Of a stretch of DNA of 64,000 bases, positions 1-64,000 are shown in pieces. This stretch comes from Candidatus Latescibacterota bacterium (GTDB taxonomy: Bacteria > Latescibacterota > UBA2968 > GCA-2709665), in NCBI GenBank assembly GCA_965248435.1, contig OZ252100.1:3296001-3360000 (forward strand), read 5' to 3'. Numbering within the stretch: position 1 is the first letter of the stretch; every line of letters starts with the position of its first letter. Made by a program: the position numbers and the translations under genes. The notes beneath the pieces were generated by a model. It had not been told where the DNA came from. It worked only from the letters and a program-made list of their open reading frames with translations, and made no database searches.

Positions 1-125
1 GGCTTGCAGGTCAGCTTTTGCTCAATGAAGCACTCTGTTTTCGCAATGTCAACGACTATCCGAAGCAGAGGCTGACGCAAGAAATCGGCCTCCAGACGGT
101 CACAAATCAAAAGACTAAAAAGTCC

Positions 126-153
126 TTGACGTCTTGCCTTGTTCCGTTATATT
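126..153 (+). promoter_or_regulatory. Putative sigma70 promoter of the radical SAM gene
   Basis: TTGACG-16 nt-TATATT, about 190 nt upstream of ATG 341. Confidence 0.45.
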
Positions 154-211
154 TTTCAGAATTCGGGTTTAGACGTCGGAGTGGGGCATCTGTGCCTACG
201 ACGCAAAAGTA

Positions 212-235
212 GATATGTGATATGTGATATGTGAT
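212..235. repeat. Heptamer tandem repeat (GATATGT)x3.4
   Basis: gatatgt gatatgt gatatgt gat read directly. Confidence 0.85.
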
Positions 236-340
236 TGGACTAACTTATCTTAATGAATTGCTGAATCCCCCGTTTTTGGAGTTATTTAAGGAGTAATGCC
301 CGGGGGGATATTCTGAAAAAGCTTGAGGGAAGGGGTTTAG

Positions 341-2290
341 ATGGGCTATCGCGATCGTATGCTCACAAAAGCGGCTGACGTCGGCTGGAAGATCTTTCAA
401 AGTGTAAACACCCGCATCCCTGAGGGGCAGCCCTTTCAGCCTGCCTGGGCTCCAGCACCTCTGCTGAAGAGCTATCAGCGCTCCAAGCCGGAGCTGGGAT
501 TCCCGAGGGAAACGGATTCGCTTTGTCCGGACTGTGTAAAGGAGGTACGAAGCGCCGTCATCGATGGCCGGCGCGATCTCAGCGAGCTGGTCGACGGTAA
601 CCCCGGAGAGATCAAGGTAAAGCTTCTCGAGGAGGACGGAAAGATCATCTATCGAAAGACCTGTCCCACTCATGGGTCTTATGAAGATGTGCAGTCGATC
701 GATCCCGAGTTCAGCCGAATCATCGAGGGTCGGTTTCCGGGAAGGGACTACCAGACATTTGGTGACGAACACCTTCACCGCCACGGCACTTCAAGCATCA
801 AGTATGGGAGAGGCGCGGTCCTGACGATCGACCTGACGAACCGCTGCAACATGATGTGCAACCCCTGCTTTATGGACGCAAACCAGGTCGGATACGTGCA
901 TGAACTGACGATGGACGAAGTCAAACGCATCCTGGATGCCTCGATTTCGTTCAAGCCCAGAAGGCAGATGTCCGTGCAGTTCTCGGGTGGAGAACCGACC
1001 ATATCGCCTCATTTTCTGGACGCATGTCGTTACGCCAAGGAAGTAGGTTATTGGTGTGTCCAGGCCGCGACGAACGGAGTTCGATTTGCGCAGGAGCCCG
1101 AATTCGCCTTTGAGGCCAAAGAGGCCGGCCTCACGATGGCCTATCTGCAGTTCGATGGGGTCACGAACGCTGCGAATCAGCACCGTCACATCAGCAACCT
1201 ATTCGATGCAAAGCTCCTGGCGATGGAAAATCTGGCCGCGGCCGGGATCGACATCACTCCGGTTACAACCGTGCTGAACACGATCAACAACGATCAAGTA
1301 GGCCCGATTCTGCAGTTCTGCATCGACAACAGCGACAAGGTCGGTTCGATCTCCTTCCAGCCGGTCTCCTTCACGGGGCGGGACGAAGACATCAGCGACG
1401 CGCTCCGGCATGAGCAGCGCTACACGATCTCGCACCTCGCCAGGGACCTGCAGGAATGGTCTGATGGAAAGCTGGATATGTATCGAGATTGGTACCCACT
1501 GGGCGCCGGTACCCTTTTCAGCACACTGGCCGATCACCTTCGTGGGCCCGACACCGAGTTCGGGGGGCAGACTTGCTCGTGTCACCCGAACTGTGGTTCG
1601 AGTGTCCATATCGTTGTGAATGAGCGGACAAAAGAGTGGGCATCATTCACCGAGTTCTTTAATCTGGATCAGTTTATGAGCGATGTCGAGGTGATGACGG
1701 ATACGGCTCGAGATCCCCAAGTGACGAAGATTCAGATTGCCCTCTCGGCCCTGCGAAACTTTGACGAGAAGAAGGCGCCACCAGGCTTCGAATTGGAAGA
1801 CCTGGGACGGATGTTCGACCGCAGGATGGGGGGCGCGATCAGCGGCGGCGAGCGCCCCGATGACAAGAGATGGCGGTTCATGTGGGTTGGCGGGATGTGG
1901 TTCCAGGACCTATGGACCTACGATTTCCGGCGGACCGAAATGTGCGTGATTCCATATGCGACTCAGGATGGGGAGATCTCCTTCTGCGCCTACAACACGG
2001 GTATCGGCTGGCGGCAGATCATCGAAAATATGCACATGACGGCGACGACCGCAGAGTGGTTCAAGACCCGCGGGCGTCATGCTATTTATGCGGGAGACCG
2101 CGACATGCCGCTTCCAGGTGCACAGCATACTCTGAGGATTCGCGAGAATGAAAACGGTGACATCGAGCTTCCGGTAGTCGCCGATGCAGAAGGGAACGGG
2201 AATGGCAGCTGCGGGTGTTCATCCGGTGAGGACTCTCAAGACGAAATTCGCAAGATACTCGCAGCTCCAGTAGAGGAAACTGTGGCGTAG
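341..2290 (+). CDS. Radical SAM protein, tetraether lipid synthase (Tes/GDGT-MAS, MJ0619-family) homolog
   Basis: CNMMCNPC SAM motif and FSGGEPT. N-terminal TDSLCPDC...KTCPTHG rubredoxin-like Cys pairs. SCHPNC and C-terminal DFRRTEMCVIPYATQDGEISFCAYN auxiliary-cluster motifs. Confidence 0.8.
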   Translation: MGYRDRMLTKAADVGWKIFQSVNTRIPEGQPFQPAWAPAPLLKSYQRSKPELGFPRETDSLCPDCVKEVRSAVIDGRRDLSELVDGNPGEIKVKLLEEDGKIIYRKTCPTHGSYEDVQSIDPEFSRIIEGRFPGRDYQTFGDEHLHRHGTSSIKYGRGAVLTIDLTNRCNMMCNPCFMDANQVGYVHELTMDEVKRILDASISFKPRRQMSVQFSGGEPTISPHFLDACRYAKEVGYWCVQAATNGVRFAQEPEFAFEAKEAGLTMAYLQFDGVTNAANQHRHISNLFDAKLLAMENLAAAGIDITPVTTVLNTINNDQVGPILQFCIDNSDKVGSISFQPVSFTGRDEDISDALRHEQRYTISHLARDLQEWSDGKLDMYRDWYPLGAGTLFSTLADHLRGPDTEFGGQTCSCHPNCGSSVHIVVNERTKEWASFTEFFNLDQFMSDVEVMTDTARDPQVTKIQIALSALRNFDEKKAPPGFELEDLGRMFDRRMGGAISGGERPDDKRWRFMWVGGMWFQDLWTYDFRRTEMCVIPYATQDGEISFCAYNTGIGWRQIIENMHMTATTAEWFKTRGRHAIYAGDRDMPLPGAQHTLRIRENENGDIELPVVADAEGNGNGSCGCSSGEDSQDEIRKILAAPVEETVA

Positions 2291-2318
2291 CCGCCGATCC
2301 TCGACGTGCTTGTTTTCG

Positions 2319-2354
2319 AATCCGGGTGCTGTGGTCAGCACCCGGATTTATTTT
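2319..2354 (+). terminator. Intrinsic terminator
   Basis: 13-bp perfect stem aatccgggtgctg/cagcacccggatt, 4-nt loop, then T-rich tract. Confidence 0.85.
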
Positions 2355-2398
2355 GCATCATAAAAAGACACGAAGGGACGCTAAGCAGGTGCCTTCCA

Positions 2399-2427
2399 TT
2401 GACAAAGCTGACCCGATTATGTATCAT
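2399..2427 (+). promoter_or_regulatory. sigma70 promoter of tig-clpP-clpX
   Basis: TTGACA-17 nt-TATCAT. Confidence 0.7.
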
Positions 2428-2488
2428 TGAATTTTGGAGTTTGCTATAAGAGGAAGTAATCATTTTAGAAAGGAAGTCCCCAAGCTCT

Positions 2489-3742
2489 ATGAAGGTTCAG
2501 GTTACCGAATCCGGAACGTGGCGGCGGACGCTGGAGGTCGAGGTTTCCCCTGAGGCTGTGGAAGAAAAATTCGAGGCGGCCTACAAGAATTACGGGAAAT
2601 CTCTTAATCTTCCCGGGTTCAGGAAGGGCAAGGTCCCGTTGAGGGTCGTGAAGGCCAGATTCGGCAAGGCCATTCAGGGCGAGGTCCTGCAGGAAATCAT
2701 CAACGAGTCTTATCAAGAGGCGAGCAAATCCCAAGATCTGCACCCCGTTTCCGAGGCCACGATCGAAGATATGAACCACGCAGAGGGTCAACCTCTCAGG
2801 TTCAAGGTCTCGGTGGATGTCAAGCCGGAGCTTGTCGTGGAGCACTACAAGGGCTTGAAGGTCGTTCGCCCGACCTTCAAGGTTGGCCCTGAAATGGAGG
2901 AAGGGCAGCTGAAGGCCCTTCAAGACCAGAATGCTGTCGAACAGGTGGTGGATCGACCCGCTGATCTGGGTGATGTTCTGTTGACGGATCTGCAGGAGTC
3001 CGACGAGTCTGGTCTTCCGGTTGTGGGCAGGAAACAAGAAGACCGCGCCTTTCAGCTCGGTGCACAAGGGGCCGACAGTCACGACGTTGACAACCAGCTG
3101 ATCGGCATCAAAGTCGGCGAAGAGCGGAGGGTTCATTTCACTCAGTCCGGGGACGGAGAGAGTCGCAAGATTCACTTCACTGTGGCCGCAAAGGAGATCC
3201 GGGAACGGATTCTCCCTGAATTGGACGACGAGTTCGCCAAAGATCTCGGAGATTTCGATTCGCTCGATGCGCTCAAGACCAGTATACGGGAAGACCTCGA
3301 GGCTCGGTCGGGCTATGCGTCCAAAATGCGCCTCGAAGAAAACATCGTGGATGCGCTGGTTCGTAAGAACGTGTTCGACGTCCCTGAAAGTATGGTAGAG
3401 AATTACCTTAATGCCCTGATCGAGAATTACAAGAAAGAGAACGAGAAGATAGACGAAGAGGCCGTGCGGAATGAAGGTCGCGGAGCGGCCGTTCGAAGCG
3501 TGAAGCGACATCTTCTATTGGAAGCCATCGGGCGTTTGGAGGCCATCGAGGTTACGGAAGAAGATGTGGATCGCCACCTCGAGAGCCTTTCTCAGCGCCA
3601 TAACGTAGAGGGCCCTCGTCTCAGACAAATCCTCGGCCGCTCTGGCCAGTTGGACCGCATTCGTTCAGAACTTCTGGAGGGGAAGACGCTGGACTTTCTC
3701 GTAGAAAGTGCCGAAGTTAACGATGTTGAAGAGAGCGCGTAA
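2489..3742 (+). CDS. tig: Trigger factor
   Basis: LPGFRKGKVP ribosome-binding motif, ELDDEFAK motif, upstream of clpP-clpX. Confidence 0.95.
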   Translation: MKVQVTESGTWRRTLEVEVSPEAVEEKFEAAYKNYGKSLNLPGFRKGKVPLRVVKARFGKAIQGEVLQEIINESYQEASKSQDLHPVSEATIEDMNHAEGQPLRFKVSVDVKPELVVEHYKGLKVVRPTFKVGPEMEEGQLKALQDQNAVEQVVDRPADLGDVLLTDLQESDESGLPVVGRKQEDRAFQLGAQGADSHDVDNQLIGIKVGEERRVHFTQSGDGESRKIHFTVAAKEIRERILPELDDEFAKDLGDFDSLDALKTSIREDLEARSGYASKMRLEENIVDALVRKNVFDVPESMVENYLNALIENYKKENEKIDEEAVRNEGRGAAVRSVKRHLLLEAIGRLEAIEVTEEDVDRHLESLSQRHNVEGPRLRQILGRSGQLDRIRSELLEGKTLDFLVESAEVNDVEESA

Positions 3743-3809
3743 GTCACACATTACCATACGGAATTTGTCTTTTTGTCGTTCATTGTCGCCCTAAGGAGCT
3801 AGATCTTTT

Positions 3810-4424
3810 ATGGCATTGGTGCCCATGGTGCTGGAGCAGACCGGGCGGGGTGAAAGGTCGTATGACATTTTCTCCCGTCTGCTGAGGGACAACATCATAT
3901 TTATCGGTACGCCGATTAACGATACGATCGCGAATCTGGTGATTGCCCAGATGCTCTTCTGCAGTGCAGAGACCCCGGAAAAACCGATTCGTCTCTACAT
4001 CAATTCACCCGGGGGAAGCATCACAGCGGGCTTAGCGATCTACGACACGATGCAATATGTCTCCAACGATGTGGAAGCCATCTGCCTGGGTCAGGCCTTC
4101 AGCATGGCCGCTGTACTGCTCGCGGGCGGGACGAAAGGCGAGCGCAGGGCGCTGCCAAATTCACGAATCCTCCTACATCAGCCGATGGGTGGCGCGGGCG
4201 GACAGGCTTCCGATGTTGAACGACACGCAAAAGAGATCTTGGCCTGGAGGGATCGAATCAACGAGATCCTATCCGAAAATACGGGTCAGCCCCTGGAACG
4301 GGTGATTCGGGATACAGATCGGGATTTCTTCATGTCGGCCGCTGATGCGAAGGAGTATGGTTTGATCGACGAAGTCCTTGTTCCCGGCAAGGAACGGGAA
4401 GAGCAATCCGAGGGAGATGAGTAG
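3810..4424 (+). CDS. clpP: ATP-dependent Clp protease proteolytic subunit
   Basis: [37 protein letters not shown] and RD catalytic motifs. Confidence 0.97.
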
Positions 4425-4432
4425 GTTATCAG

Positions 4433-5677
4433 ATGAAGAGGCGAACCTCCAGAACAGACCTACGGTGCTCGTTCTGCGGAAAGAGTGCTGAGCAGGTCGA
4501 CAAGATCGTAACAGGGCCCTCGGTTCACATCTGCAGTGACTGTGTTCGTCTTTGTAACGATGTCCTGCTGGAGGACGTCAAGCAGCGACCCGTTTCCTTC
4601 GAAAGAGAGCTGCCAAAACCTTTTGAAATCAAGGCCCGACTGGATGACTACGTGATTGGGCAAGAGCCGGCGAAGCGGGCGCTTTCCGTCGCGGTTTACA
4701 ATCACTACAAACGCATTCGCTCCATGATCTCGACCGAGGATGTGGAGCTTGAAAAGAGTAATATTCTCCTCATCGGGTCTACCGGGACCGGCAAGACCCT
4801 GATGGCGCATACACTCGCCCGCATTCTTCAGGTTCCTTTTTCGATCGCAGATGCGACCATACTGACTGAGGCGGGTTACGTGGGTGAGGACGTCGAGAAT
4901 ATTCTTGTGCGTCTGCTGCAGTCCGCAGACTATGACGTGGCGCAGGCTGAGATGGGCATTCTCTATCTTGACGAGATCGACAAGGTCTCTCGAAAGTCAG
5001 CCAACCCGTCGATCACTCGGGATGTGTCGGGGGAGGGCGTTCAGCAGGCGCTTCTGAAAATCCTGGAAGGGACGGTGGCCAGCATCCCCCCGAAGGGCGG
5101 GAGAAAGCATCCGGAACAGCCCCTGATTCAAGTCAACACCAAGAATATCCTGTTTATCTGCGGCGGAGCATTCGACGGATTAGAGAACATCGTAAGTGCA
5201 AGAGTGGGACGAAAGACGATGGGGTTCGGCACACAAACAGGCGGCTCCGCAGATTGGAATATCGGCGAACTGTTCGCGGAGGTAGAACCCGAAGACCTGC
5301 TCAAGTACGGCCTCATTCCCGAGCTTGTAGGCCGTCTTCCACTCGTGTGTGCCTTAGATGACCTGGACGAAGGTTCCTTGATGAGGATCCTCAGCGAACC
5401 CAAGAATGCGATTACCAAGCAGTACCAGAAGTTGTTCGAGATGGATGGGGTAGAGTTGAAGTTTGACGCGAAGGCCCTGCGACAGGTTGTGAATTTGACG
5501 CTGAAAAAGGGCACGGGCGCGAGGGGACTCAGGTCTGTTCTTGAGGAAGTAATGATCGACTTGATGTACGAGAGTCCTTCGAGTTCCGACCTAAAAGAGG
5601 TGACTGTAACCGAAGAGATGGTGCTCAATCCAAGTCGCTCTCGGGAGCAGTTTGCAAAGCAGAAGAAACGCGCGTAG
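4433..5677 (+). CDS. clpX: Clp protease ATP-binding subunit ClpX
   Basis: CSFC...CSDC zinc finger, GSTGTGKT Walker [23 protein letters not shown]. Confidence 0.97.
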
Positions 5678-5721
5678 CCCTTCACGGGTCGAGGTGTTTA
5701 ACTTCGACCATTCTTCCCTGG

Positions 5722-5756
5722 AACCGGGGTCAGAAGGAGACACCCCGGTTTTCCTT
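5722..5756 (+). terminator. Possible terminator hairpin after clpX
   Basis: aaccggggt/accccggtt stem followed by ttccttt. Confidence 0.5.
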
Positions 5757-5778
5757 TGCCCGGAGCAGGAAACAATCT

Positions 5779-6360
5779 TTGAAGGTCCGTTTCGCAGAGT
5801 TCGTGACGAGCGTGGGCCGGCCGGACCAGATCCCACAAGATGGTTTGCCTGAAATTGCCTTTGCGGGCAGGTCGAACGTAGGGAAGTCATCTTTGTTGAA
5901 TCGTCTGCTGAATCGGAAAGCGCTTGCCAAAACCAGCCGTACACCGGGAAAGACCCGAACGCTAAACTATTATATTGTAAACAGAGAACTCTACCTGGTT
6001 GACCTTCCCGGGTACGGATACGCCCGCCGAAGCCACAGCGAGCGGGAGCAGTGGGCGAAGCTCGTCGATGCCTATATCCAGGACCGAACTCCACTCAAGG
6101 GAATCGTGCAGCTGGTGGATGCCCGACACGATCCGACGGCTGACGATCTGGAGATGATCGAGTGGCTGAACCAGTCTCGAAAACCCTTTCTTGTCGTTGC
6201 CACAAAGGCAGACCTGCTTTCCGGGAGCCGATTCAAACCGAGGCTGGACCAGACCCTGAAGACTTTTCAAGGCTACGGATCAGTCGAGCTCGTCCCCTTT
6301 TCCGCCAAGACAGGTCGAGGGAAGGAAAATGTGTGGCGATGGATCGATGGGAAAGTCTAA
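5779..6360 (+). CDS. engB: Ribosome biogenesis GTPase EngB/YihA/YsxC
   Basis: GRSNVGKSS, TPGKT, DLPGYGY, TKAD motifs; follows clpX. Confidence 0.95.
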   Translation: MKVRFAEFVTSVGRPDQIPQDGLPEIAFAGRSNVGKSSLLNRLLNRKALAKTSRTPGKTRTLNYYIVNRELYLVDLPGYGYARRSHSEREQWAKLVDAYIQDRTPLKGIVQLVDARHDPTADDLEMIEWLNQSRKPFLVVATKADLLSGSRFKPRLDQTLKTFQGYGSVELVPFSAKTGRGKENVWRWIDGKV

Positions 6361-6405
6361 TGATTTCGGATTGAGTGGGGGAATGAGGGAGAAAAGCGCA
6401 TGCGC

Positions 6406-6489
6406 TGGAGTAATGGAGTAATGGAGTAATGGAGTAATGGGGTGGCAGGGGTTCTAATACTCCAATACTCCACTGCTGAAATACTTCAG
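6406..6489. repeat. Octamer TGGAGTAA tandem repeat with inverted (AATACTCC) arm
   Basis: tggagtaa x4 followed by taatactccaatactccact. Confidence 0.8.
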
Positions 6490-6528
6490 TGTGGCAGCTG
6501 AGAACTGCTTTAATCGAGTGTTTGATTG

Positions 6529-7680
6529 ATGGACGGCGAAATGCACACAGCTGTGCGAAAGCGGCTCTTTACTCCAGGGCCGACACCGATTCCAGACCTC
6601 GTCCAGAGGTCCATGGCAAACACCCCTATCTACCATCGCGGCCCGGATTTTCCTCCACTGATTCGGGGTGTAGTCAGCGGTCTGAAACGGGTCTTCCCGA
6701 CTGGTGACGAACTCTTTATTCTGTCCAGTTCCGGAACCGGTGCGATGGAAGCTGCCGTTGTCAACACGCTTTCTGAAGGAGATCGCGTGCTGGTTGCCCA
6801 GGCCGGCCATTTTGGTGCGCGCTGGACAGAAATCTGCAGGACCTACGGGATGGAAGTCGAGACGCTTGATTTTTCGTGGGGTGCCGCGATTGATCCCGAT
6901 GCAGTGGAGAAAGGCCTCAAGAGGGACTCCAGGATCCGGGCAGTCCTGACGACGCACAGTGAAACGTCTACGGGCGCGTTGCACGATATCGAGGCGATCG
7001 GGGCGATCGTTCGTGAAAGGGATGCTCTACTCCTCGTGGATGGCGTGTCGAGCGTGGGCGCACATACATTGCCTACTGATGAATGGGGCGTGGACATCAG
7101 CGTGACGGCATCCCAAAAGGGTTTGATGGCGCCCCCCGGAATGGGCATTATTACCGTTGGATCTCGCGCTTTGGAAGCTCTGGAGCGCTCTGATCTGTCC
7201 AAATATTATCTGGACTTGAGACGATACCGAGCGGCCCTGTCCGAGGGTAGAGGTCCGGCGACGCTCCCAGTAACGCTTTTGGCCGGGCTTTCTACCGCGC
7301 TGAATATGATCTTTCACGAAGGGTTGGAGGCTGTCTGGAATCGCCACGCCCGTCACGCCACCGCTGTTCGTGAGGCCGCGAGCGCGCTCGGTCTTTCACT
7401 TCTTGCTGAACGGCCGTCGAATGCGCTCACTGCGATTTCCCTGCCTGAGGGGCTCGATGGCGTGGTGCTTATGGATTATCTGCAAGAGCGGCACGGCATC
7501 ATCACGGGTGGCGGAATCGGGCATCTGAAGGGAAGGCTGATCCGGATCTCCAATCTTGGATTCGTTAACGATGCAGATATTCTGACAGCGGTCTCGGCCC
7601 TGGAGATGGGTCTTGAGGAGCTGAAGTGGGTTTTTCGAGCCGGATCTGGGGTTGAAGCGGCGGAGGACGTATTGGGATAG
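6529..7680 (+). CDS. Alanine-glyoxylate/serine-pyruvate aminotransferase family (class V PLP enzyme)
   Basis: LFTPGPT, SSGTGAMEAA, HSETSTG, VDGVSS, ASQKGLMAPPG (PLP lysine); start could be 6541. Confidence 0.9.
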   Translation: MDGEMHTAVRKRLFTPGPTPIPDLVQRSMANTPIYHRGPDFPPLIRGVVSGLKRVFPTGDELFILSSSGTGAMEAAVVNTLSEGDRVLVAQAGHFGARWTEICRTYGMEVETLDFSWGAAIDPDAVEKGLKRDSRIRAVLTTHSETSTGALHDIEAIGAIVRERDALLLVDGVSSVGAHTLPTDEWGVDISVTASQKGLMAPPGMGIITVGSRALEALERSDLSKYYLDLRRYRAALSEGRGPATLPVTLLAGLSTALNMIFHEGLEAVWNRHARHATAVREAASALGLSLLAERPSNALTAISLPEGLDGVVLMDYLQERHGIITGGGIGHLKGRLIRISNLGFVNDADILTAVSALEMGLEELKWVFRAGSGVEAAEDVLG

Positions 7681-7796
7681 GGACCTGAGACCGTGGATCG
7701 TCCCCTCGACGGGGCTCGGGACAGGCGTTCGTCGGTCGTGGTTCGCAGGATATTTCAACATTCTAGACAAGCAGGTTTGATTCAAGGAGACTGAAT

Positions 7797-9077
7797 ATGT
7801 CCGTGCGGATTGTTCTCGGGGCTCAGTGGGGGGATGAGGGGAAGGCCAAGGTCGTGGATTATCTGACGAATGATTCAGATATCGTTGTCAGATACCAGGG
7901 TGGGGCGAACGCCGGGCACACGATCAAAGTCGACGACGAAGAATTCATTTTTCACCTCATCCCGGCAGGCATTGTTCGTCCGGACAAGATCTGTGTGATC
8001 GCCAACGGGGTCGTGATGGACCCAGAGGCCCTCTTCCGTGAAATTGAGGAACTTGAAGGACGCGGGATCGAGGTTGGAGATCGGATTAAGATCAGCCAGA
8101 GCGCGCACGTTGTGATGCCCTATCACATGGTCCTCGAGAAGGCGAGCGAAGAGAAGATCGGGGATGCTCGAATCGGGACGACGATGCGCGGGATCGGGCC
8201 CTGCTATAGAGACAAGATCAACCGGTCCTCAGGCATCCGTGTGGGGGATATGCTGGACCGCGACTTCCTTCCGGAGAAGATCCGCGCCAACGTTCGGGAA
8301 AAGAACGAGATTCTCACCAAAGTCTATGGATATGAGCCCATGGACGCGGTGCCGATTCTAGAAGCCTACGCGGCATATGGAGAGCGCATCACACCTTTCG
8401 TGACAGACACCTCGGTCTATCTGAATGAGGCGATCGATTCGGGAAAGAGCATTCTATTCGAGGGGTCTCAGGGCACGCTCCTGGATATCGATCATGGAAC
8501 ATACCCTTACGTCACTTCTTCTAATACCACGGCAGGGGGAGCCTGCGCCGGATCCGGGATTGGGCCGACGAGGATCGACGAGGTTGTGGGCGTGGTAAAG
8601 GCTTACGCTACCCGGGTCGGGAACGGGCCTTTCCCGACAGAGCTCGCTGATGAACTCGGTCAACAAATTCGGGACACCGGGCACGAGTACGGCTCGACGA
8701 CCGGACGCCCCAGGCGCTGCGGATGGTATGACTCGGTCGTGGTCCGGCTGGCATGCAGAGTGAACGGATTCTCCAGCCTGGCCATTACCCGTCTTGACAT
8801 CCTGGACGAACTGGAAGAAATCAAGATTTGCACCCACTATGAGCACAAAGGGACCCAGCTGGAACACTTTCCTGCCGATCTGAATGTCTTGCAGACGTGT
8901 GAGCCGGTCTACGAGACACTGACGGGCTGGCAAACGCCTACCCCCCAGGTTCGAACGATGGATGGGCTGCCAGAAAATGCCAGGAAGTATCTGGAACGCA
9001 TCAGCACGCTCGCCGATACGCCTATCTCCCTGGTCTCCGTCGGCCCGGAGCGGGACGAGACGATTGTGATCGACTGA
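7797..9077 (+). CDS. purA: Adenylosuccinate synthetase
   Basis: GAQWGDEGK, GGANAGHT, GTYPYVTSS, TTGRPRRCGW. Confidence 0.98.
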   Translation: MSVRIVLGAQWGDEGKAKVVDYLTNDSDIVVRYQGGANAGHTIKVDDEEFIFHLIPAGIVRPDKICVIANGVVMDPEALFREIEELEGRGIEVGDRIKISQSAHVVMPYHMVLEKASEEKIGDARIGTTMRGIGPCYRDKINRSSGIRVGDMLDRDFLPEKIRANVREKNEILTKVYGYEPMDAVPILEAYAAYGERITPFVTDTSVYLNEAIDSGKSILFEGSQGTLLDIDHGTYPYVTSSNTTAGGACAGSGIGPTRIDEVVGVVKAYATRVGNGPFPTELADELGQQIRDTGHEYGSTTGRPRRCGWYDSVVVRLACRVNGFSSLAITRLDILDELEEIKICTHYEHKGTQLEHFPADLNVLQTCEPVYETLTGWQTPTPQVRTMDGLPENARKYLERISTLADTPISLVSVGPERDETIVID

Positions 9078-9191
9078 AGGCCCCCGATTTCGCTGTGCCT
9101 GTCGCTGGGGAACTGATTGATTTCGGAGCAAAGTTCAGTATATTTGCTGGTGTTCTGAAGCATAAACGGTGAATTTTCGTGGAGATAAGGC

Positions 9192-9773
9192 ATGGGCAAC
9201 GGATCCCTGAATCGGGATGAAGTCCTGAGCAAGATTCGGGAAACTGGCAGTCTGATTGAGGAAGATCTCAGCGGGATCGACCTGGAAGGCGAGGACCTTT
9301 CTGGCGTCGACTTTTCACGGGCCAAGCTGGACAACGCGCGATTGAAGGGGGCCCGGCTCGTGGAGACACGGTTACACGAGACAAGCCTGATCCGAGCGGA
9401 TCTGAGCGGGTGCAACTTAGAAAAGGCCTATCTCGTTGCCGCCAAGCTGCTTGGGGCAAACCTTCACGGGGCACACCTCGAGGAGGCGTTTCTCTCCGGA
9501 GCGGATGTGGGAGGCGCCGACTTCAGCGGGGCCAATCTCAGGCGGGCACAGATCGGTGTGATCAATGCCGCATTTCCGAATCCATCGGGACGAGCGACCC
9601 GGTTCCGAGGTGCGAACCTTCAAGACGCCGTCGTAAACGCAACAGACTTCAGGGGTGTGGATCTCCGCGGCGCCAACCTGAAGGGGGCCTATCTCTACGA
9701 GGCCAAACTGAGAGGGGCGATTGTCGAAAGCGGTCAATTCGAAGGTGCGATAACGAGGGCGGAGTCATTCTAG
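9192..9773 (+). CDS. Pentapeptide repeat protein
   Basis: A(D/N)Lxx repeats throughout; TTGATT-16-TATATT promoter-like site at 9117-9144. Confidence 0.85.
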   Translation: MGNGSLNRDEVLSKIRETGSLIEEDLSGIDLEGEDLSGVDFSRAKLDNARLKGARLVETRLHETSLIRADLSGCNLEKAYLVAAKLLGANLHGAHLEEAFLSGADVGGADFSGANLRRAQIGVINAAFPNPSGRATRFRGANLQDAVVNATDFRGVDLRGANLKGAYLYEAKLRGAIVESGQFEGAITRAESF

Positions 9774-9775
9774 AC

Positions 9776-10798
9776 GTGAAAAATCGAGCTGTCGACAAGC
9801 TGAACAGGCCGTTGAAGGACCTGAGGGTATCCGTGACGGACCGGTGCAACTTTCGTTGCACTTACTGCATGCCGGCCGAGATTTTCGGGGAGAAGTACGA
9901 ATTTCTGCCTAAGGATGAGATCCTGACCTTCGAGGAGATTACCCGGCTGGTAAGGCTGTTCGTCGAACTCGGCGTAGACAAGATCAGAATCACGGGCGGT
10001 GAACCTCTGTTACGACACGAGCTCGAGACGCTTGTTGAGCAAATCTCACGGATTGATGGCATTTCCGTCGTGACGCTAACGACGAACGGCGTGCTTTTAC
10101 CGAAGATGGCGAGTTCCCTCAAGGAGGCCGGACTGGGAAGGATCACGGTGAGCCTCGACTCGCCGGATGATGAGGTCTTCAAAGAATTGAACGGCATCGG
10201 ATCGAGTGTGGAAATGGTGCTGGATGGAATCCGAGCTGCCGAGGCGGCGGGGTTCGAACAGATCAAGATCAATGCGGTTGTTCAAAAGGGCGTCAACGAC
10301 CACACGCTAGTGGATCTCGCAGCCCGATTCCGTGGGACGGGTCACATCGTTCGATTTATCGAGTTTATGGATGTGGGTACGCTCAACGGTTGGGAAATGG
10401 GCCAGGTGGTTTCGGCGGAAGAGATCGTGAAGAGGATCGGCGAAGTTTTCCCGCTCGAACCTATCGCTCCAAATTATAGGGGGGAGGTCGCCAACCGCTA
10501 TCGCTACCTGGATGGTGAGGGAGAGATCGGGATTATCGCTTCCGTTACCAAGCCCTTTTGCGGAGACTGCACTCGGGCCAGACTTTCGACCGACGGCAAG
10601 CTCTACACGTGCTTGTTCGCAAACAGTGGAACGGATCTGAGGAAACCCATCAGGGCGGGTGCGCGCGATGCAGACATAATCGACCTTATCGATGAAGTCT
10701 GGCGACGGCGGGAAGATCGGTATTCTGAACTTCGATCGATCGAGACCGCCGAAGCGGGCAACATCCCAAAGGTAGAGATGTACCAGATCGGCGGGTGA
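9776..10798 (+). CDS. moaA: GTP 3',8-cyclase MoaA
   Basis: LRVSVTDRCNFRCTYCM, TGGEP, PFCGDCTRARL and C-terminal MYQIGG. The GTG start at 9776 directly follows the upstream stop. Confidence 0.95.
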   Translation: MKNRAVDKLNRPLKDLRVSVTDRCNFRCTYCMPAEIFGEKYEFLPKDEILTFEEITRLVRLFVELGVDKIRITGGEPLLRHELETLVEQISRIDGISVVTLTTNGVLLPKMASSLKEAGLGRITVSLDSPDDEVFKELNGIGSSVEMVLDGIRAAEAAGFEQIKINAVVQKGVNDHTLVDLAARFRGTGHIVRFIEFMDVGTLNGWEMGQVVSAEEIVKRIGEVFPLEPIAPNYRGEVANRYRYLDGEGEIGIIASVTKPFCGDCTRARLSTDGKLYTCLFANSGTDLRKPIRAGARDADIIDLIDEVWRRREDRYSELRSIETAEAGNIPKVEMYQIGG

Positions 10799-10900
10799 TC
10801 GTGCCCGCTGCGGGCAGGGACTTAGGTGTGGGCGCAATGGCCTGCACCTTTCGTCATTGATGCGTGAGGCTGTTCGTTGCTCTTCCAAGGAGGTATGGTT

Positions 10901-12010
10901 TTGTCTGAGGCCCTGGCCCCCACATCGACGGATCAAGCCCATTCTATAGATCCGAACGCCGTATCCCTGATCGACAGCGATGTACACAATTATCCAGATA
11001 CGATCGATGAACTCATGCCATTTCTCTCGGAGCGATGGCAGGCGTACATCAAACAGTCGGGGTTCAAACGTCCACCGATAGAACATTATCCCAAGGTGTA
11101 CCAAGCCGCCGCTCGCAGGGACGCGTGGCCGCCGAGTGGCAAGATTCCTGGAAGTGACCCGGAATTTTCCCGCGCCCAGCTGCTGGATGAATGGAAAATC
11201 GACTATGCTATCCTGAATCCGCTCTATTTCGTTTCAGGGATCCACAACCCGGATTTTGCCAATGCGTTGATGCGAGCAATTAACGATTGGACTGCTTCGG
11301 TCTGGCTCGACTCGGATGCACGCTGGCGCGGATCTATCATGCCCAACGTGCGCGATCCGCAAAGCGCGGCGGAGGAGATTCGTCGGGTTGCTCAAGACCG
11401 TCGTTTTGTCCAGGTGCTTCTTATGGTCCGGTCTCACGCGCCCTACGGTCGCAGGGAATTTCTTCCGATCTTCGAGGCCGCGAGCGAAATGGACCTACCC
11501 GTTGGCATTCATTTCGGCGGAGGCGGAAATCCGATCACGGCCTGCGGATGGCCTTCGTATTACATCGAGGATCACACCGGAATGGCGCAGGCCTTCCAGA
11601 CGCAAGTGATCAGTCTGGTCTGCGAGGGCGTTTTCGAGAAGTTTCCCAAGACTCGGGTTGCACTCATCGAGGGCGGGTTCGCCTGGCTCCCGGCATTGAT
11701 GTGGCGGCTGGACAAGAATTTCAGGGGACTTCGGAGCGAGGTGCCCTGGCTCAAGCGTGCGCCCAGTGAGTACATCCTGGAGCACTTCCGTGCGACGACT
11801 CAGCCTATGGAAGAACCCCAGGATCCAAAACACCTGGTGCAGGTCCTGGACATGATCGGGAGAGATGATTTCCTCCTGTTCGCCACAGACTACCCGCACT
11901 GGGATTTCGATTCGCCTGATCGTGCGCTTCCGGGAATCCTCCCGGATGAACTCGTGAGGGCTATCAAGGCGACAAACGCCCTAAGATTCTATGACTTCGA
12001 ATCTGCGTGA
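10901..12010 (+). CDS. Amidohydrolase_2 family metal-dependent hydrolase
   Basis: IDSDVH, IEGGFAWLP, LLFATDYPHWDFD; AGGAGG RBS before TTG 10901. Confidence 0.85.
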   Translation: MSEALAPTSTDQAHSIDPNAVSLIDSDVHNYPDTIDELMPFLSERWQAYIKQSGFKRPPIEHYPKVYQAAARRDAWPPSGKIPGSDPEFSRAQLLDEWKIDYAILNPLYFVSGIHNPDFANALMRAINDWTASVWLDSDARWRGSIMPNVRDPQSAAEEIRRVAQDRRFVQVLLMVRSHAPYGRREFLPIFEAASEMDLPVGIHFGGGGNPITACGWPSYYIEDHTGMAQAFQTQVISLVCEGVFEKFPKTRVALIEGGFAWLPALMWRLDKNFRGLRSEVPWLKRAPSEYILEHFRATTQPMEEPQDPKHLVQVLDMIGRDDFLLFATDYPHWDFDSPDRALPGILPDELVRAIKATNALRFYDFESA

Positions 12011-12356
12011 CATCGGGGCCGAGTCCGATTTTGAAGGCGGCAGGCCCTACGGAGTGGATGTGGACGGCCGGGCCCTGGTGGTCGTTCGGAAAGGGGATAC
12101 TTTCTATGCCGTGAGGGATACCTGCGCCCACCAGGGGGCGCGACTGTCGAATGGCCGCGTCGGGGGCACCACACTTCCGTGCGAGCCTGGATCCCCAGTC
12201 CCTTACGGCCGTTGCGGGGAGGTCCTGACCTGCCCGTGGCACGGGTGGGAGTACGATCTGACCACGGGTCAGACCCTGGCAGACCCCTGTGGTGCTAGAG
12301 TTCGTTCTTATCCTGCGCGGCTCGAAGGGGGTCGCGTCTTCGTCGAATTGAAATGA
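11991..12356 (+). CDS. Small Rieske [2Fe-2S] protein
   Basis: CAH...CPWHGWEYDL Rieske motifs; overlaps the amidohydrolase stop. Confidence 0.9.
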   Translation: MTSNLRDIGAESDFEGGRPYGVDVDGRALVVVRKGDTFYAVRDTCAHQGARLSNGRVGGTTLPCEPGSPVPYGRCGEVLTCPWHGWEYDLTTGQTLADPCGARVRSYPARLEGGRVFVELK

Positions 12357-12494
12357 GTTCCGACTGGCGCAAAAGGCTTGACAGATCTTGTTTTTTGGTT
12401 ATTTTGGATAATTGATATAAAGTTGATCAAGTTACTAAACAATACTTTCCCGTCTTGATCCGAAGTCGATTCCACCCGAAGAAAAGGCGGTTTC

Positions 12495-14759
12495 ATGATG
12501 AGCAACCCAACGACCTGGAAAGAAAAGCTTGCTGATCGAATTCCGGAAGACCTCGGACGAGAGGTCGATATCTTCGAGACCCAGATCGAGCTGAGAAAAC
12601 AGGGCAAGGTCAATGAGGTTGTCTTCGCGGAGACGCGTCTCCGGCGAGGGGTCTACGGACAACGGTATGACAACGGGCAGCGCTTCGACGGGGCGCGAAC
12701 GAAGGCGCTCAATTATCCGAACGGTGACCTGATTAAGGGCCCTGACACGGTTTGGGATGCCCCAGGAATGCAGCGGATCAAGATTCCGTTCGGCGGCCTG
12801 ACCGCAGAACAGATGGACGTTCTGGCCGATCTTTCTGAGGAGTATTCAGACGCGATCTGCCACGTGACCACCCGCCAGGATATTCAGCTTCACTTCGTTC
12901 ATATCGATGACACCCTCGACATCATGCGCCGGCTGGCCGCAGTAGGAATTACGACCCAGGAGGCCTGCGGCAACTCGGTGCGAAACGTAACGGCCTGTCC
13001 GCTTTCCGGGGTTTGCAGAGGTGAGGCCTTCGACGTTACCCCTTACGCCAGGGGTTGTTCGAAATTCCTTCTTGGTCATCCGGACGCCCAGGATTTCGGG
13101 CGAAAATTCAAGATCGCCTTCTCTGGCTGCAAGCACGAGGCCTGCGGTCTGACCAGCATGCACGATATGGGCGCGATTGCGGTCAAACGCGTCGTTGACG
13201 GGGAAGAGAGGCGCGGGTTCGAGCTCTACGTGGGCGGTGGGCTCGGTGCGGTGCCTCACCAGGCCAAGCTCTTCGATGAATTTCTGGCCGAAGAGGAGCT
13301 CCTTCCGACAGCACAGGCGATGGCGCGTGTCTTCGCGAGGCTGGGAGAAAAGCGCAATCGAGCTCGTGCACGCATCAAGTTCCTGGTCGCCAAGCTAGGC
13401 ATCGATGAATTCCGCCGGCTCGTGCTCGAGGAGCGCGAGAGGCTGTCGGAGGACCCGGAATGGACCGCTTTTTTTTCCGACCTGAATGCTTACGATGAAA
13501 CGCCCCTGAGGATCGCTCAACCGCTGAACGGCCGCGCGATGCCGGAAGGGTTTGATGAGTGGTATCGGACTAACGTCTACGAGCAACGCCAGGAGGGGTA
13601 CACCGTCGTGACCGTGACACTGCCCCTCGGTGACATTACTGCCAATCAGCTTCGTTCCCTTGCAGAGTTATCCCGGCGCTTCGTGAAGGACTCCGTCCGT
13701 ACCACGGTTGAACAGAATGTCGTGTTGAGGTGGGTAAGTGCGGCAGATGTGCCTGAGCTGTATGCCGCCCTGAAAGAGATCGGTCTGGATGAGCCTGGGG
13801 CCGGGACGATCGTGGACGTGACGGCCTGCCCGGGCACCGATACCTGTAAGCTCGGTATTGCGTCCTCCCGGGGCCTCGCGGCCGAGCTTCGCACCCGCCT
13901 GGCGGAAAAGAGTCTGGAGCTGGATCAGGCCGTCGAGAACCTCCGGATCAAGATCAGCGGATGTTTCAACTCGTGCGGCCAGCACCACGTCGCCGACCTG
14001 GGGTTTTACGGGATCAGCCGCAAGTTGAACGGTTTCACCGTTCCACACTTTCAGGTGGTCCTTGGCGGTCAGTGGAGTGAAAACGCGGCCTCCTATGGAC
14101 TCCCCGTCGCGGCCGTGCCATCCAAACGTATTCCCGATGTGGTGGCCCGAATTACCGAAAGTTTTATTCAGGGCCGGACAAACGGGGAGAGCTTCCAGGA
14201 GTTCGTGAAGCGGATTGGGAAAAAAGAGGTGAAGGGATTGCTCGAGGACCTGACGGAAGTTCCCGAGCACGAGGCGGATCGATCTTTCTATCAAGATTGG
14301 GGAGACACTCGAGAATTCACGACCGGGGATATGGCCAAGGGAGAATGCGCAGGAGAAGTGGTCCCGCTCGTCGAGTTCGAGCTTACCGGGAGCGAACGCG
14401 AAGCGTTCGAGTCCCAGATCCAGCTGGATGAAGGGGACCATGTGGGCGCTGCCAGGACTGCTTACACGGCTATGTTACACGCGGCCAAGGCGCTCGTGAA
14501 GACGCAGTTCCTGGATGTTCCCGAAGAGCCGGATCGGATTGTGGATGAGTTTCGTAAACGGTTTTACGACACCGAGCTTTTCTTCGACCGATTCGCGAAG
14601 GATAAATTTGCCAACTACCTGTTTCGCGCCCACGGTCTCGAGCGTGAGGCGAAAGATACATGTACGGTGGACATGGCCCGTGAGCGGATCGAGGAAGCCC
14701 AGCTGTTCATCGAGGCGGCCTACAGCTGCCAGGGTAAGATGAACGTCGTGTCGGCGTAA
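12495..14759 (+). CDS. Ferredoxin-dependent siroheme nitrite/sulfite reductase with C-terminal extension
   Basis: HVTTRQDIQ, RKFKIAFSGC, ACPGTDTC...SGCFNSCGQH siroheme/4Fe-4S ligands. Confidence 0.88.
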   Translation: MMSNPTTWKEKLADRIPEDLGREVDIFETQIELRKQGKVNEVVFAETRLRRGVYGQRYDNGQRFDGARTKALNYPNGDLIKGPDTVWDAPGMQRIKIPFGGLTAEQMDVLADLSEEYSDAICHVTTRQDIQLHFVHIDDTLDIMRRLAAVGITTQEACGNSVRNVTACPLSGVCRGEAFDVTPYARGCSKFLLGHPDAQDFGRKFKIAFSGCKHEACGLTSMHDMGAIAVKRVVDGEERRGFELYVGGGLGAVPHQAKLFDEFLAEEELLPTAQAMARVFARLGEKRNRARARIKFLVAKLGIDEFRRLVLEERERLSEDPEWTAFFSDLNAYDETPLRIAQPLNGRAMPEGFDEWYRTNVYEQRQEGYTVVTVTLPLGDITANQLRSLAELSRRFVKDSVRTTVEQNVVLRWVSAADVPELYAALKEIGLDEPGAGTIVDVTACPGTDTCKLGIASSRGLAAELRTRLAEKSLELDQAVENLRIKISGCFNSCGQHHVADLGFYGISRKLNGFTVPHFQVVLGGQWSENAASYGLPVAAVPSKRIPDVVARITESFIQGRTNGESFQEFVKRIGKKEVKGLLEDLTEVPEHEADRSFYQDWGDTREFTTGDMAKGECAGEVVPLVEFELTGSEREAFESQIQLDEGDHVGAARTAYTAMLHAAKALVKTQFLDVPEEPDRIVDEFRKRFYDTELFFDRFAKDKFANYLFRAHGLEREAKDTCTVDMARERIEEAQLFIEAAYSCQGKMNVVSA

Positions 14760-14833
14760 GCCTAAGGATCATACAGGACCGAGGAGGTTTGGACCAGGGG
14801 CTTCAGGTCGGGTTCCTGGTCCTTTTCCATCAC

Positions 14834-15403
14834 GTGGACATACACAAGATAGACATAAAGTTCTACCTGTACGAGGGAGGGGAGCTTGAACCTGAGACCT
14901 GGTTCAGGACCTTCAATTCGTGGATCTCGGACACATCGGACGAAGTCCTTGTAGACGTGACCGATTACAGCCACGTTCATGCCGGCCCTGTGACGCTTCT
15001 GGTGGGGCACGACGCGAATTACAGCATCGACAACACGGATGAAATGCCCGGGCTGCTCTACCAGCGGAAGGGTCGTCTGGAAGGCAGCTTGAGTGACCGG
15101 CTTCGAAGCGTCTTCGCTGCAGCGCTCAAGGCGTGCGGCCGCCTCCAGGCGGACCCCCTGGTGGAGGGGCGCGTCAAGTTCCGGGGAGATGAAGTTCTGC
15201 TTATCGTGAACGATCGGCTCAGGGCGCCGAACACGGAAGAGACGTTTGGGGCCATTCGACCTGACCTGGTGGAATTGCTAAAAAAGCTGTTCAGTGGGGC
15301 AGAATACGCACTGGAACGGGATCCGGATCCCAAACATAGATTCAGCCTTCGTGTCAAGGTGAGCGGATCCTTTGAAATATATAACTTGTTGGAAAACATT
15401 TAG
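14834..15403 (+). CDS. Conserved hypothetical protein (DVTDYSHVHAGP motif) linked to the reductase
   Basis: Co-oriented ORF with protein-like composition; start uncertain (TTG 14789 or GTG 14834). Confidence 0.7.
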   Translation: MDIHKIDIKFYLYEGGELEPETWFRTFNSWISDTSDEVLVDVTDYSHVHAGPVTLLVGHDANYSIDNTDEMPGLLYQRKGRLEGSLSDRLRSVFAAALKACGRLQADPLVEGRVKFRGDEVLLIVNDRLRAPNTEETFGAIRPDLVELLKKLFSGAEYALERDPDPKHRFSLRVKVSGSFEIYNLLENI

Positions 15404-15426
15404 ATATACTAAAAAACCTTTAATGC

Positions 15427-15454
15427 TTGACAAAAGATAAGAAGTCTTTATATT
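15427..15454 (+). promoter_or_regulatory. sigma70 promoter of ferredoxin
   Basis: TTGACA-16 nt-TATATT in an AT-rich intergenic region. Confidence 0.55.
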
Positions 15455-15552
15455 TCCGAAAGTCAGCGAGGAAAGGCGCCGTTTAATCCGAATTTTCTGC
15501 GCCTTCCCGGAATAATACGGTTGTGTGAAATACACTGAAGGGGACAAGAGGG

Positions 15553-15816
15553 ATGGCTTATATCATCGCCGAGCCGTGTGTTGACGTTATGGACCGAGCC
15601 TGCGTTGAGGTCTGTCCGGTGGATTGCATATACGAGCCCGAAGCGACCAATTTACCGGAGGATGAACAGAGAAAGATGCTCTACATTCACCCCGAAGAGT
15701 GCATCGACTGCGGGGCTTGTGAGCCGGAATGCCCGGTAGAGGCGATATTTGAAGAAGAAGATACTCCCGAAGAGTGGAAGGAGTACATCGAAATCAACGC
15801 AAAGGCGTTCGAATAG
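15553..15816 (+). CDS. fdxA: FdxA-type (7Fe) ferredoxin
   Basis: [17 protein letters not shown] and [16 protein letters not shown]. Confidence 0.9.
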
Positions 15817-15850
15817 ATCTTTTCCGCTGCGAGGGCGGAGAGCCGTTGGG

Positions 15851-15893
15851 AAATGTCCGAATCAGTTGTCGATTCGGACATTTTGCTTTGTTT
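15851..15893 (+). terminator. Intrinsic terminator after ferredoxin
   Basis: aaatgtccgaatc/gattcggacattt 13-bp stem plus T-rich tail. Confidence 0.75.
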
Positions 15894-16073
15894 GTGCTCT
15901 CGTTTTCCGTGTGTTATATTATTCTGTACTACAGTTCGGAGGTAAGGGCCCAAGCCCCCGGATAGTAACCTCCCCTCGAGTCATTCAGAACCTGCCAAAC
16001 CAGACTGCCTCCCCGATCATTAACCGGGTGTTCGGATAGATTGACGTTTTTTAGAGCGAGAGGTTGAGTTCCA

Positions 16074-19000
16074 ATGCAGCAGCGTTGCAACTCCAGAAAA
16101 GGGCTGTATCACCCCGAGTTTGAGCACGACGCCTGCGGCGTCGGGTTCATCGCCGACATCACGGGCCATAGAAGCTACGAGATCGTCCGTAAAGCGGTCC
16201 AGGCCGTGGCCAACCTCACCCACCGGGGTGCCGTGGATGCTGACGCGAAGACCGGGGACGGGGCGGGAATCCTGACGCAAATTCCTCGCAAGCTCTTTTC
16301 CCGTGAAGTGGAACGACTGGGTCACCGCGCCCTCGAGGGGGAAGACCTGGCCGTGGGGATGATCTTCCTGCCCAGGCTGGATGCAGCGGCCAACAATCGG
16401 TGTCGGGTGACGATCGAGGAGGCGGTGGATCATTACGACCTTACCTTCTTCGGATGGCGTCAAGTTCCTGTGGAGGTTTCCGTTCTCGGGGATACGGCTG
16501 CCGAACTGCTTCCAGACATTCAGCAAGTACTTATCGGGCGGCCCGGGAGCATGTCTGAGGTCGAATTCGAACGTTCCCTCTATCTGGTTCGGAAACAGAT
16601 CGAACGGTCCGTCTACCGCCACGGAATACGCGGCTGCTATATCTGTTCCCTTTCCAACCGGACGATCATCTACAAGGGAATGATGGTCGCGCCGCAGCTC
16701 TCCCGGTTTTACAAAGACCTAAAGAATCCGGATTTTGAGTCGGCTTTGGCCATCTTTCATCAGCGCTACAGCACGAATACGATGCCGAACTGGTTTCTCG
16801 CACAGCCCTTCCGCTTCCTCGCGCACAACGGCGAAATCAACACTTTGAAGGGGAACGTGAACTGGATCCGGGCGCGGGAGCCTGAGCTCAAGTCGAAGAT
16901 GTGGGGCCAGCAGATCAGCCGACTCCGGCCGATCATAGATCCGCTCGTGGCGAGCGATTCGGCCCGTATGGACAACGCCTTCGAATCCCTCGTGCTCTCA
17001 GGCCGGGATCCCATGCACGTGACGATGATGCTGATTCCCGAGGCCTATCAGAATATGCCGAATATGGATGAGGACCTCAGGGCGTTCTACGAGTTTCACG
17101 ACTGCCTGATGGAGCCGTGGGACGGACCTGCAGCGGTGGCCTTCAGCGACGGATCGGTCGTGGGGGCTGCGCTTGATCGGAACGGGCTTCGACCTGCACG
17201 TTACAAGGTTACAGATGACGGTCTCGTAATCATGGGTTCCGAAGTCGGGCTGCTTGAAGTAGACGATCGGAGGATCGTCAAGAAGGGCCGCCTTGGACCC
17301 GGGCAGATGATCGCTGTGGATACACGGCGCGGCGTTCTTCTGGACAACCAAGAGATCAAGAGTCAAATCGCCCGACGCAGGCCATTTGGCCAGTGGATCC
17401 GGGAGAACCTGATTCGGTTCGAGAGAGGCCGCTGCTCGGTGGAGCCGACGCCGGATGCTTCGGTTGAGGACTCAAATCTCAAGCAGCGTCAAAAGGCGTT
17501 CGGCTACACAGCCGACGAGATGGACTATGTCCTCGTTCCGATGGCGAATGACGCGAAGGAGCCGGTCGGTTCGATGGGAGATGATACGCCGCTCGCCTTT
17601 CTTTCTCGGAAACCCAAGCCGCTCTTCAATTACTTCACCCAGCTTTTCGCCCAGGTGACAAATCCCCCAATAGACCCTCTTCGAGAGGCACTGGTGATGT
17701 CACTCGACTTGCTCCTGGGATATCGTAGAAATTTGCTTGAGGAGAGTGAGAAACAGGCCAGACTCATCCGTCTTAGATCTCCGATTCTACTCAACTCAGA
17801 GCTGAACCATCTCCGTAGCATGATCGTGCCTGAGTTTGCCTCTGAAACTTTGCCGACGCTCTTCAATCCGGAGGAGGGTGCCGAGGGTCTTCGAAGAGCA
17901 CTGGACTGGGTATGCGCCCGGGCGGTTCAGGCAGTAGAAGGGGGCAGATCCCTGTTGATCTTGAGTGACAGAGGTGTTGGACCTTCGCGCGCACCGATTC
18001 CTATGCTGCTCGCCGTTGGGGCTGTACACTACCACCTGATTCGCGAACGAAAGCGAATGCAAGCCAGCCTGATCGTTGAATCCGGAGAGCCGCGGGAGGT
18101 TCACCACTTTGCGGCCTTGATTGGCTATGGGGCCAGCGCCGTTAATCCATATCTGGCTTATGAGACACTCAACGAGCTGGTAGGAGAGGGGGAGCTGGAG
18201 GATGAAGTGGTTTTCCCAAAGGCTCTGGCAAACTACCGCAAAGCATTGGAGGCAGGCCTCCTCAAGATCATGTCCAAGATGGGAATCTCAACGCTTTCGA
18301 GTTATCACGGCGCGCAGATTTTCGAATCCATCGGGCTCCACCAGGACTTGATCGATCGATACTTTACTGGAACCCATTCTCAGGTGGGGGGTATCGGACT
18401 GGAAGAGATTGCGGCCGATGTCCTTGAATTACACGCTCAGGCGTTCGGGCCTGACAAAAAGCCAGCCTTGCAGGACATGGGTATCTACCGGTTTCGGCGG
18501 GGCGGAGAGTACCATGCCCTGAATCCGCTCATCTTCAAGGCCATTCACAAAGTAGCAAAAAGTGGGGCTTACGAAGATTATCGGGAATACGCCAGGCTGG
18601 TCGGAAGCCGGCCACCATCAGCGCTGAGAGATCTGATGGCACTGGAGAGGGGGAGCAGCATCCCTCTGGACGAAGTCGAACCCGTGGAAGCCATTTGCAG
18701 GCGGTTTACGACTGCGGCCATGTCCCACGGGGCTCTTTCACGTGAGGCGCACGAGACGCTGGCGATTGCGATGAACCGGATGGGGGGTAAGAGCAACAGC
18801 GGGGAAGGTGGAGAAGACCCCGACCGATACCATCGTCTTCCCAACGGCGATTGGCCAAACAGCGCGATCAAGCAGGTCGCTTCAGGGCGATTCGGCGTTA
18901 CTCCGCAGTATCTGGTCTCGGCGCGTGAGCTGGAAATCAAGATGGCCCAGGGCTCCAAACCGGGAGAGGGGGGACAGCTCCCTGGACACAAGGTATCGGC

Positions 19001-20648
19001 CGAAATTGCCATGATCCGTCACTCTGTCCCCGGTGTGACGCTCATCTCTCCACCCCCGCACCATGATATCTATAGCATAGAGGACATTGCCCAGCTTATT
19101 TATGATTTGAAACACGTGAATCCACGCGCCAAGGTGTGCGTAAAGCTCGTCGCTTCATCGGGGATAGGCACGATCGCTGCGGGCGTGACAAAGGGATACG
19201 CTGATGTCATTCACATCAGCGGCTACGATGGTGGAACCGGTGCATCACCTATCAGCTCGATCAAGCACTCAGGATCTCCCTGGGAACTTGGTCTTTCTGA
19301 GGTGCAACAGACGCTCGTCCAAAACGATCTAAGGGGCCGCGTGACGATACGCGTGGACGGAGGCTTCAAGGTGGGGCGAGATGTGATCATCGCGGCTATC
19401 CTGGGCGCAGAAGAGTACGGATTCGGGACTTCGGCACTCGTGGCGGAAGGATGTGTGATGGCACGGCAGTGCCACCTCAATACGTGTCCCGTGGGGGTGG
19501 CCACGCAGAAACCGGAGCTACGGGACCGATTTGAAGGAACACCCGAGAGGGTGATATCGTTCCTCACGAATCTCGCACAGGAAGTGAGAGAGCTTCTCTC
19601 GATGCTTGGCTACAGGAGCCTTGATGAGATCATCGGTAGGCAGGGCTTATTGGCGCCGAAGATCGATTCCAACAACCCGAGGCTGCATTCCGTCGACCTC
19701 AGCCGCATCCTGATGGATCCCGATCCAAAAGGCACGAGGCCGCGCTTCCACACGAAAGAACGAAACGACCGCCCTGATGCTCCTCTGGATGACCTGATGC
19801 TTCAGGATGCAAGGGATGCGATTTCCAAGAATACATCCATCTCCCTGAGCTACGACATAAAGAACACTCACCGTGCTGTCGGGGCCAAACTCGCCGGGGA
19901 GATCGCTTACCACTATGGGGATTCAGGGCTTGATGGAACAATCGAATGCCGGCTCAAGGGAAGTGCCGGACAGAGCTTCGGCGCCTTCTGCATCCGCGGT
20001 TTGAAGCTGATTCTTACCGGAGAGGCAAATGATTACGTTGGGAAGGGTATGAACGGGGGTGACCTCGCCGTGATGCCCGCCGGTCAAGCGCGTTTCGAGA
20101 GCCACAAGAATACGATTGTGGGCAACACCGTCATGTATGGTGCGACCGGCGGGACGCTTTACGCCGCGGGTCAAGCCGGCGAACGATTCTGCGTGAGAAA
20201 CAGCGGGGGCAACGCCGTTGTGGAAGGCGTGGGTGACCACGGGTGTGAGTATATGACTGGAGGCACGGTGGTTGTTCTGGGAAGCACGGGGAGAAACTTC
20301 GGAGCAGGTATGACGGGCGGAACGGCTTTTGTGCTGGATGAAGAGGGTGCTTTCGAGATGCGCTTTAACCCCCAGTTGGTCGGCATCGTGCGAGTGAGAG
20401 AGGAAGATGACATCAAGCAGCTCCAGAAGATGATCGGCCACCATCTCGAGCTGACCAACAGCCGTCGGGCAAGCGAGATCCTTAATCGCTGGGAGCACTT
20501 TTTGCCCCTGTTCTACAAAGTCGCGCCACATCCCCCCGAGGCTGAAGATGAACTCGTCATCCCGGAACGCTATCAGGAGATCCATCGCAAAGGTAAATTC
20601 CCAACGCAGGCGCTCAGAAATCTTTTGAGCAAAGCGCCGACTTCGTGA
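16074..20648 (+). CDS. gltB: Glutamate synthase large subunit (no adjacent gltD; possibly ferredoxin-dependent)
   Basis: EHDACGVG N-terminal Cys, HQRYSTNT, AHNGEINT, EPWDGPA, KPGEGGQLPG, CVMARQCHLNTCP, GXGXG C-terminal domain. Confidence 0.97.
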   Translation: MQQRCNSRKGLYHPEFEHDACGVGFIADITGHRSYEIVRKAVQAVANLTHRGAVDADAKTGDGAGILTQIPRKLFSREVERLGHRALEGEDLAVGMIFLPRLDAAANNRCRVTIEEAVDHYDLTFFGWRQVPVEVSVLGDTAAELLPDIQQVLIGRPGSMSEVEFERSLYLVRKQIERSVYRHGIRGCYICSLSNRTIIYKGMMVAPQLSRFYKDLKNPDFESALAIFHQRYSTNTMPNWFLAQPFRFLAHNGEINTLKGNVNWIRAREPELKSKMWGQQISRLRPIIDPLVASDSARMDNAFESLVLSGRDPMHVTMMLIPEAYQNMPNMDEDLRAFYEFHDCLMEPWDGPAAVAFSDGSVVGAALDRNGLRPARYKVTDDGLVIMGSEVGLLEVDDRRIVKKGRLGPGQMIAVDTRRGVLLDNQEIKSQIARRRPFGQWIRENLIRFERGRCSVEPTPDASVEDSNLKQRQKAFGYTADEMDYVLVPMANDAKEPVGSMGDDTPLAFLSRKPKPLFNYFTQLFAQVTNPPIDPLREALVMSLDLLLGYRRNLLEESEKQARLIRLRSPILLNSELNHLRSMIVPEFASETLPTLFNPEEGAEGLRRALDWVCARAVQAVEGGRSLLILSDRGVGPSRAPIPMLLAVGAVHYHLIRERKRMQASLIVESGEPREVHHFAALIGYGASAVNPYLAYETLNELVGEGELEDEVVFPKALANYRKALEAGLLKIMSKMGISTLSSYHGAQIFESIGLHQDLIDRYFTGTHSQVGGIGLEEIAADVLELHAQAFGPDKKPALQDMGIYRFRRGGEYHALNPLIFKAIHKVAKSGAYEDYREYARLVGSRPPSALRDLMALERGSSIPLDEVEPVEAICRRFTTAAMSHGALSREAHETLAIAMNRMGGKSNSGEGGEDPDRYHRLPNGDWPNSAIKQVASGRFGVTPQYLVSARELEIKMAQGSKPGEGGQLPGHKVSAEIAMIRHSVPGVTLISPPPHHDIYSIEDIAQLIYDLKHVNPRAKVCVKLVASSGIGTIAAGVTKGYADVIHISGYDGGTGASPISSIKHSGSPWELGLSEVQQTLVQNDLRGRVTIRVDGGFKVGRDVIIAAILGAEEYGFGTSALVAEGCVMARQCHLNTCPVGVATQKPELRDRFEGTPERVISFLTNLAQEVRELLSMLGYRSLDEIIGRQGLLAPKIDSNNPRLHSVDLSRILMDPDPKGTRPRFHTKERNDRPDAPLDDLMLQDARDAISKNTSISLSYDIKNTHRAVGAKLAGEIAYHYGDSGLDGTIECRLKGSAGQSFGAFCIRGLKLILTGEANDYVGKGMNGGDLAVMPAGQARFESHKNTIVGNTVMYGATGGTLYAAGQAGERFCVRNSGGNAVVEGVGDHGCEYMTGGTVVVLGSTGRNFGAGMTGGTAFVLDEEGAFEMRFNPQLVGIVRVREEDDIKQLQKMIGHHLELTNSRRASEILNRWEHFLPLFYKVAPHPPEAEDELVIPERYQEIHRKGKFPTQALRNLLSKAPTS

Positions 20649-20685
20649 TAAAAACCGCTCGCAACCATTCCGATGCTGTTAATGG

Positions 20686-20712
20686 ACCCGGCTGCTCGCC
20701 GGGTTTTTTTTT
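20686..20712 (+). terminator. Intrinsic terminator after gltB
   Basis: acccggc/gccgggt stem followed by a long T run. Confidence 0.85.
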
Positions 20713-20763
20713 CGTTCACCAGACTATTTGACAGGCGCAACGTTTAAGATCGAGGAGAACTCC

Positions 20764-22053
20764 GTGGCCACAGATTTAGCCAATCACATCCGTGAAACCC
20801 GACTTAGTGACACCCACGAACACCTTTTGGAGGAACAGGAGTGGATCGAGCAGGGGCCTGACGTGCTACAGGACCTGTTTGGAAACTACGTGACAGGAGA
20901 CCTGATCAGCGCGGGCGCGTCTCCTGAGGCTGTGAAACGCCTGATGGATGCGACAGACCCCGATCTTGCCGGACGCTTCGACGGCATCAGGCCGGCCTGG
21001 GAGGCAACCCGGCTTACCGGTTATGGAGAGGCCGTCCGACTGATCGCCTCTGAGATCTACGAGCTGCCAGAGATCACCCCGGAATGTCTCTCCTTGGGAC
21101 AGGAAAAACTCCTCAAGTTGAGGACCCCCGGCGAACGCTACCGCCTCCTTCACGATCGCGCGATGCTGGACCACGTCCAGATAGATGACAAGCGTTGGGC
21201 GTGCGTGCCTGACGCGTCCGGGCCAGAATTCTTCCTGTATGACATCTCCTGGAAGTTTTTCTGCATTGGAAGAATCGAATTCGATCTCCTTGCGGAGGAA
21301 TCAGGAGTCGAGGTCAAGGACCTGAAGAGTCTGGGTCGAGCCATGGAGATCTTATTCGAGAAGAACGCGGCCTGTGCGATTGCCGTCAAGGCCCAGCACG
21401 CCTATCAGCGGACTCTAAAATGGGTTGAACGGGCCGATTCGGATGCGGAGCGGGCCCTTCAGTCTAGTCTGATTTCGGACGAATCGCTTTCTGAAGCGGA
21501 CCGCCTTTGTTTGGGGGACTGGTGCTGGGCGAAGGGTATTGAACTGGCAATCGAATACGACCTTCCCTTTAAGATCCATACCGGCTATTACGCGGGCAAC
21601 GGGCGCATGCCAGTAGACCGGATTTCTTCCGGAAACTTGCATCCCATTCTATCTCGATATCCAGATGCCCGATTCGTATTGATGCATATCGCCTATCCTT
21701 ACTGCGACGAACTCGTTGCAATGGCCAAACACTACTCGAATGTGTGGGTGGACCTATGCTGGGCGTGGTCGATAGACCCCTACAGCAGCAGCGATTTTGT
21801 TAGACGATTCATCCACGCGGTTCCCATCACAAAGCTCTTTGCTTTTGGCGGGGACACCATGTGGCCCACGAGCGCTGCAGCGTACGCCATTCAGGCTCGC
21901 ACGTGGATGACCCGCACACTCGAACGCGAGGTGGCCAGCGGCGACTTGAGCGAGGCTCAAGCTATCCACGTCGCGAACCGGTTAATGCTAGAAAACCAGG
22001 CAGATTGTTTTGACCTGGATGGCACACGGAGGGCGATTCAAAGAGCCGTGTGA
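20764..22053 (+). CDS. Amidohydrolase family protein (uronate-isomerase-like)
   Basis: SDTHEH, KIHTG, FVLMHIAYP, VDLCWAW, FGGD; GAGGAG RBS before GTG 20764. Confidence 0.8.
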   Translation: MATDLANHIRETRLSDTHEHLLEEQEWIEQGPDVLQDLFGNYVTGDLISAGASPEAVKRLMDATDPDLAGRFDGIRPAWEATRLTGYGEAVRLIASEIYELPEITPECLSLGQEKLLKLRTPGERYRLLHDRAMLDHVQIDDKRWACVPDASGPEFFLYDISWKFFCIGRIEFDLLAEESGVEVKDLKSLGRAMEILFEKNAACAIAVKAQHAYQRTLKWVERADSDAERALQSSLISDESLSEADRLCLGDWCWAKGIELAIEYDLPFKIHTGYYAGNGRMPVDRISSGNLHPILSRYPDARFVLMHIAYPYCDELVAMAKHYSNVWVDLCWAWSIDPYSSSDFVRRFIHAVPITKLFAFGGDTMWPTSAAAYAIQARTWMTRTLEREVASGDLSEAQAIHVANRLMLENQADCFDLDGTRRAIQRAV

Positions 22054-22104
22054 TCATCTTGAATCATCTCAAAGTAGGTCACAAAAAGAAAAGTACTCCC
22101 CGGA

Positions 22105-22134
22105 CTCCCTCGGTTTATCCGATAGGGAGTTTTT
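22105..22134 (+). terminator. Possible terminator after amidohydrolase
   Basis: actccct...agggagt stem followed by T tract. Confidence 0.5.
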
Positions 22135-22172
22135 CCGCATCCAAACAATCCGATATCCTATATTTTCGCTAT

Positions 22173-23015
22173 ATGCCTTTTCGAACCGGTGTTAGATCCA
22201 TATTGGGGGAGGATCGACGTCCCGCACGCTTGAGGGATGGCGGTCATCGTGGACTTTGTGGGTTCGTGTGCGGGCTCGTGTTTTCCCTGTTGTCGAACTC
22301 CGTCATTTTTGCGGAAGAGGCACAACAGGATTCGACTTCGCTTGCCGCGGATTCGGTTGTCGTCATTGAGACATTCGACTACCCGGAGCAGATCGGACAG
22401 TTTCCTGACACCTGGGAAGGCAGATCGGGATGGAGGCGGGTGAGGAAGGGGCTCTATTACACGATCCGGGAGGAGGATGGCAACACATTTCTTCACGCTG
22501 AAACTACTGGAAAGGCGATTAACGCCGGCACGCCAGCGGATGTCAACCTGCGTATCTACAGCCGCCTGCGGTGGCGCTGGCGGGTCACGAGCCTGCCTAT
22601 TGGGGGAAACGAAGAGATAGAAGAAAAGAATGACAGTGGAGCATGTGTTCGGCTCGTTTTCATCGGAGGGATCATTCCGAAAACGCTCAAATACGTATGG
22701 AGTGCTTCACTTCCGGTTGGAACGGAGACCGCCAGTCCGACCAACGACCGAACTCGTGTGATCGTGCTGAAAAGAGGTATGCGGAATGCGGGAAAGTGGG
22801 TCTGGGAGGAAGTAAACGCCTATGAGGATTACAAGCGTGTGTTCGGTGGTGAACCGCGTCCGGTCAAGTTACTTGCTGTAATAACAGATTCCGATAACAC
22901 AAACACGTACGTCGAAGCCGACTATGACGATTTCCTATTTCTTAAATCACCTCAACGAGCTCCGACCGTGGAACGGGAGGAGACGCATCAGGATTCTCTG
23001 GAGACTCTACCATGA
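22173..23015 (+). CDS. DUF3047-like exported protein
   Basis: LRWRWRV, NDSGA, LKYVWS, WVWEEVN..EDYK..FG, TDSDNT motifs; hydrophobic signal-like stretch; start uncertain. Confidence 0.75.
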   Translation: MPFRTGVRSILGEDRRPARLRDGGHRGLCGFVCGLVFSLLSNSVIFAEEAQQDSTSLAADSVVVIETFDYPEQIGQFPDTWEGRSGWRRVRKGLYYTIREEDGNTFLHAETTGKAINAGTPADVNLRIYSRLRWRWRVTSLPIGGNEEIEEKNDSGACVRLVFIGGIIPKTLKYVWSASLPVGTETASPTNDRTRVIVLKRGMRNAGKWVWEEVNAYEDYKRVFGGEPRPVKLLAVITDSDNTNTYVEADYDDFLFLKSPQRAPTVEREETHQDSLETLP

Positions 23016-24256
23016 GCACAAATTCGACACAACGCTGCGTTCGCGACACAGGCATTCTCAGAAGATGGCCGAAAAAAGGAACCCGGGACAAGATTGTCCA
23101 AGCTTTGGGGCTCGTCCCCTGGGTCCTTGGGATGGGTCTGACTCTTCTCTCCACGGAACTGGACGCTCAAAACGTCTCTGTTACGGACTACAGCGTGCCA
23201 ATCAGCCGTGCAGACAATCTGAGAATCGATGTTCTCAGTCTCAACTACGTCACTGAGGGAGAGGACGCCGTGGTGCAAAACGGAAACCTTGGCGTTGTTT
23301 ACAAAAAATTCTACGATTCCCTGCCGTTCGCCTATTCGGTGGACCTGATTACGACCGCATCATTCAACAAAGATGCATCGGATGAGCTGGCCGGAGATCT
23401 AGCAACTAATCTCGTAACCCGCCTCAAGCGTTACACGCCCCCACAAGGGAATATATTCATGTTTGGAGATACCGATTTCGATTTGGAGGATAGCTTCGAC
23501 CGCCCGGCTGTCGACATGACACTGGGAATCGGATACGGCCGCTTTATCAATGCAACAGCGCTTCGTAAGGCGGTTCGTATCGAAGAGATGTTCCTTGATG
23601 AAGGGATCATCTCGGAGCGTCTGCCAAAGGAACCGATGATCGAACTGGGGCACCTCATCGAAAGAGAACAGGAATACAAGGACCTGTATAGTGATCGCTA
23701 TCTGAACTACTGGTTCGAAGATATGACGAACGAGATTACGAAGTCAGGACTCGTGCTGGGCGATGTGGGTTTTGGTATTCTCAGGATGCAGGAGGTGCTC
23801 TTCCAGGAACGGATCAATGATCGGTTTTATGGGTGGGAGGCCACCGCAGGAATTCAGTTCGAGGTCCTGACGCCAGAAGTGGGTCAGGGCAGGAGGGATC
23901 CATCTTTTTCAGCCGGCTTTCGGTATTCTCGGCCCATCAGCTGGAGCACTCAGATAAATGCGCGTTTTGATGTCACGACGCCCTTTACGGGGGACTTCGG
24001 CCAGGTATACAATATCATTCAGACAACCGACGTTGTGTACGAGTTCACGAACAAGATCAGTTTCGCGGCCGCACATAGATTCCGTGCAGACAAACAGCGG
24101 GGCACCGACGCTATGTTGAGCACAAACATTTCCTTCGCGTTGAACTTCTTCCTGGAAAATAAGGTCAATCTTACTGCCTCCGAACAGATTGCCACCGTTG
24201 AAGGCGAGCCGTTCAGGCAGAGCTTCAACTTCGGCCTGAGTTTCAGAATTTTCTAG
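23012..24256 (+). CDS. Hypothetical exported protein, probable outer-membrane beta-barrel
   Basis: Signal-like N-terminus, alternating amphipathic strands, C-terminal FNFGLSFRIF (terminal Phe); ATGA overlap with upstream gene. Confidence 0.6.
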   Translation: MSTNSTQRCVRDTGILRRWPKKGTRDKIVQALGLVPWVLGMGLTLLSTELDAQNVSVTDYSVPISRADNLRIDVLSLNYVTEGEDAVVQNGNLGVVYKKFYDSLPFAYSVDLITTASFNKDASDELAGDLATNLVTRLKRYTPPQGNIFMFGDTDFDLEDSFDRPAVDMTLGIGYGRFINATALRKAVRIEEMFLDEGIISERLPKEPMIELGHLIEREQEYKDLYSDRYLNYWFEDMTNEITKSGLVLGDVGFGILRMQEVLFQERINDRFYGWEATAGIQFEVLTPEVGQGRRDPSFSAGFRYSRPISWSTQINARFDVTTPFTGDFGQVYNIIQTTDVVYEFTNKISFAAAHRFRADKQRGTDAMLSTNISFALNFFLENKVNLTASEQIATVEGEPFRQSFNFGLSFRIF

Positions 24257-24342
24257 AGTTTATCCTCAGCGCCTAATAGCCACGGCATTCAATCCTACAG
24301 AGCCTCTGTTATAGCCGCCAGTCTACTCTCGCGACACCCTCC

Positions 24343-26181
24343 CTATCCAGCCATCTCGCTAACTGCTGCCACGATATGATCCGCGTCGATTTTGTACCGG
24401 GCCAGAAGCTCTTCAGGTTTGCCCGACCGGGGAAGGTCTCTCACGGCGAGGAGCCTGAGATGAGCCCCCGTTCCCATCAGCGCTGATTGCACGGCCTCTC
24501 CTATGCCCCCCTCCGGATAATGGTCTTCTACTGTGATGACTTTGCCAGCGGTCTCTTGAGCGGACTCTCGCACGGCCTCCTCGTCGACCGGTTTCACGGA
24601 GAAGAGGTCGATGATCCGGATATTCACTCCATCTGATCGCAACGAATCGTATGCCTTCAATGCTTCGAACAACGTCACTCCTGCTGCGACTACGGTTACG
24701 ACATCCGTATCGCTTGAACGGAGGACCTTTGCTTTGCCGATTTCGAACTCTACATCGTTGGAATATAGGACCGGTGTATTCGGCCTGGAGGTCCGAATAA
24801 AGAACATACCGTGATTCTCCGCGGCCAACTTGACCGAGGCTTCCGCAGAGACGGCATCCGAAGGGTAGAGAACAGTACAGCCTGGAATCGTCCTCATGCA
24901 CGCGAGGTCTTCCAGTCCCATTTGCGAGGGGCCATCCTGACCGATCGAGATTCCGGCGTGTGACCCTGCCATTTTTAGATTGGCCATAGAGATGGCTGCC
25001 ATCCTGATCTGATCGTACGCTCGCGCGAAAAAGGCCGCGAAGGTCGAGACAAACGGGATCTTGCCTCGCGTACCGAGGCCGACACCCACGCCGACAAGAT
25101 TTTGCTCTGCAATAAAGCACTCGAAGAAGCGCTCTGGGTGGGCCTTGAGGAAGGCGTCGGAATAAGTCGAGTTCTTGGTGTCCCCATCCAGGGCAACCAC
25201 GCGCGGGTCTACCTCCCCCAGCCGGGCCAAAGCGTTGCCGTAGGCACTTCGTGTGGCGACCATCTGACCGATTTCGTATTGCGGGGGGGACAGCTTGCCG
25301 ATCTTGGGTGGAGACATCCCGTTCGGCTCGACCTTATTCACGGAAAGTCGAACGTCCGGACTCAGGTTGAGCTCAGATAGGGCACGCTCCAAGTCTTCGG
25401 CGCTTTCCAGCGGCTTACCGTGCAATCCATCCCTGTCCTCCAGAGAAGAAACGCCTTTACCTTTCATCGTTTTGACGACAATGGCCGTAGGTCTATCCTT
25501 GGTGCGAGCCGCTGTTTCGTAGGCACTCAGAATCTGTTCGAAATCGTGGCCGTCGATCGAGAGCGCGTTCCAGCCAAAAGCCTCGAAGCGCTGCACGTAT
25601 GGACCGATGTCGTGGCCGAACATCGTGGCCTGGCTTTGCCCCAGCCGGTTCACATCCACGATGGCACACAGGTTGTTCAGCTTGTAGTGACTTGCGAAAG
25701 CGGCAGCCTCCCAGACCGCCCCTTCAGCGACCTCACCATCACCCAGGAGGACGTAGACGCGATAGTCGAGTCGGTCCAGGTATTTTCCATTCAGCGCGAT
25801 CCCCGCTCCAGCAGACAGTCCCTGTCCGAGGGACCCCGTTGCCACGTCTACGAATGGAATCCTCGGGGTTGGATGCCCTTCCAGGTCGGAATCGATCCGG
25901 CGCAGGTTGAGAAGGTCCTCGGCAGGGAAGGCCCCGGCTTCACTCCAGGCCGCGTAAAGCAAAGGCGCAGCGTGCCCCTTTGAGAGGACAAAGCGGTCAT
26001 TGTTCGGGAGCTCCGGTCGCTTGGGGTCAAAGCGCATTACTCCAAAGAACAGGGCCGCAACCAGATCCGCCGCCGACAGACAAGATGTGGGATGACCGGA
26101 ACCGGCCTTAAACGTAGATCGAATACTATGAGCTCGAAGACGGTTGGCCATTGCCTGAAGGTTTTCTACCTTGCTGTTCAC
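24343..26181 (-). CDS. tkt: Transketolase (single-chain, animal-TKT-like subtype)
   Basis: SGHPTSC, LSKGHAAP, GSLGQG, LGDGE..EG, IAEQ, GQDGPSQM; GAGGAGG RBS before GTG 26181. Confidence 0.93.
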   Translation of the reverse strand: MNSKVENLQAMANRLRAHSIRSTFKAGSGHPTSCLSAADLVAALFFGVMRFDPKRPELPNNDRFVLSKGHAAPLLYAAWSEAGAFPAEDLLNLRRIDSDLEGHPTPRIPFVDVATGSLGQGLSAGAGIALNGKYLDRLDYRVYVLLGDGEVAEGAVWEAAAFASHYKLNNLCAIVDVNRLGQSQATMFGHDIGPYVQRFEAFGWNALSIDGHDFEQILSAYETAARTKDRPTAIVVKTMKGKGVSSLEDRDGLHGKPLESAEDLERALSELNLSPDVRLSVNKVEPNGMSPPKIGKLSPPQYEIGQMVATRSAYGNALARLGEVDPRVVALDGDTKNSTYSDAFLKAHPERFFECFIAEQNLVGVGVGLGTRGKIPFVSTFAAFFARAYDQIRMAAISMANLKMAGSHAGISIGQDGPSQMGLEDLACMRTIPGCTVLYPSDAVSAEASVKLAAENHGMFFIRTSRPNTPVLYSNDVEFEIGKAKVLRSSDTDVVTVVAAGVTLFEALKAYDSLRSDGVNIRIIDLFSVKPVDEEAVRESAQETAGKVITVEDHYPEGGIGEAVQSALMGTGAHLRLLAVRDLPRSGKPEELLARYKIDADHIVAAVSEMAG

Positions 26182-26281
26182 AGATTCCTCCTCTGAAGTC
26201 AGGACCGGGTGGGAGGCCACTTGGAAGTCGCATCGATCCCCTAAAATAGTCTCCGTCTGCTCAAAAGACAAAGGAGAAAAT

Positions 26282-26400
26282 CCGGGTACCGGAAGACCGG
26301 GTACCGGGAAACCAAAACACGGGTACCGGGTACCGTCAATTGCGGATTGCGGATTGGAGATTACGGAAAGGCAGGATCACGGAAGTGCACGAAAGACAGG
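26282..26400 (+). repeat. Dispersed GGGTACCG-core intergenic repeat, copy A
   Basis: Four gggtaccg units, then ttgcggattgcggatt and cacgga/cacgaa units; similar to 32025-32097 and 63658-63850. Confidence 0.7.
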
Positions 26401-26436
26401 AATTCGAAATTGAATCGCCTCTACCGTAGCCCTGCT

Positions 26437-26466
26437 TGTCATTCCGAGCGCTAGCGAGGAATCTCA
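26437..26466 (+). repeat. REP/MITE-like element, left arm (interrupted by IS30)
   Basis: tgtcattccgagcgctagcgaggaatctc; matching right arm gaggtccctcgtcgc...gggatgaca at about 27581-27654. Confidence 0.55.
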
Positions 26467-26497
26467 GCAGGCAATGCAGCAGCCGCTAATTCAAGAA

Positions 26498-27552
26498 CCC
26501 GAGTTCAATAAGGAAGTGCAACACTTAGGGTAGCAACTGTCCTATCCTAAGTGTATGGGAAACAATTACAAGCATCTTACGATAGACGAACGCGAGCAGA
26601 TTGCGCTTTGTCGAGCCACTGGTGCAAGCCTTAGAGATATTGCCAAGGCCCTTGACCGGAGCGCCAGCACGATTTCAAGAGAGTTGAAACGTAATCCGTC
26701 CCCGATAGCTGAGAGTTACTCGGGCCTCCAGGCTCACAGAAGGGCTGAGAAACGTAAGCGGGAGGCCGGCAAGCGGAAACGGCTGAAGAATCCGGTTATC
26801 CGGCGATATGTCGAGACCAAACTCAAGCAAGGATGGTCTCCCGAGTTGATCGCTGGGAGGCTTCCCGAGGAGCGTCCGAGCGCGGGTATCAGCCACGAAG
26901 CCATCTACCAGTATATCTACGATCCAAAGGTGCACAAGCAGCGGGATCTGGTTGCTTGCTTATCCCGAGCTCACAAAAAACGAAAGCCGCGGTGGCATAC
27001 CCGAAAACACCGGGAAAGCCACATTCCAGGCCGTATTTCGATCGATCGACGTCCCCGTTACATCGAAAAACGGAAACAACCTGGCCACTGGGAATCCGAC
27101 ACCATCATCTCTCGTGAGAGCAAACAGGCCGTTGGCGCTTGTCTTGAGCGATCGTCGAGATACCTACACCTGGCTAAGCTGGCAAAGAACGGACCCTCGG
27201 AGGTCGCCGAAGCGATTAATCGACGCCTTGGGCGACATCCTCCCCACATGAGGAAGAGCATCACATATGACAACGGATCCGAAAACGGCCAACATCAACG
27301 GGTCAACGAGGTGCTTGGCACCAAATCCTATTTCTGCAAACCGTTCCACAGCTGGGAGCGAGGCGCTGTGGAAAACGCTATCGGTCTGGTCCGCAGATAC
27401 CTCCCCAAGAAGACAGACTTCTCAAAGGTCAGCAAACACGAGTTAAAGAAAATTCAGAACCGGATCAACAACCGACCAAGAAAATGTCTTAACTTCAAAA
27501 CACCAGCTGAAGTCTTCAAGTCCAAGTGTTGCACTTAGTCATTGAATCCAGC
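26498..27552 (+). mobile_element. Complete IS30-family insertion sequence (1055 bp)
   Basis: Imperfect terminal inverted repeats sharing ttcaat..aagtgcaacactt; flanked by 3-bp direct repeat GAA (26495-26497 and 27553-27555). Confidence 0.9.
26555..27538 (+). CDS. IS30-family transposase
   Basis: N-terminal HTH (STISRELKRN), WSPELI, GHWESD, ITYDNGSE, SWERGAVEN, INNRPRKCL. Confidence 0.95.
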   Translation: MGNNYKHLTIDEREQIALCRATGASLRDIAKALDRSASTISRELKRNPSPIAESYSGLQAHRRAEKRKREAGKRKRLKNPVIRRYVETKLKQGWSPELIAGRLPEERPSAGISHEAIYQYIYDPKVHKQRDLVACLSRAHKKRKPRWHTRKHRESHIPGRISIDRRPRYIEKRKQPGHWESDTIISRESKQAVGACLERSSRYLHLAKLAKNGPSEVAEAINRRLGRHPPHMRKSITYDNGSENGQHQRVNEVLGTKSYFCKPFHSWERGAVENAIGLVRRYLPKKTDFSKVSKHELKKIQNRINNRPRKCLNFKTPAEVFKSKCCT

Positions 27553-27810
27553 GAAATGATTCAGCGACTAGCGCGCCCTTGAGGTCCCTCGTCGCCCGGT
27601 TACTCTGAGGTTCTGAAGCCATCTCAAGGATCTGAAAGGCTCCACGGGATGACAATCTGGCTGTTCATCTGGTGTGGTATCGTCGATTGATCAATCCGAA
27701 ATCCCAAATCTGCAACTGGAAGGCAGTGTAGAATTCCCTTGAATGACTTTGAGTTCACACTGTATCATGTCAATGTTGCGTCTCACCAGATTGAATGAGG
27801 AAAGGATCGC

Positions 27811-28578
27811 ATGTCTACTTCCCTGGCAGTTCAGATGTTTACGGTGCGGGAGTACATGAAGACCGCACCGGACGCGGTCCGAACCTTCCGGAAGTTGAAG
27901 TCTCAGGGCTGGGAAGCTGTGCAGACGAACCCGCCAGGTTTTTTCGAACCTGAGGCGCTCAAGAGGGTCCTGGCGGACGAAGGGCTCATCCCGTGTGGGA
28001 CACACACAGGTTTCGAACGGGTGCGGGATGAGACGGAGGCGGTGATCGACGAACAGCTGCTTTGGCAGTGCAAATACGTTACGATAAGCTCCATGCCCGT
28101 GGAATACAGCAGCAAAGGCGCTGAGGGATTTCAACGATTTGCCCGGGAGGCCTCAGAAATCGCCCACAGGCTTGAGGACCAGGGCCTGACGCTGTGCTAC
28201 CACAACCACAGCTTTGAATTCGAGCGGTTCGGGGCGAAGCGCGGGCTGGAGATTCTGTTCGAAGAGAGTGGTCCGGACGGTTTACAGTTCGAGATAGACA
28301 CCTACTGGGTACAGCACGGGGGGTGTGACCCGGTCGCGTGGCTTCGAAAGGGGAAGGGTCGTGCCGATCTCGTTCATCTGAAAGACATGGCGATGAGGGG
28401 AAGCGAGCAGTTGTTCGCCGAAGTGGGCGAGGGCAACCTGGACTGGTCAGGGATACTGGACGCGTGCCGAGAGGCGGGAACGAAGTGGCACATCGTCGAG
28501 CAGGACAGGTGCCGGAGGGATCCGTTCGAAAGCCTGGAGATCAGTCTCATGAACCTTCACGCCTTGGGTCTCAAATGA
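27811..28578 (+). CDS. Sugar phosphate isomerase/epimerase (xylose-isomerase-like TIM barrel)
   Basis: YHNHSFEF, EIDTYWV, HLKD, VGEG.LDW, VEQD. Confidence 0.88.
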   Translation: MSTSLAVQMFTVREYMKTAPDAVRTFRKLKSQGWEAVQTNPPGFFEPEALKRVLADEGLIPCGTHTGFERVRDETEAVIDEQLLWQCKYVTISSMPVEYSSKGAEGFQRFAREASEIAHRLEDQGLTLCYHNHSFEFERFGAKRGLEILFEESGPDGLQFEIDTYWVQHGGCDPVAWLRKGKGRADLVHLKDMAMRGSEQLFAEVGEGNLDWSGILDACREAGTKWHIVEQDRCRRDPFESLEISLMNLHALGLK

Positions 28579-28614
28579 GCCCAGAGTCGAGAGTCAAGAT
28601 TAATGGGGAAGAGC

Positions 28615-28748
28615 TGGAGCAATGGTGGAATGAGGAACAAAAGCTGCCAGTGTTGGGGAAATGGAGTATTGGAGTATTGGTAGATCAAGGCCAAGACGCT
28701 GCCGGGTTCTCCCCAATACTCCCTCACTCCAGTACTGCAATACTCCAG
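28615..28748. repeat. GGAGTA(A/T)T / AATACTCC inverted octamer repeat, second copy
   Basis: atggagtattggagtattgg ... ccaatactccctcactccagtactgcaatactcca; same family as 6406-6489. Confidence 0.7.
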
Positions 28749-28814
28749 AATTACGGAGCTGGCGGCGTGGTAAATACGATAGGTTTGACCACATTCTGAT
28801 TTCGGAGCGTCACT

Positions 28815-30833
28815 GTGAATAGCAAGCCAGTCCACTCTATGCCGTTCGCCGACATCGTCCAATCCAAGGACGACGCAGTCTACAACATCCGAACTCGCGC
28901 ACCGGGACCCGAAGGTCGGCTGCCGCTCACGGAGGATCTCGTGATCGACTCCCCGAGCGGAGACATCTTCGGATACAGCCAGAATACCGGCATGGGCTGG
29001 AATCCGACCAAACTCGGACGGCCCGAGTTTCTCATCCTGAGCACGATGGGCGGCATCCGCGCTCAGGATGGGAGTCCGATTGCCCTGGGATATCACACCG
29101 GACACTGGGAGGTAGGCCTGCTGATGCAGGAGGCCGCCCGTGAGATCACCCGCTCTGGGGGAATCCCGTTCGCGGGTTATTGTTCCGACCCGTGCGACGG
29201 CCGGACGCAGGGCACCTCGGGTATGATGGACAGCCTGCCGTATCGGAATGATGCTGCGATGGTTTTGCGTCGCCTGGTCCGTTCCCTCCCCACACGGAAG
29301 GGTGTGGTGGGGGTCGCGACGTGCGACAAGGGCCTGCCTGCGATGATGATCGCACTGGTTGCGGCGCACGAGTTACCCACGATCATTGTCCCCGGGGGTG
29401 TGACTCTGCCTCCTGAGGATGGAGAAGACGCTGCCAAGATCCAGTCTGTAGGCGCCAGGCTGGCTCACGGTGAGATGACGATCGAAGAGGTGCAGGATCT
29501 GGGATGCCGGGCCTGCGCCAGTCCCGGGGGAGGGTGCCAATTTCTGGGCACCGCAGCCACGTCTCAGGTCGTGGCGGAGGCCCTGGGACTTTCGCTGCCT
29601 CACTCCGCTCTTGCACCTTCTGGAGAAGCGGTCTGGTTCGACATGGCAAAGCGCTCAGGAAGGGCCATTGTATCGCTTCAGGCGGCCGGTCTTACGACAC
29701 GGGAGATCGTGACCGAGGATTCGATACACAACGCCATGGTTACTCACGCTGCGTTTGGTGGCTCTACGAACCTGCTGCTTCACATCCCTGCCATCGCATT
29801 CAGTGCGGGTCTTAGAAGACCCACCGTAGAAGACTGGATCCGGGTCAACCGACAGGTGCCTCGGCTCGTGGATGTCCTCCCCAATGGTCCGGCCTATCAC
29901 CCGACGGTAAGGGCCTTTCTGGCGGGGGGTGTGCCCGAAGTGATGCTTCACCTTCGCCGAATGGACCTGCTCAAAGCTGATGCCATGACCGTTTCGGGCC
30001 GCTCACTCGCCGAAAATCTGGACTGGTGGGCCGGATCTGAAAGTCGAAGCCGTTTTCGGGAGCTTCTTGAAGCGCTTGACGGGGTGGATCCCGGGGACGT
30101 GATCATGGACCCCGACACCGCACGGTCCAGAGGGCTCACGAGCACAGTCTGCTTCCCGACGGGCAACATCGCCCCGGAAGGATCCGTTGTCAAAAGTACC
30201 TCCATCGACCCATCCGTGGTCGACGATGACAGAGTCTATCGGAAGCAGGGTCCTGTTCGTATTTTCACGAGTGAGAAGGCCGCTGTGAATGCGGTGCGGG
30301 ATCCGGGAGCTGGAGGCATCAAACCCGGAGACATCCTGGTCCTCATGGGTCGAGGTCCTATGGGCGCAGGGATGGAAGAGATCGCTCAAATAACTACGGC
30401 CCTTAAGTACCTGGACTTTGGGAAGCACGTTGCCGTGCTGACCGATGCGCGTTTTTCCGGAATCTCGACGGGCGCCTGCATCGGCCATATAGGGCCCGAG
30501 GCTCTGGCTGGCGGACCGATCGGTAAGCTGGATGAAAAAGACATCGTCGAGATCGTCATCGACCAGATGAACCTGATCGGAAGCATCAACCTCATCGGCC
30601 ACGATGGGGAGATGTTCGGAGCGGAGGAAGGTACTCGCGTGCTGAGAGAGAGGCCTTTCCGGAAAGATTTGGGTGCCGATCCGAACTTGCCTGAAGATAC
30701 ACGTCTTTGGGCTGCCCTACAGAATGTGAGTGGGGGGACCTGGGGAGGTTGTGTCTACGATGCTGAACGAATCGTCGAAGCCCTTGCCGCCGGGTCGGGA
30801 CTCGGGAATCATGGGTCGCACGCCGCTGGGTGA
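28815..30833 (+). CDS. YjhG/YagF-family D-xylonate dehydratase (IlvD/Edd superfamily)
   Basis: [61 protein letters not shown]. Confidence 0.9.
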
Positions 30834-30851
30834 GGAAGGGTGCCTTTTTTA

Positions 30852-30880
30852 TTGACAAGATTGGGATACGGTCCTACTTT
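30852..30880 (+). promoter_or_regulatory. sigma70 promoter
   Basis: TTGACA-17 nt-TACTTT. Confidence 0.6.
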
Positions 30881-31027
30881 TGTTGAAGATATAGTCATTT
30901 CGGCCTCCGAGGGGCCCCTTGGGAGGGAACCTTCGGAGGCCATTTTTACAACTGACAGCACCGGTCTGGATGATCCTGCGTTCGTAATGCCTGAACATTT
31001 CGGATTGTTGTGGGGGAGCGGAATCGG

Positions 31028-31606
31028 ATGGCGAACGAAGACCACCTCTCCGCAGTCAGAAAAGGGGCGGACGCCTGGAATAAATGGAGAGAATCGAACC
31101 CGAAGGTTCAGCCAGATCTCAGTGTGGCCGACTTGAGTGGAGCGAATCTATCGTGGGTCGACCTCAGTGCTGCGGACATGGCGTGGGCCAGCCTGAGTGA
31201 CGCCAATCTTTCAGATGCGCGTCTGGCCGAGGCTAACCTGAGTCGAGCAAATTTCAACCGAGCGAACCTCAGGAGGTCGAAGTTCATCAAAGCGAATTTG
31301 AACGGCGCCTTCTTCCACGAAGCGGACGTGGAGGGCGCGGACTTCGGGGAAGCAGACTTGAGCGAAGCGCAGCTCTGCGATGCCAGTTTTAGACTGGTCA
31401 ACCTCAGGCGGGCTACGATGAAAAATACCGATTTCGGGGGGGCGGATCTGCGTGGGGCGAATCTTACTGAGGCGAACCTGCTGGAGGCGCAGCACCTGAG
31501 CCTCCAGCAGATCCTGGCCGTGAAGACACTCTATGGGGCCATCCTGGATGAGGAGTTCAAGGTGCTCGTAATGAACAAGGATCCGGAGCTTTTCCACAGG
31601 CCATAG
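31028..31606 (+). CDS. Pentapeptide repeat protein
   Basis: MANEDHL..V.KGADAWNKWR N-cap followed by A(D/N)Lxx repeats. Confidence 0.88.
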   Translation: MANEDHLSAVRKGADAWNKWRESNPKVQPDLSVADLSGANLSWVDLSAADMAWASLSDANLSDARLAEANLSRANFNRANLRRSKFIKANLNGAFFHEADVEGADFGEADLSEAQLCDASFRLVNLRRATMKNTDFGGADLRGANLTEANLLEAQHLSLQQILAVKTLYGAILDEEFKVLVMNKDPELFHRP

Positions 31607-31620
31607 CGCGAGATTAAACT

Positions 31621-32025
31621 ATGTCTGACGAGACCTATGTAGAAGGATCTGAAGATTCGGTCGACGTTGTTGTCATCGATGATGACGCCAGCACCCTGAT
31701 GGCGGTGGATGCCATTCTACGCGGTTTCAACGTGATTACCTTCCAGGATCCCGGCATGGCTCTGCAGCATATTGGAAATACGCCTCCCGCGCTGACCATC
31801 GTGGACATCAACATCCCGAACGCCAGCGGTTTCGAAGTTTGCAAGAGACTCAGAGAAAACCCCAAAACAGAGAAAATCCCGATTCTTATGTTCACTTCGG
31901 ATCCCTCCCAGGAAAACGTAAAGAAGGCGGTTGAAATCGGGGTCGACGGGTTTCTGGCAAAGCCGTTCATCCCGCAGGACATGAGACAGAAAGTGCGTCA
32001 GATGATTCAGAAGGGCGGGGGATGA
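31621..32025 (+). CDS. Single-domain response regulator (REC)
   Basis: VIDDD, VDINIP, FT, FLAKPF. Confidence 0.9.
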   Translation: MSDETYVEGSEDSVDVVVIDDDASTLMAVDAILRGFNVITFQDPGMALQHIGNTPPALTIVDINIPNASGFEVCKRLRENPKTEKIPILMFTSDPSQENVKKAVEIGVDGFLAKPFIPQDMRQKVRQMIQKGGG

Positions 32026-32097
32026 AAAGCACGGGTACCGGGAAATCAAGGAACGGGTACCTGGGATGCAAAATTGCGGATTTCAGATTGCGGAATA
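32025..32097 (+). repeat. Dispersed GGGTACCG-core intergenic repeat, copy B
   Basis: acgggtaccgggaaatcaaggaacgggtacc...aattgcggatttcagattgcgga. Confidence 0.65.
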
Positions 32098-32102
32098 GAT
32101 TC

Positions 32103-32133
32103 AATCCCTCTTCGAAAGGAGAGGGATTTTTTT
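32103..32133. terminator. Terminator between convergent genes
   Basis: aatccctct/agagggatt stem plus T run. Confidence 0.7.
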
Positions 32134-32491
32134 ATTCTAGAACTAAGGCCCGGGTCGGGGTGCCGGAGCAAGGCGAATCGACCGAATCCATCTCCTTGAA
32201 GAGGGTATCCAGGTGGGTCGTCCGGAAGATTTTGCGGATCTTTTCGTTTACGCCGACCACGCTCAAGTTGCCCCCACCTTCCCGAACTGCGCAGAGGGCC
32301 TTTGTCAGGGCATTCAGGAATGCGCTGTCGAACCACTTTACGTTGGAAAGATCGATCACGACTCTTTTCGCCCTATCATCGATGAGTCGTCGGATCCGAT
32401 CTTCGTACTGATTCACCACAGTTCCGTAAACGGTCGGTCCCTCGACCATCAGGACAGCCTCTTCGCCAACTCCCTGAACTTCGATCTTCAT
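32132..32491 (-). CDS. STAS-domain protein (anti-sigma factor antagonist)
   Basis: VVIDLSNVKWFDSAFL STAS motif; start at MKIEV with GAGG upstream. Confidence 0.85.
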   Translation of the reverse strand: MKIEVQGVGEEAVLMVEGPTVYGTVVNQYEDRIRRLIDDRAKRVVIDLSNVKWFDSAFLNALTKALCAVREGGGNLSVVGVNEKIRKIFRTTHLDTLFKEMDSVDSPCSGTPTRALVLE

Positions 32492-32504
32492 CTTGGCCTC
32501 CTCG

Positions 32505-34871
32505 CTACATTGCCTCGGCCTCATGGGCTTGACTCAAAGCCTTGCCAAACACCCTGCTCAGCTGCTCCATATTCAGCGGCTTTTTCAATGTCCCTGAGAG
32601 TTTCAGGGGAAGTTCGTCCATGCCCTTCTCGCCCAACGGGTAGCCGGTCATGACCACTGTCTTAATCTCAGGGTTAATCTTTTTCAATGCCTGTATCAAT
32701 TCCAGACCTCCCATCTCCGGCATGACCATGTCGGTCAACACCGCCGAGATTTTGTCAAGGTCAGATTTGTAGATTGCCAGGGCGTCCTTGCCGTTTTCCG
32801 CTGTGACGACGCCGTAATTCAGCTGTTCGAGCATCTCTTTGGCCACCTCCAACACCTCCGGCCTGTCCTCCACAACCAGAATGGTTTCGCCTGCACCTCT
32901 TGGGATGTCCACCTCCTGTGCGAGTGTGAGATCCTTTCCCTCAGCTGATTTGGGAAAGTAGAGCGTGAAAGTCGTGCCCTCTCCCAGATCGCTGTTGACT
33001 TTGATCTCACCCCCGTGCTGCTTCACGATACCGTAGACCTGAGCCAGGCCGAGGCCCGTACCTTCTCCTGGCTTTTTCGTGGTGAAAAAGGGTTCGAAGA
33101 TGTGTTCGACTACCTCATCGGGCATGCCGGTCCCGGTGTCGGCCACACCTAGTGCGATCCAGACACCGTGTTCCATTCCCGGCACCGGAGGCCGCTCTGT
33201 AGGGCCGACCTGAATTTGGGAGAGCCCAAAGGTCAGCTCACCGCCATCACGCATCGCGTGGCTGGCGTTGACCGCAAGGTTTGTGATGACCTGCTGCATC
33301 TGGGTTAGATCCATTAGGACGGGGAAGCCGCCTGAATCGAAGTCGGAGACAATTCGTATACTCTCCGGCAGCGTGCGCTCCATCAGCTTCACCGATTCCT
33401 TCAAGAACGGAACCAGATCGATCGATTTCTTTTCCACGACAGACTTTCGGCTGAAGTCCAGGACCTGCTGAACCAGCTGCGCTGCGCGCTGTCCCTGCGA
33501 GGCAATGGTTTCCATCTGCTCCTTTGTATTTTCCGGCAGGTCCGGGTCCATCTGCTGCATCTGGGCCAAGCCGATGATTACGGTCAGGAGGTTGTTGAAA
33601 TCGTGGGCGATTCCTGCGGCGAGCTGTCCGACGGCGGCCAGTCTGTCCTGCTGCTGCGACCGTTCCTGTGTCTCACGGTCTTCGGTCACGTCCCGTGTCA
33701 CCAGAACCCAGCCCTCTTCCTCGTCTTTCCAGGGGATGGAACAGAGGCTGACTTCGAAAATCTTTTTGGGCTTCACATCCAGCGTTATCTCTTTGGCAAG
33801 AATTTTCTCCTGACCGTCGAGGAGTTCCTCGAGCGTGGTGTCTCCGATCTGCGTCACGACATCCCCAACTTGGATGTTGCCGAGAAGGGGTAGATATTCG
33901 TCTGCGAGGGGATTGTTCAGAATAAGCCGCTTCTCGTTATTCAGGAGACTGACTCCGTCAGGCAAGTGCTCCAGCATCCCTTTCAGCTGATTCTTGCTCT
34001 CCCGAAGTTCTTGTTCCGCCTGCCTTTTCTGAGTCACGTCGCGAGCGTAAAGATGTATGTTGCCGGTGGAGGGGACTTTGTGATAGGACCATGCGTAGAC
34101 GCGATCCTCCACATAGGCCTCGGCTTCAGACACAGATCTGCCGTTTCCACTCGCCTTCGTTAAGATGCTTATATGGTCTGCCGGAAGGATTCCAGATACA
34201 TCTGATATGTCGAGTTCGCTTAATATCCTTTGTGCCGCAGGATTGGAATAGGTAATCTCTCCCTCAGGGTTTGATTCCAGCACCGGATTCGGGTTCTCCC
34301 TAGGGATGGACGCGAGCCGGTCATTTTCCAACTCCGCCTGTTTCACTCCCTTTGCGAGGTTCAACTCGCTTTCCGCCACCGCAGCCAGGTCTCTCAGCAG
34401 ATTCAAGTCTTCTTCGTTCATCTGGCGCGGGCATCGGTCTTTGATGCACAGGGTGCCGACCCGGCTTCCGTCTGCGGTCTTCAGTGGATATCCGGCATAG
34501 AAACGAATCCCCTCATTCCCTTTTACCAAAGGACTATCTTTGAAGCGCTCATCGAGCATGGCATCCGGAATGACAAGGGGTTGATGTCCCAGAACGGCAT
34601 AGGCACAGAAGGAAATGGCCCTGGGCGTTTCAGAAGAGGATAGACCCACACAGGATTTGAACCACTGTCGATTTTCGTCGACGAGCGAGACGAGAGCGAT
34701 GGGCACGTTGAACAAACGGGCCGCGATTCTCGTAATCCGGTCGAAGCGCTCTTCGGGCGCCGTATCCAGAATGTTCAGGGCTTTTAGCGCCGAGAGCCGC
34801 TCTGGTTCGTCAGGTGGGATCGGGGCCTCCATTGTCTGCGGTTCCTGAAGCATTGTCGTTTGATCACTCAT
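32505..34871 (-). CDS. Hybrid sensor histidine kinase GAF-PAS-PAS-HisKA-HATPase-REC
   Basis: GAF ([20 protein letters not shown]), [11 protein letters not shown]-box, EPFFTTK, GTGLGL, C-terminal REC (LTDMVMP). Confidence 0.93.
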
Positions 34872-35011
34872 CCCAGCCTCCGTATTCTCCCGACGAAATG
34901 TGAACGCTCTTTCATCCATTTGTATCGGGTTAGAAAACAACAATCGTGCCACAGCAAGAACTTCACTCAGGAATTTATAAGTATGAAGAAAACAAGGGGG
35001 TTATTGCCCCA

Positions 35012-35686
35012 TTACTCCGATCCCAGATCGGAATCGGTAACGTTATATCGTGAGACTTTCGATATTTCGTGAGTTCTACCGCCCTCGCACGTCCCTCCCA
35101 GACGCTGGATTTCCGCTTCTTCCACTTTCCTGAAGTGGGAACACTCCCTGACCGACACGAAAATGGCATTCTCTCCGGGAAAGGCTCGAAATCTGAACTC
35201 GAAACAGAGTCCATTCATGAGCTTCTCAGCACTCACGACGCGGTCCGTCTCGATAATGTCTGCGACCACTGTCTCGACGTCATCCGGAAGGAAACCATTT
35301 ACCTCACTTTTTCGGAGACCCAACCGCCCCAGCGTGCGTTCGGCAGCGGCGTTCATGTAGAGGACTTCCGCTGACGAATCCAGTTTCATGACCATGTCGG
35401 GGTTCGCCTCCGGGAATTTGAAAGACCAAACGGCCTCGGCCTCCATCTTGACCCGTCGGCCGACCTGGGTTACGATGTAGGGGACGATGAAGGGGATCAA
35501 CAGATAGAGACTTCCATAGACAGGCGCTTCTGAGATCATTTCGAGGAGGTGAGATGTGTGGCAGACACCCATAAACAAATGCCCATTTACTTCAAACAGG
35601 GCGTGGATGCTTGCTCCTATTAAGGCTGAGGCCATTACGGGCCTGGAATAGACATACTTTACGAATCGCCAAGTCAGGGATTTCAT
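35012..35686 (-). CDS. Membrane protein with two TM segments (NrtS-like) and a PAS domain
   Basis: Two hydrophobic helices ending LIPFIVPYIVTQVG, then FPEANPDMVMKLD...YMN.AA PAS start. Confidence 0.6.
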   Translation of the reverse strand: MKSLTWRFVKYVYSRPVMASALIGASIHALFEVNGHLFMGVCHTSHLLEMISEAPVYGSLYLLIPFIVPYIVTQVGRRVKMEAEAVWSFKFPEANPDMVMKLDSSAEVLYMNAAAERTLGRLGLRKSEVNGFLPDDVETVVADIIETDRVVSAEKLMNGLCFEFRFRAFPGENAIFVSVRECSHFRKVEEAEIQRLGGTCEGGRTHEISKVSRYNVTDSDLGSE

Positions 35687-35735
35687 CGCCGATTCACTCA
35701 CTAAGAGTTGAAAGGAACTTGCAACCCGCACATCA

Positions 35736-35752
35736 TGCAAACGGGATGCCAG
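35736..35752 (-). promoter_or_regulatory. sigma54 (-24/-12) promoter
   Basis: Minus strand CTGGCATCCCGTTTGCA = GG-N10-GC, about 50 nt upstream of ATG 35686. Confidence 0.65.
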
Positions 35753-35887
35753 GACAGCCCCAATTGGATTACTGAAGCTAATTTGCATAAAAAACTGGCA
35801 CTTACAATGACGCAAGTGCCACCAGCGTAATCCACGATAAGGACAGATGGGCTCGGTTTTTACGAAATATCGTGATGGGATCTCGGA

Positions 35888-36015
35888 CCTAACCCCCCCG
35901 ACCCCGCTTCCCTAAAGGGAAGGGGGGAGCAGTGAGGTAAAAGGTTACTGCAATGCGAAAACAGTGATCACTAAGTCCCCTCCTTGGAGGGGTGCCCCGA
36001 AGGGGCGGGGTGGGT
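35888..36015. repeat. REP-like palindromic elements
   Basis: ccccccg accccg cttccc taaa gggaag ggggg and tcccctcc tt ggagggg tgcccc gaa ggggc hairpins. Confidence 0.6.
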
Positions 36016-36045
36016 CATAAAGGGCCGCTAGCAGGTTTCTTCATC

Positions 36046-36193
36046 ATTCGATATTCGGTGGAAGAATCAAAGAGAATGTCGAATGTCGAATACTGAACGC
36101 CGAATGTCGAAGTAGGAGCCTGTGCTGCAATCACATGATTCGGTTCTGCTTTTTCCTTCATTATTCAAAATTCTGCGGTTCGATATTCGACAT
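36046..36193. repeat. Heptamer repeat tract (GAATGTC / TTCGATA) with inverted arms
   Basis: gaatgtcgaatgtcgaatactgaacgccgaatgtcgaagt ... ttcgatattcgacat. Confidence 0.6.
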
Positions 36194-36964
36194 GCTGGAT
36201 TCAATGACTAAGTGCAACACTTGGACTTGAAGACTTCAGCTGGTGTTTTGAAGTTAAGACATTTTCTTGGTCGGTTGTTGATCCGGTTCTGAATTTTCTT
36301 TAACTCGTGTTTGCTGACCTTTGAGAAGTCTGTCTTCTTGGGGAGGTATCTGCGGACCAGACCGATAGCGTTTTCCACAGCGCCTCGCTCCCAGCTGTGG
36401 AACGGTTTGCAGAAATAGGATTTGGTGCCAAGCACCTCGTTGACCCGTTGATGTTGGCCGTTTTCGGATCCGTTGTCATATGTGATGCTCTTCCTCATGT
36501 GGGGAGGATGTCGCCCAAGGCGTCGATTAATCGCTTCGGCGACCTCCGAGGGTCCGTTCTTTGCCAGCTTAGCCAGGTGTAGGTATCTCGACGATCGCTC
36601 AAGACAAGCGCCAACGGCCTGTTTGCTCTCACGAGAGATGATGGTGTCGGATTCCCAGTGGCCAGGTTGTTTCCGTTTTTCGATGTAACGGGGACGTCGA
36701 TCGATCGAAATACGGCCTGGAATGTGGCTTTCCCGGTGTTTTCGGGTATGCCACCGCGGCTTTCGTTTTTTGTGAGCTCGGGATAAGCAAGCAACCAGAT
36801 CCCGCTGCTTGTGCACCTTTGGATCGTAGATATACTGGTAGATGGCTTCGTGGCTGATACCCGCGCTCGGACGCTCCTCGGGAAGCCTCCCAGCGATCAA
36901 CTCGGGAGACCATCCTTGCTTGAGTTTGGTCTCGACATATCGCCGGATAACCGGATTCTTCAGC
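36194..36964 (-). mobile_element. Truncated IS30 copy (771 bp), lacks left end and HTH-coding part
   Basis: Reverse complement matches 26782-27552 (identical translated protein); identity ends abruptly at 36964. Confidence 0.9.
36208..36964 (-). pseudogene. 5'-truncated IS30 transposase
   Basis: ORF 36208-36900 is identical to the C-terminal 230 aa of the 26555-27538 transposase. Confidence 0.85.
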
Positions 36965-36971
36965 GACGGAG

Positions 36972-39900
36972 ATGGGGTCCCTGAACCTGGCCCAGACCTT
37001 CGTGGGGACCTTCAAGGCCGAAGCCGACGTGGACCTCCAGGCAACGCTGACCGTCCCCGCCATCACGATCGACGATTTCGTCTTCGACTTTCCGTCTGTG
37101 TCGGCGATCTTCCACTACGACCAGGTCTTCGCTAACGCCAGCACGACCGGCGCCGGCAACAGTTTCGGCGGCGTTCCCGTCATCTCCTTCGAAGATGTGG
37201 AGATAGACCTCGGGGGGTTCATCACCGGGTTCGTCGGCCCGATCGTCGGCCAGATCGGCGACGTGATCGATCCGCTGCTGCCCCTCGTCCACGTGCTGAC
37301 GGACGAGATCCCCCTGCTGAAGGAGCTGGGGGCGTCGCAGACGAGCCTGATCGACATAGCCGGGACGCTCCTGGGTCAGACGAAGTACGCCGGCGTGGTG
37401 AAGGCGGTCGATGCCATCCTGGACTTCGTCCTCTTGGTAGAGAAAGTCGACGACTTCATCGACGCGTCGGGCGGCGGCCCCCTCGTGATAAGCTACGGCA
37501 GCTTTACCGTGGGCGGCGACGCCCGCAGCGGTGGCCAGGGTTCCCTCAATGTTGCCCCCCCGGCCCCGGGCACCACCCACGACCCGTCCGGCCAGTTGGA
37601 CAGTGGACCGAGCTCGACAAAGAAGGACAAGGCCAAGAGCGTCGTCAGCAGCTTCGGCACCACGAAGGGCAGCCTCCAGTTCCCGATGCTGAGCGACCCG
37701 CTTTCCGCCTTCGGTTTGCTCCTGGGCAAGTCCGTCGATCTCTTCATCTACGACCTGCCTGTCCTGAGCCTCGACTTCCAGTACGTCAAGTCCTTCCCCA
37801 TCTTCCCCGGACTCAACGCCCGTTTGGGCGGCGGAGTGTCGGCATCGACGAACTTCAGCTTCGGATTCGACACCTCCGGCTTCAACGAGTGGAAGGCTGG
37901 ATGGTCCGGGCCGGGAGGCAGCTTCCAGGCCAGCGACCTCGGCCAGCTCGGAACCGTTTTCAACGGATTCTTTCTCGACGACCACGGTATCGAGAACACC
38001 TCCGGCGATCAGCCTGAGGCGACCATCACCGCCTCGATCGTGGCCGGCGCCTCCGTGGGCATCGGCGGACTGATCGAAGCGGGAGTCGAGGGAACCATCA
38101 AGGCCACTATCGACTTCGATCTCAACGATGTGAAGAATCCCAATGCCTTCCCGGGATCAGGCATCCCCGAGTTCGACGGCAAGATCCGAGCCGAGGAGCT
38201 GATCGCGCGGGCCAACCAGGGAATCGAGTGCATCTTCGACACCCACGGGGCGCTCACCTTCGCTCTGGACGCCTTCTTCTGGGTGGGGGCCGACCTGGGA
38301 TTCCTGGGCAAGATCACGATCTTCGAAGCCCGAAAGAACTTCTTCTCCGCCACTCTGGCGGAGTTCGACCACGCCTGTCCCGACCTGGACATTCCCAAAC
38401 TGGCTCACATGAACGGCAGCGACCTGGTGCTGGACATGGACGGAGTGGTCGGACAGTCCGGATTCAGCGCGCTCGAAGACGACGATGGCAATCGGATCGG
38501 CGAGAGCTACAAGGTGGGGGTGCTGCAGCTACCGACGGATGTTGTCGTCGATGCGGACGGGCAGATCACGGACGGCGGCACTCTGGACGGCCCGATGGAA
38601 GACTTCGTCACGGTAGGCGCCCGCGGGTTCCTGAATTTCTTCAGGGCCAGCGGTGTGGACAGCGTCAGCACCACGGCAACGGCCTACGCCGACGAGATCC
38701 AGGTCGCAAGCAACGTCCAGGCAAATTTGAACCTGCACGGCGGTTCCGGTGACGATCACATAATGATCGACTCGGACGGCACACACTCCGTGGCCATCTT
38801 CGGTGACGACGACGACGACATACTGATCGGTGGCGCGTTCGCCGACACGATCGAGGGGGGTGCCGGAAAGGACAAGATCTACGGCCTCGGCGGAAACGAT
38901 ATCCTGAGGGGCGACGCCGGTCTGGATATCATCGTGGGCGGTCAGGGCAACGACGAGCTGCACGGTGGCAGCGGCGACGACCGGCTGGCCGGAGAAGAGG
39001 GCGCAGACAAGCTGTTTGGAGACGCCGGCGCCGATACCCTCACGGGTGGAAAGGGTGTTGATGAGGGCCGGGGAGGCACGGGAGGCGATACCTTCGTCTG
39101 GACATTCGGTGACGGCGCCGACTCGGTCTGGATCGGCGGTAATAGCACGGCGACGAACCCAGATGACCAAATCGAGTCACAGGAGCCCGATACGGCCCGG
39201 CTGATCGGGATCGTGCTCGACGAGAACATGCAGACGGTTCCGGTAGACGACACCGTCGGCCTTTCAGCCAACAGCGTCGACGTAGATGTCAGTTGGGGAC
39301 GTCCCGGGACCTCGACGAACGTCTACACACTCCAGGGGTTCGAGCGGGTGACGCTGGATTTGGCCGACGGGGCTGATGCCGTGACGATCGGGAATCTGGA
39401 CGGGACGACGGTGGGGAACGTCGACGTCGACTTCGGCGAGACCCAGCGGGAAGAGACCGCCGTAGTCGATATGGTAATCCGCGACGCGAGCGGCAATTTC
39501 GTCGACTTCATCTACGATCCCCGCGATCTGGATGCGAATGGCGACCCCAAGACCGTCCATGAGGTACTCGATGCGAATGGCGACCCTGTTCTTGATGTGA
39601 ATGGTGATCCGACATTCGAAACGAGAGCTGCGCGGATCCTGACGGAAGTGATCAAGACAACGCTGAAGGGCACTGACGGCCAGGCAGATACGCTGCTGCT
39701 GCTGGGGTCTTCCGGAGTGGATACGTTCGAGCTGACGGCAGCGGACGCCAATGCATTGGGGATCGACCAGTTCGTCGACCGGCCCGGCGGCGCCACGGGT
39801 GATCGTGTGCTGAGCATCCAGCTGGAGAACAGCGAGAGCGGGTTCGACCGGCTCGATATCCAGACACTGGGGGACGGCGACCGTGTGGATGCATCCGATG

Positions 39901-41045
39901 TCGTCGTGCGCCACCTGATCGTCCTCGGGATCGACACGGGGGCCGGTAACGACACGGTGATCGGCTCCTCCTTTGTTGACCACATCAATACGGGCGCCGA
40001 CGACGATACGGTCACGGGAGGTCCCGGGGTGGATCAGTTCGCCGATTCGGGCGGGGATGACACGCTGGTGGAGTCGCGGGACGTCCACTTCGACCTGAGC
40101 GATATCGAGCTGTCGATCCACACGAAGGCGGACAGCTACGGGATCAACAACACCCAGGTTACGTCGGGGACGCCGATCACGGAGAAAGAGAATATCGCCG
40201 GGCCCGGGTTGAACGGCGCGGGCGGTGGGATCTTCGAGACGATCCGGCTGACGGGCTACGACGATACTCGCGGGCTGGAGGGCGCGCTGAGCGAGAACAC
40301 CTTCACCGTGGACGATTTCACGATGACCGCGTTCCTGAACGGCGGCCCGGCCGACGACTTCTACGACATCATCCTCAGCGGCGGTGCGGCGGCACAGTTC
40401 AGTTCGGTGGTCTACATCTCCGACGACGGCGGCAAGGGGTTGGCCCACCTGCCGCAGGGCGCCGGCCTGGACACGCTGAATGTCGAAGGCACTGCAGTTG
40501 ACGATACGTTCGCGTTCGCGCCGCAACTGGTGGAGCGGTTGACGACGGCCGACGTTTCGCCCGGGGACGCCGGCTTCACGCCGATCACCGATTTCGGCAA
40601 TATCAGCACCGACCCGGTCGTTCGGTCGTTTGCGGCCGGTCCGGACGTGAGTCGGCAGACGGTGATCTACGGTGAGGGTATCGTGGAGGCGTTCGAGGTC
40701 CACGGCGGGTTCGGCGACGACATCTTCATCGTGGACGACAGCAGCACCGAGCTGTTCGTGTTCGGCGACAGCGGCGACGACGCCTTCTTCATCGGCAGTG
40801 TGACCGCCACGACGACGATCACCAATCCCGAGGATCCTCTGGGCCCCGGGATTCTGGTGGTTGACCGGACAAGCGGAGGGAGGCGGTATCACCAACGGCG
40901 TATCGTTCCCTGCGGAGTTCCGCGGAGGCAAGGGCAACGACTATTTCGAGGTGAACCACAACATCGCCGAGATTTCCTTGTACGGAGAGGACGGCGACGA
41001 CGTCTTCTTCCTGAAGGCGCATCTCACGACCGAGCCGGCCGATAA
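36972..41045 (+). CDS. Giant RTX-like calcium-binding repeat protein, fragment 1 (5'-truncated; frame lost at about 40865)
   Basis: GGxGxD nonapeptide repeats (about 38730-39130), Asp/Gly-rich; begins mid-domain at the IS30 junction; last about 55 aa are off-frame. Confidence 0.8.
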   Translation: MGSLNLAQTFVGTFKAEADVDLQATLTVPAITIDDFVFDFPSVSAIFHYDQVFANASTTGAGNSFGGVPVISFEDVEIDLGGFITGFVGPIVGQIGDVIDPLLPLVHVLTDEIPLLKELGASQTSLIDIAGTLLGQTKYAGVVKAVDAILDFVLLVEKVDDFIDASGGGPLVISYGSFTVGGDARSGGQGSLNVAPPAPGTTHDPSGQLDSGPSSTKKDKAKSVVSSFGTTKGSLQFPMLSDPLSAFGLLLGKSVDLFIYDLPVLSLDFQYVKSFPIFPGLNARLGGGVSASTNFSFGFDTSGFNEWKAGWSGPGGSFQASDLGQLGTVFNGFFLDDHGIENTSGDQPEATITASIVAGASVGIGGLIEAGVEGTIKATIDFDLNDVKNPNAFPGSGIPEFDGKIRAEELIARANQGIECIFDTHGALTFALDAFFWVGADLGFLGKITIFEARKNFFSATLAEFDHACPDLDIPKLAHMNGSDLVLDMDGVVGQSGFSALEDDDGNRIGESYKVGVLQLPTDVVVDADGQITDGGTLDGPMEDFVTVGARGFLNFFRASGVDSVSTTATAYADEIQVASNVQANLNLHGGSGDDHIMIDSDGTHSVAIFGDDDDDILIGGAFADTIEGGAGKDKIYGLGGNDILRGDAGLDIIVGGQGNDELHGGSGDDRLAGEEGADKLFGDAGADTLTGGKGVDEGRGGTGGDTFVWTFGDGADSVWIGGNSTATNPDDQIESQEPDTARLIGIVLDENMQTVPVDDTVGLSANSVDVDVSWGRPGTSTNVYTLQGFERVTLDLADGADAVTIGNLDGTTVGNVDVDFGETQREETAVVDMVIRDASGNFVDFIYDPRDLDANGDPKTVHEVLDANGDPVLDVNGDPTFETRAARILTEVIKTTLKGTDGQADTLLLLGSSGVDTFELTAADANALGIDQFVDRPGGATGDRVLSIQLENSESGFDRLDIQTLGDGDRVDASDVVVRHLIVLGIDTGAGNDTVIGSSFVDHINTGADDDTVTGGPGVDQFADSGGDDTLVESRDVHFDLSDIELSIHTKADSYGINNTQVTSGTPITEKENIAGPGLNGAGGGIFETIRLTGYDDTRGLEGALSENTFTVDDFTMTAFLNGGPADDFYDIILSGGAAAQFSSVVYISDDGGKGLAHLPQGAGLDTLNVEGTAVDDTFAFAPQLVERLTTADVSPGDAGFTPITDFGNISTDPVVRSFAAGPDVSRQTVIYGEGIVEAFEVHGGFGDDIFIVDDSSTELFVFGDSGDDAFFIGSVTATTTITNPEDPLGPGILVVDRTSGGRRYHQRRIVPCGVPRRQGQRLFRGEPQHRRDFLVRRGRRRRLLPEGASHDRAGR

Positions 41046-44000
41046 CGATGATTTGCAGCCGCAGGAAGACATCGATGTCTTCAGCGAAGAGGGCGAGCGC
41101 GACGTCCTGGCCTACGTGAACAACGCGCCCGTGAACATTCACGGCGGGGCCGGCTTCGACACGCTGGTGATCGTGGGGACGTCGATAAGCGATACATTCA
41201 CCATCTTCGTCGAAGAGGTGAACGGCATCGAGGTCCAGCGCATCTTCGGCGCGGGTCTGACGGTCCCCAACATTACCGGCATCGAGCGGCTGCTGATCGT
41301 GGCGGGCGGCGGCGACGACATTATTAATGTATATGGCACGCTTGCAGACCAGGAGATCTCCGTTAACACGGGTGGCGGCAACGACACGGTCTTCCTGGGC
41401 GGCAACGAGATCAACTTCGACATCACGATCCCCGAGTCGAAGTATACGAAGGTCGAGACGGTCGAACGTCCCAACATCGTGATTCCGAACCCTCCGATCA
41501 TCATCCCCGGATTTCCCTATTACTCCACTCATTATTACTTCAGCTTCAACTTCTTCGGCAGACGGTCCTGGTCCTACAGGATCTGGCATTGGGCGCCGGC
41601 CATCGTTATCCCGATACCGGATACGATTATCCCGCAGGAACCTCTGGAGATCCCGCGGGTCGTCACGGTTCCCGAGTTCACTCTGCCGGTCTTTGTTCCA
41701 GAAACGCGCCAGCTCGTGGGTCTGCAGGGCCCGGTTTTTGTCGACGGCCAGGACACGGGGCCGATCCTTAATCCTGACGGTACTGTACTTCTCAGTGCGG
41801 GCGATGACACCCTCGTTGTGGACAACCGCTACGGCACACCACAGGCCCCGGGCTCCCTCGTGAAGATCGAGGTGGAGGTCGCCAAGATCAATCAGGTGGA
41901 TCCAGTAGATCTGGCCGAGGAGCTGGAAGCGGAGCTTGGCTTTGCGCCGACGCAGGCCCAGATCGACACCCGGGAGACGCAGCGGATCGCCGACGTGGCG
42001 AGCGCCAAGGCCATCCTGGCCGTGACCGCGCCCGCGGGCGTGGACGAAGAGACGGTCTACGGGCAGGTGGTGGACCATCTGCAGGACCAGAACCGGGTGC
42101 GCCAGCCGGGTATCCTGGACGCGATGGTGGCGGCCCCTGCCGGAACGACTGCAGTCACCCTGACCGACAGCGCGAAGATCGCCGACCATACTACGACCAA
42201 CGCCTTCGTCAGCGATCTGAGCGCTGAGTTCAGCACCAACGTGTCGCAGGGGAAGTGGGTCGACGCGTCCGACGAAGCCAACCCTCAGGATATCTTTTTC
42301 AACATCACGGCTTCATACATCAACACCTATCACCTGTTGTTCCCGAATGGCGTGTTCTCCTTCACCGCCGGCGGCCGCAACCTGGAAGCCGAGGTGATAT
42401 CGGATCTCGGCGGGAATATCATCCAGATCAACGTCTACACCGTCGACAAAGTCACGTTCGATCTGGGCAACGATTTCGTGAAGTCGAAGTTCGTGGACGA
42501 CGAATCCACTCGGACCTACGACACGATTTCGGGCTTCGGTTCAACGTTCGGAGTGTTTTACCAGAACTTCACGGCGGTGGACGTCCAGCTCTCCAGCCAG
42601 GTAGACGTACTGGAAGTGATCGACACGGCCGGGACAGATCAGAAGCCGACAGTAACCCGCATCTTCGCCGGCGGCGGCGGCGACACAGTGAACGTCCGTG
42701 CGGCCGGCGGCACGACGAACATTTTCGGGGACGTGAGCCCGACCTACAACGAGGACTTCCGGGTACACGCCGGGTCGACGACCCCCGCTCACCTGAAGAG
42801 CGCGCAGAATGCCGTCACGCTGGGCAACTTGCTCGGCCTGGGCGCCACCTTCGATCACGAGAACTCCACGCACGTGCGTGCGGTTGCGCAGCAGCTCCTC
42901 AACCGCGGCGTTTCGCTCGTGGATCTGGACGGCAGCGCGATTACGCTTACCAGCGACATCACCGACGTGGTCAATTTCGACTCGGACGCCTACCACGCAC
43001 AGATCTGGATCCTGTTGAAGGCCCACCTGAACGATCTGCAGGGAAACACCGGAAGCTACAAGGACTTCCTGGATGACCTCGGACCCTTCGGGTCGGAGTT
43101 CTCCACGAACCTGGCCACGCTGGTGTCCGGGTTCAACGCCACGGACGTCAGCAACCTGGACGTCGGGGACCTGAAGGCGCTGGCCACGGCGGTGAACAAC
43201 AAGGGCTACACGACGACGGTGTCGATCAAGACGGCGTCGACGGTGGGCCAGTTGAACAACTCGCTGGACGCATTCGCCGACGAGGTCTGGGATACGCTGA
43301 AAGACCTGACAACCAACGCCTCGCCGTTCGTCGCGACCACGGGCGACTGGCGGAGCCATCTGGCTTCCGTGGGAAGTGCTCTGGGCATCAGCGGGTCGTT
43401 CAATACATCGAGCCTGAGCCATCTGCAGACCCTGGCGAAGGAGGTCAACTCCCGTCAGTTCCAGGCGACCGTATCGATCGACACGTCCGATGAGTCGACG
43501 ACGTCGGCGACCTTCGACCGGTTGGATACCGACCTGGAGTTCACGTTCCAGACCTTCGTCTGGAGGTTGCTGAAGGAGAACCTGATCCACACCGGCGGAT
43601 CAGCCTACAACCCACTGGCTGATGTGGAGCAGGTTCCCAACGAATATCGTAACTACCTCCTCCAGCTGAACGCGGCACTCGGGCAGAGCGGGACGTTCAA
43701 TCCGAACAGCGTGATCCACCTGAAGACGCTGGGAACCGCGCTGAACAACGAGTTCCCCGCTCTGCAGATCGACGTTGCCGGCATCCAGCTGGTGCCGAGC
43801 CTGGACGTGAACGCCTATCGGGCAGAGGTTTGGGATTATCTGACTGCGAATGGCGTAGCGACGCCCACGGGCAACGACACGTTCAACATTCACAGCACCG
43901 CCAACCGGGTAGACGGCATCCAGGCAAACCTGACGCTGGACGGCCAGACGTCATCGGGCGACCTCGTGTTCGTGTCTCACACAGGAGACGGGAGCGATAA

Positions 44001-47000
44001 CGCCGCGACACTCACCGACGCGACGCTGACCGGCCTCGGGATGACGGGTGCCATACACTATAATAATGTAGAGATCCTGCAGATCGACCTGGGCAGCGGC
44101 GCGAACGAGGTGAACGTACAGAGCACTTCCGCGATTACAACCACGACGCTGAACACGAACGGCGGGGCCGACACGATCAACGTGGGGAGTCTGGCCCCCA
44201 CGGCGGGCGGCGTGGCCGACTTCATCAGCGGACGGCTGACGATCAACGCGGGCGGGGCGTCAGATACGCTGAACGTCTACGACTCCGGCGATGCGGGCGG
44301 CAACCACGGAAAGCTGACGTCGAGCCGGATCACCGGGCTGGGGATGGGTGTGCCCGAGGGCAATGGCTCAGGCCTTGACGACGGCACCCGCGGTATTACT
44401 TACAACTCCGTTCAGGATCTGAACCTGTTCTTGGGCTCGGGTGGGGATACGTTCACGATCGCGTCGACCCACGGCAGCCCGACGTTTCTGAGCACCGGCG
44501 GTGGAGCCGATGTCGTCAACGTTCAGACGATCGCTCAGTCGACGACGGTGGAGACGGATGGAGGTACCGACACCATCAACGTCGGCAGCGTTGCTCCCAC
44601 CAACGGCGGTACGGTCAACGGCGTCACCGGTCTGCTGACGCTCACCGGCGGCGGCCAGGTCGATACCATTAATGTGTACGACTCCGGCGAGGGGGCACCG
44701 AACACGGATGGTGTGCTGACGAATACGAACCTGACCGGCCTGGGCATGAGCCTGGGGATCGCCTACACCTCTGAGAACCTCAACATCCACCTCGGTTCGG
44801 GTGCAGACATCTTCACCATCAACAGCACCCACGCCGGGAGTACGACGCTGGCTGCCAATGGCGGGGCTGACCGCATCGACATCTTCGGATCCTCGGGGAC
44901 CGTTTCGGTGAGCGGCGGCGCCGCCGGCGATACGTTCAACGTCTACAATACGGCGGCGTCGACGCTGCTCCTGGAAGGTAATGCCGCCGGCGACACGTTC
45001 AACGTTCAGGCAATGGCGGGGATCGTGACGCTGCGTGGCGGGGCTGGTTCGGACCATACGAACGTCGGCAGCAACGCTCCTGGGGTAGTCGGCAACGTCG
45101 ACGCGATTGCGGGTCTGTTGGTTGTGGAAGGCGGCGGTGCCACGGACGATCTGAACGTGGATGACACCGGCGACGGCGACGGCGTTCTGGGACAACTTTC
45201 GTCGACGCGTCTCACCGGGCTGGGCATGGGCGGCGGGGACGCCGATGCGGCGCTTCTGAACGACGCCGCACACGGCATCACCTATTCAGCACTGGAGGCG
45301 GTCTCCATCGGACTGGGTTCGGGCGCCGACGTCTTCACGGTTCTCAGTACGCACGCTGGTAGTACCAATCTGGCTACAGGAGCCAATGTCGACGAGATCA
45401 ACGTGGAGACGATTTCGGGCCTGACGACGATCGACGGCCAGGGGGAAGCCGACACCGTGAACGTCGGCCGGACCTTTGGCGGCGGCGAGACGGTGAACGG
45501 CATCCAGGCGGCACTGATCCTGGGAGGCGGTGGTGGGGGTGCGAGCGACACGCTGAACGTGAGCGAGGCTGGAGAAGCGGCCGTCGCCACAGCTTCGGGC
45601 GAACTGACGGCGACAACCCTGACCGGCCTGGGCATGGCGGCCGCCGGCATCACCTACGGCACGTTCGAAGACCTGAACATCACGCTGGGTGAGGGCGGCG
45701 ACGACTTCACCGTGAGCAGCACCCACTCCGGCACAACGCAGCTCCAGACCGCAGGTGGATTCGATGACATCCGGGTCAAGACGATCGACGGGGCGACGAC
45801 GATCCTGGCCGGCGCCGGCGCAGACGACGTGATCGTTGCGAATAACACCGACCTGGTAGACGACATCGGCGGGCTCCTCGAGATCCAGGGCGAGGGCGGC
45901 GCCGATACGCTCAGGGTCGACGACAGCGGCGATAACGCCGGGACCGCGAAGCTGACGTTGTTCGGCCACGGCAGCGGGAACACAGGCACGCTGACGCCGA
46001 CGCAGATCACCGGCCTCGACATGGGCGGCAGTATCACCTACGGATCGGTCGAGTTCCTGGACATCCTGCTGGGCACCGGGGACGATCATTTCACGATCGT
46101 AGACACGCACGCCGAGACGACGACGCTCGACGCCGGTGCGGGCGATGACATTATCGACGCGCTCGACAACAGCGGGATGACGACGATCCTGGGCAACGCG
46201 GACGGTGATGTGGTCAACGTCGACACGCTGTCCACACTGGTCTCGAGCGACGAAAACGGCGACCGCAACACCCTGAGCATCGACGGTGAAACCGGCAACG
46301 ACACGATCCACATCCAGCTCACCGGACAGGGTGACTACGTGATCAACGCCACCGACTCCGGAGGAGACTTAGGTGACACGATCACGGTGGAGGGCACCGC
46401 GGCCGCCGATAAGATGCTGCTGCGGAAGAACTTCCTGGCCCTGCTGAACTCGTCCGACGAAGACGCCAACACCATCGCCGACGTGGAGCGGATCAATTAC
46501 GACGGCACGTTCGACGGCATCAGCCACACCGAGCAGGAGGTCATCGGTTTCCAGTTTGTCGTGCGGACAGTCACCATCCGGACCTTCTTCGGTTCCTTCA
46601 CTATTCCGTATGTTGACAGGGTGCCGGTGTTCGCAGACGTCGAAGTGATCGACGGCTACGGTCTGACCATCCTCGGAAACGCCGGCGAGGATTCTTTCTA
46701 TCTAGACGACAACGCGACCTCGACGCAGATCAAGGGTGGGGCCGATAAGGACACCTTCCAGATCGGCCAGATCTTCAACTCGGACCGCACTGTGAGCGAC
46801 GGCACGGGGAATCCCAGCACCGATTCAGGGATTGCCCCGGGTGACGAGATCTTCACGGTCCTGACGACCCGCGGCTACCTCAGCCGCGGAAACAGCTTCC
46901 GCACGGCGATCGAAGGGAACGCCGGGAACGACGAGTTTGTCGTTTACCACAACAAGAGTATCCTCGACCTGGACGGCAACGCCGGCGACGACCGATTCAC

Positions 47001-47547
47001 GGTCCGTGCATTCGCCCTGGTGAACGAGAATGAAGCGGCCCAGGCCATCACGAACCTGAGGGCGGGCGCCGGCCTGGACTACGTCGAATACACCGAGAAC
47101 GCGCTCGTCAACATCGACGGCGGCGACGGCAACGATACGCTCGTCATCATCGGTACCGAATTCGGTGACGCCTATGTGGTCCAGGCTGACCGGATCGTGG
47201 GAGCCGGCACGAACGTTTCTTACGAAGACATCGAAATCATTACCGTCGACGGCGCCGAGGGGAACGATTTCTTCTATATCGACAGTCTGAACGCGGGCGT
47301 CACAGCCACGGTCTTCGGCGGTTTGGGGAGCGACACGTTCGTTATCGGCGGTGAGGCCATCGACGTCGACACGGGCGAAGAAGATGTGAACCTGGGATTT
47401 GCCGCAGACCTGGCCAGGATTCAGGGTACGCTCAACCTCGTGGCGGGAACCACCGGGTCTTCCGTGGCCATCGTCGAGGCCGTGATGCTGCCAACGGAGA
47501 GCCAGGCGGCGACCCCTCCACCGAATCCGAACCCGAACTTCAGTTGA
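40861..47547 (+). CDS. Giant RTX-like repeat protein, fragment 2
   Basis: Continues fragment 1 in the +1 frame; repeated LTGLGM...ITY...LGSGAD.F.V.STH beta-solenoid-like units. Confidence 0.8.
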   Translation: MTGQAEGGGITNGVSFPAEFRGGKGNDYFEVNHNIAEISLYGEDGDDVFFLKAHLTTEPADNDDLQPQEDIDVFSEEGERDVLAYVNNAPVNIHGGAGFDTLVIVGTSISDTFTIFVEEVNGIEVQRIFGAGLTVPNITGIERLLIVAGGGDDIINVYGTLADQEISVNTGGGNDTVFLGGNEINFDITIPESKYTKVETVERPNIVIPNPPIIIPGFPYYSTHYYFSFNFFGRRSWSYRIWHWAPAIVIPIPDTIIPQEPLEIPRVVTVPEFTLPVFVPETRQLVGLQGPVFVDGQDTGPILNPDGTVLLSAGDDTLVVDNRYGTPQAPGSLVKIEVEVAKINQVDPVDLAEELEAELGFAPTQAQIDTRETQRIADVASAKAILAVTAPAGVDEETVYGQVVDHLQDQNRVRQPGILDAMVAAPAGTTAVTLTDSAKIADHTTTNAFVSDLSAEFSTNVSQGKWVDASDEANPQDIFFNITASYINTYHLLFPNGVFSFTAGGRNLEAEVISDLGGNIIQINVYTVDKVTFDLGNDFVKSKFVDDESTRTYDTISGFGSTFGVFYQNFTAVDVQLSSQVDVLEVIDTAGTDQKPTVTRIFAGGGGDTVNVRAAGGTTNIFGDVSPTYNEDFRVHAGSTTPAHLKSAQNAVTLGNLLGLGATFDHENSTHVRAVAQQLLNRGVSLVDLDGSAITLTSDITDVVNFDSDAYHAQIWILLKAHLNDLQGNTGSYKDFLDDLGPFGSEFSTNLATLVSGFNATDVSNLDVGDLKALATAVNNKGYTTTVSIKTASTVGQLNNSLDAFADEVWDTLKDLTTNASPFVATTGDWRSHLASVGSALGISGSFNTSSLSHLQTLAKEVNSRQFQATVSIDTSDESTTSATFDRLDTDLEFTFQTFVWRLLKENLIHTGGSAYNPLADVEQVPNEYRNYLLQLNAALGQSGTFNPNSVIHLKTLGTALNNEFPALQIDVAGIQLVPSLDVNAYRAEVWDYLTANGVATPTGNDTFNIHSTANRVDGIQANLTLDGQTSSGDLVFVSHTGDGSDNAATLTDATLTGLGMTGAIHYNNVEILQIDLGSGANEVNVQSTSAITTTTLNTNGGADTINVGSLAPTAGGVADFISGRLTINAGGASDTLNVYDSGDAGGNHGKLTSSRITGLGMGVPEGNGSGLDDGTRGITYNSVQDLNLFLGSGGDTFTIASTHGSPTFLSTGGGADVVNVQTIAQSTTVETDGGTDTINVGSVAPTNGGTVNGVTGLLTLTGGGQVDTINVYDSGEGAPNTDGVLTNTNLTGLGMSLGIAYTSENLNIHLGSGADIFTINSTHAGSTTLAANGGADRIDIFGSSGTVSVSGGAAGDTFNVYNTAASTLLLEGNAAGDTFNVQAMAGIVTLRGGAGSDHTNVGSNAPGVVGNVDAIAGLLVVEGGGATDDLNVDDTGDGDGVLGQLSSTRLTGLGMGGGDADAALLNDAAHGITYSALEAVSIGLGSGADVFTVLSTHAGSTNLATGANVDEINVETISGLTTIDGQGEADTVNVGRTFGGGETVNGIQAALILGGGGGGASDTLNVSEAGEAAVATASGELTATTLTGLGMAAAGITYGTFEDLNITLGEGGDDFTVSSTHSGTTQLQTAGGFDDIRVKTIDGATTILAGAGADDVIVANNTDLVDDIGGLLEIQGEGGADTLRVDDSGDNAGTAKLTLFGHGSGNTGTLTPTQITGLDMGGSITYGSVEFLDILLGTGDDHFTIVDTHAETTTLDAGAGDDIIDALDNSGMTTILGNADGDVVNVDTLSTLVSSDENGDRNTLSIDGETGNDTIHIQLTGQGDYVINATDSGGDLGDTITVEGTAAADKMLLRKNFLALLNSSDEDANTIADVERINYDGTFDGISHTEQEVIGFQFVVRTVTIRTFFGSFTIPYVDRVPVFADVEVIDGYGLTILGNAGEDSFYLDDNATSTQIKGGADKDTFQIGQIFNSDRTVSDGTGNPSTDSGIAPGDEIFTVLTTRGYLSRGNSFRTAIEGNAGNDEFVVYHNKSILDLDGNAGDDRFTVRAFALVNENEAAQAITNLRAGAGLDYVEYTENALVNIDGGDGNDTLVIIGTEFGDAYVVQADRIVGAGTNVSYEDIEIITVDGAEGNDFFYIDSLNAGVTATVFGGLGSDTFVIGGEAIDVDTGEEDVNLGFAADLARIQGTLNLVAGTTGSSVAIVEAVMLPTESQAATPPPNPNPNFS

Positions 47548-47647
47548 TGAGGACGATCAGGTCGACCTTCTCACCATCGCCAACGACGGCAGCAGCCGCG
47601 ACGACGATGACGGGCTGCTGACGGCTCACCGGCTCACCGGACTGGGG

Positions 47648-50600
47648 ATGGGCGCGGGGTATATCGACTACATCGAGTTCGAGCATTTCAACATGACGAT
47701 GGGATCGGGCAGCGAAACGCTGACGATCGAGTCGACGCACGCGGGGGCGACGAATATCGACGCTGCCGATGGCGGCGACACGTTCAACGTCGAGACGATC
47801 AGTGGACACACGACGCTGGAGTTGGGCACCGGCGCCGATGAGGTAAACGTGTCGAACGACGCGGGGACGGTGGATTCGATCGGGGCCCTGCTGACGGTGT
47901 CTGGAGACGCCGGCGGTGACACGATCAACATCCTGGACGGCGGCGAGGCCGGTGACAACCTCGGTACGCTGACGGAGTCGACGTTGATCGGACTGGACAT
48001 GACGGCAGAAGCCGACGTCAACCACGTCCAGACGATCACGGTGGATCCTCTGGGAGGCGACTTTACGGTTCAGATGATCGACCAGACCACGGGGCAGGCC
48101 TTCGTCCAGCTGGAAGACGTGGATGACGAACTGGTTCCGGTTCTGGATGCCAACGGAAACCCGATAGACTCCGTGACGCTCGCAGCGGATGCGACCGAAG
48201 AGGAGATCCGTATCGCCCTGCAGGAGTTCCTGGGCGGGTTCCTGACGGTCGTGTTCAACGGCGTGCCGCTTTCCGCGTTCACCGAAAACGTGAACGTGAG
48301 GCGATTCGGGGACGTGATCGTCGTGCGGCTGGAAGGCGCCTTCCGGGGTGCCGAAGGCCAGAACGTCCGGTTCGTGTCTGCGGACACTCACGTTCAGATC
48401 GCGACGCGCAACGAGGGCATCAATTACTACGGTATTGAAACACTGAATCTGGATCTGGGATCGGGCGACGATCGCCTGAACATTCAGGGAACGTCAGCAG
48501 TCACAAACGTGGACGCCGGCGCGGGCGACGACCTGATCTACGTGTCGTCCGGCGCCAACTTGGGGCTGCTGGGTACGTACGCAGCGGCCGACGGCAGTCT
48601 GGAAAACCTGCACGACGCCGTCCTGCACGGCGACCGGCTCGATCCGGTTTCCGGCGACCTGTTCCAGGCGGGCGGAACGCTCGACTTCGTATCGGGCGAC
48701 CTGAATATCGATGCCGGCGCGGGGGAGAACACGCTGAGCCTCAGCGACCGGCACGACCCGGATGCGGACACGGCCGTTACGGTTACAGACTCGTCTATCA
48801 CCGGACTGGCGGACGGCGACATCACTTACGGAGCGACAACCGGATCGTTCTCCGGTCAGGGCACCTGGGCGCAGTCAGGCGACTGGGGACTGTTCGGGAT
48901 CGGGATCTCCGTCTACGCCGGTTCAGGAAACAACACGATCGACATCACGAGCGTTTCCGATTCGGGGATCGTGAATGCGCCGTTCAGCCGGACGGTTACA
49001 CAGGTGTTTGCCGGCGGTGGTTCCGACACGGTGAACGTCGCCGTGACCGAATCGCTTGGCCGGTACCTTGTGGTCCAGGGCGAGGCGGGGAATGACACGA
49101 TCGACGCAAGCCTGTCGACGGTGCCGGTCGTGCTGTTCGGTAACGAAGGTGGCGACACGCTCACAGGCGGACCGATGAGCGATCTGCTCTTCGGTGACAG
49201 CGGTCGGATCACGTTTATCCGGCCGACCAGCGCGGGCCCAGGGCTCGACGTCGTGTTGGGCGCGCCTGCAGACGCCAGCGATCTGGCGGGACTGAGCTTC
49301 GACGACGATTCTTCCACCGCCGACCTGTTCGTGAGCGTACTGGGCGATTCGGACAACGTCGACAGGATCATCGCTGCCGGCGGAAACGACGTGGTCGTGG
49401 GCGGAGGGAACGATGGGGCTGACATCAACGACCTGCTGGACGTGGAGGAGATCGACGCCGGCGAGGGCGATAACACCGTCCTGGGCGACAGCGGTCTGAT
49501 TCACCTGGTCAACGCACTTCTGACGGAAATCCGCAGCTTCGACGCAGCCGACGGCGGCCGTGACGATATAACGGCCGGCAGTGGGTTCGACGTGGTGATC
49601 GGCGGCGCCGGCGCAGACAAGCTCACCGCTGGCGAGGGCAGCAACATCATCGTTGGCGACAGCGGTCGAGCTGTCTTGACTGCCAATCAGCTGGAGTTGG
49701 TCGAGAGCATCGAGCCTGCGGTCGGCGGAAGTGATACGATTACCACAGGTACTGGATCAGACTATATCATCGGCGGCGCGGACGGCGATGTCATCACGAC
49801 GAACGACGGTCTCAAGGTGATTGTGGGCGACGGCGGGCGCGTGGTGCTGGACGGCACGGACATCGCCCTCGTCGAGACGATCTCTCCGGGCGTGGGCGGC
49901 GTCGACACGATTACGACGATGGGCACGACCGCCCGGAACATCGCGATCGGTGGTGCGTTGGGCGATTTGATCACGTTGAGCAACGGTGACAACACGGTCG
50001 TGGGTGACGACGGACGGGCCGTGTTCCAGGGCGGGATCCTGACGCTCGTAGAGAGCATCGTCACTGTGGACGCGAACGGTCTGGTCCAGACCGGCGGTGT
50101 CGACACGATTACGGGCGGCGCAGGCCCGGACAACATCATCGGCGGTCAGGCCGGAGACATCATCCAGGCCGGCAACGGTCGGAACATCGTGATGGGCGAC
50201 AGCGGCCGGTTCCTGTATGAGCTCGACGGCGACCTGTCGCTGGCCGAGACCGACTTTTCCAGCGACGGCGGCATCGATGACATCGATTCGGGCAGCGGAA
50301 ACGATGTGCTGCTCGGCGGCGCGGCCGGGGACCTCCTGGATGCCGCAGGCGGTGACAACGTGGTGTTGGGCGACAGCGGCCGGATCACCTTCCTGGACGG
50401 GATCGTGGACGATGTGGCGAGCGTCGACGAAGGTGTCGGCGGCGTGGATTACATCGATACGAGCGGTACGGGGCGCGATGTGATCGTGGGTGGGGCGGCC
50501 GGTGACTTCATTAACACGGGCGACGGGCAGAAGGTGGTGCTGGGCGACAGCGGCGTGATCGATCTGGTTCCGACGGTGGTGAACGGCGAGCAGGCGATCG

Positions 50601-53600
50601 TCTCAGTCGCGTCGACCGCGCAGGGTGTGGGTGGTGTAGACCGGATCACGACGTCGGGCACGACCTTCCGCAACATCGTGATCGGCGGTGCCTTTGGCGA
50701 CTTCATTACCGTCGGCAACGGCGAGAACACGGTGCTGGGCGACGAAGGCCGGGCGGTGTTCCTGAACAACATCCTGTCCATCGTCGAAAGCATCGTGACG
50801 CTGGACGGCAACAACGTTCCGATTCAGAACGGTGGAGTGGACGAAATCACTGGCGGCGAGGGTGCCGACAACATCATCGGCGGCCAAGCCGCTGACACGA
50901 TTCTGGCCGGCAACGGCCGAAACATAGTGATGGGCGACAGCGGGTCGTTCACCTACGAGGTGGACGGCGACTTGGCGATCGCCGAGACGGTCCACTCGGC
51001 GGACGGCGGGGTGGACACGATCACCTCTGGCACAGGCAGTGATGTGCTGCTGGGTGGCGCGGTCGGCGATATGCTGGAGGCTGGCGAGGGCGACAACGTC
51101 GTGCTGGGCGACAGCGGCCGGATCACGTTCCTGGACGGGATCGTGGACGACGTGGTGAGCGTGGATGAGGGGATCGGCGGGCAGGACGACATCGACACAA
51201 CAGGCACGGGCCGGGACGTGATCGTGGGAGGTGCGGATGATGATACGATCCACACGGGCGACGGTCAGAAGGTGATCCTGGGCGACAGCGGCTCGATCGA
51301 TCTGGATCCTTTCGTGATGAACGGCGAGCAGGATCTGATATCGATCCGGACGACCGCTCCGGGTGTCGGCGGTGTCGATACGATTACCTCCGGCGCCGGA
51401 ACGAACACGATCCTGGGCGGCCCTGACGGCGACATCATCAACGCCGGCAGCCTCGGTGACAACGTGGTTCTTGGCGACAACGGCGAGGCGTTCTGGGTGA
51501 ACGGCATCCTGGATCTGATCCGCAGTACCGATGAAGGGGACGGCGGCATCGATGTGATCATAGCGGGCTCGGGCGCCGACAAGATCATCGGCGGCCAGGA
51601 CGCCGACCAGATTGTCGCAGGCGCTGGCGACAACTTCGTGATCGGGGACAGCGGCGAACTCGACTTCGATGCAGCTGGAATCCTCGCTACAGCCAGGACG
51701 ACGGCACCTGGGATTGGCGGTGTGGATGATATCACGACCGGCCCCGACGACGACGTCCTGTTCGGCGGAGCGTCGGGTGACACGATCGGCGCCGGCGACG
51801 GCCACAACGTGGTGTTCGGTGACGAGGGTATCGCGACGTTCACGGGCGGCATCCTTTTGAGGATCGAGAGTGTCGTCACCCTGGACGCCGGCGGTGTGAC
51901 TCAGACCGGCGGCATAGACACGATTACGACAGGCGCGGGACGGGACGACGTGGTGGGCGGTCAGGCCGGCGACGTGATCACCGTATCGGATGGTGAGAAC
52001 GTGGTGCTGGGAGACAGCGGTGTGCTGGACTATGTAGGCGGCGTGCTCGTTTTTGCGGACACGACAGAGCCAGGGGACGGCGGCGTGGACGTTATCACGT
52101 CGGGCGTGGATCGCGACGTCGTGTTCGGTGGGACGGCAGGCGACACGATCAACGCGAATGCCGGAGACAACGTCCTCGTGGGCGATGACGGCGAAGTCAC
52201 ATTCACGGCTGCCGGCGCATTGGATCTGATCGAAAGCACGGAGTTCTCCGACGGCGACGTTGATACGATTACCTCCCTGGGCGGGGCCGACCACATCATC
52301 GGCGGGCATGAGGGCGACATCATCGATGCGGGAGACGGATGGAACGTCGTCGCAGGTGACAGTGCCAGAGTAGATTACGAAGCCGGCACGCTGGTGAGGA
52401 TCGAGACGCTTGCCTCGCTGATCGGCGGCGTGGATACGATCATGACCGGGCTCGGCTCCGACGTCGTTTTGGGTGGAATCGGTGGCGATTTGATCACGGT
52501 CAACGTCGGCGAGACAGCCGCCCAGCCGGACAGTTCCAATGTGGTGGTGGGCGACAGCGGTTCCATCGACTATACGTCGGATGATGCAGATGCTTCCGAT
52601 ATTGACGAAATCCTCTCGACCGAAACGGGCGACGGTGGCTCAGATACGATCACGACAGGCGCGGGCAGCGACATCGTGATCGGCGGGGCAGCGGGCGATG
52701 TGATTGTGGCGGGTGCCGGCGACAATGTCGTGTTCGGCGACAGTGCCCGGATTCTTGCGGCGACGCAGGACCTCTCCACGACACTTCCGATCACTGCTGG
52801 ACTCCTCGAGACGATCACGCCGGGTGTGGGCGGGATCGATCAGATCACGACGCTGGGCGGCCGGGACATCGTCCTCGGCGGTCACGAGGGCGACACGATC
52901 AACGCGGGCGAGGGCGACAACATCGTGCTCGGTGACGACGGACGAATCGACACCGTCCGCGGCGAGCGCAGCCCACTGGACGACGGCGCGGATACGGATG
53001 CGTCGGACATCGACCTGATCGAGAGCACATCGACGACGGCTGCGGGCGGGATTGATATCATCACCACCGGCGCTGGAAACGACCTGATGATCGGCGGGCG
53101 GTTCGGCGATACGATCACTGCGGGCGCAGGAGACAATCTGGTCGTCGGCGACAGTGCCCGGATGACTTCCGCATCTGCGGACGCGCCTCAGCTCCTCGGC
53201 CTTTCGATCACGTTTGGACTCGTAGAGACGATCGCGTTCGGCGACGGAGGCGTGGACATCATCACGACCTTGTTCGGACGTGACATCCTCTTTGGCGGTC
53301 ACGAGGGCGATGTGATCAACGCCGGTGAAGGCGCGAATATCGTCGTCGGCGATGACGGCTTGATCGACTATGTGCGTGGGGAACGTTCGGCCGTCGGTAC
53401 GCCTGGAGCAGATCTGGACGCGTCGGACATCGACCTGATCCAGAGCACATCCACGATAGCTGCGGGCGGTGTGGACGTTATCGACACGGGCGTAAACGAC
53501 GATATCGTGTTCGGCGGGCGGTTCGGAGACACGCTCCGCGCAGGCGAAGGCAGGAACCTCGTCTTTGGCGACAGCGGCCAGATCACGGCCGCGAACCTCG

Positions 53601-56600
53601 GCACACCTCAATACGCGGGCCATGCCCTGACCTTCGGGCTTCTCGAGACGATCGAGCCGTCTGATGGTGGCGTGGATGCGATCACGAGCGGCTCGGGCAC
53701 AGACATCGCCCTGGGCGGCCACGACGGCGATACGATCAACGCGGGTGAAGGTGACAACCTGGTGGTCGGAGACGACGGTTTTGTGGACTTCACACGGGCG
53801 GATCGCGGACTGGGCGGCGATGCCGATGCGGCAGACATCGACTTGATCGAGAGCACGTCAACGACCTTCAACGGTGGTGTCGACGTCATCAATACAGGAG
53901 CAGGGAACGATCTCGTGATCGGCGGCCGGTTGGGCGACACGATCACGTCGGGTGCGGGGGACAACGTGGTGATCGGCGACAGCGGGCGGATCGTGTCGGC
54001 CGTGGCAGATCTGCCGCGATTGACGGATCACCTGTTCACGCTGGGGTTGGTCGAGACGATCGCGTTCGACGACGGCGGCATCGACTTGATTACTGTCCTC
54101 GGTGGCATGGATGTGGTGCTGGGTGGTGACGAGGGCGACACGATCGACGCCGGTGAAGGCGCTAACGTGGTGCTGGGTGACGACGGTTCGGTCGATTACG
54201 ACCTGGACGGCAACCCGGCCGACATCGACGAGATCACGAGTCTTTCGACGACGCTGGGCGGCGGTGCGGATGTCATCGATACAGGTTCTGGCAGCGATGT
54301 GGTGATCGGTGGGCGATTCGCCGATGACATCGAGGCACGTGCCGGCGACAATGTGGTGATCGGTGACAGTGGCCGGATCGTGTCGGCTGTTGCTGACGCC
54401 CCTCAGTTGGTTGGTCTACCGATGACGCTGGGTCTGATCGAGACGATCGCGTTCGGTGACGGAGGCGTGGACATCATCTCGACGCTGACGGGTCGCGACA
54501 TCGTGTTGGGCGGTGACGAGGGCGACACGATCGACGCGGGTGAGGGTGATAACGTGGTGCTGGGCGACGACGGTTTGGTCGACTACGATCTGGACGGCAA
54601 TCCGGCCGACATCGACGAGATCACGAGCCTTTCGACGACGCTGGGTGGCGGTGCGGATTTCATCGATACGGGTTCCGGCAGCGATGTGGTGATCGGCGGC
54701 CGATTCGCCGATAACATCGAGGCACGTGCCGGCGACAATGTGGTGATCGGTGACAGCGGTCGGATCGTGTCGGCTGTGTCGGATGCCCTTCAGCAGCTTT
54801 CCGGTCTTTCGATGACGCTGGGTCTGATCGAGACGATCGCGTTCGGTGACGGAGGCGTGGACATCATCACGACCTTGTTCGGACGTGACATCGTCTTTGG
54901 CGGTCACGAGGGCGATGTGATCAACGCCGGTGACGGCGCGAATATCGTCGTCGGCGATGACGGCTTGATCGACTATGTGCGTGGGGAACGCTCGGCCGTC
55001 GGTACGCCTGGAGCAGATCTGGACGCGTCGGACATCGACCTGATCCAGAGCACATCCACGATAGCTGCGGGCGGTGTGGACGTCATCGACACCGGCGTTG
55101 ACGACGACATCGTGCTCGGCGGGCGGTTCGGAGATACGCTTCGCGTGGGCGAGGGTAGGAATCTTGTGTTTGGCGACAGCGGCCAGATCACGGCTGCGAA
55201 CGCTGGCGCGCCTCAATACGCGGGTCACGTCGTGACCTTCGGGCTTCTCGAGACGATCGAGCCGTCGGATGGCGGTGCGGATATGATCACGAGCGGGTCG
55301 GGCACGGACATCGCACTGGGCGGCCAGGACGGGGATACGATCGACGCGGGCGAAGGTGATAACCTGGTGGTCGGGGACGACGGTTTTGTGGACTTCACGC
55401 GTGCGGATCGTAGTCTGGGCGGCGACGCCGATGCGTCGGACATCGACCTGATCGAGAGCACGTCCACGACGTTGAACGGCGGCGTCGACATCATCGATAC
55501 CGGAGCGGGGAACGACCTGGTGATCGGCGGCCGATTGGGCGACACGATCAGGTCCGGTGCTGGCGACAACGTGGTGATCGGCGACAGCGGCCGGATCGTG
55601 TCGGCGGTGGCGGATCTGCCGCGATTGACGGATCACCTGTTTACGCTGGGTCTGGTCGAGACGACCGCGTTTGACGACGGCGGGATCGACACCATTACCA
55701 CGCTGGGCGGCAGGGATGTGGTGCTGGGCGGTGACGAGGGAGACACGATCGACGCGGGTGAGGGCGCCAACGTGGTGCTGGGTGACGACGGATCGGTGAA
55801 TTACGATCTGGACGGCAACCCGGCCGACATCGACGAGATCACGAGTCTTTCGACGACGCTGGGCGGCGGTGCGGATGTCATCGACACGGGTTCCGGCAGC
55901 GACGTGGTGATCGGCGGGCGGTTCGCCGATGACATCGAGGCGCGTGCCGGCGACAATCTGGTGATCGGCGACAGCGGTCGGATCGTGTCGGCCGTCTCAG
56001 ACGCCCTTCAGCAGCTTTCCGGCCTTCCGATGACGCTGGGTCTGATCGAGACGATCGCGTTTGGTGACGGGGGCGTGGACATCATCACGACCTTGACCGG
56101 CCGGGACATCGTCTTCGGCGGTCACGAGGGAGATGCGGTCGACGCCGGGGACGGCGCGAATATCGTCGTGGGTGATGACGGTCTGATCGACTACGTGCGC
56201 GGGGAACGTGCGGCCGCTGGCACACCTGGAGCAGATCTGGATGCATCAGATATCGACCTGATCCAGAGCACGTCCACGACTGCGGCGGGCGGTGTGGACG
56301 TCATCGACACCGGCGCCGGGAACGACATCGTGTTCGGCGGGCGGTTCGGAGACACGCTCCGCGCGGGCGAGGGTAGGAATCTTGTGTTTGGCGACAGTGG
56401 CCAGATCACGGCCGCGAACACTGGCGCGCCTCAATACGCGGGTCACGTCCTGACCTTCGGGCTTCTCGAGACGGTCGAGGCGTCTGACGGTGGCGCGGAT
56501 ACGATCACGAGCGGTTCGGGCACGGACATCGCGCTAGGCGGCCACGACGGCGATACGATCAACGCGGGTGAAGGTGACAACCTGGTGGTCGGGGACGACG

Positions 56601-59600
56601 GTTTCGTGGACTTCACGCGGGCGGATCGCGGGCTGGGCGGCGACGCAGATGCGACGGACATCGATCTGATCGAGAGCACGTCCACGACCGCCAACGGGGG
56701 TGTCGACTTCATCGACACCGGAGCGGGGAACGACCTGGTGATCGGCGGGCGGTTCGGTGATGACATCGAGGCACGTGCGGGCGACAACGTGGTGATCGGT
56801 GACAGCGGCCGGATCGTGTCGGCTGTGGCGGATCTGCCGCGATTGACGGATCACCTGTTCACGTTAGGGTTGGTCGAGACGATCGCGTTCGACGACAGCG
56901 GGGCGGATACGATTACTACAGGGTCCGGTCACAGTATTGTGATGGGTGGTGTGGGCGTTGACTCTCTGAGTTCCGGAAACGGCAGCCACAATATCATTTT
57001 CGGAGACAACGGGTTCGTGGACTTCGCGCAGGATGGCGATCTCTCGACGGTCGACGTGGCCTACACGATCGATCACAGTTCGGGTGACGCGGACATCATC
57101 ATCTCGGGCGACGGGAACGACATCATCTTCGGCGGTGCATTCGGTGACACGATCTGGGCCGGCGCCGGAAACGACCTCGTCCTTGGCGACTTCGGTCGGC
57201 TCGATTCGGCGGCAGGATCGATCGATGCTTCGCAGCTGCCTCTGTCGATGCCGGTCGGGACGCATCCATTCACCTTTACCTCCACCGACACGCAGAATGC
57301 CGCGGCGGGCGATGATCTGATCTTCGGCGAAGAAGGCGAAGACATCCTGCTCGGCCAGCAGGGGTCCGACACGATTTATGGAGGTGCCGATGATGACGAT
57401 ATCATCGGCGGCCACAATGTGTCTCTCGGTCATGACGGTGCCGACCGCCTGGACGGCGGCTCGGGCGACGACGTGATTGCGGGCGACAACGCGAGCATCC
57501 TGCGCAGGGGGGATTCGCTGGACCCGCGGATCCGCGTCCTGTCCGGGACCGAGATCTACGGCGAGACGCTGCCTGATGACGCCCGTGCCCTCGTCACCCC
57601 GGATTCTCAGGTGAACCCGAGGGGCACTGCGTCCAGACAGATCGAGATTCTGGATCACGCCGACGACACGGATCCGAGTCTGTTCGGCGGTGACTACATC
57701 GCCGGCGGGGCGGATGACGACCTTATCTTCGGCCAGCTCGGTGACGACATCGTTCAGGGCGACGGCTCGATCGACCTGAACGGCAACGGCCTGGTCGACC
57801 TGGACGGCTCGGACGCCGGGGTCGTGGATGTGAATGCGGCGAGGCTGGGAGACGGCACGCTGGCCGTCAGGCCTTCAGTAGAATCGGCGAGCGACGGCGA
57901 CGACTACATCGAGGGCGGCGGGGGTGACGACACCGTCTTCGGGAACCTCGGCCAGGACGACATTATCGGAGGCAGCTCGACCCTGTTTGGGCTGGATACG
58001 CCCGCGGAGCGCCCCGACGGCTCGGACCTGATCTTCGGGGGCGCGGCGACGGACATCGGTCGGAACGACACGGGCGACACATCGAGTCAAGGACACGCCA
58101 GGGATTCCGACGCGATCGCGGGCGATAACGCGAACCTCCTACTCCTTGTGGGGACCGGAACCATCCATTCTGGGGCTTTCCTTGAGTTCAATTACGACCA
58201 GACCTCGGCTTTCGAGGATCGCGGGACATTGCGGATCGTCCCGCGGGCGATCCAGTACGTGGACTATACGCCCGGCGGCGCTGACTTTGATGCGGCGTCG
58301 GCGGCCGGTGACATCGGCGCAGCGGACGAGGTGCACGGTGAGTCTGGTGACGACTTCATCTACGGGTTCGTCGGAAACGACATCCTGTTCGGCGACGGGC
58401 AGGACGACGACATCGTCGGCGGCTACGGGCACGACTGGATCTCCGGAGGTACGGGGCAGGACGGCGTTCTGGGCGACGACGGCCGGATCTACACGCAGCG
58501 CAACAGCTCGTCCGAGGGCGAGCCGCTTTACGGTCTGGGTCCGGTGCAGGTGAATTCGAGCATCGACACGCCGGGCAACTGGCAGCAGGCCGACATCTAC
58601 CCGTCCGGCGAACTGCTGAAGTCGGTCAACCTGGCGCCGTTCTCCCTGGGCGCGGATCCACAGCAAGCCGACGACATCATCTTCGGCGGCTGGGGCAGCG
58701 ACTTTCTACACGCCGGGGACGGCGACGACGCCGTGTCGGGCGCGGAGGCCCTGGAAGAGTTCTTCGATGCTCCGGAGAACGCCGGAAACGTTCTGCGCTA
58801 CGGCGAAGACCGGGCGGGCGAGTTCGCCGCTTACGACGAGTTCAACCCGCGGCACTTGATCCAGGTGGACGAGACCGGCGCCTTTATCGAGGTCGGCAGC
58901 GGCGACACCGGTTCGAACTTCATCCTGAACTTTGATGCCCAAGAGGCGCCAACGGGATCCACGGGCATCGCCGACGACGGCGCCGACTTCATCTTTGGCG
59001 ACCTGGGCAACGACTGGCTGGTCGGCGGGTCGGGCAAAGATCGGATCTTCGGAGGCATGGGCGACGACCTGATGAACGTCGATGACGACCACGGAACCAA
59101 CGGCGGCCTGAACGATGCGCCGGATACGGATCCGAGCTACGAAGATATCGCCTACGGCGGCGGCGGCCGGGACGTGCTGATCGGCAACACCGGGGGCGAC
59201 AGGCTGATCGATTGGGCTGGCGAGTTCAACAGCTACATCGTGCCCTTCGCGCCGTTCGGGTTGGGCACGGTAAGCCGGGCTCCAGCGCCGCACATCCAGC
59301 AATATCTGTACGACCTGTCAGAGGCGTCCGGCGCCGATCAGACCCGCGCGGCGGATACTGGAAGTGCGGAGTCCAGAAACGGCGAGCCGGAAGGCGAGAT
59401 CGGCCTCGTGAACCAGCAGGACTTCGCGTGGCGCGATCAGACCGGAGCGCCCGACGATCCGCAGCCGGGTAACATCCCGGGCGGGCCCAGGGACGTGCTT
59501 CGTAGCGCCGATTTCAACTCCGGCCAGGCCGAGGGGTTCGCGCCCGACAGCGGCACGTGGTCGATCGAGAGCGGAAGACTGCGCGTGGATCCCGAGAGTC

Positions 59601-61054
59601 AAAGCTCAGACGCGGTCAGCGTGTTCAATCTGGTCGAGGTGGATTCGCTGCCCAGCTACTTCGAGATTCAGGCAACGATCAACGCCGTAAAGCCGACTGG
59701 CGGGTGGAAGGCCAACGCCTACGTCATCTTCGACTATTACAGCCCGACCGACTTCAAATTCGCGGGCGTCAACATCTCGAACGACAAGATCGAGATGGGC
59801 AACGTGGACGCGTCAGGCTGGCACGTCGAAGAAACCGACAACGCCCAGCTGAAGCCCGATAAGGACTACAACGTCCTGCTGTCGGTGCTGGGCACAACGG
59901 TGACGCTGGTGATCGACAACTCCGAGGTGTTTTCACACGTGTTCGCACCCCGGGTGATCGACGGATTCAGCTACAGTATAAACGCCGGAATGATCGGGAT
60001 CGGCGCCCACGAAGCGCGGGCACGGATCGACAACGTGGCGGCCCAGGTCCTGCCGCCTGAGATCACGCTGGAGACGACGGACGAGTTCTCGGGTGGCTCG
60101 ACCGACTTCCTGGGTGGAGACGCTACGGGCTCGTGGCAGATCAACGGCCAACGCTTCGAAGGGACGCCTGCCTCCGGTGACGATATTGCGATCAGCTTGG
60201 TCGACCTTCCGGAGCTCGAAGATGGCGGGTTGGAGACGGCCTCGATGCTGGAGATGGAGGCGACGGTCAGCACGCAGGGCGCCGGCGGCTTCGTCTTTGA
60301 CTACTACAGCCCGACCGACTTCAAATTCGTCGCAATCACCGACGGAGCAGTGCAGATTGGCCATCACACGAACCGCGGCGGACTGAAGATCGACGCCACT
60401 GCCGATTGGGACATCAATCCGGGCGATGACTACGATCTCTTCCTGGAGATGAAGGGCACGCAAGTCAGCGTGTCAGTGGACGGGCAGGTGGTGACGGGCT
60501 TCGTCTTCAACGCTCTGTCAGTGGACGGCCGATTCGGCGTGATCTCCATCGGTGGCGAGTCGTCCTATGACGAGGTGACCGTCCGGACGGACGACCCGGC
60601 CTTCGAGGCCTTCGAGCCACCTGCATCAAAACCGGTCGTTGTTCCTGCCCACCTGGTGACGTCTTACCTGCAGCTGGATCCTTCAGTGCCGTTCGCACGG
60701 GTCGTGAGCGACGGGCACACGAACGGATTCAGCGGAGTCCGGATCGACGGGTTCCTGTTCGAGCCGGAAGGGGAAGACCGGACCGACGGCAAAAGGGTGA
60801 TCGGCAGCCTGTTCCAGAGCCGTCCCGATCTGTTCTCGCCGGCCCTGCAGGACATCTTTGCCGGGGACGAAACCGAAGAGGATTCAGTCGACCCGGTCGA
60901 CTTGGAGGCTGTTCTGGCGGGACAGGACGGCTGGACGAATGTACCTGGAGAGGCTGACGAAGGTCGTGTGGAGCGCGCCGGATTTGAAGCGCTTCTGGAG
61001 CGGGGCGCGCAGAGTCGTTTCCTGCGCTGGGACGAACTTTCGGCGGAGGAATAG
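47648..61054 (+). CDS. Giant RTX-like repeat protein, fragment 3 (C-terminal; frame open from 47543)
   Basis: Dozens of GG.D.I..G.G.D.V.GG..GD.I.AG.G.N.V.GD.G units, RTX-like repeats, two lectin-like C-terminal domains. Confidence 0.85.
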   Translation: MGAGYIDYIEFEHFNMTMGSGSETLTIESTHAGATNIDAADGGDTFNVETISGHTTLELGTGADEVNVSNDAGTVDSIGALLTVSGDAGGDTINILDGGEAGDNLGTLTESTLIGLDMTAEADVNHVQTITVDPLGGDFTVQMIDQTTGQAFVQLEDVDDELVPVLDANGNPIDSVTLAADATEEEIRIALQEFLGGFLTVVFNGVPLSAFTENVNVRRFGDVIVVRLEGAFRGAEGQNVRFVSADTHVQIATRNEGINYYGIETLNLDLGSGDDRLNIQGTSAVTNVDAGAGDDLIYVSSGANLGLLGTYAAADGSLENLHDAVLHGDRLDPVSGDLFQAGGTLDFVSGDLNIDAGAGENTLSLSDRHDPDADTAVTVTDSSITGLADGDITYGATTGSFSGQGTWAQSGDWGLFGIGISVYAGSGNNTIDITSVSDSGIVNAPFSRTVTQVFAGGGSDTVNVAVTESLGRYLVVQGEAGNDTIDASLSTVPVVLFGNEGGDTLTGGPMSDLLFGDSGRITFIRPTSAGPGLDVVLGAPADASDLAGLSFDDDSSTADLFVSVLGDSDNVDRIIAAGGNDVVVGGGNDGADINDLLDVEEIDAGEGDNTVLGDSGLIHLVNALLTEIRSFDAADGGRDDITAGSGFDVVIGGAGADKLTAGEGSNIIVGDSGRAVLTANQLELVESIEPAVGGSDTITTGTGSDYIIGGADGDVITTNDGLKVIVGDGGRVVLDGTDIALVETISPGVGGVDTITTMGTTARNIAIGGALGDLITLSNGDNTVVGDDGRAVFQGGILTLVESIVTVDANGLVQTGGVDTITGGAGPDNIIGGQAGDIIQAGNGRNIVMGDSGRFLYELDGDLSLAETDFSSDGGIDDIDSGSGNDVLLGGAAGDLLDAAGGDNVVLGDSGRITFLDGIVDDVASVDEGVGGVDYIDTSGTGRDVIVGGAAGDFINTGDGQKVVLGDSGVIDLVPTVVNGEQAIVSVASTAQGVGGVDRITTSGTTFRNIVIGGAFGDFITVGNGENTVLGDEGRAVFLNNILSIVESIVTLDGNNVPIQNGGVDEITGGEGADNIIGGQAADTILAGNGRNIVMGDSGSFTYEVDGDLAIAETVHSADGGVDTITSGTGSDVLLGGAVGDMLEAGEGDNVVLGDSGRITFLDGIVDDVVSVDEGIGGQDDIDTTGTGRDVIVGGADDDTIHTGDGQKVILGDSGSIDLDPFVMNGEQDLISIRTTAPGVGGVDTITSGAGTNTILGGPDGDIINAGSLGDNVVLGDNGEAFWVNGILDLIRSTDEGDGGIDVIIAGSGADKIIGGQDADQIVAGAGDNFVIGDSGELDFDAAGILATARTTAPGIGGVDDITTGPDDDVLFGGASGDTIGAGDGHNVVFGDEGIATFTGGILLRIESVVTLDAGGVTQTGGIDTITTGAGRDDVVGGQAGDVITVSDGENVVLGDSGVLDYVGGVLVFADTTEPGDGGVDVITSGVDRDVVFGGTAGDTINANAGDNVLVGDDGEVTFTAAGALDLIESTEFSDGDVDTITSLGGADHIIGGHEGDIIDAGDGWNVVAGDSARVDYEAGTLVRIETLASLIGGVDTIMTGLGSDVVLGGIGGDLITVNVGETAAQPDSSNVVVGDSGSIDYTSDDADASDIDEILSTETGDGGSDTITTGAGSDIVIGGAAGDVIVAGAGDNVVFGDSARILAATQDLSTTLPITAGLLETITPGVGGIDQITTLGGRDIVLGGHEGDTINAGEGDNIVLGDDGRIDTVRGERSPLDDGADTDASDIDLIESTSTTAAGGIDIITTGAGNDLMIGGRFGDTITAGAGDNLVVGDSARMTSASADAPQLLGLSITFGLVETIAFGDGGVDIITTLFGRDILFGGHEGDVINAGEGANIVVGDDGLIDYVRGERSAVGTPGADLDASDIDLIQSTSTIAAGGVDVIDTGVNDDIVFGGRFGDTLRAGEGRNLVFGDSGQITAANLGTPQYAGHALTFGLLETIEPSDGGVDAITSGSGTDIALGGHDGDTINAGEGDNLVVGDDGFVDFTRADRGLGGDADAADIDLIESTSTTFNGGVDVINTGAGNDLVIGGRLGDTITSGAGDNVVIGDSGRIVSAVADLPRLTDHLFTLGLVETIAFDDGGIDLITVLGGMDVVLGGDEGDTIDAGEGANVVLGDDGSVDYDLDGNPADIDEITSLSTTLGGGADVIDTGSGSDVVIGGRFADDIEARAGDNVVIGDSGRIVSAVADAPQLVGLPMTLGLIETIAFGDGGVDIISTLTGRDIVLGGDEGDTIDAGEGDNVVLGDDGLVDYDLDGNPADIDEITSLSTTLGGGADFIDTGSGSDVVIGGRFADNIEARAGDNVVIGDSGRIVSAVSDALQQLSGLSMTLGLIETIAFGDGGVDIITTLFGRDIVFGGHEGDVINAGDGANIVVGDDGLIDYVRGERSAVGTPGADLDASDIDLIQSTSTIAAGGVDVIDTGVDDDIVLGGRFGDTLRVGEGRNLVFGDSGQITAANAGAPQYAGHVVTFGLLETIEPSDGGADMITSGSGTDIALGGQDGDTIDAGEGDNLVVGDDGFVDFTRADRSLGGDADASDIDLIESTSTTLNGGVDIIDTGAGNDLVIGGRLGDTIRSGAGDNVVIGDSGRIVSAVADLPRLTDHLFTLGLVETTAFDDGGIDTITTLGGRDVVLGGDEGDTIDAGEGANVVLGDDGSVNYDLDGNPADIDEITSLSTTLGGGADVIDTGSGSDVVIGGRFADDIEARAGDNLVIGDSGRIVSAVSDALQQLSGLPMTLGLIETIAFGDGGVDIITTLTGRDIVFGGHEGDAVDAGDGANIVVGDDGLIDYVRGERAAAGTPGADLDASDIDLIQSTSTTAAGGVDVIDTGAGNDIVFGGRFGDTLRAGEGRNLVFGDSGQITAANTGAPQYAGHVLTFGLLETVEASDGGADTITSGSGTDIALGGHDGDTINAGEGDNLVVGDDGFVDFTRADRGLGGDADATDIDLIESTSTTANGGVDFIDTGAGNDLVIGGRFGDDIEARAGDNVVIGDSGRIVSAVADLPRLTDHLFTLGLVETIAFDDSGADTITTGSGHSIVMGGVGVDSLSSGNGSHNIIFGDNGFVDFAQDGDLSTVDVAYTIDHSSGDADIIISGDGNDIIFGGAFGDTIWAGAGNDLVLGDFGRLDSAAGSIDASQLPLSMPVGTHPFTFTSTDTQNAAAGDDLIFGEEGEDILLGQQGSDTIYGGADDDDIIGGHNVSLGHDGADRLDGGSGDDVIAGDNASILRRGDSLDPRIRVLSGTEIYGETLPDDARALVTPDSQVNPRGTASRQIEILDHADDTDPSLFGGDYIAGGADDDLIFGQLGDDIVQGDGSIDLNGNGLVDLDGSDAGVVDVNAARLGDGTLAVRPSVESASDGDDYIEGGGGDDTVFGNLGQDDIIGGSSTLFGLDTPAERPDGSDLIFGGAATDIGRNDTGDTSSQGHARDSDAIAGDNANLLLLVGTGTIHSGAFLEFNYDQTSAFEDRGTLRIVPRAIQYVDYTPGGADFDAASAAGDIGAADEVHGESGDDFIYGFVGNDILFGDGQDDDIVGGYGHDWISGGTGQDGVLGDDGRIYTQRNSSSEGEPLYGLGPVQVNSSIDTPGNWQQADIYPSGELLKSVNLAPFSLGADPQQADDIIFGGWGSDFLHAGDGDDAVSGAEALEEFFDAPENAGNVLRYGEDRAGEFAAYDEFNPRHLIQVDETGAFIEVGSGDTGSNFILNFDAQEAPTGSTGIADDGADFIFGDLGNDWLVGGSGKDRIFGGMGDDLMNVDDDHGTNGGLNDAPDTDPSYEDIAYGGGGRDVLIGNTGGDRLIDWAGEFNSYIVPFAPFGLGTVSRAPAPHIQQYLYDLSEASGADQTRAADTGSAESRNGEPEGEIGLVNQQDFAWRDQTGAPDDPQPGNIPGGPRDVLRSADFNSGQAEGFAPDSGTWSIESGRLRVDPESQSSDAVSVFNLVEVDSLPSYFEIQATINAVKPTGGWKANAYVIFDYYSPTDFKFAGVNISNDKIEMGNVDASGWHVEETDNAQLKPDKDYNVLLSVLGTTVTLVIDNSEVFSHVFAPRVIDGFSYSINAGMIGIGAHEARARIDNVAAQVLPPEITLETTDEFSGGSTDFLGGDATGSWQINGQRFEGTPASGDDIAISLVDLPELEDGGLETASMLEMEATVSTQGAGGFVFDYYSPTDFKFVAITDGAVQIGHHTNRGGLKIDATADWDINPGDDYDLFLEMKGTQVSVSVDGQVVTGFVFNALSVDGRFGVISIGGESSYDEVTVRTDDPAFEAFEPPASKPVVVPAHLVTSYLQLDPSVPFARVVSDGHTNGFSGVRIDGFLFEPEGEDRTDGKRVIGSLFQSRPDLFSPALQDIFAGDETEEDSVDPVDLEAVLAGQDGWTNVPGEADEGRVERAGFEALLERGAQSRFLRWDELSAEE
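53200..56900 (+). repeat. Near-identical intragenic repeat modules (several hundred bp) in the giant gene
   Basis: Recurring blocks such as GERSAVGTPGADLDASDIDLIQSTST, DLPRLTDHLFTLGLVET and YDLDGNPADIDEITSLSTTLGGG, each in about three copies. Confidence 0.85.
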
Positions 61055-61096
61055 CGTCTCGATTCGTTAAGCATCTCACTGAAGCGGCAGAGTTCG

Positions 61097-61140
61097 GAAG
61101 CCGTGCCGTTTGCCGGTTAGGAACGGAACGGCTTCTTTTT
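61097..61140 (+). terminator. Intrinsic terminator after giant gene
   Basis: gaagccgt.ccgtt / aacgg.acggcttc stem plus TTTTT. Confidence 0.75.
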
Positions 61141-61177
61141 GCCTGAATGGCTGGAGCGTGAAAGGTATAAATGGGTG

Positions 61178-61207
61178 TTGACTTGACGGGGTATGGCTGA
61201 TTATATT
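61178..61207 (+). promoter_or_regulatory. Putative sigma70 promoter of DUF3467-adaptor operon
   Basis: TTGACT-18 nt-TATATT. Confidence 0.45.
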
Positions 61208-61297
61208 GGGACCCTGTCGGGTGGCAGAATCTCTTGTTGCAGAGCAGAATAGACATTCCAGACCCTGTTTCGGGTCCATTACGTGAAAGGAGTTTCG

Positions 61298-61663
61298 ATG
61301 GCGAAGGCAAGCACTGCAGGAGCGCAGCAGGCCCAGTCTGAGGCCGGAGACGGAGGGCGAACGCAGGTGCGCGTGCGATGGGACGACTCGAACATGTCCA
61401 CCACCTACGCCAACGTTTGCAACGTGTCCAGCACTCGGGAAGAGGTTACGCTACTTTTCGGTACCAACCAGACGTGGCACACGGGACAGAACGAAGTCGT
61501 GGTCAATCTGTCGGACCGGATTATTCTGAATCCCTTCGCCGCGAAGCGACTATCGATGCTCTTGAACAACGTGGTCACAGAGTACGAGAAACGCTTCGGG
61601 GAACTGGGAATCGAAACGGCAACCGGTGCTCCCGGCGAGGCGCCGAAGCCGGCTGGAAGCTGA
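61298..61663 (+). CDS. DUF3467-like small protein
   Basis: WDDSNMSTTYANVCNVSSTREEVTLLFG...RIILNPFAAKRL...YEKRFG.L pattern; AAAGGAG RBS. Confidence 0.8.
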   Translation: MAKASTAGAQQAQSEAGDGGRTQVRVRWDDSNMSTTYANVCNVSSTREEVTLLFGTNQTWHTGQNEVVVNLSDRIILNPFAAKRLSMLLNNVVTEYEKRFGELGIETATGAPGEAPKPAGS

Positions 61664-61791
61664 AACGGATTGCGAATCACGAACTAGCGTCTCTCTTGGG
61701 AACGGCCCTCTTCATTCGGTCTACCCCGGGTCGGACGCTATTCGTTTTCCAGGATCAATTCTATAGACCAGGATGAAAGGCGAAATCTTCG

Positions 61792-63643
61792 TTGCCTTCT
61801 GAAACCACCCAGCAACTGGAGCAGCCGGCTTCGACATCGCTCCTCTGGACCCGCTTCGCCAACGCCAAGACGGCGTCGGAGTACCACGGCGCGTGGCTCG
61901 GTCTCCTGTGCGGTATCATTTCCGAAGCCCGACTTGGGGTACTGGTCCTTATGAGCGATGCTGGAAGATTCGAGCCTGTGGCCCAGTGGCCTCCGGATCG
62001 ACCGGATGCCCAGAAGCTGGCCGAGATCCTTGACCGGGTGGTGGACGAGAAGACGGGCCTGATCTCGGAGCTGGAGGCGAGCCCGGACACAGCGGCTACC
62101 TATGCCATCGGCTACCCGATTCAGGTGGACGAGGTGCTTTGCGGCGCCGTGGCGCTTGAGGTGCACGCGACCACCACAGAAGGCCTTCGCGGCGCCATGC
62201 AGCAGCTTCAGTGGGGCGTGGGCTGGGTGGAGCTGCGAGTGCGCAGGGATGGGTGACGTGGAAAGCTCTGAGGCGCTCAAACGGCTTCGGGGGAGCGTGG
62301 ACCTGCTGGCGTGCGTGTTTTCGGAGGAGCGGTTCGATTCGGCCTGCATGGCCTTTGTCGCGGAGCTGGCTAACCAGATGCAGTGCGATCGGGCGAGCAT
62401 CGGGTTCGTGAGAGACCGTCAGGTTCGGGTGCGGGCGGTTTCCTACAGTACGGACTTCGGCGAGCGGATGAATCTGAACCGCGCACTGGCTGGCGCGATG
62501 GAAGAGGCCGTGGTTCAGCGTCAGGCCATTAAATACCCGGCCGTCGACAAGGATTCCGCGCTCGTTGTTCGCGAACACGACCTCCTGGCGCGGCAGCACG
62601 GCGTCGAGTCGATTCTCACGGTTCCTCTCTACCACAACGACCGCTACTACGCGGCCATTACGTTGGAGCGTCCGAAGCAGCGCCCCTTTATTGAGGATGA
62701 CGAGGCCTTCTGCCACAGCGTGGCCGGGCTGGCCGGTCCCGCGCTGGAGGGCCGGCGCCTGGAAGACCGCCCGCTTCCGCTCAAGCTGAAGGACGCGCTT
62801 TCGGGGCAGGTCCGTAGGTTGATCGGTCCGGGTCACGTCGGGCGGAAGCTTGTCTTGGGCGTCCTGTTTATCTTGTCGATCTTTTTCGCCTTCGCGCAGG
62901 GCGACTACCGGATTTCGGCCGATTCCACGCTGGAGGGAGCGGTGCGGCGGGTCGTCGTCGCGCCGTTCGACGGGTTCGTGTCGGAGGCCCCGATGCGAGC
63001 CGGTGACGTGGTGAACGCGGGCGACGTGATCTGCCGGCTGGACGATCGCGATCTCCGGTTGGAGCGGATGCGGTGGCTGGGACAGGTGACCCAGCTGCGT
63101 CGGCAGCTTCAAGAGGCATCCGCCGGGCACGACCGGGCTCAGGCGAGCATCCTGTCCGCTCAGCTCGAGCAGTCTCAGGCGCAGCTGGAGCTGTCGGACG
63201 CCCAGCTGGAACGAACGCAGCTCCGTGCGGCGTTCGACGGATTGGTGGTCAGCGGCGATCTCTCCCAGCGCCTGGGGGGGGCCGTACAGCAGGGCGAAGT
63301 GCTGTTCGAGGTGACCCCTCTGGACGCATATCGGGTATTGCTGGAGGTGGACGAGGGTCGGATCGCGGACGTGGAGGCGGGCCAGACAGGAACGCTTGTG
63401 CTGTCGTCGCTTCCGGAATCTACGTTCGACTTCCGTGTGGAAAAGGTGACACCGATTGCAACTCCAGAAGAAGGAAAGAATACGTTCCGGGTGGAGGCGG
63501 CACTGGACCGCACCGAATCTTCCCTGCGGCCGGGGATGGAAGGCATCGGGAAGATCCACGTGGACCGCCGACTCCTGATCGGGATCTGGACGCGGGACCT
63601 CAGAGACTGGGTGAGGTTGACGTGGTGGGAGTACGTTTCGTAA
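61792..63643 (+). pseudogene. GAF-domain HlyD-family membrane fusion (periplasmic adaptor) protein, frameshifted at about 62250
   Basis: ORFs 61792-62256 and 62102-63643 join into GAF-like+GAF (AMEEAV.Q), TM helix, VVAPFDG lipoyl half-motifs, coiled coil and LRPGMEG.GKI beta-barrel end. Confidence 0.8.
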
Positions 63644-63657
63644 ATCGTCGATCGTAA

Positions 63658-63850
63658 AGACCGGGTACCGGGATAGGTAGATAGGTTACAGAGACCTGAC
63701 GGTTTGGGGGCGACGCCTGCGTCGCCCCGAGAAATCAAAACACGGGTACCGGGGTTCGGGCAACGGGTACCGTAGCAATTGCGGGTTGCGGATTTGGGAA
63801 TGAAAAAGCTGGATCACGAAAGGACACGAAGGAGCACGAAGGACACGAAG
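63658..63850 (+). repeat. Dispersed GGGTACCG-core intergenic repeat, copy C, with CACGAA tandem units
   Basis: aaaacacgggtaccggg...gggtaccgtagcaattgcgggttgcggatt...ggatcacgaaaggacacgaaggagcacgaaggacacgaa. Confidence 0.7.
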
Positions 63851-63951
63851 CCCCTTCCTGAGAAGCTGGATCAGGGGACATCGTGAAAGCAATGGGGCGT
63901 CACGGTCCCCCGAATGGCAAAAACGCGGAATAGAGGATGACGCACGGCTAA

Positions 63952-64000
63952 ATGGAAGAACAACTGACGAGTAGCTCGTGGTACCGCGTGGCAGAGACGA
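63952..64000 (+). CDS. Partial CDS (MEEQLTSSSWYRVAET...), probable M50 peptidase/HlyD-type fusion protein
   Basis: The S.SWYRVA N-terminal motif is one I recall from PqqD-like/M50/adaptor fusions next to GAF-HlyD genes; only 16 codons visible. Confidence 0.5.
   Translation, partial: MEEQLTSSSWYRVAET

Follow-up and report, generated by a model that had tools for sequence, protein, structure and literature searches.

Described counterparts of the locus analysed here are the type I secretion system (T1SS), in which HlyD adaptors and TolC work with an ABC transporter and the substrate is recognised at its C-terminus, and a candidate secretion module known since 2015 through genome comparison (Kamneva et al. 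2015, PMC4452313). In that paper, the core of the module is a secondary SecA together with three HlyD proteins, TolC being optional; SecA, unable to form a pore itself, is proposed as the motor or ATPase, and M50 as a possible pore. The earlier note on this DNA knew of no mechanistic characterisation, and we likewise found no experimental one in the literature, but the module and the idea of a SecA ATPase with an M50 pore were already in print (PMC4452313). The locus in our window, a stretch of 64,000 nucleotides from a Candidatus Latescibacterota bacterium, is a degenerate member of this known candidate system. It is T1SS-like in its HlyD adaptors and TolC but lacks an ABC transporter, and N-terminal rather than C-terminal recognition is pointed to. 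We think it fairly probable that an acquired, ABC-less SecA/M50/HlyD module lies here beside a broken RTX cargo and is decaying, and that the intact machine works as outlined below.

Downstream of the remnant of a giant gene, the cluster runs in the order DUF3467, GAF-HlyD, RRE-M50-HlyD, a 561-aa protein, a Big_1 lipoprotein, TolC, a SecA paralog and a small HlyD adaptor, the last of which ends the high-GC island (Table 1). The earlier note had advised extending the sequence past 64,000 in search of an M50 protein, more adaptors, TolC, a SecA paralog or an ABC ATPase; all are present except the ABC ATPase. The HlyB-type transporter directly downstream that would have pointed to a standard T1SS is absent, the island containing no ABC, RND or MFS pump, and no ABC exporter at the level of PrtD or HlyB was found genome-wide (best scores 236 bits versus a cut-off of 510 for PrtD and 424.7 versus one of 725.55 for HlyB). 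Both gene content and co-occurrence agree with the proposal of a T1SS-like machine that does without an ABC transporter and is linked to giant proteins.

Table 1. Features of the locus, in window positions; coordinates marked (e) reach beyond the window and are extrapolated (L001 coordinates equal window positions minus 61000).
Feature	Coordinates	Strand	Details
Head fragment	G000:C1:2839994-2848609 = L095:7991-16609	-	~0.49 Mb from body, opposite strand
Truncated IS copy, 771 bp	36194..36964	-	HTH_38 + rve transposase; abuts giant-gene remnant
Remnant piece 1	36965..41045	+	ORF 36972-41045, 1,357 aa; 5'-truncated; RTX repeats
Remnant piece 2	40861..47547	+	2,228-aa ORF; lies in frame +1 with respect to piece 1
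Remnant piece 3	47648..61054	+	4,468 aa; long RTX-type repeat arrays
DUF3467 protein, 126 aa	61283..61663	+	PF11950, 1.1e-24, 86.7 bits versus cut-off 25
GAF-(GAF)-TM-HlyD adaptor gene	61792..63643	+	ORFs 61792-62256 and 62102-63643; frameshift between 62247 and 62261
RRE(PqqD-like)-M50-like(HEFGH)-HlyD fusion, 715 aa	63952..66099 (e) = L001:2952-5099	+	Apparently intact
561-aa protein, uncharacterised	66118-67803 (e)	+	Found on extending past 64,000
Big_1/invasin-D3 lipoprotein-like gene	67787-69168 (e)	+	Probable frameshift near 68640-68650
TolC	69503-70900 (e)	+	TIGR01844, 289.1 bits versus cut-off 225.15
Truncated SecA paralog, 662 aa	70914-72902 (e)	+	SecA_DEAD 1.4e-104
Small third HlyD adaptor, 241 aa	72908-73633 (e)	+	HMM 313.8 bits; HlyD_D23 4.4e-18

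The gene singled out for a start resembling S.SWYRVA indeed begins at 63952, with MEEQLTSSSWYRVAE, and encodes the fusion protein. Its HExxH motif is HEFGH at residues 210-214, accompanied by a conserved NPLLRFD motif, and the protease motif residues H210, E211, H214 and D312 are invariant in all 26 family members compared; PF02163 is matched by every one of these and PqqD by 17, and the M50 domain of this protein, which has at least four strong hydrophobic segments, scores 19.1 bits and so misses the Pfam cut-off of 27.2. By named family, the protein comes nearest to the daptide intramembrane metalloprotease (NF041824, 152.8 bits, 1.4e-44) but reaches only half of the cut-off of 300. Among fold matches, the RRE superposes on TbiB1 with its leader peptide over 83 of 84 residues (Z 9.7, rmsd 2.7), followed by lasso B1 at Z 9.5 and PqqD at Z 8.7, and the adaptor part resembles MexA (Z 14.0) and MacA (Foldseek 8e-10); the fold lists for the fusion, filled by adaptors, contain no solved site-2 protease.

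Where, then, would the energy for export come from? The SecA paralog keeps Walker A, DEAD and TNMAGRGTDI motifs together with the preprotein cross-linking domain; unlike canonical SecA, it misses the last ~258 residues, having neither the wing/scaffold end (no SecA_SW) nor the SecB-binding tail. The suggestion that the M50 protein replaces the ABC transporter needs revising: the truncated SecA paralog, rather than the M50 protein, is most likely the ATPase that substitutes for the ABC motor, and the M50 protein, which may be a leader peptidase, may perhaps also form part of the membrane passage. The predicted adaptor with GAF-like domains was found as well, its 513-aa ORF carrying a GAF domain at residues 79-214 (2.2e-10), one hydrophobic segment at 246-264 and HlyD_3/HlyD_D23 (HlyD_3 2.4e-21). 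The gene itself, however, is evidently split by a frameshift: in each of the four homologues that are single ORFs, the match runs from 61825/61843 to 62247 in one frame and resumes in the following frame from 62261/62276 to 63640, and in every one of 54 loci both pieces hit the same ORF.

The locus is a horizontally acquired high-GC island. Its GC content, 0.59-0.65, exceeds the genome's 0.566. None of 21 genomes from the family yielded M50-HlyD; across the phylum, 4 of 168 did, this genome counted, and the same-class copy that was examined (G157) shares only 32% identity. Synteny was surveyed in the best 80 of at least 597 species-representative loci. Within these best 80, SecA2 lies directly downstream of M50-HlyD in 77, GAF-HlyD is present in 72, TolC lies within 10 kb in only 4, and the 561-aa and Big_1 genes never occur; the 561-aa protein, the Big_1 lipoprotein and TolC are an insert specific to this locus. 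Where enough downstream DNA was available, the small adaptor turned up in 56 of 62 loci; by Pfam, it is present in 24 of 26. Co-occurrence of the module with giants, on which the earlier note had staked its proposal, holds up in other genomes: with the minimum length set at 1,500 aa (1,000 aa for an ORF that runs off the end of the locus), a giant ORF is present in 25 of the 33 loci that keep 9 kb or more on each side and absent from the other eight, compared with 29 of 300 random 22-kb control windows of this single genome. When the minimum is raised to 2,400 aa, the counts are 12 of 33 loci and 2 of 300 control windows of that one genome. LEPR-type motifs stand at nine visible giant N-termini.

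The giant in the window had been described as a single Asp/Gly-rich gene of more than 24 kb. The composition and extent stand, 36965-61054 being coding and co-oriented over 24,090 nt (D 12.0%, G 15.4%, 2 Cys in 7,992 residues), but it breaks up into three ORFs, one in each of the frames 0, 1 and 2, and its 5' end is missing. RTX nonapeptide (HemolysinCabind) matches were obtained for ORF1 (5.2e-19) and for ORF3 (2e-63, 11 stretches), and none for ORF2 in the same domain search. Piece 3 runs from RTX-type arrays through two jelly-roll-like repeats to a non-conserved tail; its C-terminal domain (3774-4340) is common to the giants of 4 loci among the best 80, and the last ~130 cargo residues have no counterpart in the giants of those 80. 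The cargo is a cysteine-poor RTX-repeat giant, predicted to be a calcium-binding surface protein.

How was it broken? The gene is severed mid-domain at 36964|36965, directly behind an IS copy that is missing 284 bp from the start of the element and is 100% identical to positions 582-1352 of a query built on copy 26555-27538; the genome holds 31 full-length and 3 partial copies, and ORF1 enters the profile of seven homologous relatives only at position 266 of 405. Two run contigs (X1 and X3, 16,092 letters each) match the window over 36935-49000 with no differences and no gaps; therefore, the IS junction and both cargo frameshifts are present in the reads. Piece 1 is genuinely coding until ~40871, where relative contig X6 has one base fewer, and piece 2 ends at a 2-bp deletion measured against relative contig X5, which has an extra GC behind 47542; with either change the frame would run on, the depth of both contigs is below 5, and the changes sit inside short open-frame overlaps (40804-41045 and 47486-47547). 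The order of damage to the cargo gene was the IS element first and the splitting afterwards. The two cargo frameshifts and those in the GAF-HlyD and lipoprotein genes make four within one ~37-kb island, and with cargo, adaptor and lipoprotein genes broken, the system is decaying in this genome. A non-systematic look at 23 flanking ORFs noticed no split gene.

A fragment of 2,872 aa elsewhere in the genome, with a LEPR-XLL tag, DUF4347 and RTX repeats, is the probable missing head of the cargo gene. It runs into an inverted IS copy, has an island-like GC of 0.639 and is the genome's only LEPR-XLL match above cut-off (37.1 bits); no intact LEPR-XLL protein is left in this genome. Its DUF4347 and RTX regions recur in relatives P0127 and P0130, which, like P0147, match NF012209 at residues 13-51. 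Protein P0196 contains both the fragment end (2610-2862 = P0196 783-1057) and the ORF1 start (12-220 = P0196 1535-1736), 477 residues apart, and P0200 has the two in the same order. Some 470 residues that should join head to body are absent, and no direct abutment showed in a profile test; the two parts, being non-contiguous, could therefore derive from two similar genes.

The LEPR-XLL tag on the cargo's relatives and the RRE-type fold on the M50 protein point to N-terminal recognition, and from here we infer leader binding, cleavage, transport direction and the nature of the inner-membrane passage. In an intact machine, a basic N-terminal leader with a terminal LEPR-XLL motif would bind the cytoplasmic RRE of the M50-HlyD fusion, and the SecA paralog would push the chain, unfolded and free of cysteine, through an assembly of the M50 domain and the adaptors' anchors in the inner membrane, with the N-terminus leading. 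The leader would be clipped by the M50 site, the three adaptors would form a bridge to TolC, and the RTX repeats would fold with calcium outside, preventing back-sliding. The GAF domains may gate export, with DUF3467, for which the earlier note suggested a chaperone role, as a putative accessory.

Other readings have to be weighed against this one. Although we consider it unlikely, export could proceed in two steps, with the SecA paralog feeding the giant via SecYEG, M50 acting as a membrane leader peptidase, and the adaptors and TolC exporting a periplasmic intermediate, so that the module would have no channel of its own. This route fits the retained ATPase core and cross-linking domain, the high, yet sub-cut-off, scores against accessory SecA2 models, the lack of an obvious polytopic transporter in the module besides the M50 domain, and the statement that SecA cannot form a pore by itself (Kamneva et al., PMC4452313). 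The LEPR-XLL leader, however, is basic and polar in alignment, unlike the hydrophobic Sec signal, and the strict coupling of SecA2 and M50-HlyD genes in the best 80 loci suggests a direct partnership. Moreover, the C-terminal part of canonical SecA holds elements inserting into SecY, and it is the C-terminal end that the paralog lacks. Should the giant instead be ordinary T1SS cargo with a C-terminal signal and an ABC transporter encoded elsewhere, the module would serve another purpose, such as processing, regulation or anchoring. RTX repeats are a hallmark of T1SS substrates, the island TolC passes the type-I model, and the genome does encode generic ABC exporters, including a pair ~11.5 kb away from where the LEPR-XLL fragment begins; we nevertheless regard this as quite improbable, with every such exporter below the PrtD and HlyB cut-offs, a cargo C-terminus so rarely shared among the best 80 loci, and the module, not an ABC gene, recurring beside giants.

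Less credible still is a RiPP-like system in which the fusion, adaptors and TolC mature and export a small leader-bearing peptide in the style of daptide proteases, with the giant a bystander. The nearest named family and the likeness of the RRE to lasso-peptide and PqqD leader binders speak for it, but the family score is half the cut-off, neither a small precursor gene nor a modifying enzyme turned up in the island, and this reading leaves aside the giants beside the module and their leader-like LEPR motifs. We give the least credence to a still functional locus, with the frame changes read through by programmed frameshifting or population heterogeneity and the pieces made as separate secreted proteins. 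Every piece is a long open frame, and the genes for M50-HlyD, TolC, SecA2, DUF3467 and the small adaptor appear undamaged; yet pieces 2 and 3 are leaderless, piece 1 begins mid-domain after the IS remnant, the low-depth relatives' frames are continuous at both cargo sites, X1 and X3 show no variant there, and the island's frameshifts contrast with the flanking ORFs glanced over.

Returning to the acquired, decaying module that we favour, the DUF3467-like gene anticipated downstream of the giant is confirmed by a PF11950 score well above cut-off. Its modelled structure (pLDDT 69.7; alignment of 24 sequences) has a beta3-alpha core, for which fold searches gave weak matches and no clear one. DUF3467 was present in 26 of the 54 loci with enough upstream DNA, and so it is not a core part of the module.

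The genes downstream of the giant gene, together with its remnant, form a partly pseudogenised copy of a candidate secretion system known from comparative genomics. The earlier note had read a DUF3467 gene, a GAF-HlyD adaptor and a further gene as lying co-oriented behind the giant, and all three are there, the last of them starting at 63952; extension past 64,000 added a TolC channel, a SecA paralog and another adaptor, and no ABC gene among the ORFs between 61 and 74 kb. All ORFs in that interval are accounted for, the island holds no ABC, RND or MFS pump, and no ABC match lies within C1:3332965-3369633 (C1 is the window's contig). For a PrtD/HlyB-type ABC exporter, the best scores in the whole genome are 236 bits versus 510.15 and 424.7 versus 725.55. 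The island encodes three co-located HlyD-domain proteins, one M50-like, one GAF-bearing (frameshifted) and one small; the general adaptor fold is present, and the type I HlyD adaptor model TIGR01843 scores 42.8 bits versus 208.65. The M50-HlyD fusion, the SecA paralog and TolC end flush with their homologues. In the GAF-HlyD gene, four of four single-ORF homologues (619-645 aa) switch frame between 62247 and 62261, and both halves match one ORF in 54/54 loci. GC content returns to the genome level beyond ~73.6 kb.

Features of the island, of the separate LEPR-XLL fragment and of the associated insertion sequence (IS) copies. Plain coordinates are those of the window, those above 64,000 being extrapolated; C1 is the window's contig and L095 the stretch extracted around the fragment.
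Feature	Coordinates	Strand	Description
Full-length IS copy	26498-27552		One of 31; 30 others elsewhere in the genome
Truncated IS copy	36194-36964		771 bp, 100% identical, HTH_38 + rve transposase; directly upstream of giant remnant
Giant piece 1 (ORF1)	36972-41045	+	1,357 aa ORF, table 11
Giant piece 2	40861-47547	+	2,228 aa ORF, table 11
Giant piece 3	47648-61054	+	4,468 aa ORF, table 11
DUF3467	61283-61663	+	PF11950, 86.7 bits vs gathering score 25
GAF-HlyD adaptor	61792-63643	+	GAF and HlyD domains with one hydrophobic segment; frame lost between 62247 and 62261
RRE-M50-HlyD fusion, 715 aa	63952-66099	+	Begins MEEQLTSSSWYRVAE
561-aa protein	66118-67803		Follows M50-HlyD
Big_1/invasin-D3 lipoprotein-like gene	67787-69168		Frameshifted near 68640-68650
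TolC	69503-70900		TIGR01844, 289.1 bits vs cut-off 225.15
SecA paralog, 662 aa	70914-72902		SecA_DEAD without wing/scaffold
Small HlyD adaptor, 241 aa	72908-73633		Pfam and HMM
LEPR-XLL fragment, 2,872 aa	C1:2839994-2848609 = L095:7991-16609	-	NF012209
Full IS copy at LEPR-XLL fragment 3' end	C1:2838973-2840031		Unrelated gene beyond
Canonical SecA	C1:4029117-4031147		Elsewhere in the genome

The fusion protein brings together three parts. Its N-terminus is predicted to adopt the winged fold of an RRE (PqqD-like), in which residues 24-97 of the model form three strands followed by three helices (E24-31, E34-41, E46-50, H52-59, H67-81, H85-97), making it a putative leader binder; among the RRE chains listed by VIA, the best match is the lasso-peptide leader binder TbiB1 (5v1u; Z 9.7, 83/84 residues aligned), with 6jx3 at Z 9.5 and PqqD (5sxy) at Z 8.7. 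The polytopic membrane domain (about residues 140-445) carries HEFGH (210-214) and NPLLRFDAYY, with H210, E211, H214 and D312 invariant in 26/26 members, and the membrane helices around these motifs are taken from the predicted model. The peptidase M50/site-2 protease family is defined by HExxH together with a conserved Asp motif further downstream, both lying in membrane helices. The M50 model PF02163 scores 19.1 bits on the fusion versus a gathering score of 27.2 and matches all 26 family members at E<=0.01 (best 2.3e-07). Among the matches listed in full-length fold searches, which adaptors and RRE proteins took up, there is no site-2 protease fold, nor did a PDB sequence search return a site-2 protease, matching the adaptor part only. 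That C-terminal adaptor resembles MexA (Z 14.0), HlyD (Z 9.9) and MacA (Foldseek 8e-10). By sequence comparison, the fusion is a homologue, not a member, of the daptide intramembrane metalloprotease family NF041824, whose profile it matches at positions 1-362 of 379 with 152.8 bits versus an equivalog cut-off of 300.

The SecA paralog contains SecA_DEAD, SecA_PP_bind (preprotein cross-linking) and P-loop_SecA domains, has no match to SecA_SW (wing/scaffold), and keeps Walker A, DEAD and TNMAGRGTDI; its alignment to the genome's own canonical SecA (1,075 aa) stops at residue 817. The SecA2 models TIGR04397, TIGR04221 and TIGR03714 all score below their cut-offs on it, e.g. 609.3 versus 1085. 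The DUF3467 model, a three-strand and helix core with a mean pLDDT of 69.7, matched nothing in the PDB by Foldseek at E<=0.001, and the best hit in a wide VIA comparison (Z 4.2, below the tool's noise level) was among beta-beta-beta-alpha units of COMM, Pur-alpha and PC4 type; as to the proposed reading of DUF3467 as a SecB-like export chaperone, SecB is not among the VIA matches listed for this modest-confidence model. On the stretch that continues past the window's end (L001:5118-8168, window 66118-69168), the 561-aa protein and the Big_1/invasin-D3 gene lie between M50-HlyD and TolC. The 561-aa protein has no family match that we found, and its Atlas look-alikes are unnamed clusters only; two named look-alikes, PagL and an OMP barrel, score 0.81, which makes them a lead only.

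How widely is this arrangement shared? At least 597 GTDB species-representative stretches encode a relative of M50-HlyD, and the synteny counts that follow are for the best 80 of these at least 597 loci. The truncated SecA paralog directly follows M50-HlyD in 77/80 (in the other three, the contig or locus ends there), and GAF-HlyD precedes M50-HlyD in 72/80. A small adaptor comes after the SecA paralog in 56 of the 62 loci with room; by Pfam the figure is 24/26, the remaining two genes being SapC and FTHFS. This third adaptor was detected by Pfam scan and HMM, and BLAST queried with the HlyD portions of both large adaptors gave one weak match in 80 loci. In one locus, a SapC-family gene (L067:9730-10518) stands after the SecA paralog in place of the small adaptor. 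DUF3467 occurs in 26 of 54 loci with room and, being absent from about half, is an accessory gene. TolC lies within 10 kb in 4/80 loci, and homologues of the 561-aa and Big_1 genes in 0/80. Within the window's own lineage the distribution is sparse: the fusion was not found in 21 same-family genomes, is present in 4/168 genomes of the phylum, the window's included, and the one same-class copy examined is 32% identical. The best database relatives are 54-61% identical, several of them from MAGs named as deltaproteobacterial or Desulfobacterota. This patchy distribution, the identity of the relatives and the composition together mark the island as horizontally acquired.

The association of the module with giant genes, proposed in the earlier note, recurs in other genomes. 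A giant ORF (>=1,500 aa, or >=1,000 aa for ORFs truncated at a locus end) is present in 25 of the 33 loci whose two flanks each span at least 9 kb, and an ORF of >=2,400 aa in 12 of these 33 (counted from the table of loci); in random 22-kb windows, the corresponding counts are 29/300 and 2/300, with the qualification that this control is the window's genome alone and that the compared loci are related to one another. In nine giant ORFs with a visible N-terminus, a LEPR-type motif stands behind a basic stretch. Scanning of five relatives of the cargo placed the LEPR-XLL model (NF012209) at residues 13-51 in three, P0127, P0130 and P0147, with 27-28 bits versus a cut-off of 17. The window's giant remnant is without an N-terminus, and hence the motif is missing there.

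The remnant itself is a coding-like stretch of 24,090 nt (36965-61054, +strand) that appears uninterrupted. A single gene of more than 24 kb had been claimed; the co-oriented, Asp/Gly-rich stretch is indeed present, and it falls into three pieces in three different frames (table 11) with a 5' end cut by an IS. Of the 7,992 residues in the combined pieces, 12.0% are Asp, 15.4% are Gly and two are Cys. Pieces 1 (5.2e-19) and 3 (2e-63) contain RTX nonapeptide repeats, none being found in piece 2, and internal repeat families are abundant from ~49.5 kb onward. Piece 1 enters a seven-relative profile at position 266/405 and so starts inside a conserved domain; in those relatives, the region homologous to its start sits 350 to ~3,000 residues from the N-terminus. 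Two runs that sequenced one and the same sample (X1 and X3) each gave a contig of 16,092 letters covering 36935-49000 with 0 differences, 0 gaps and single-copy depth, so neither the IS junction nor either frame change is an assembler artefact; these runs are probably the data underlying the assembly. A vent-metagenome contig (X6) has one base fewer at 40871, and a contig from another organism (X5; ~93% identity over 3.6 kb) has an extra GC after 47542. Both changes would keep the frame, and each lies where two neighbouring open frames briefly overlap (40804-41045 and 47486-47547); at depth <5, each contig is weak singly, and the weight comes from the placement of the changes. The further X5 indels shown within the giant gene cancel out or total three. 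At the other end, the C-terminal domain (piece 3 residues 3774-4340) is 41-54% identical to giants of the loci L047, L077, L093 and L094 (the last from Marinobacterium mangrovicola DSM 27697) and recurs in 4/80 loci (best 80 of at least 597), and the last ~130 residues recur in none, a C-terminal secretion signal being judged here by conservation, with T1SS signals poorly conserved. A domain with the motif DYYSPTDFKF occurs in two copies in this part of the cargo (59691-59762 and 60258-60329).

Where, then, is the head of the cargo? There is a single LEPR-XLL match above the cut-off genome-wide (37.1 bits versus 17), at the start of a 2,872-aa ORF some 0.49 Mb away. Its first ~75 residues hold the leader with a FEPxEPRxLLSAD segment. 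This fragment has DUF4347 and nine RTX stretches, an architecture like that of P0127 and P0130 by Pfam, and its GC of 0.639 is island-like, versus 0.566 for the genome. At its 3' end it is interrupted by a full IS copy. Two IS copies bound the split giant gene, and the end of the window's IS remnant coincides exactly with the giant-gene start proposed from the sequence alone. The family has 31 full-length copies (~1,055 bp, 98.7-100% identity) and 3 partial ones, its unitigs are ~30x deeper than the single-copy giant-gene contigs in X1 and X3, and a recent expansion of this HTH_38 + rve element in the 5.67-Mb genome is apparent from the sequence. The distant copy is inverted on the chromosome relative to the window's remnant, yet each of the two points the same way with respect to its own gene part; such a layout would be expected had an IS inserted in one gene and recombination with another copy then separated the flanks, inverting ~0.49 Mb. 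Gene order offered no help with the inversion, as the gene on the left side of that distant copy was unmatched in 5 relatives; the kinase adjoining the window's IS remnant matches relatives at paralog level only.

Two histories could give these halves: they may be parts of one former gene, or there could have been two similar genes, each of which lost one half. Direct abutment of the fragment's end and ORF1 is not seen, in that neither BLAST nor a 7-homologue profile found a match of the fragment's end to the ~265 profile positions before the ORF1 start. Eight proteins came back when the last 303 residues of the fragment were searched against 1.84 billion representatives. In one of these, P0196 (1,916 aa), residues 16-775 match the middle of the fragment (978-1790, 46% identity), 783-1057 match its very end (2610-2862), and 1535-1736, 477 residues beyond the fragment-end match, match the start of ORF1 (12-220); the profile spanning the ORF1 start sits at 1254-1656 (2.7e-109). 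P0200 has the same fragment-then-ORF1 order. Because P0196 and P0200 hold both parts with ~470 residues between them, we take the fragment to be the probable head, and the window's remnant the probable body, of a single gene that once had ~11,300 codons (summed), from which ~470 codons and 284 bp of IS would have been deleted between head and body. Within the fragment, residues ~1800-2600 (L095:8024-11800, - strand) form a long array whose ~47-residue units follow the pattern ANLQAVGLxGDGSSTD(A/D)xI...DGLKTDRDxxN, distinct from the RTX arrays and with no Pfam match. A generic ABC exporter pair lies ~11.5 kb from the fragment's start (C1:2860056-2863441, - strand), outside high-GC DNA, and its HlyB-model scores are 334.8 and 371.6 bits versus 725.55; it is probably unrelated, though these are the nearest ABC exporters to either cargo half.

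Giant adhesins are exported by type I secretion of the LapBCE-LapA type, and RTX proteins by HlyB-HlyD-TolC. The island shares with type I systems a TolC-family channel, adaptors of MexA/MacA/HlyD fold, operon-like linkage of cargo and machine, and a cargo that is giant, Cys-poor, Asp/Gly-rich and RTX-repeated. Unlike them, it has no ABC transporter, a SecA-type ATPase, three different adaptors versus one, and a membrane metalloprotease with a putative leader-binding domain; moreover, the cargo relatives carry a conserved N-terminal tag, whereas type I signals are C-terminal. The fusion is like the daptide-type NF041824/RRE proteases in placing an N-terminal RRE fold before a polytopic HExxH domain, but it has a periplasmic adaptor domain fused at the C-terminus, and its neighbours are secretion parts and a giant rather than RiPP enzymes.

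The closest precedent is the conserved locus described in several phyla by Kamneva, Poudel and Ward (PLoS One 2015, PMC4452313), as far as the main text of that paper describes it: a secondary SecA_DEAD protein without wing/scaffold and three HlyD-domain proteins, one M50-like and one GAF-bearing, with an OEP sometimes adjacent. Those authors noted that an ABC transporter was missing, suggested that SecA acts as the ATPase and that M50 may be the pore, and reported only weak expression in Methylobacterium extorquens, of which they name strain AM1 (PMC4452313). The window's island has the same four core genes (GAF-HlyD, M50-HlyD, the wing/scaffold-less SecA and the small HlyD/biotin-lipoyl protein), likewise no ABC transporter, and a similarly patchy spread suggesting horizontal transfer (PMC4452313). 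It differs from the locus as described there in that a giant LEPR-XLL/RTX gene adjoins the module, that the 561-aa gene, the Big_1 lipoprotein gene and TolC are inserted between M50-HlyD and the SecA paralog, and that the copy is partly pseudogenised; the words DUF3467, giant, adhesin, RTX and cargo do not occur in the main text of PMC4452313. A truncated SecA-type motor tied to giant-protein export is also described by West-Roberts et al. (bioRxiv 10.1101/2023.11.21.568195), in whose giant Omnitrophota and actinobacterial proteins, according to the available part of the preprint, SecA_DEAD and preprotein-binding domains without scaffold/wing are embedded; there the SecA domains are within the giant and the neighbouring system is type II/IV-like (10.1101/2023.11.21.568195), whereas the candidate motor here stands apart from the cargo, as a 662-aa protein of a TolC/HlyD module. 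In the literature, we found no experimental study of DUF3467, LEPR-XLL or the combined module parts, and no work joining SecA, HlyD, TolC and a site-2 protease; nothing related was found on DUF3467, including any link to SecA, the available texts on LEPR-XLL make passing mentions only, and the accessible part of a Chem Rev 2021 review (PMC8277102) has no relevant M50 or SecA passage.

The analysis shows the parts of the module with their order and conservation, the absence of an ABC pump, the ATPase motifs, the invariant protease motifs, the N-terminal tag of the cargo relatives and the modelled RRE and adaptor folds. We consider it an even call that the intact module is a distinct, ABC-less diderm secretion pathway, which would combine parts of Sec, of RiPP processing and of type I secretion under the guidance of a leader. 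In such a pathway, the RRE would bind the LEPR-XLL leader, and the wing-less SecA paralog would thread the unfolded, cysteine-free giant N-terminus first through an inner-membrane passage that may be lined by the M50 domain and the adaptor anchors. The fused site-2-type M50 domain would remove the leader, the three adaptors would dock to TolC to form a conduit, and calcium-dependent RTX folding could pull the chain out. The main rival is a two-step route via SecYEG. Gram-positive and mycobacterial accessory SecA2 systems offer a comparison: like them, the genome has, beside its housekeeping SecA, a specialised second SecA that would be dedicated to a small substrate set; unlike them, the paralog here is shorter, at 662 aa, lacks the wing/scaffold end, belongs to a diderm and is coupled to adaptors and TolC, not to SecY2 or SecYEG. 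The claim from which this work started, an ABC-less T1SS-like machine for giants, has held in part: for the parts, the missing ABC transporter and the co-occurrence with giants. At this locus the cargo, an adaptor and the lipoprotein gene are broken. Under the same evenly weighed reading of a distinct pathway, loss of the cargo followed by decay of the adaptor would be natural evidence of a functional tie between machine and cargo.

To our knowledge, type I systems driven by an ABC transporter are the only ones for which it is understood how 5,000- to >10,000-residue proteins cross two membranes. The module would represent a second and apparently widespread route for giants, with at least 597 species-representative genomes matching the M50-HlyD patterns, and its parts are borrowed from Sec, RiPP leader recognition and tripartite pumps in a candidate system known from genomes alone. 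As a class, the system is of high interest; this locus gives confirmation, not mechanistic proof, and since the core is already in print (PMC4452313), the value of the window is confirmatory rather than one of discovery. What the locus adds is a case in which the parts to be looked for beyond the window's end did turn up (TolC, a SecA paralog and a further adaptor, with no ABC gene), an RTX-type cargo, which ties the module to the substrates typical of type I systems, a gene order that differs in having TolC within the operon, and a natural decay series of IS insertion, inversion, deletion and frameshifts in cargo and adaptors. That series shows the island to be dispensable in this genome, making the strain a poor experimental choice. 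Over the compared part of the window (36000-49000), X5, a run of another organism, and X6, a hydrothermal vent metagenome, carry giant-gene relatives with continuous frames, which could yield an intact version of the cargo; the share of the window's words is 0.24 in X5 and 0.06 in X6.
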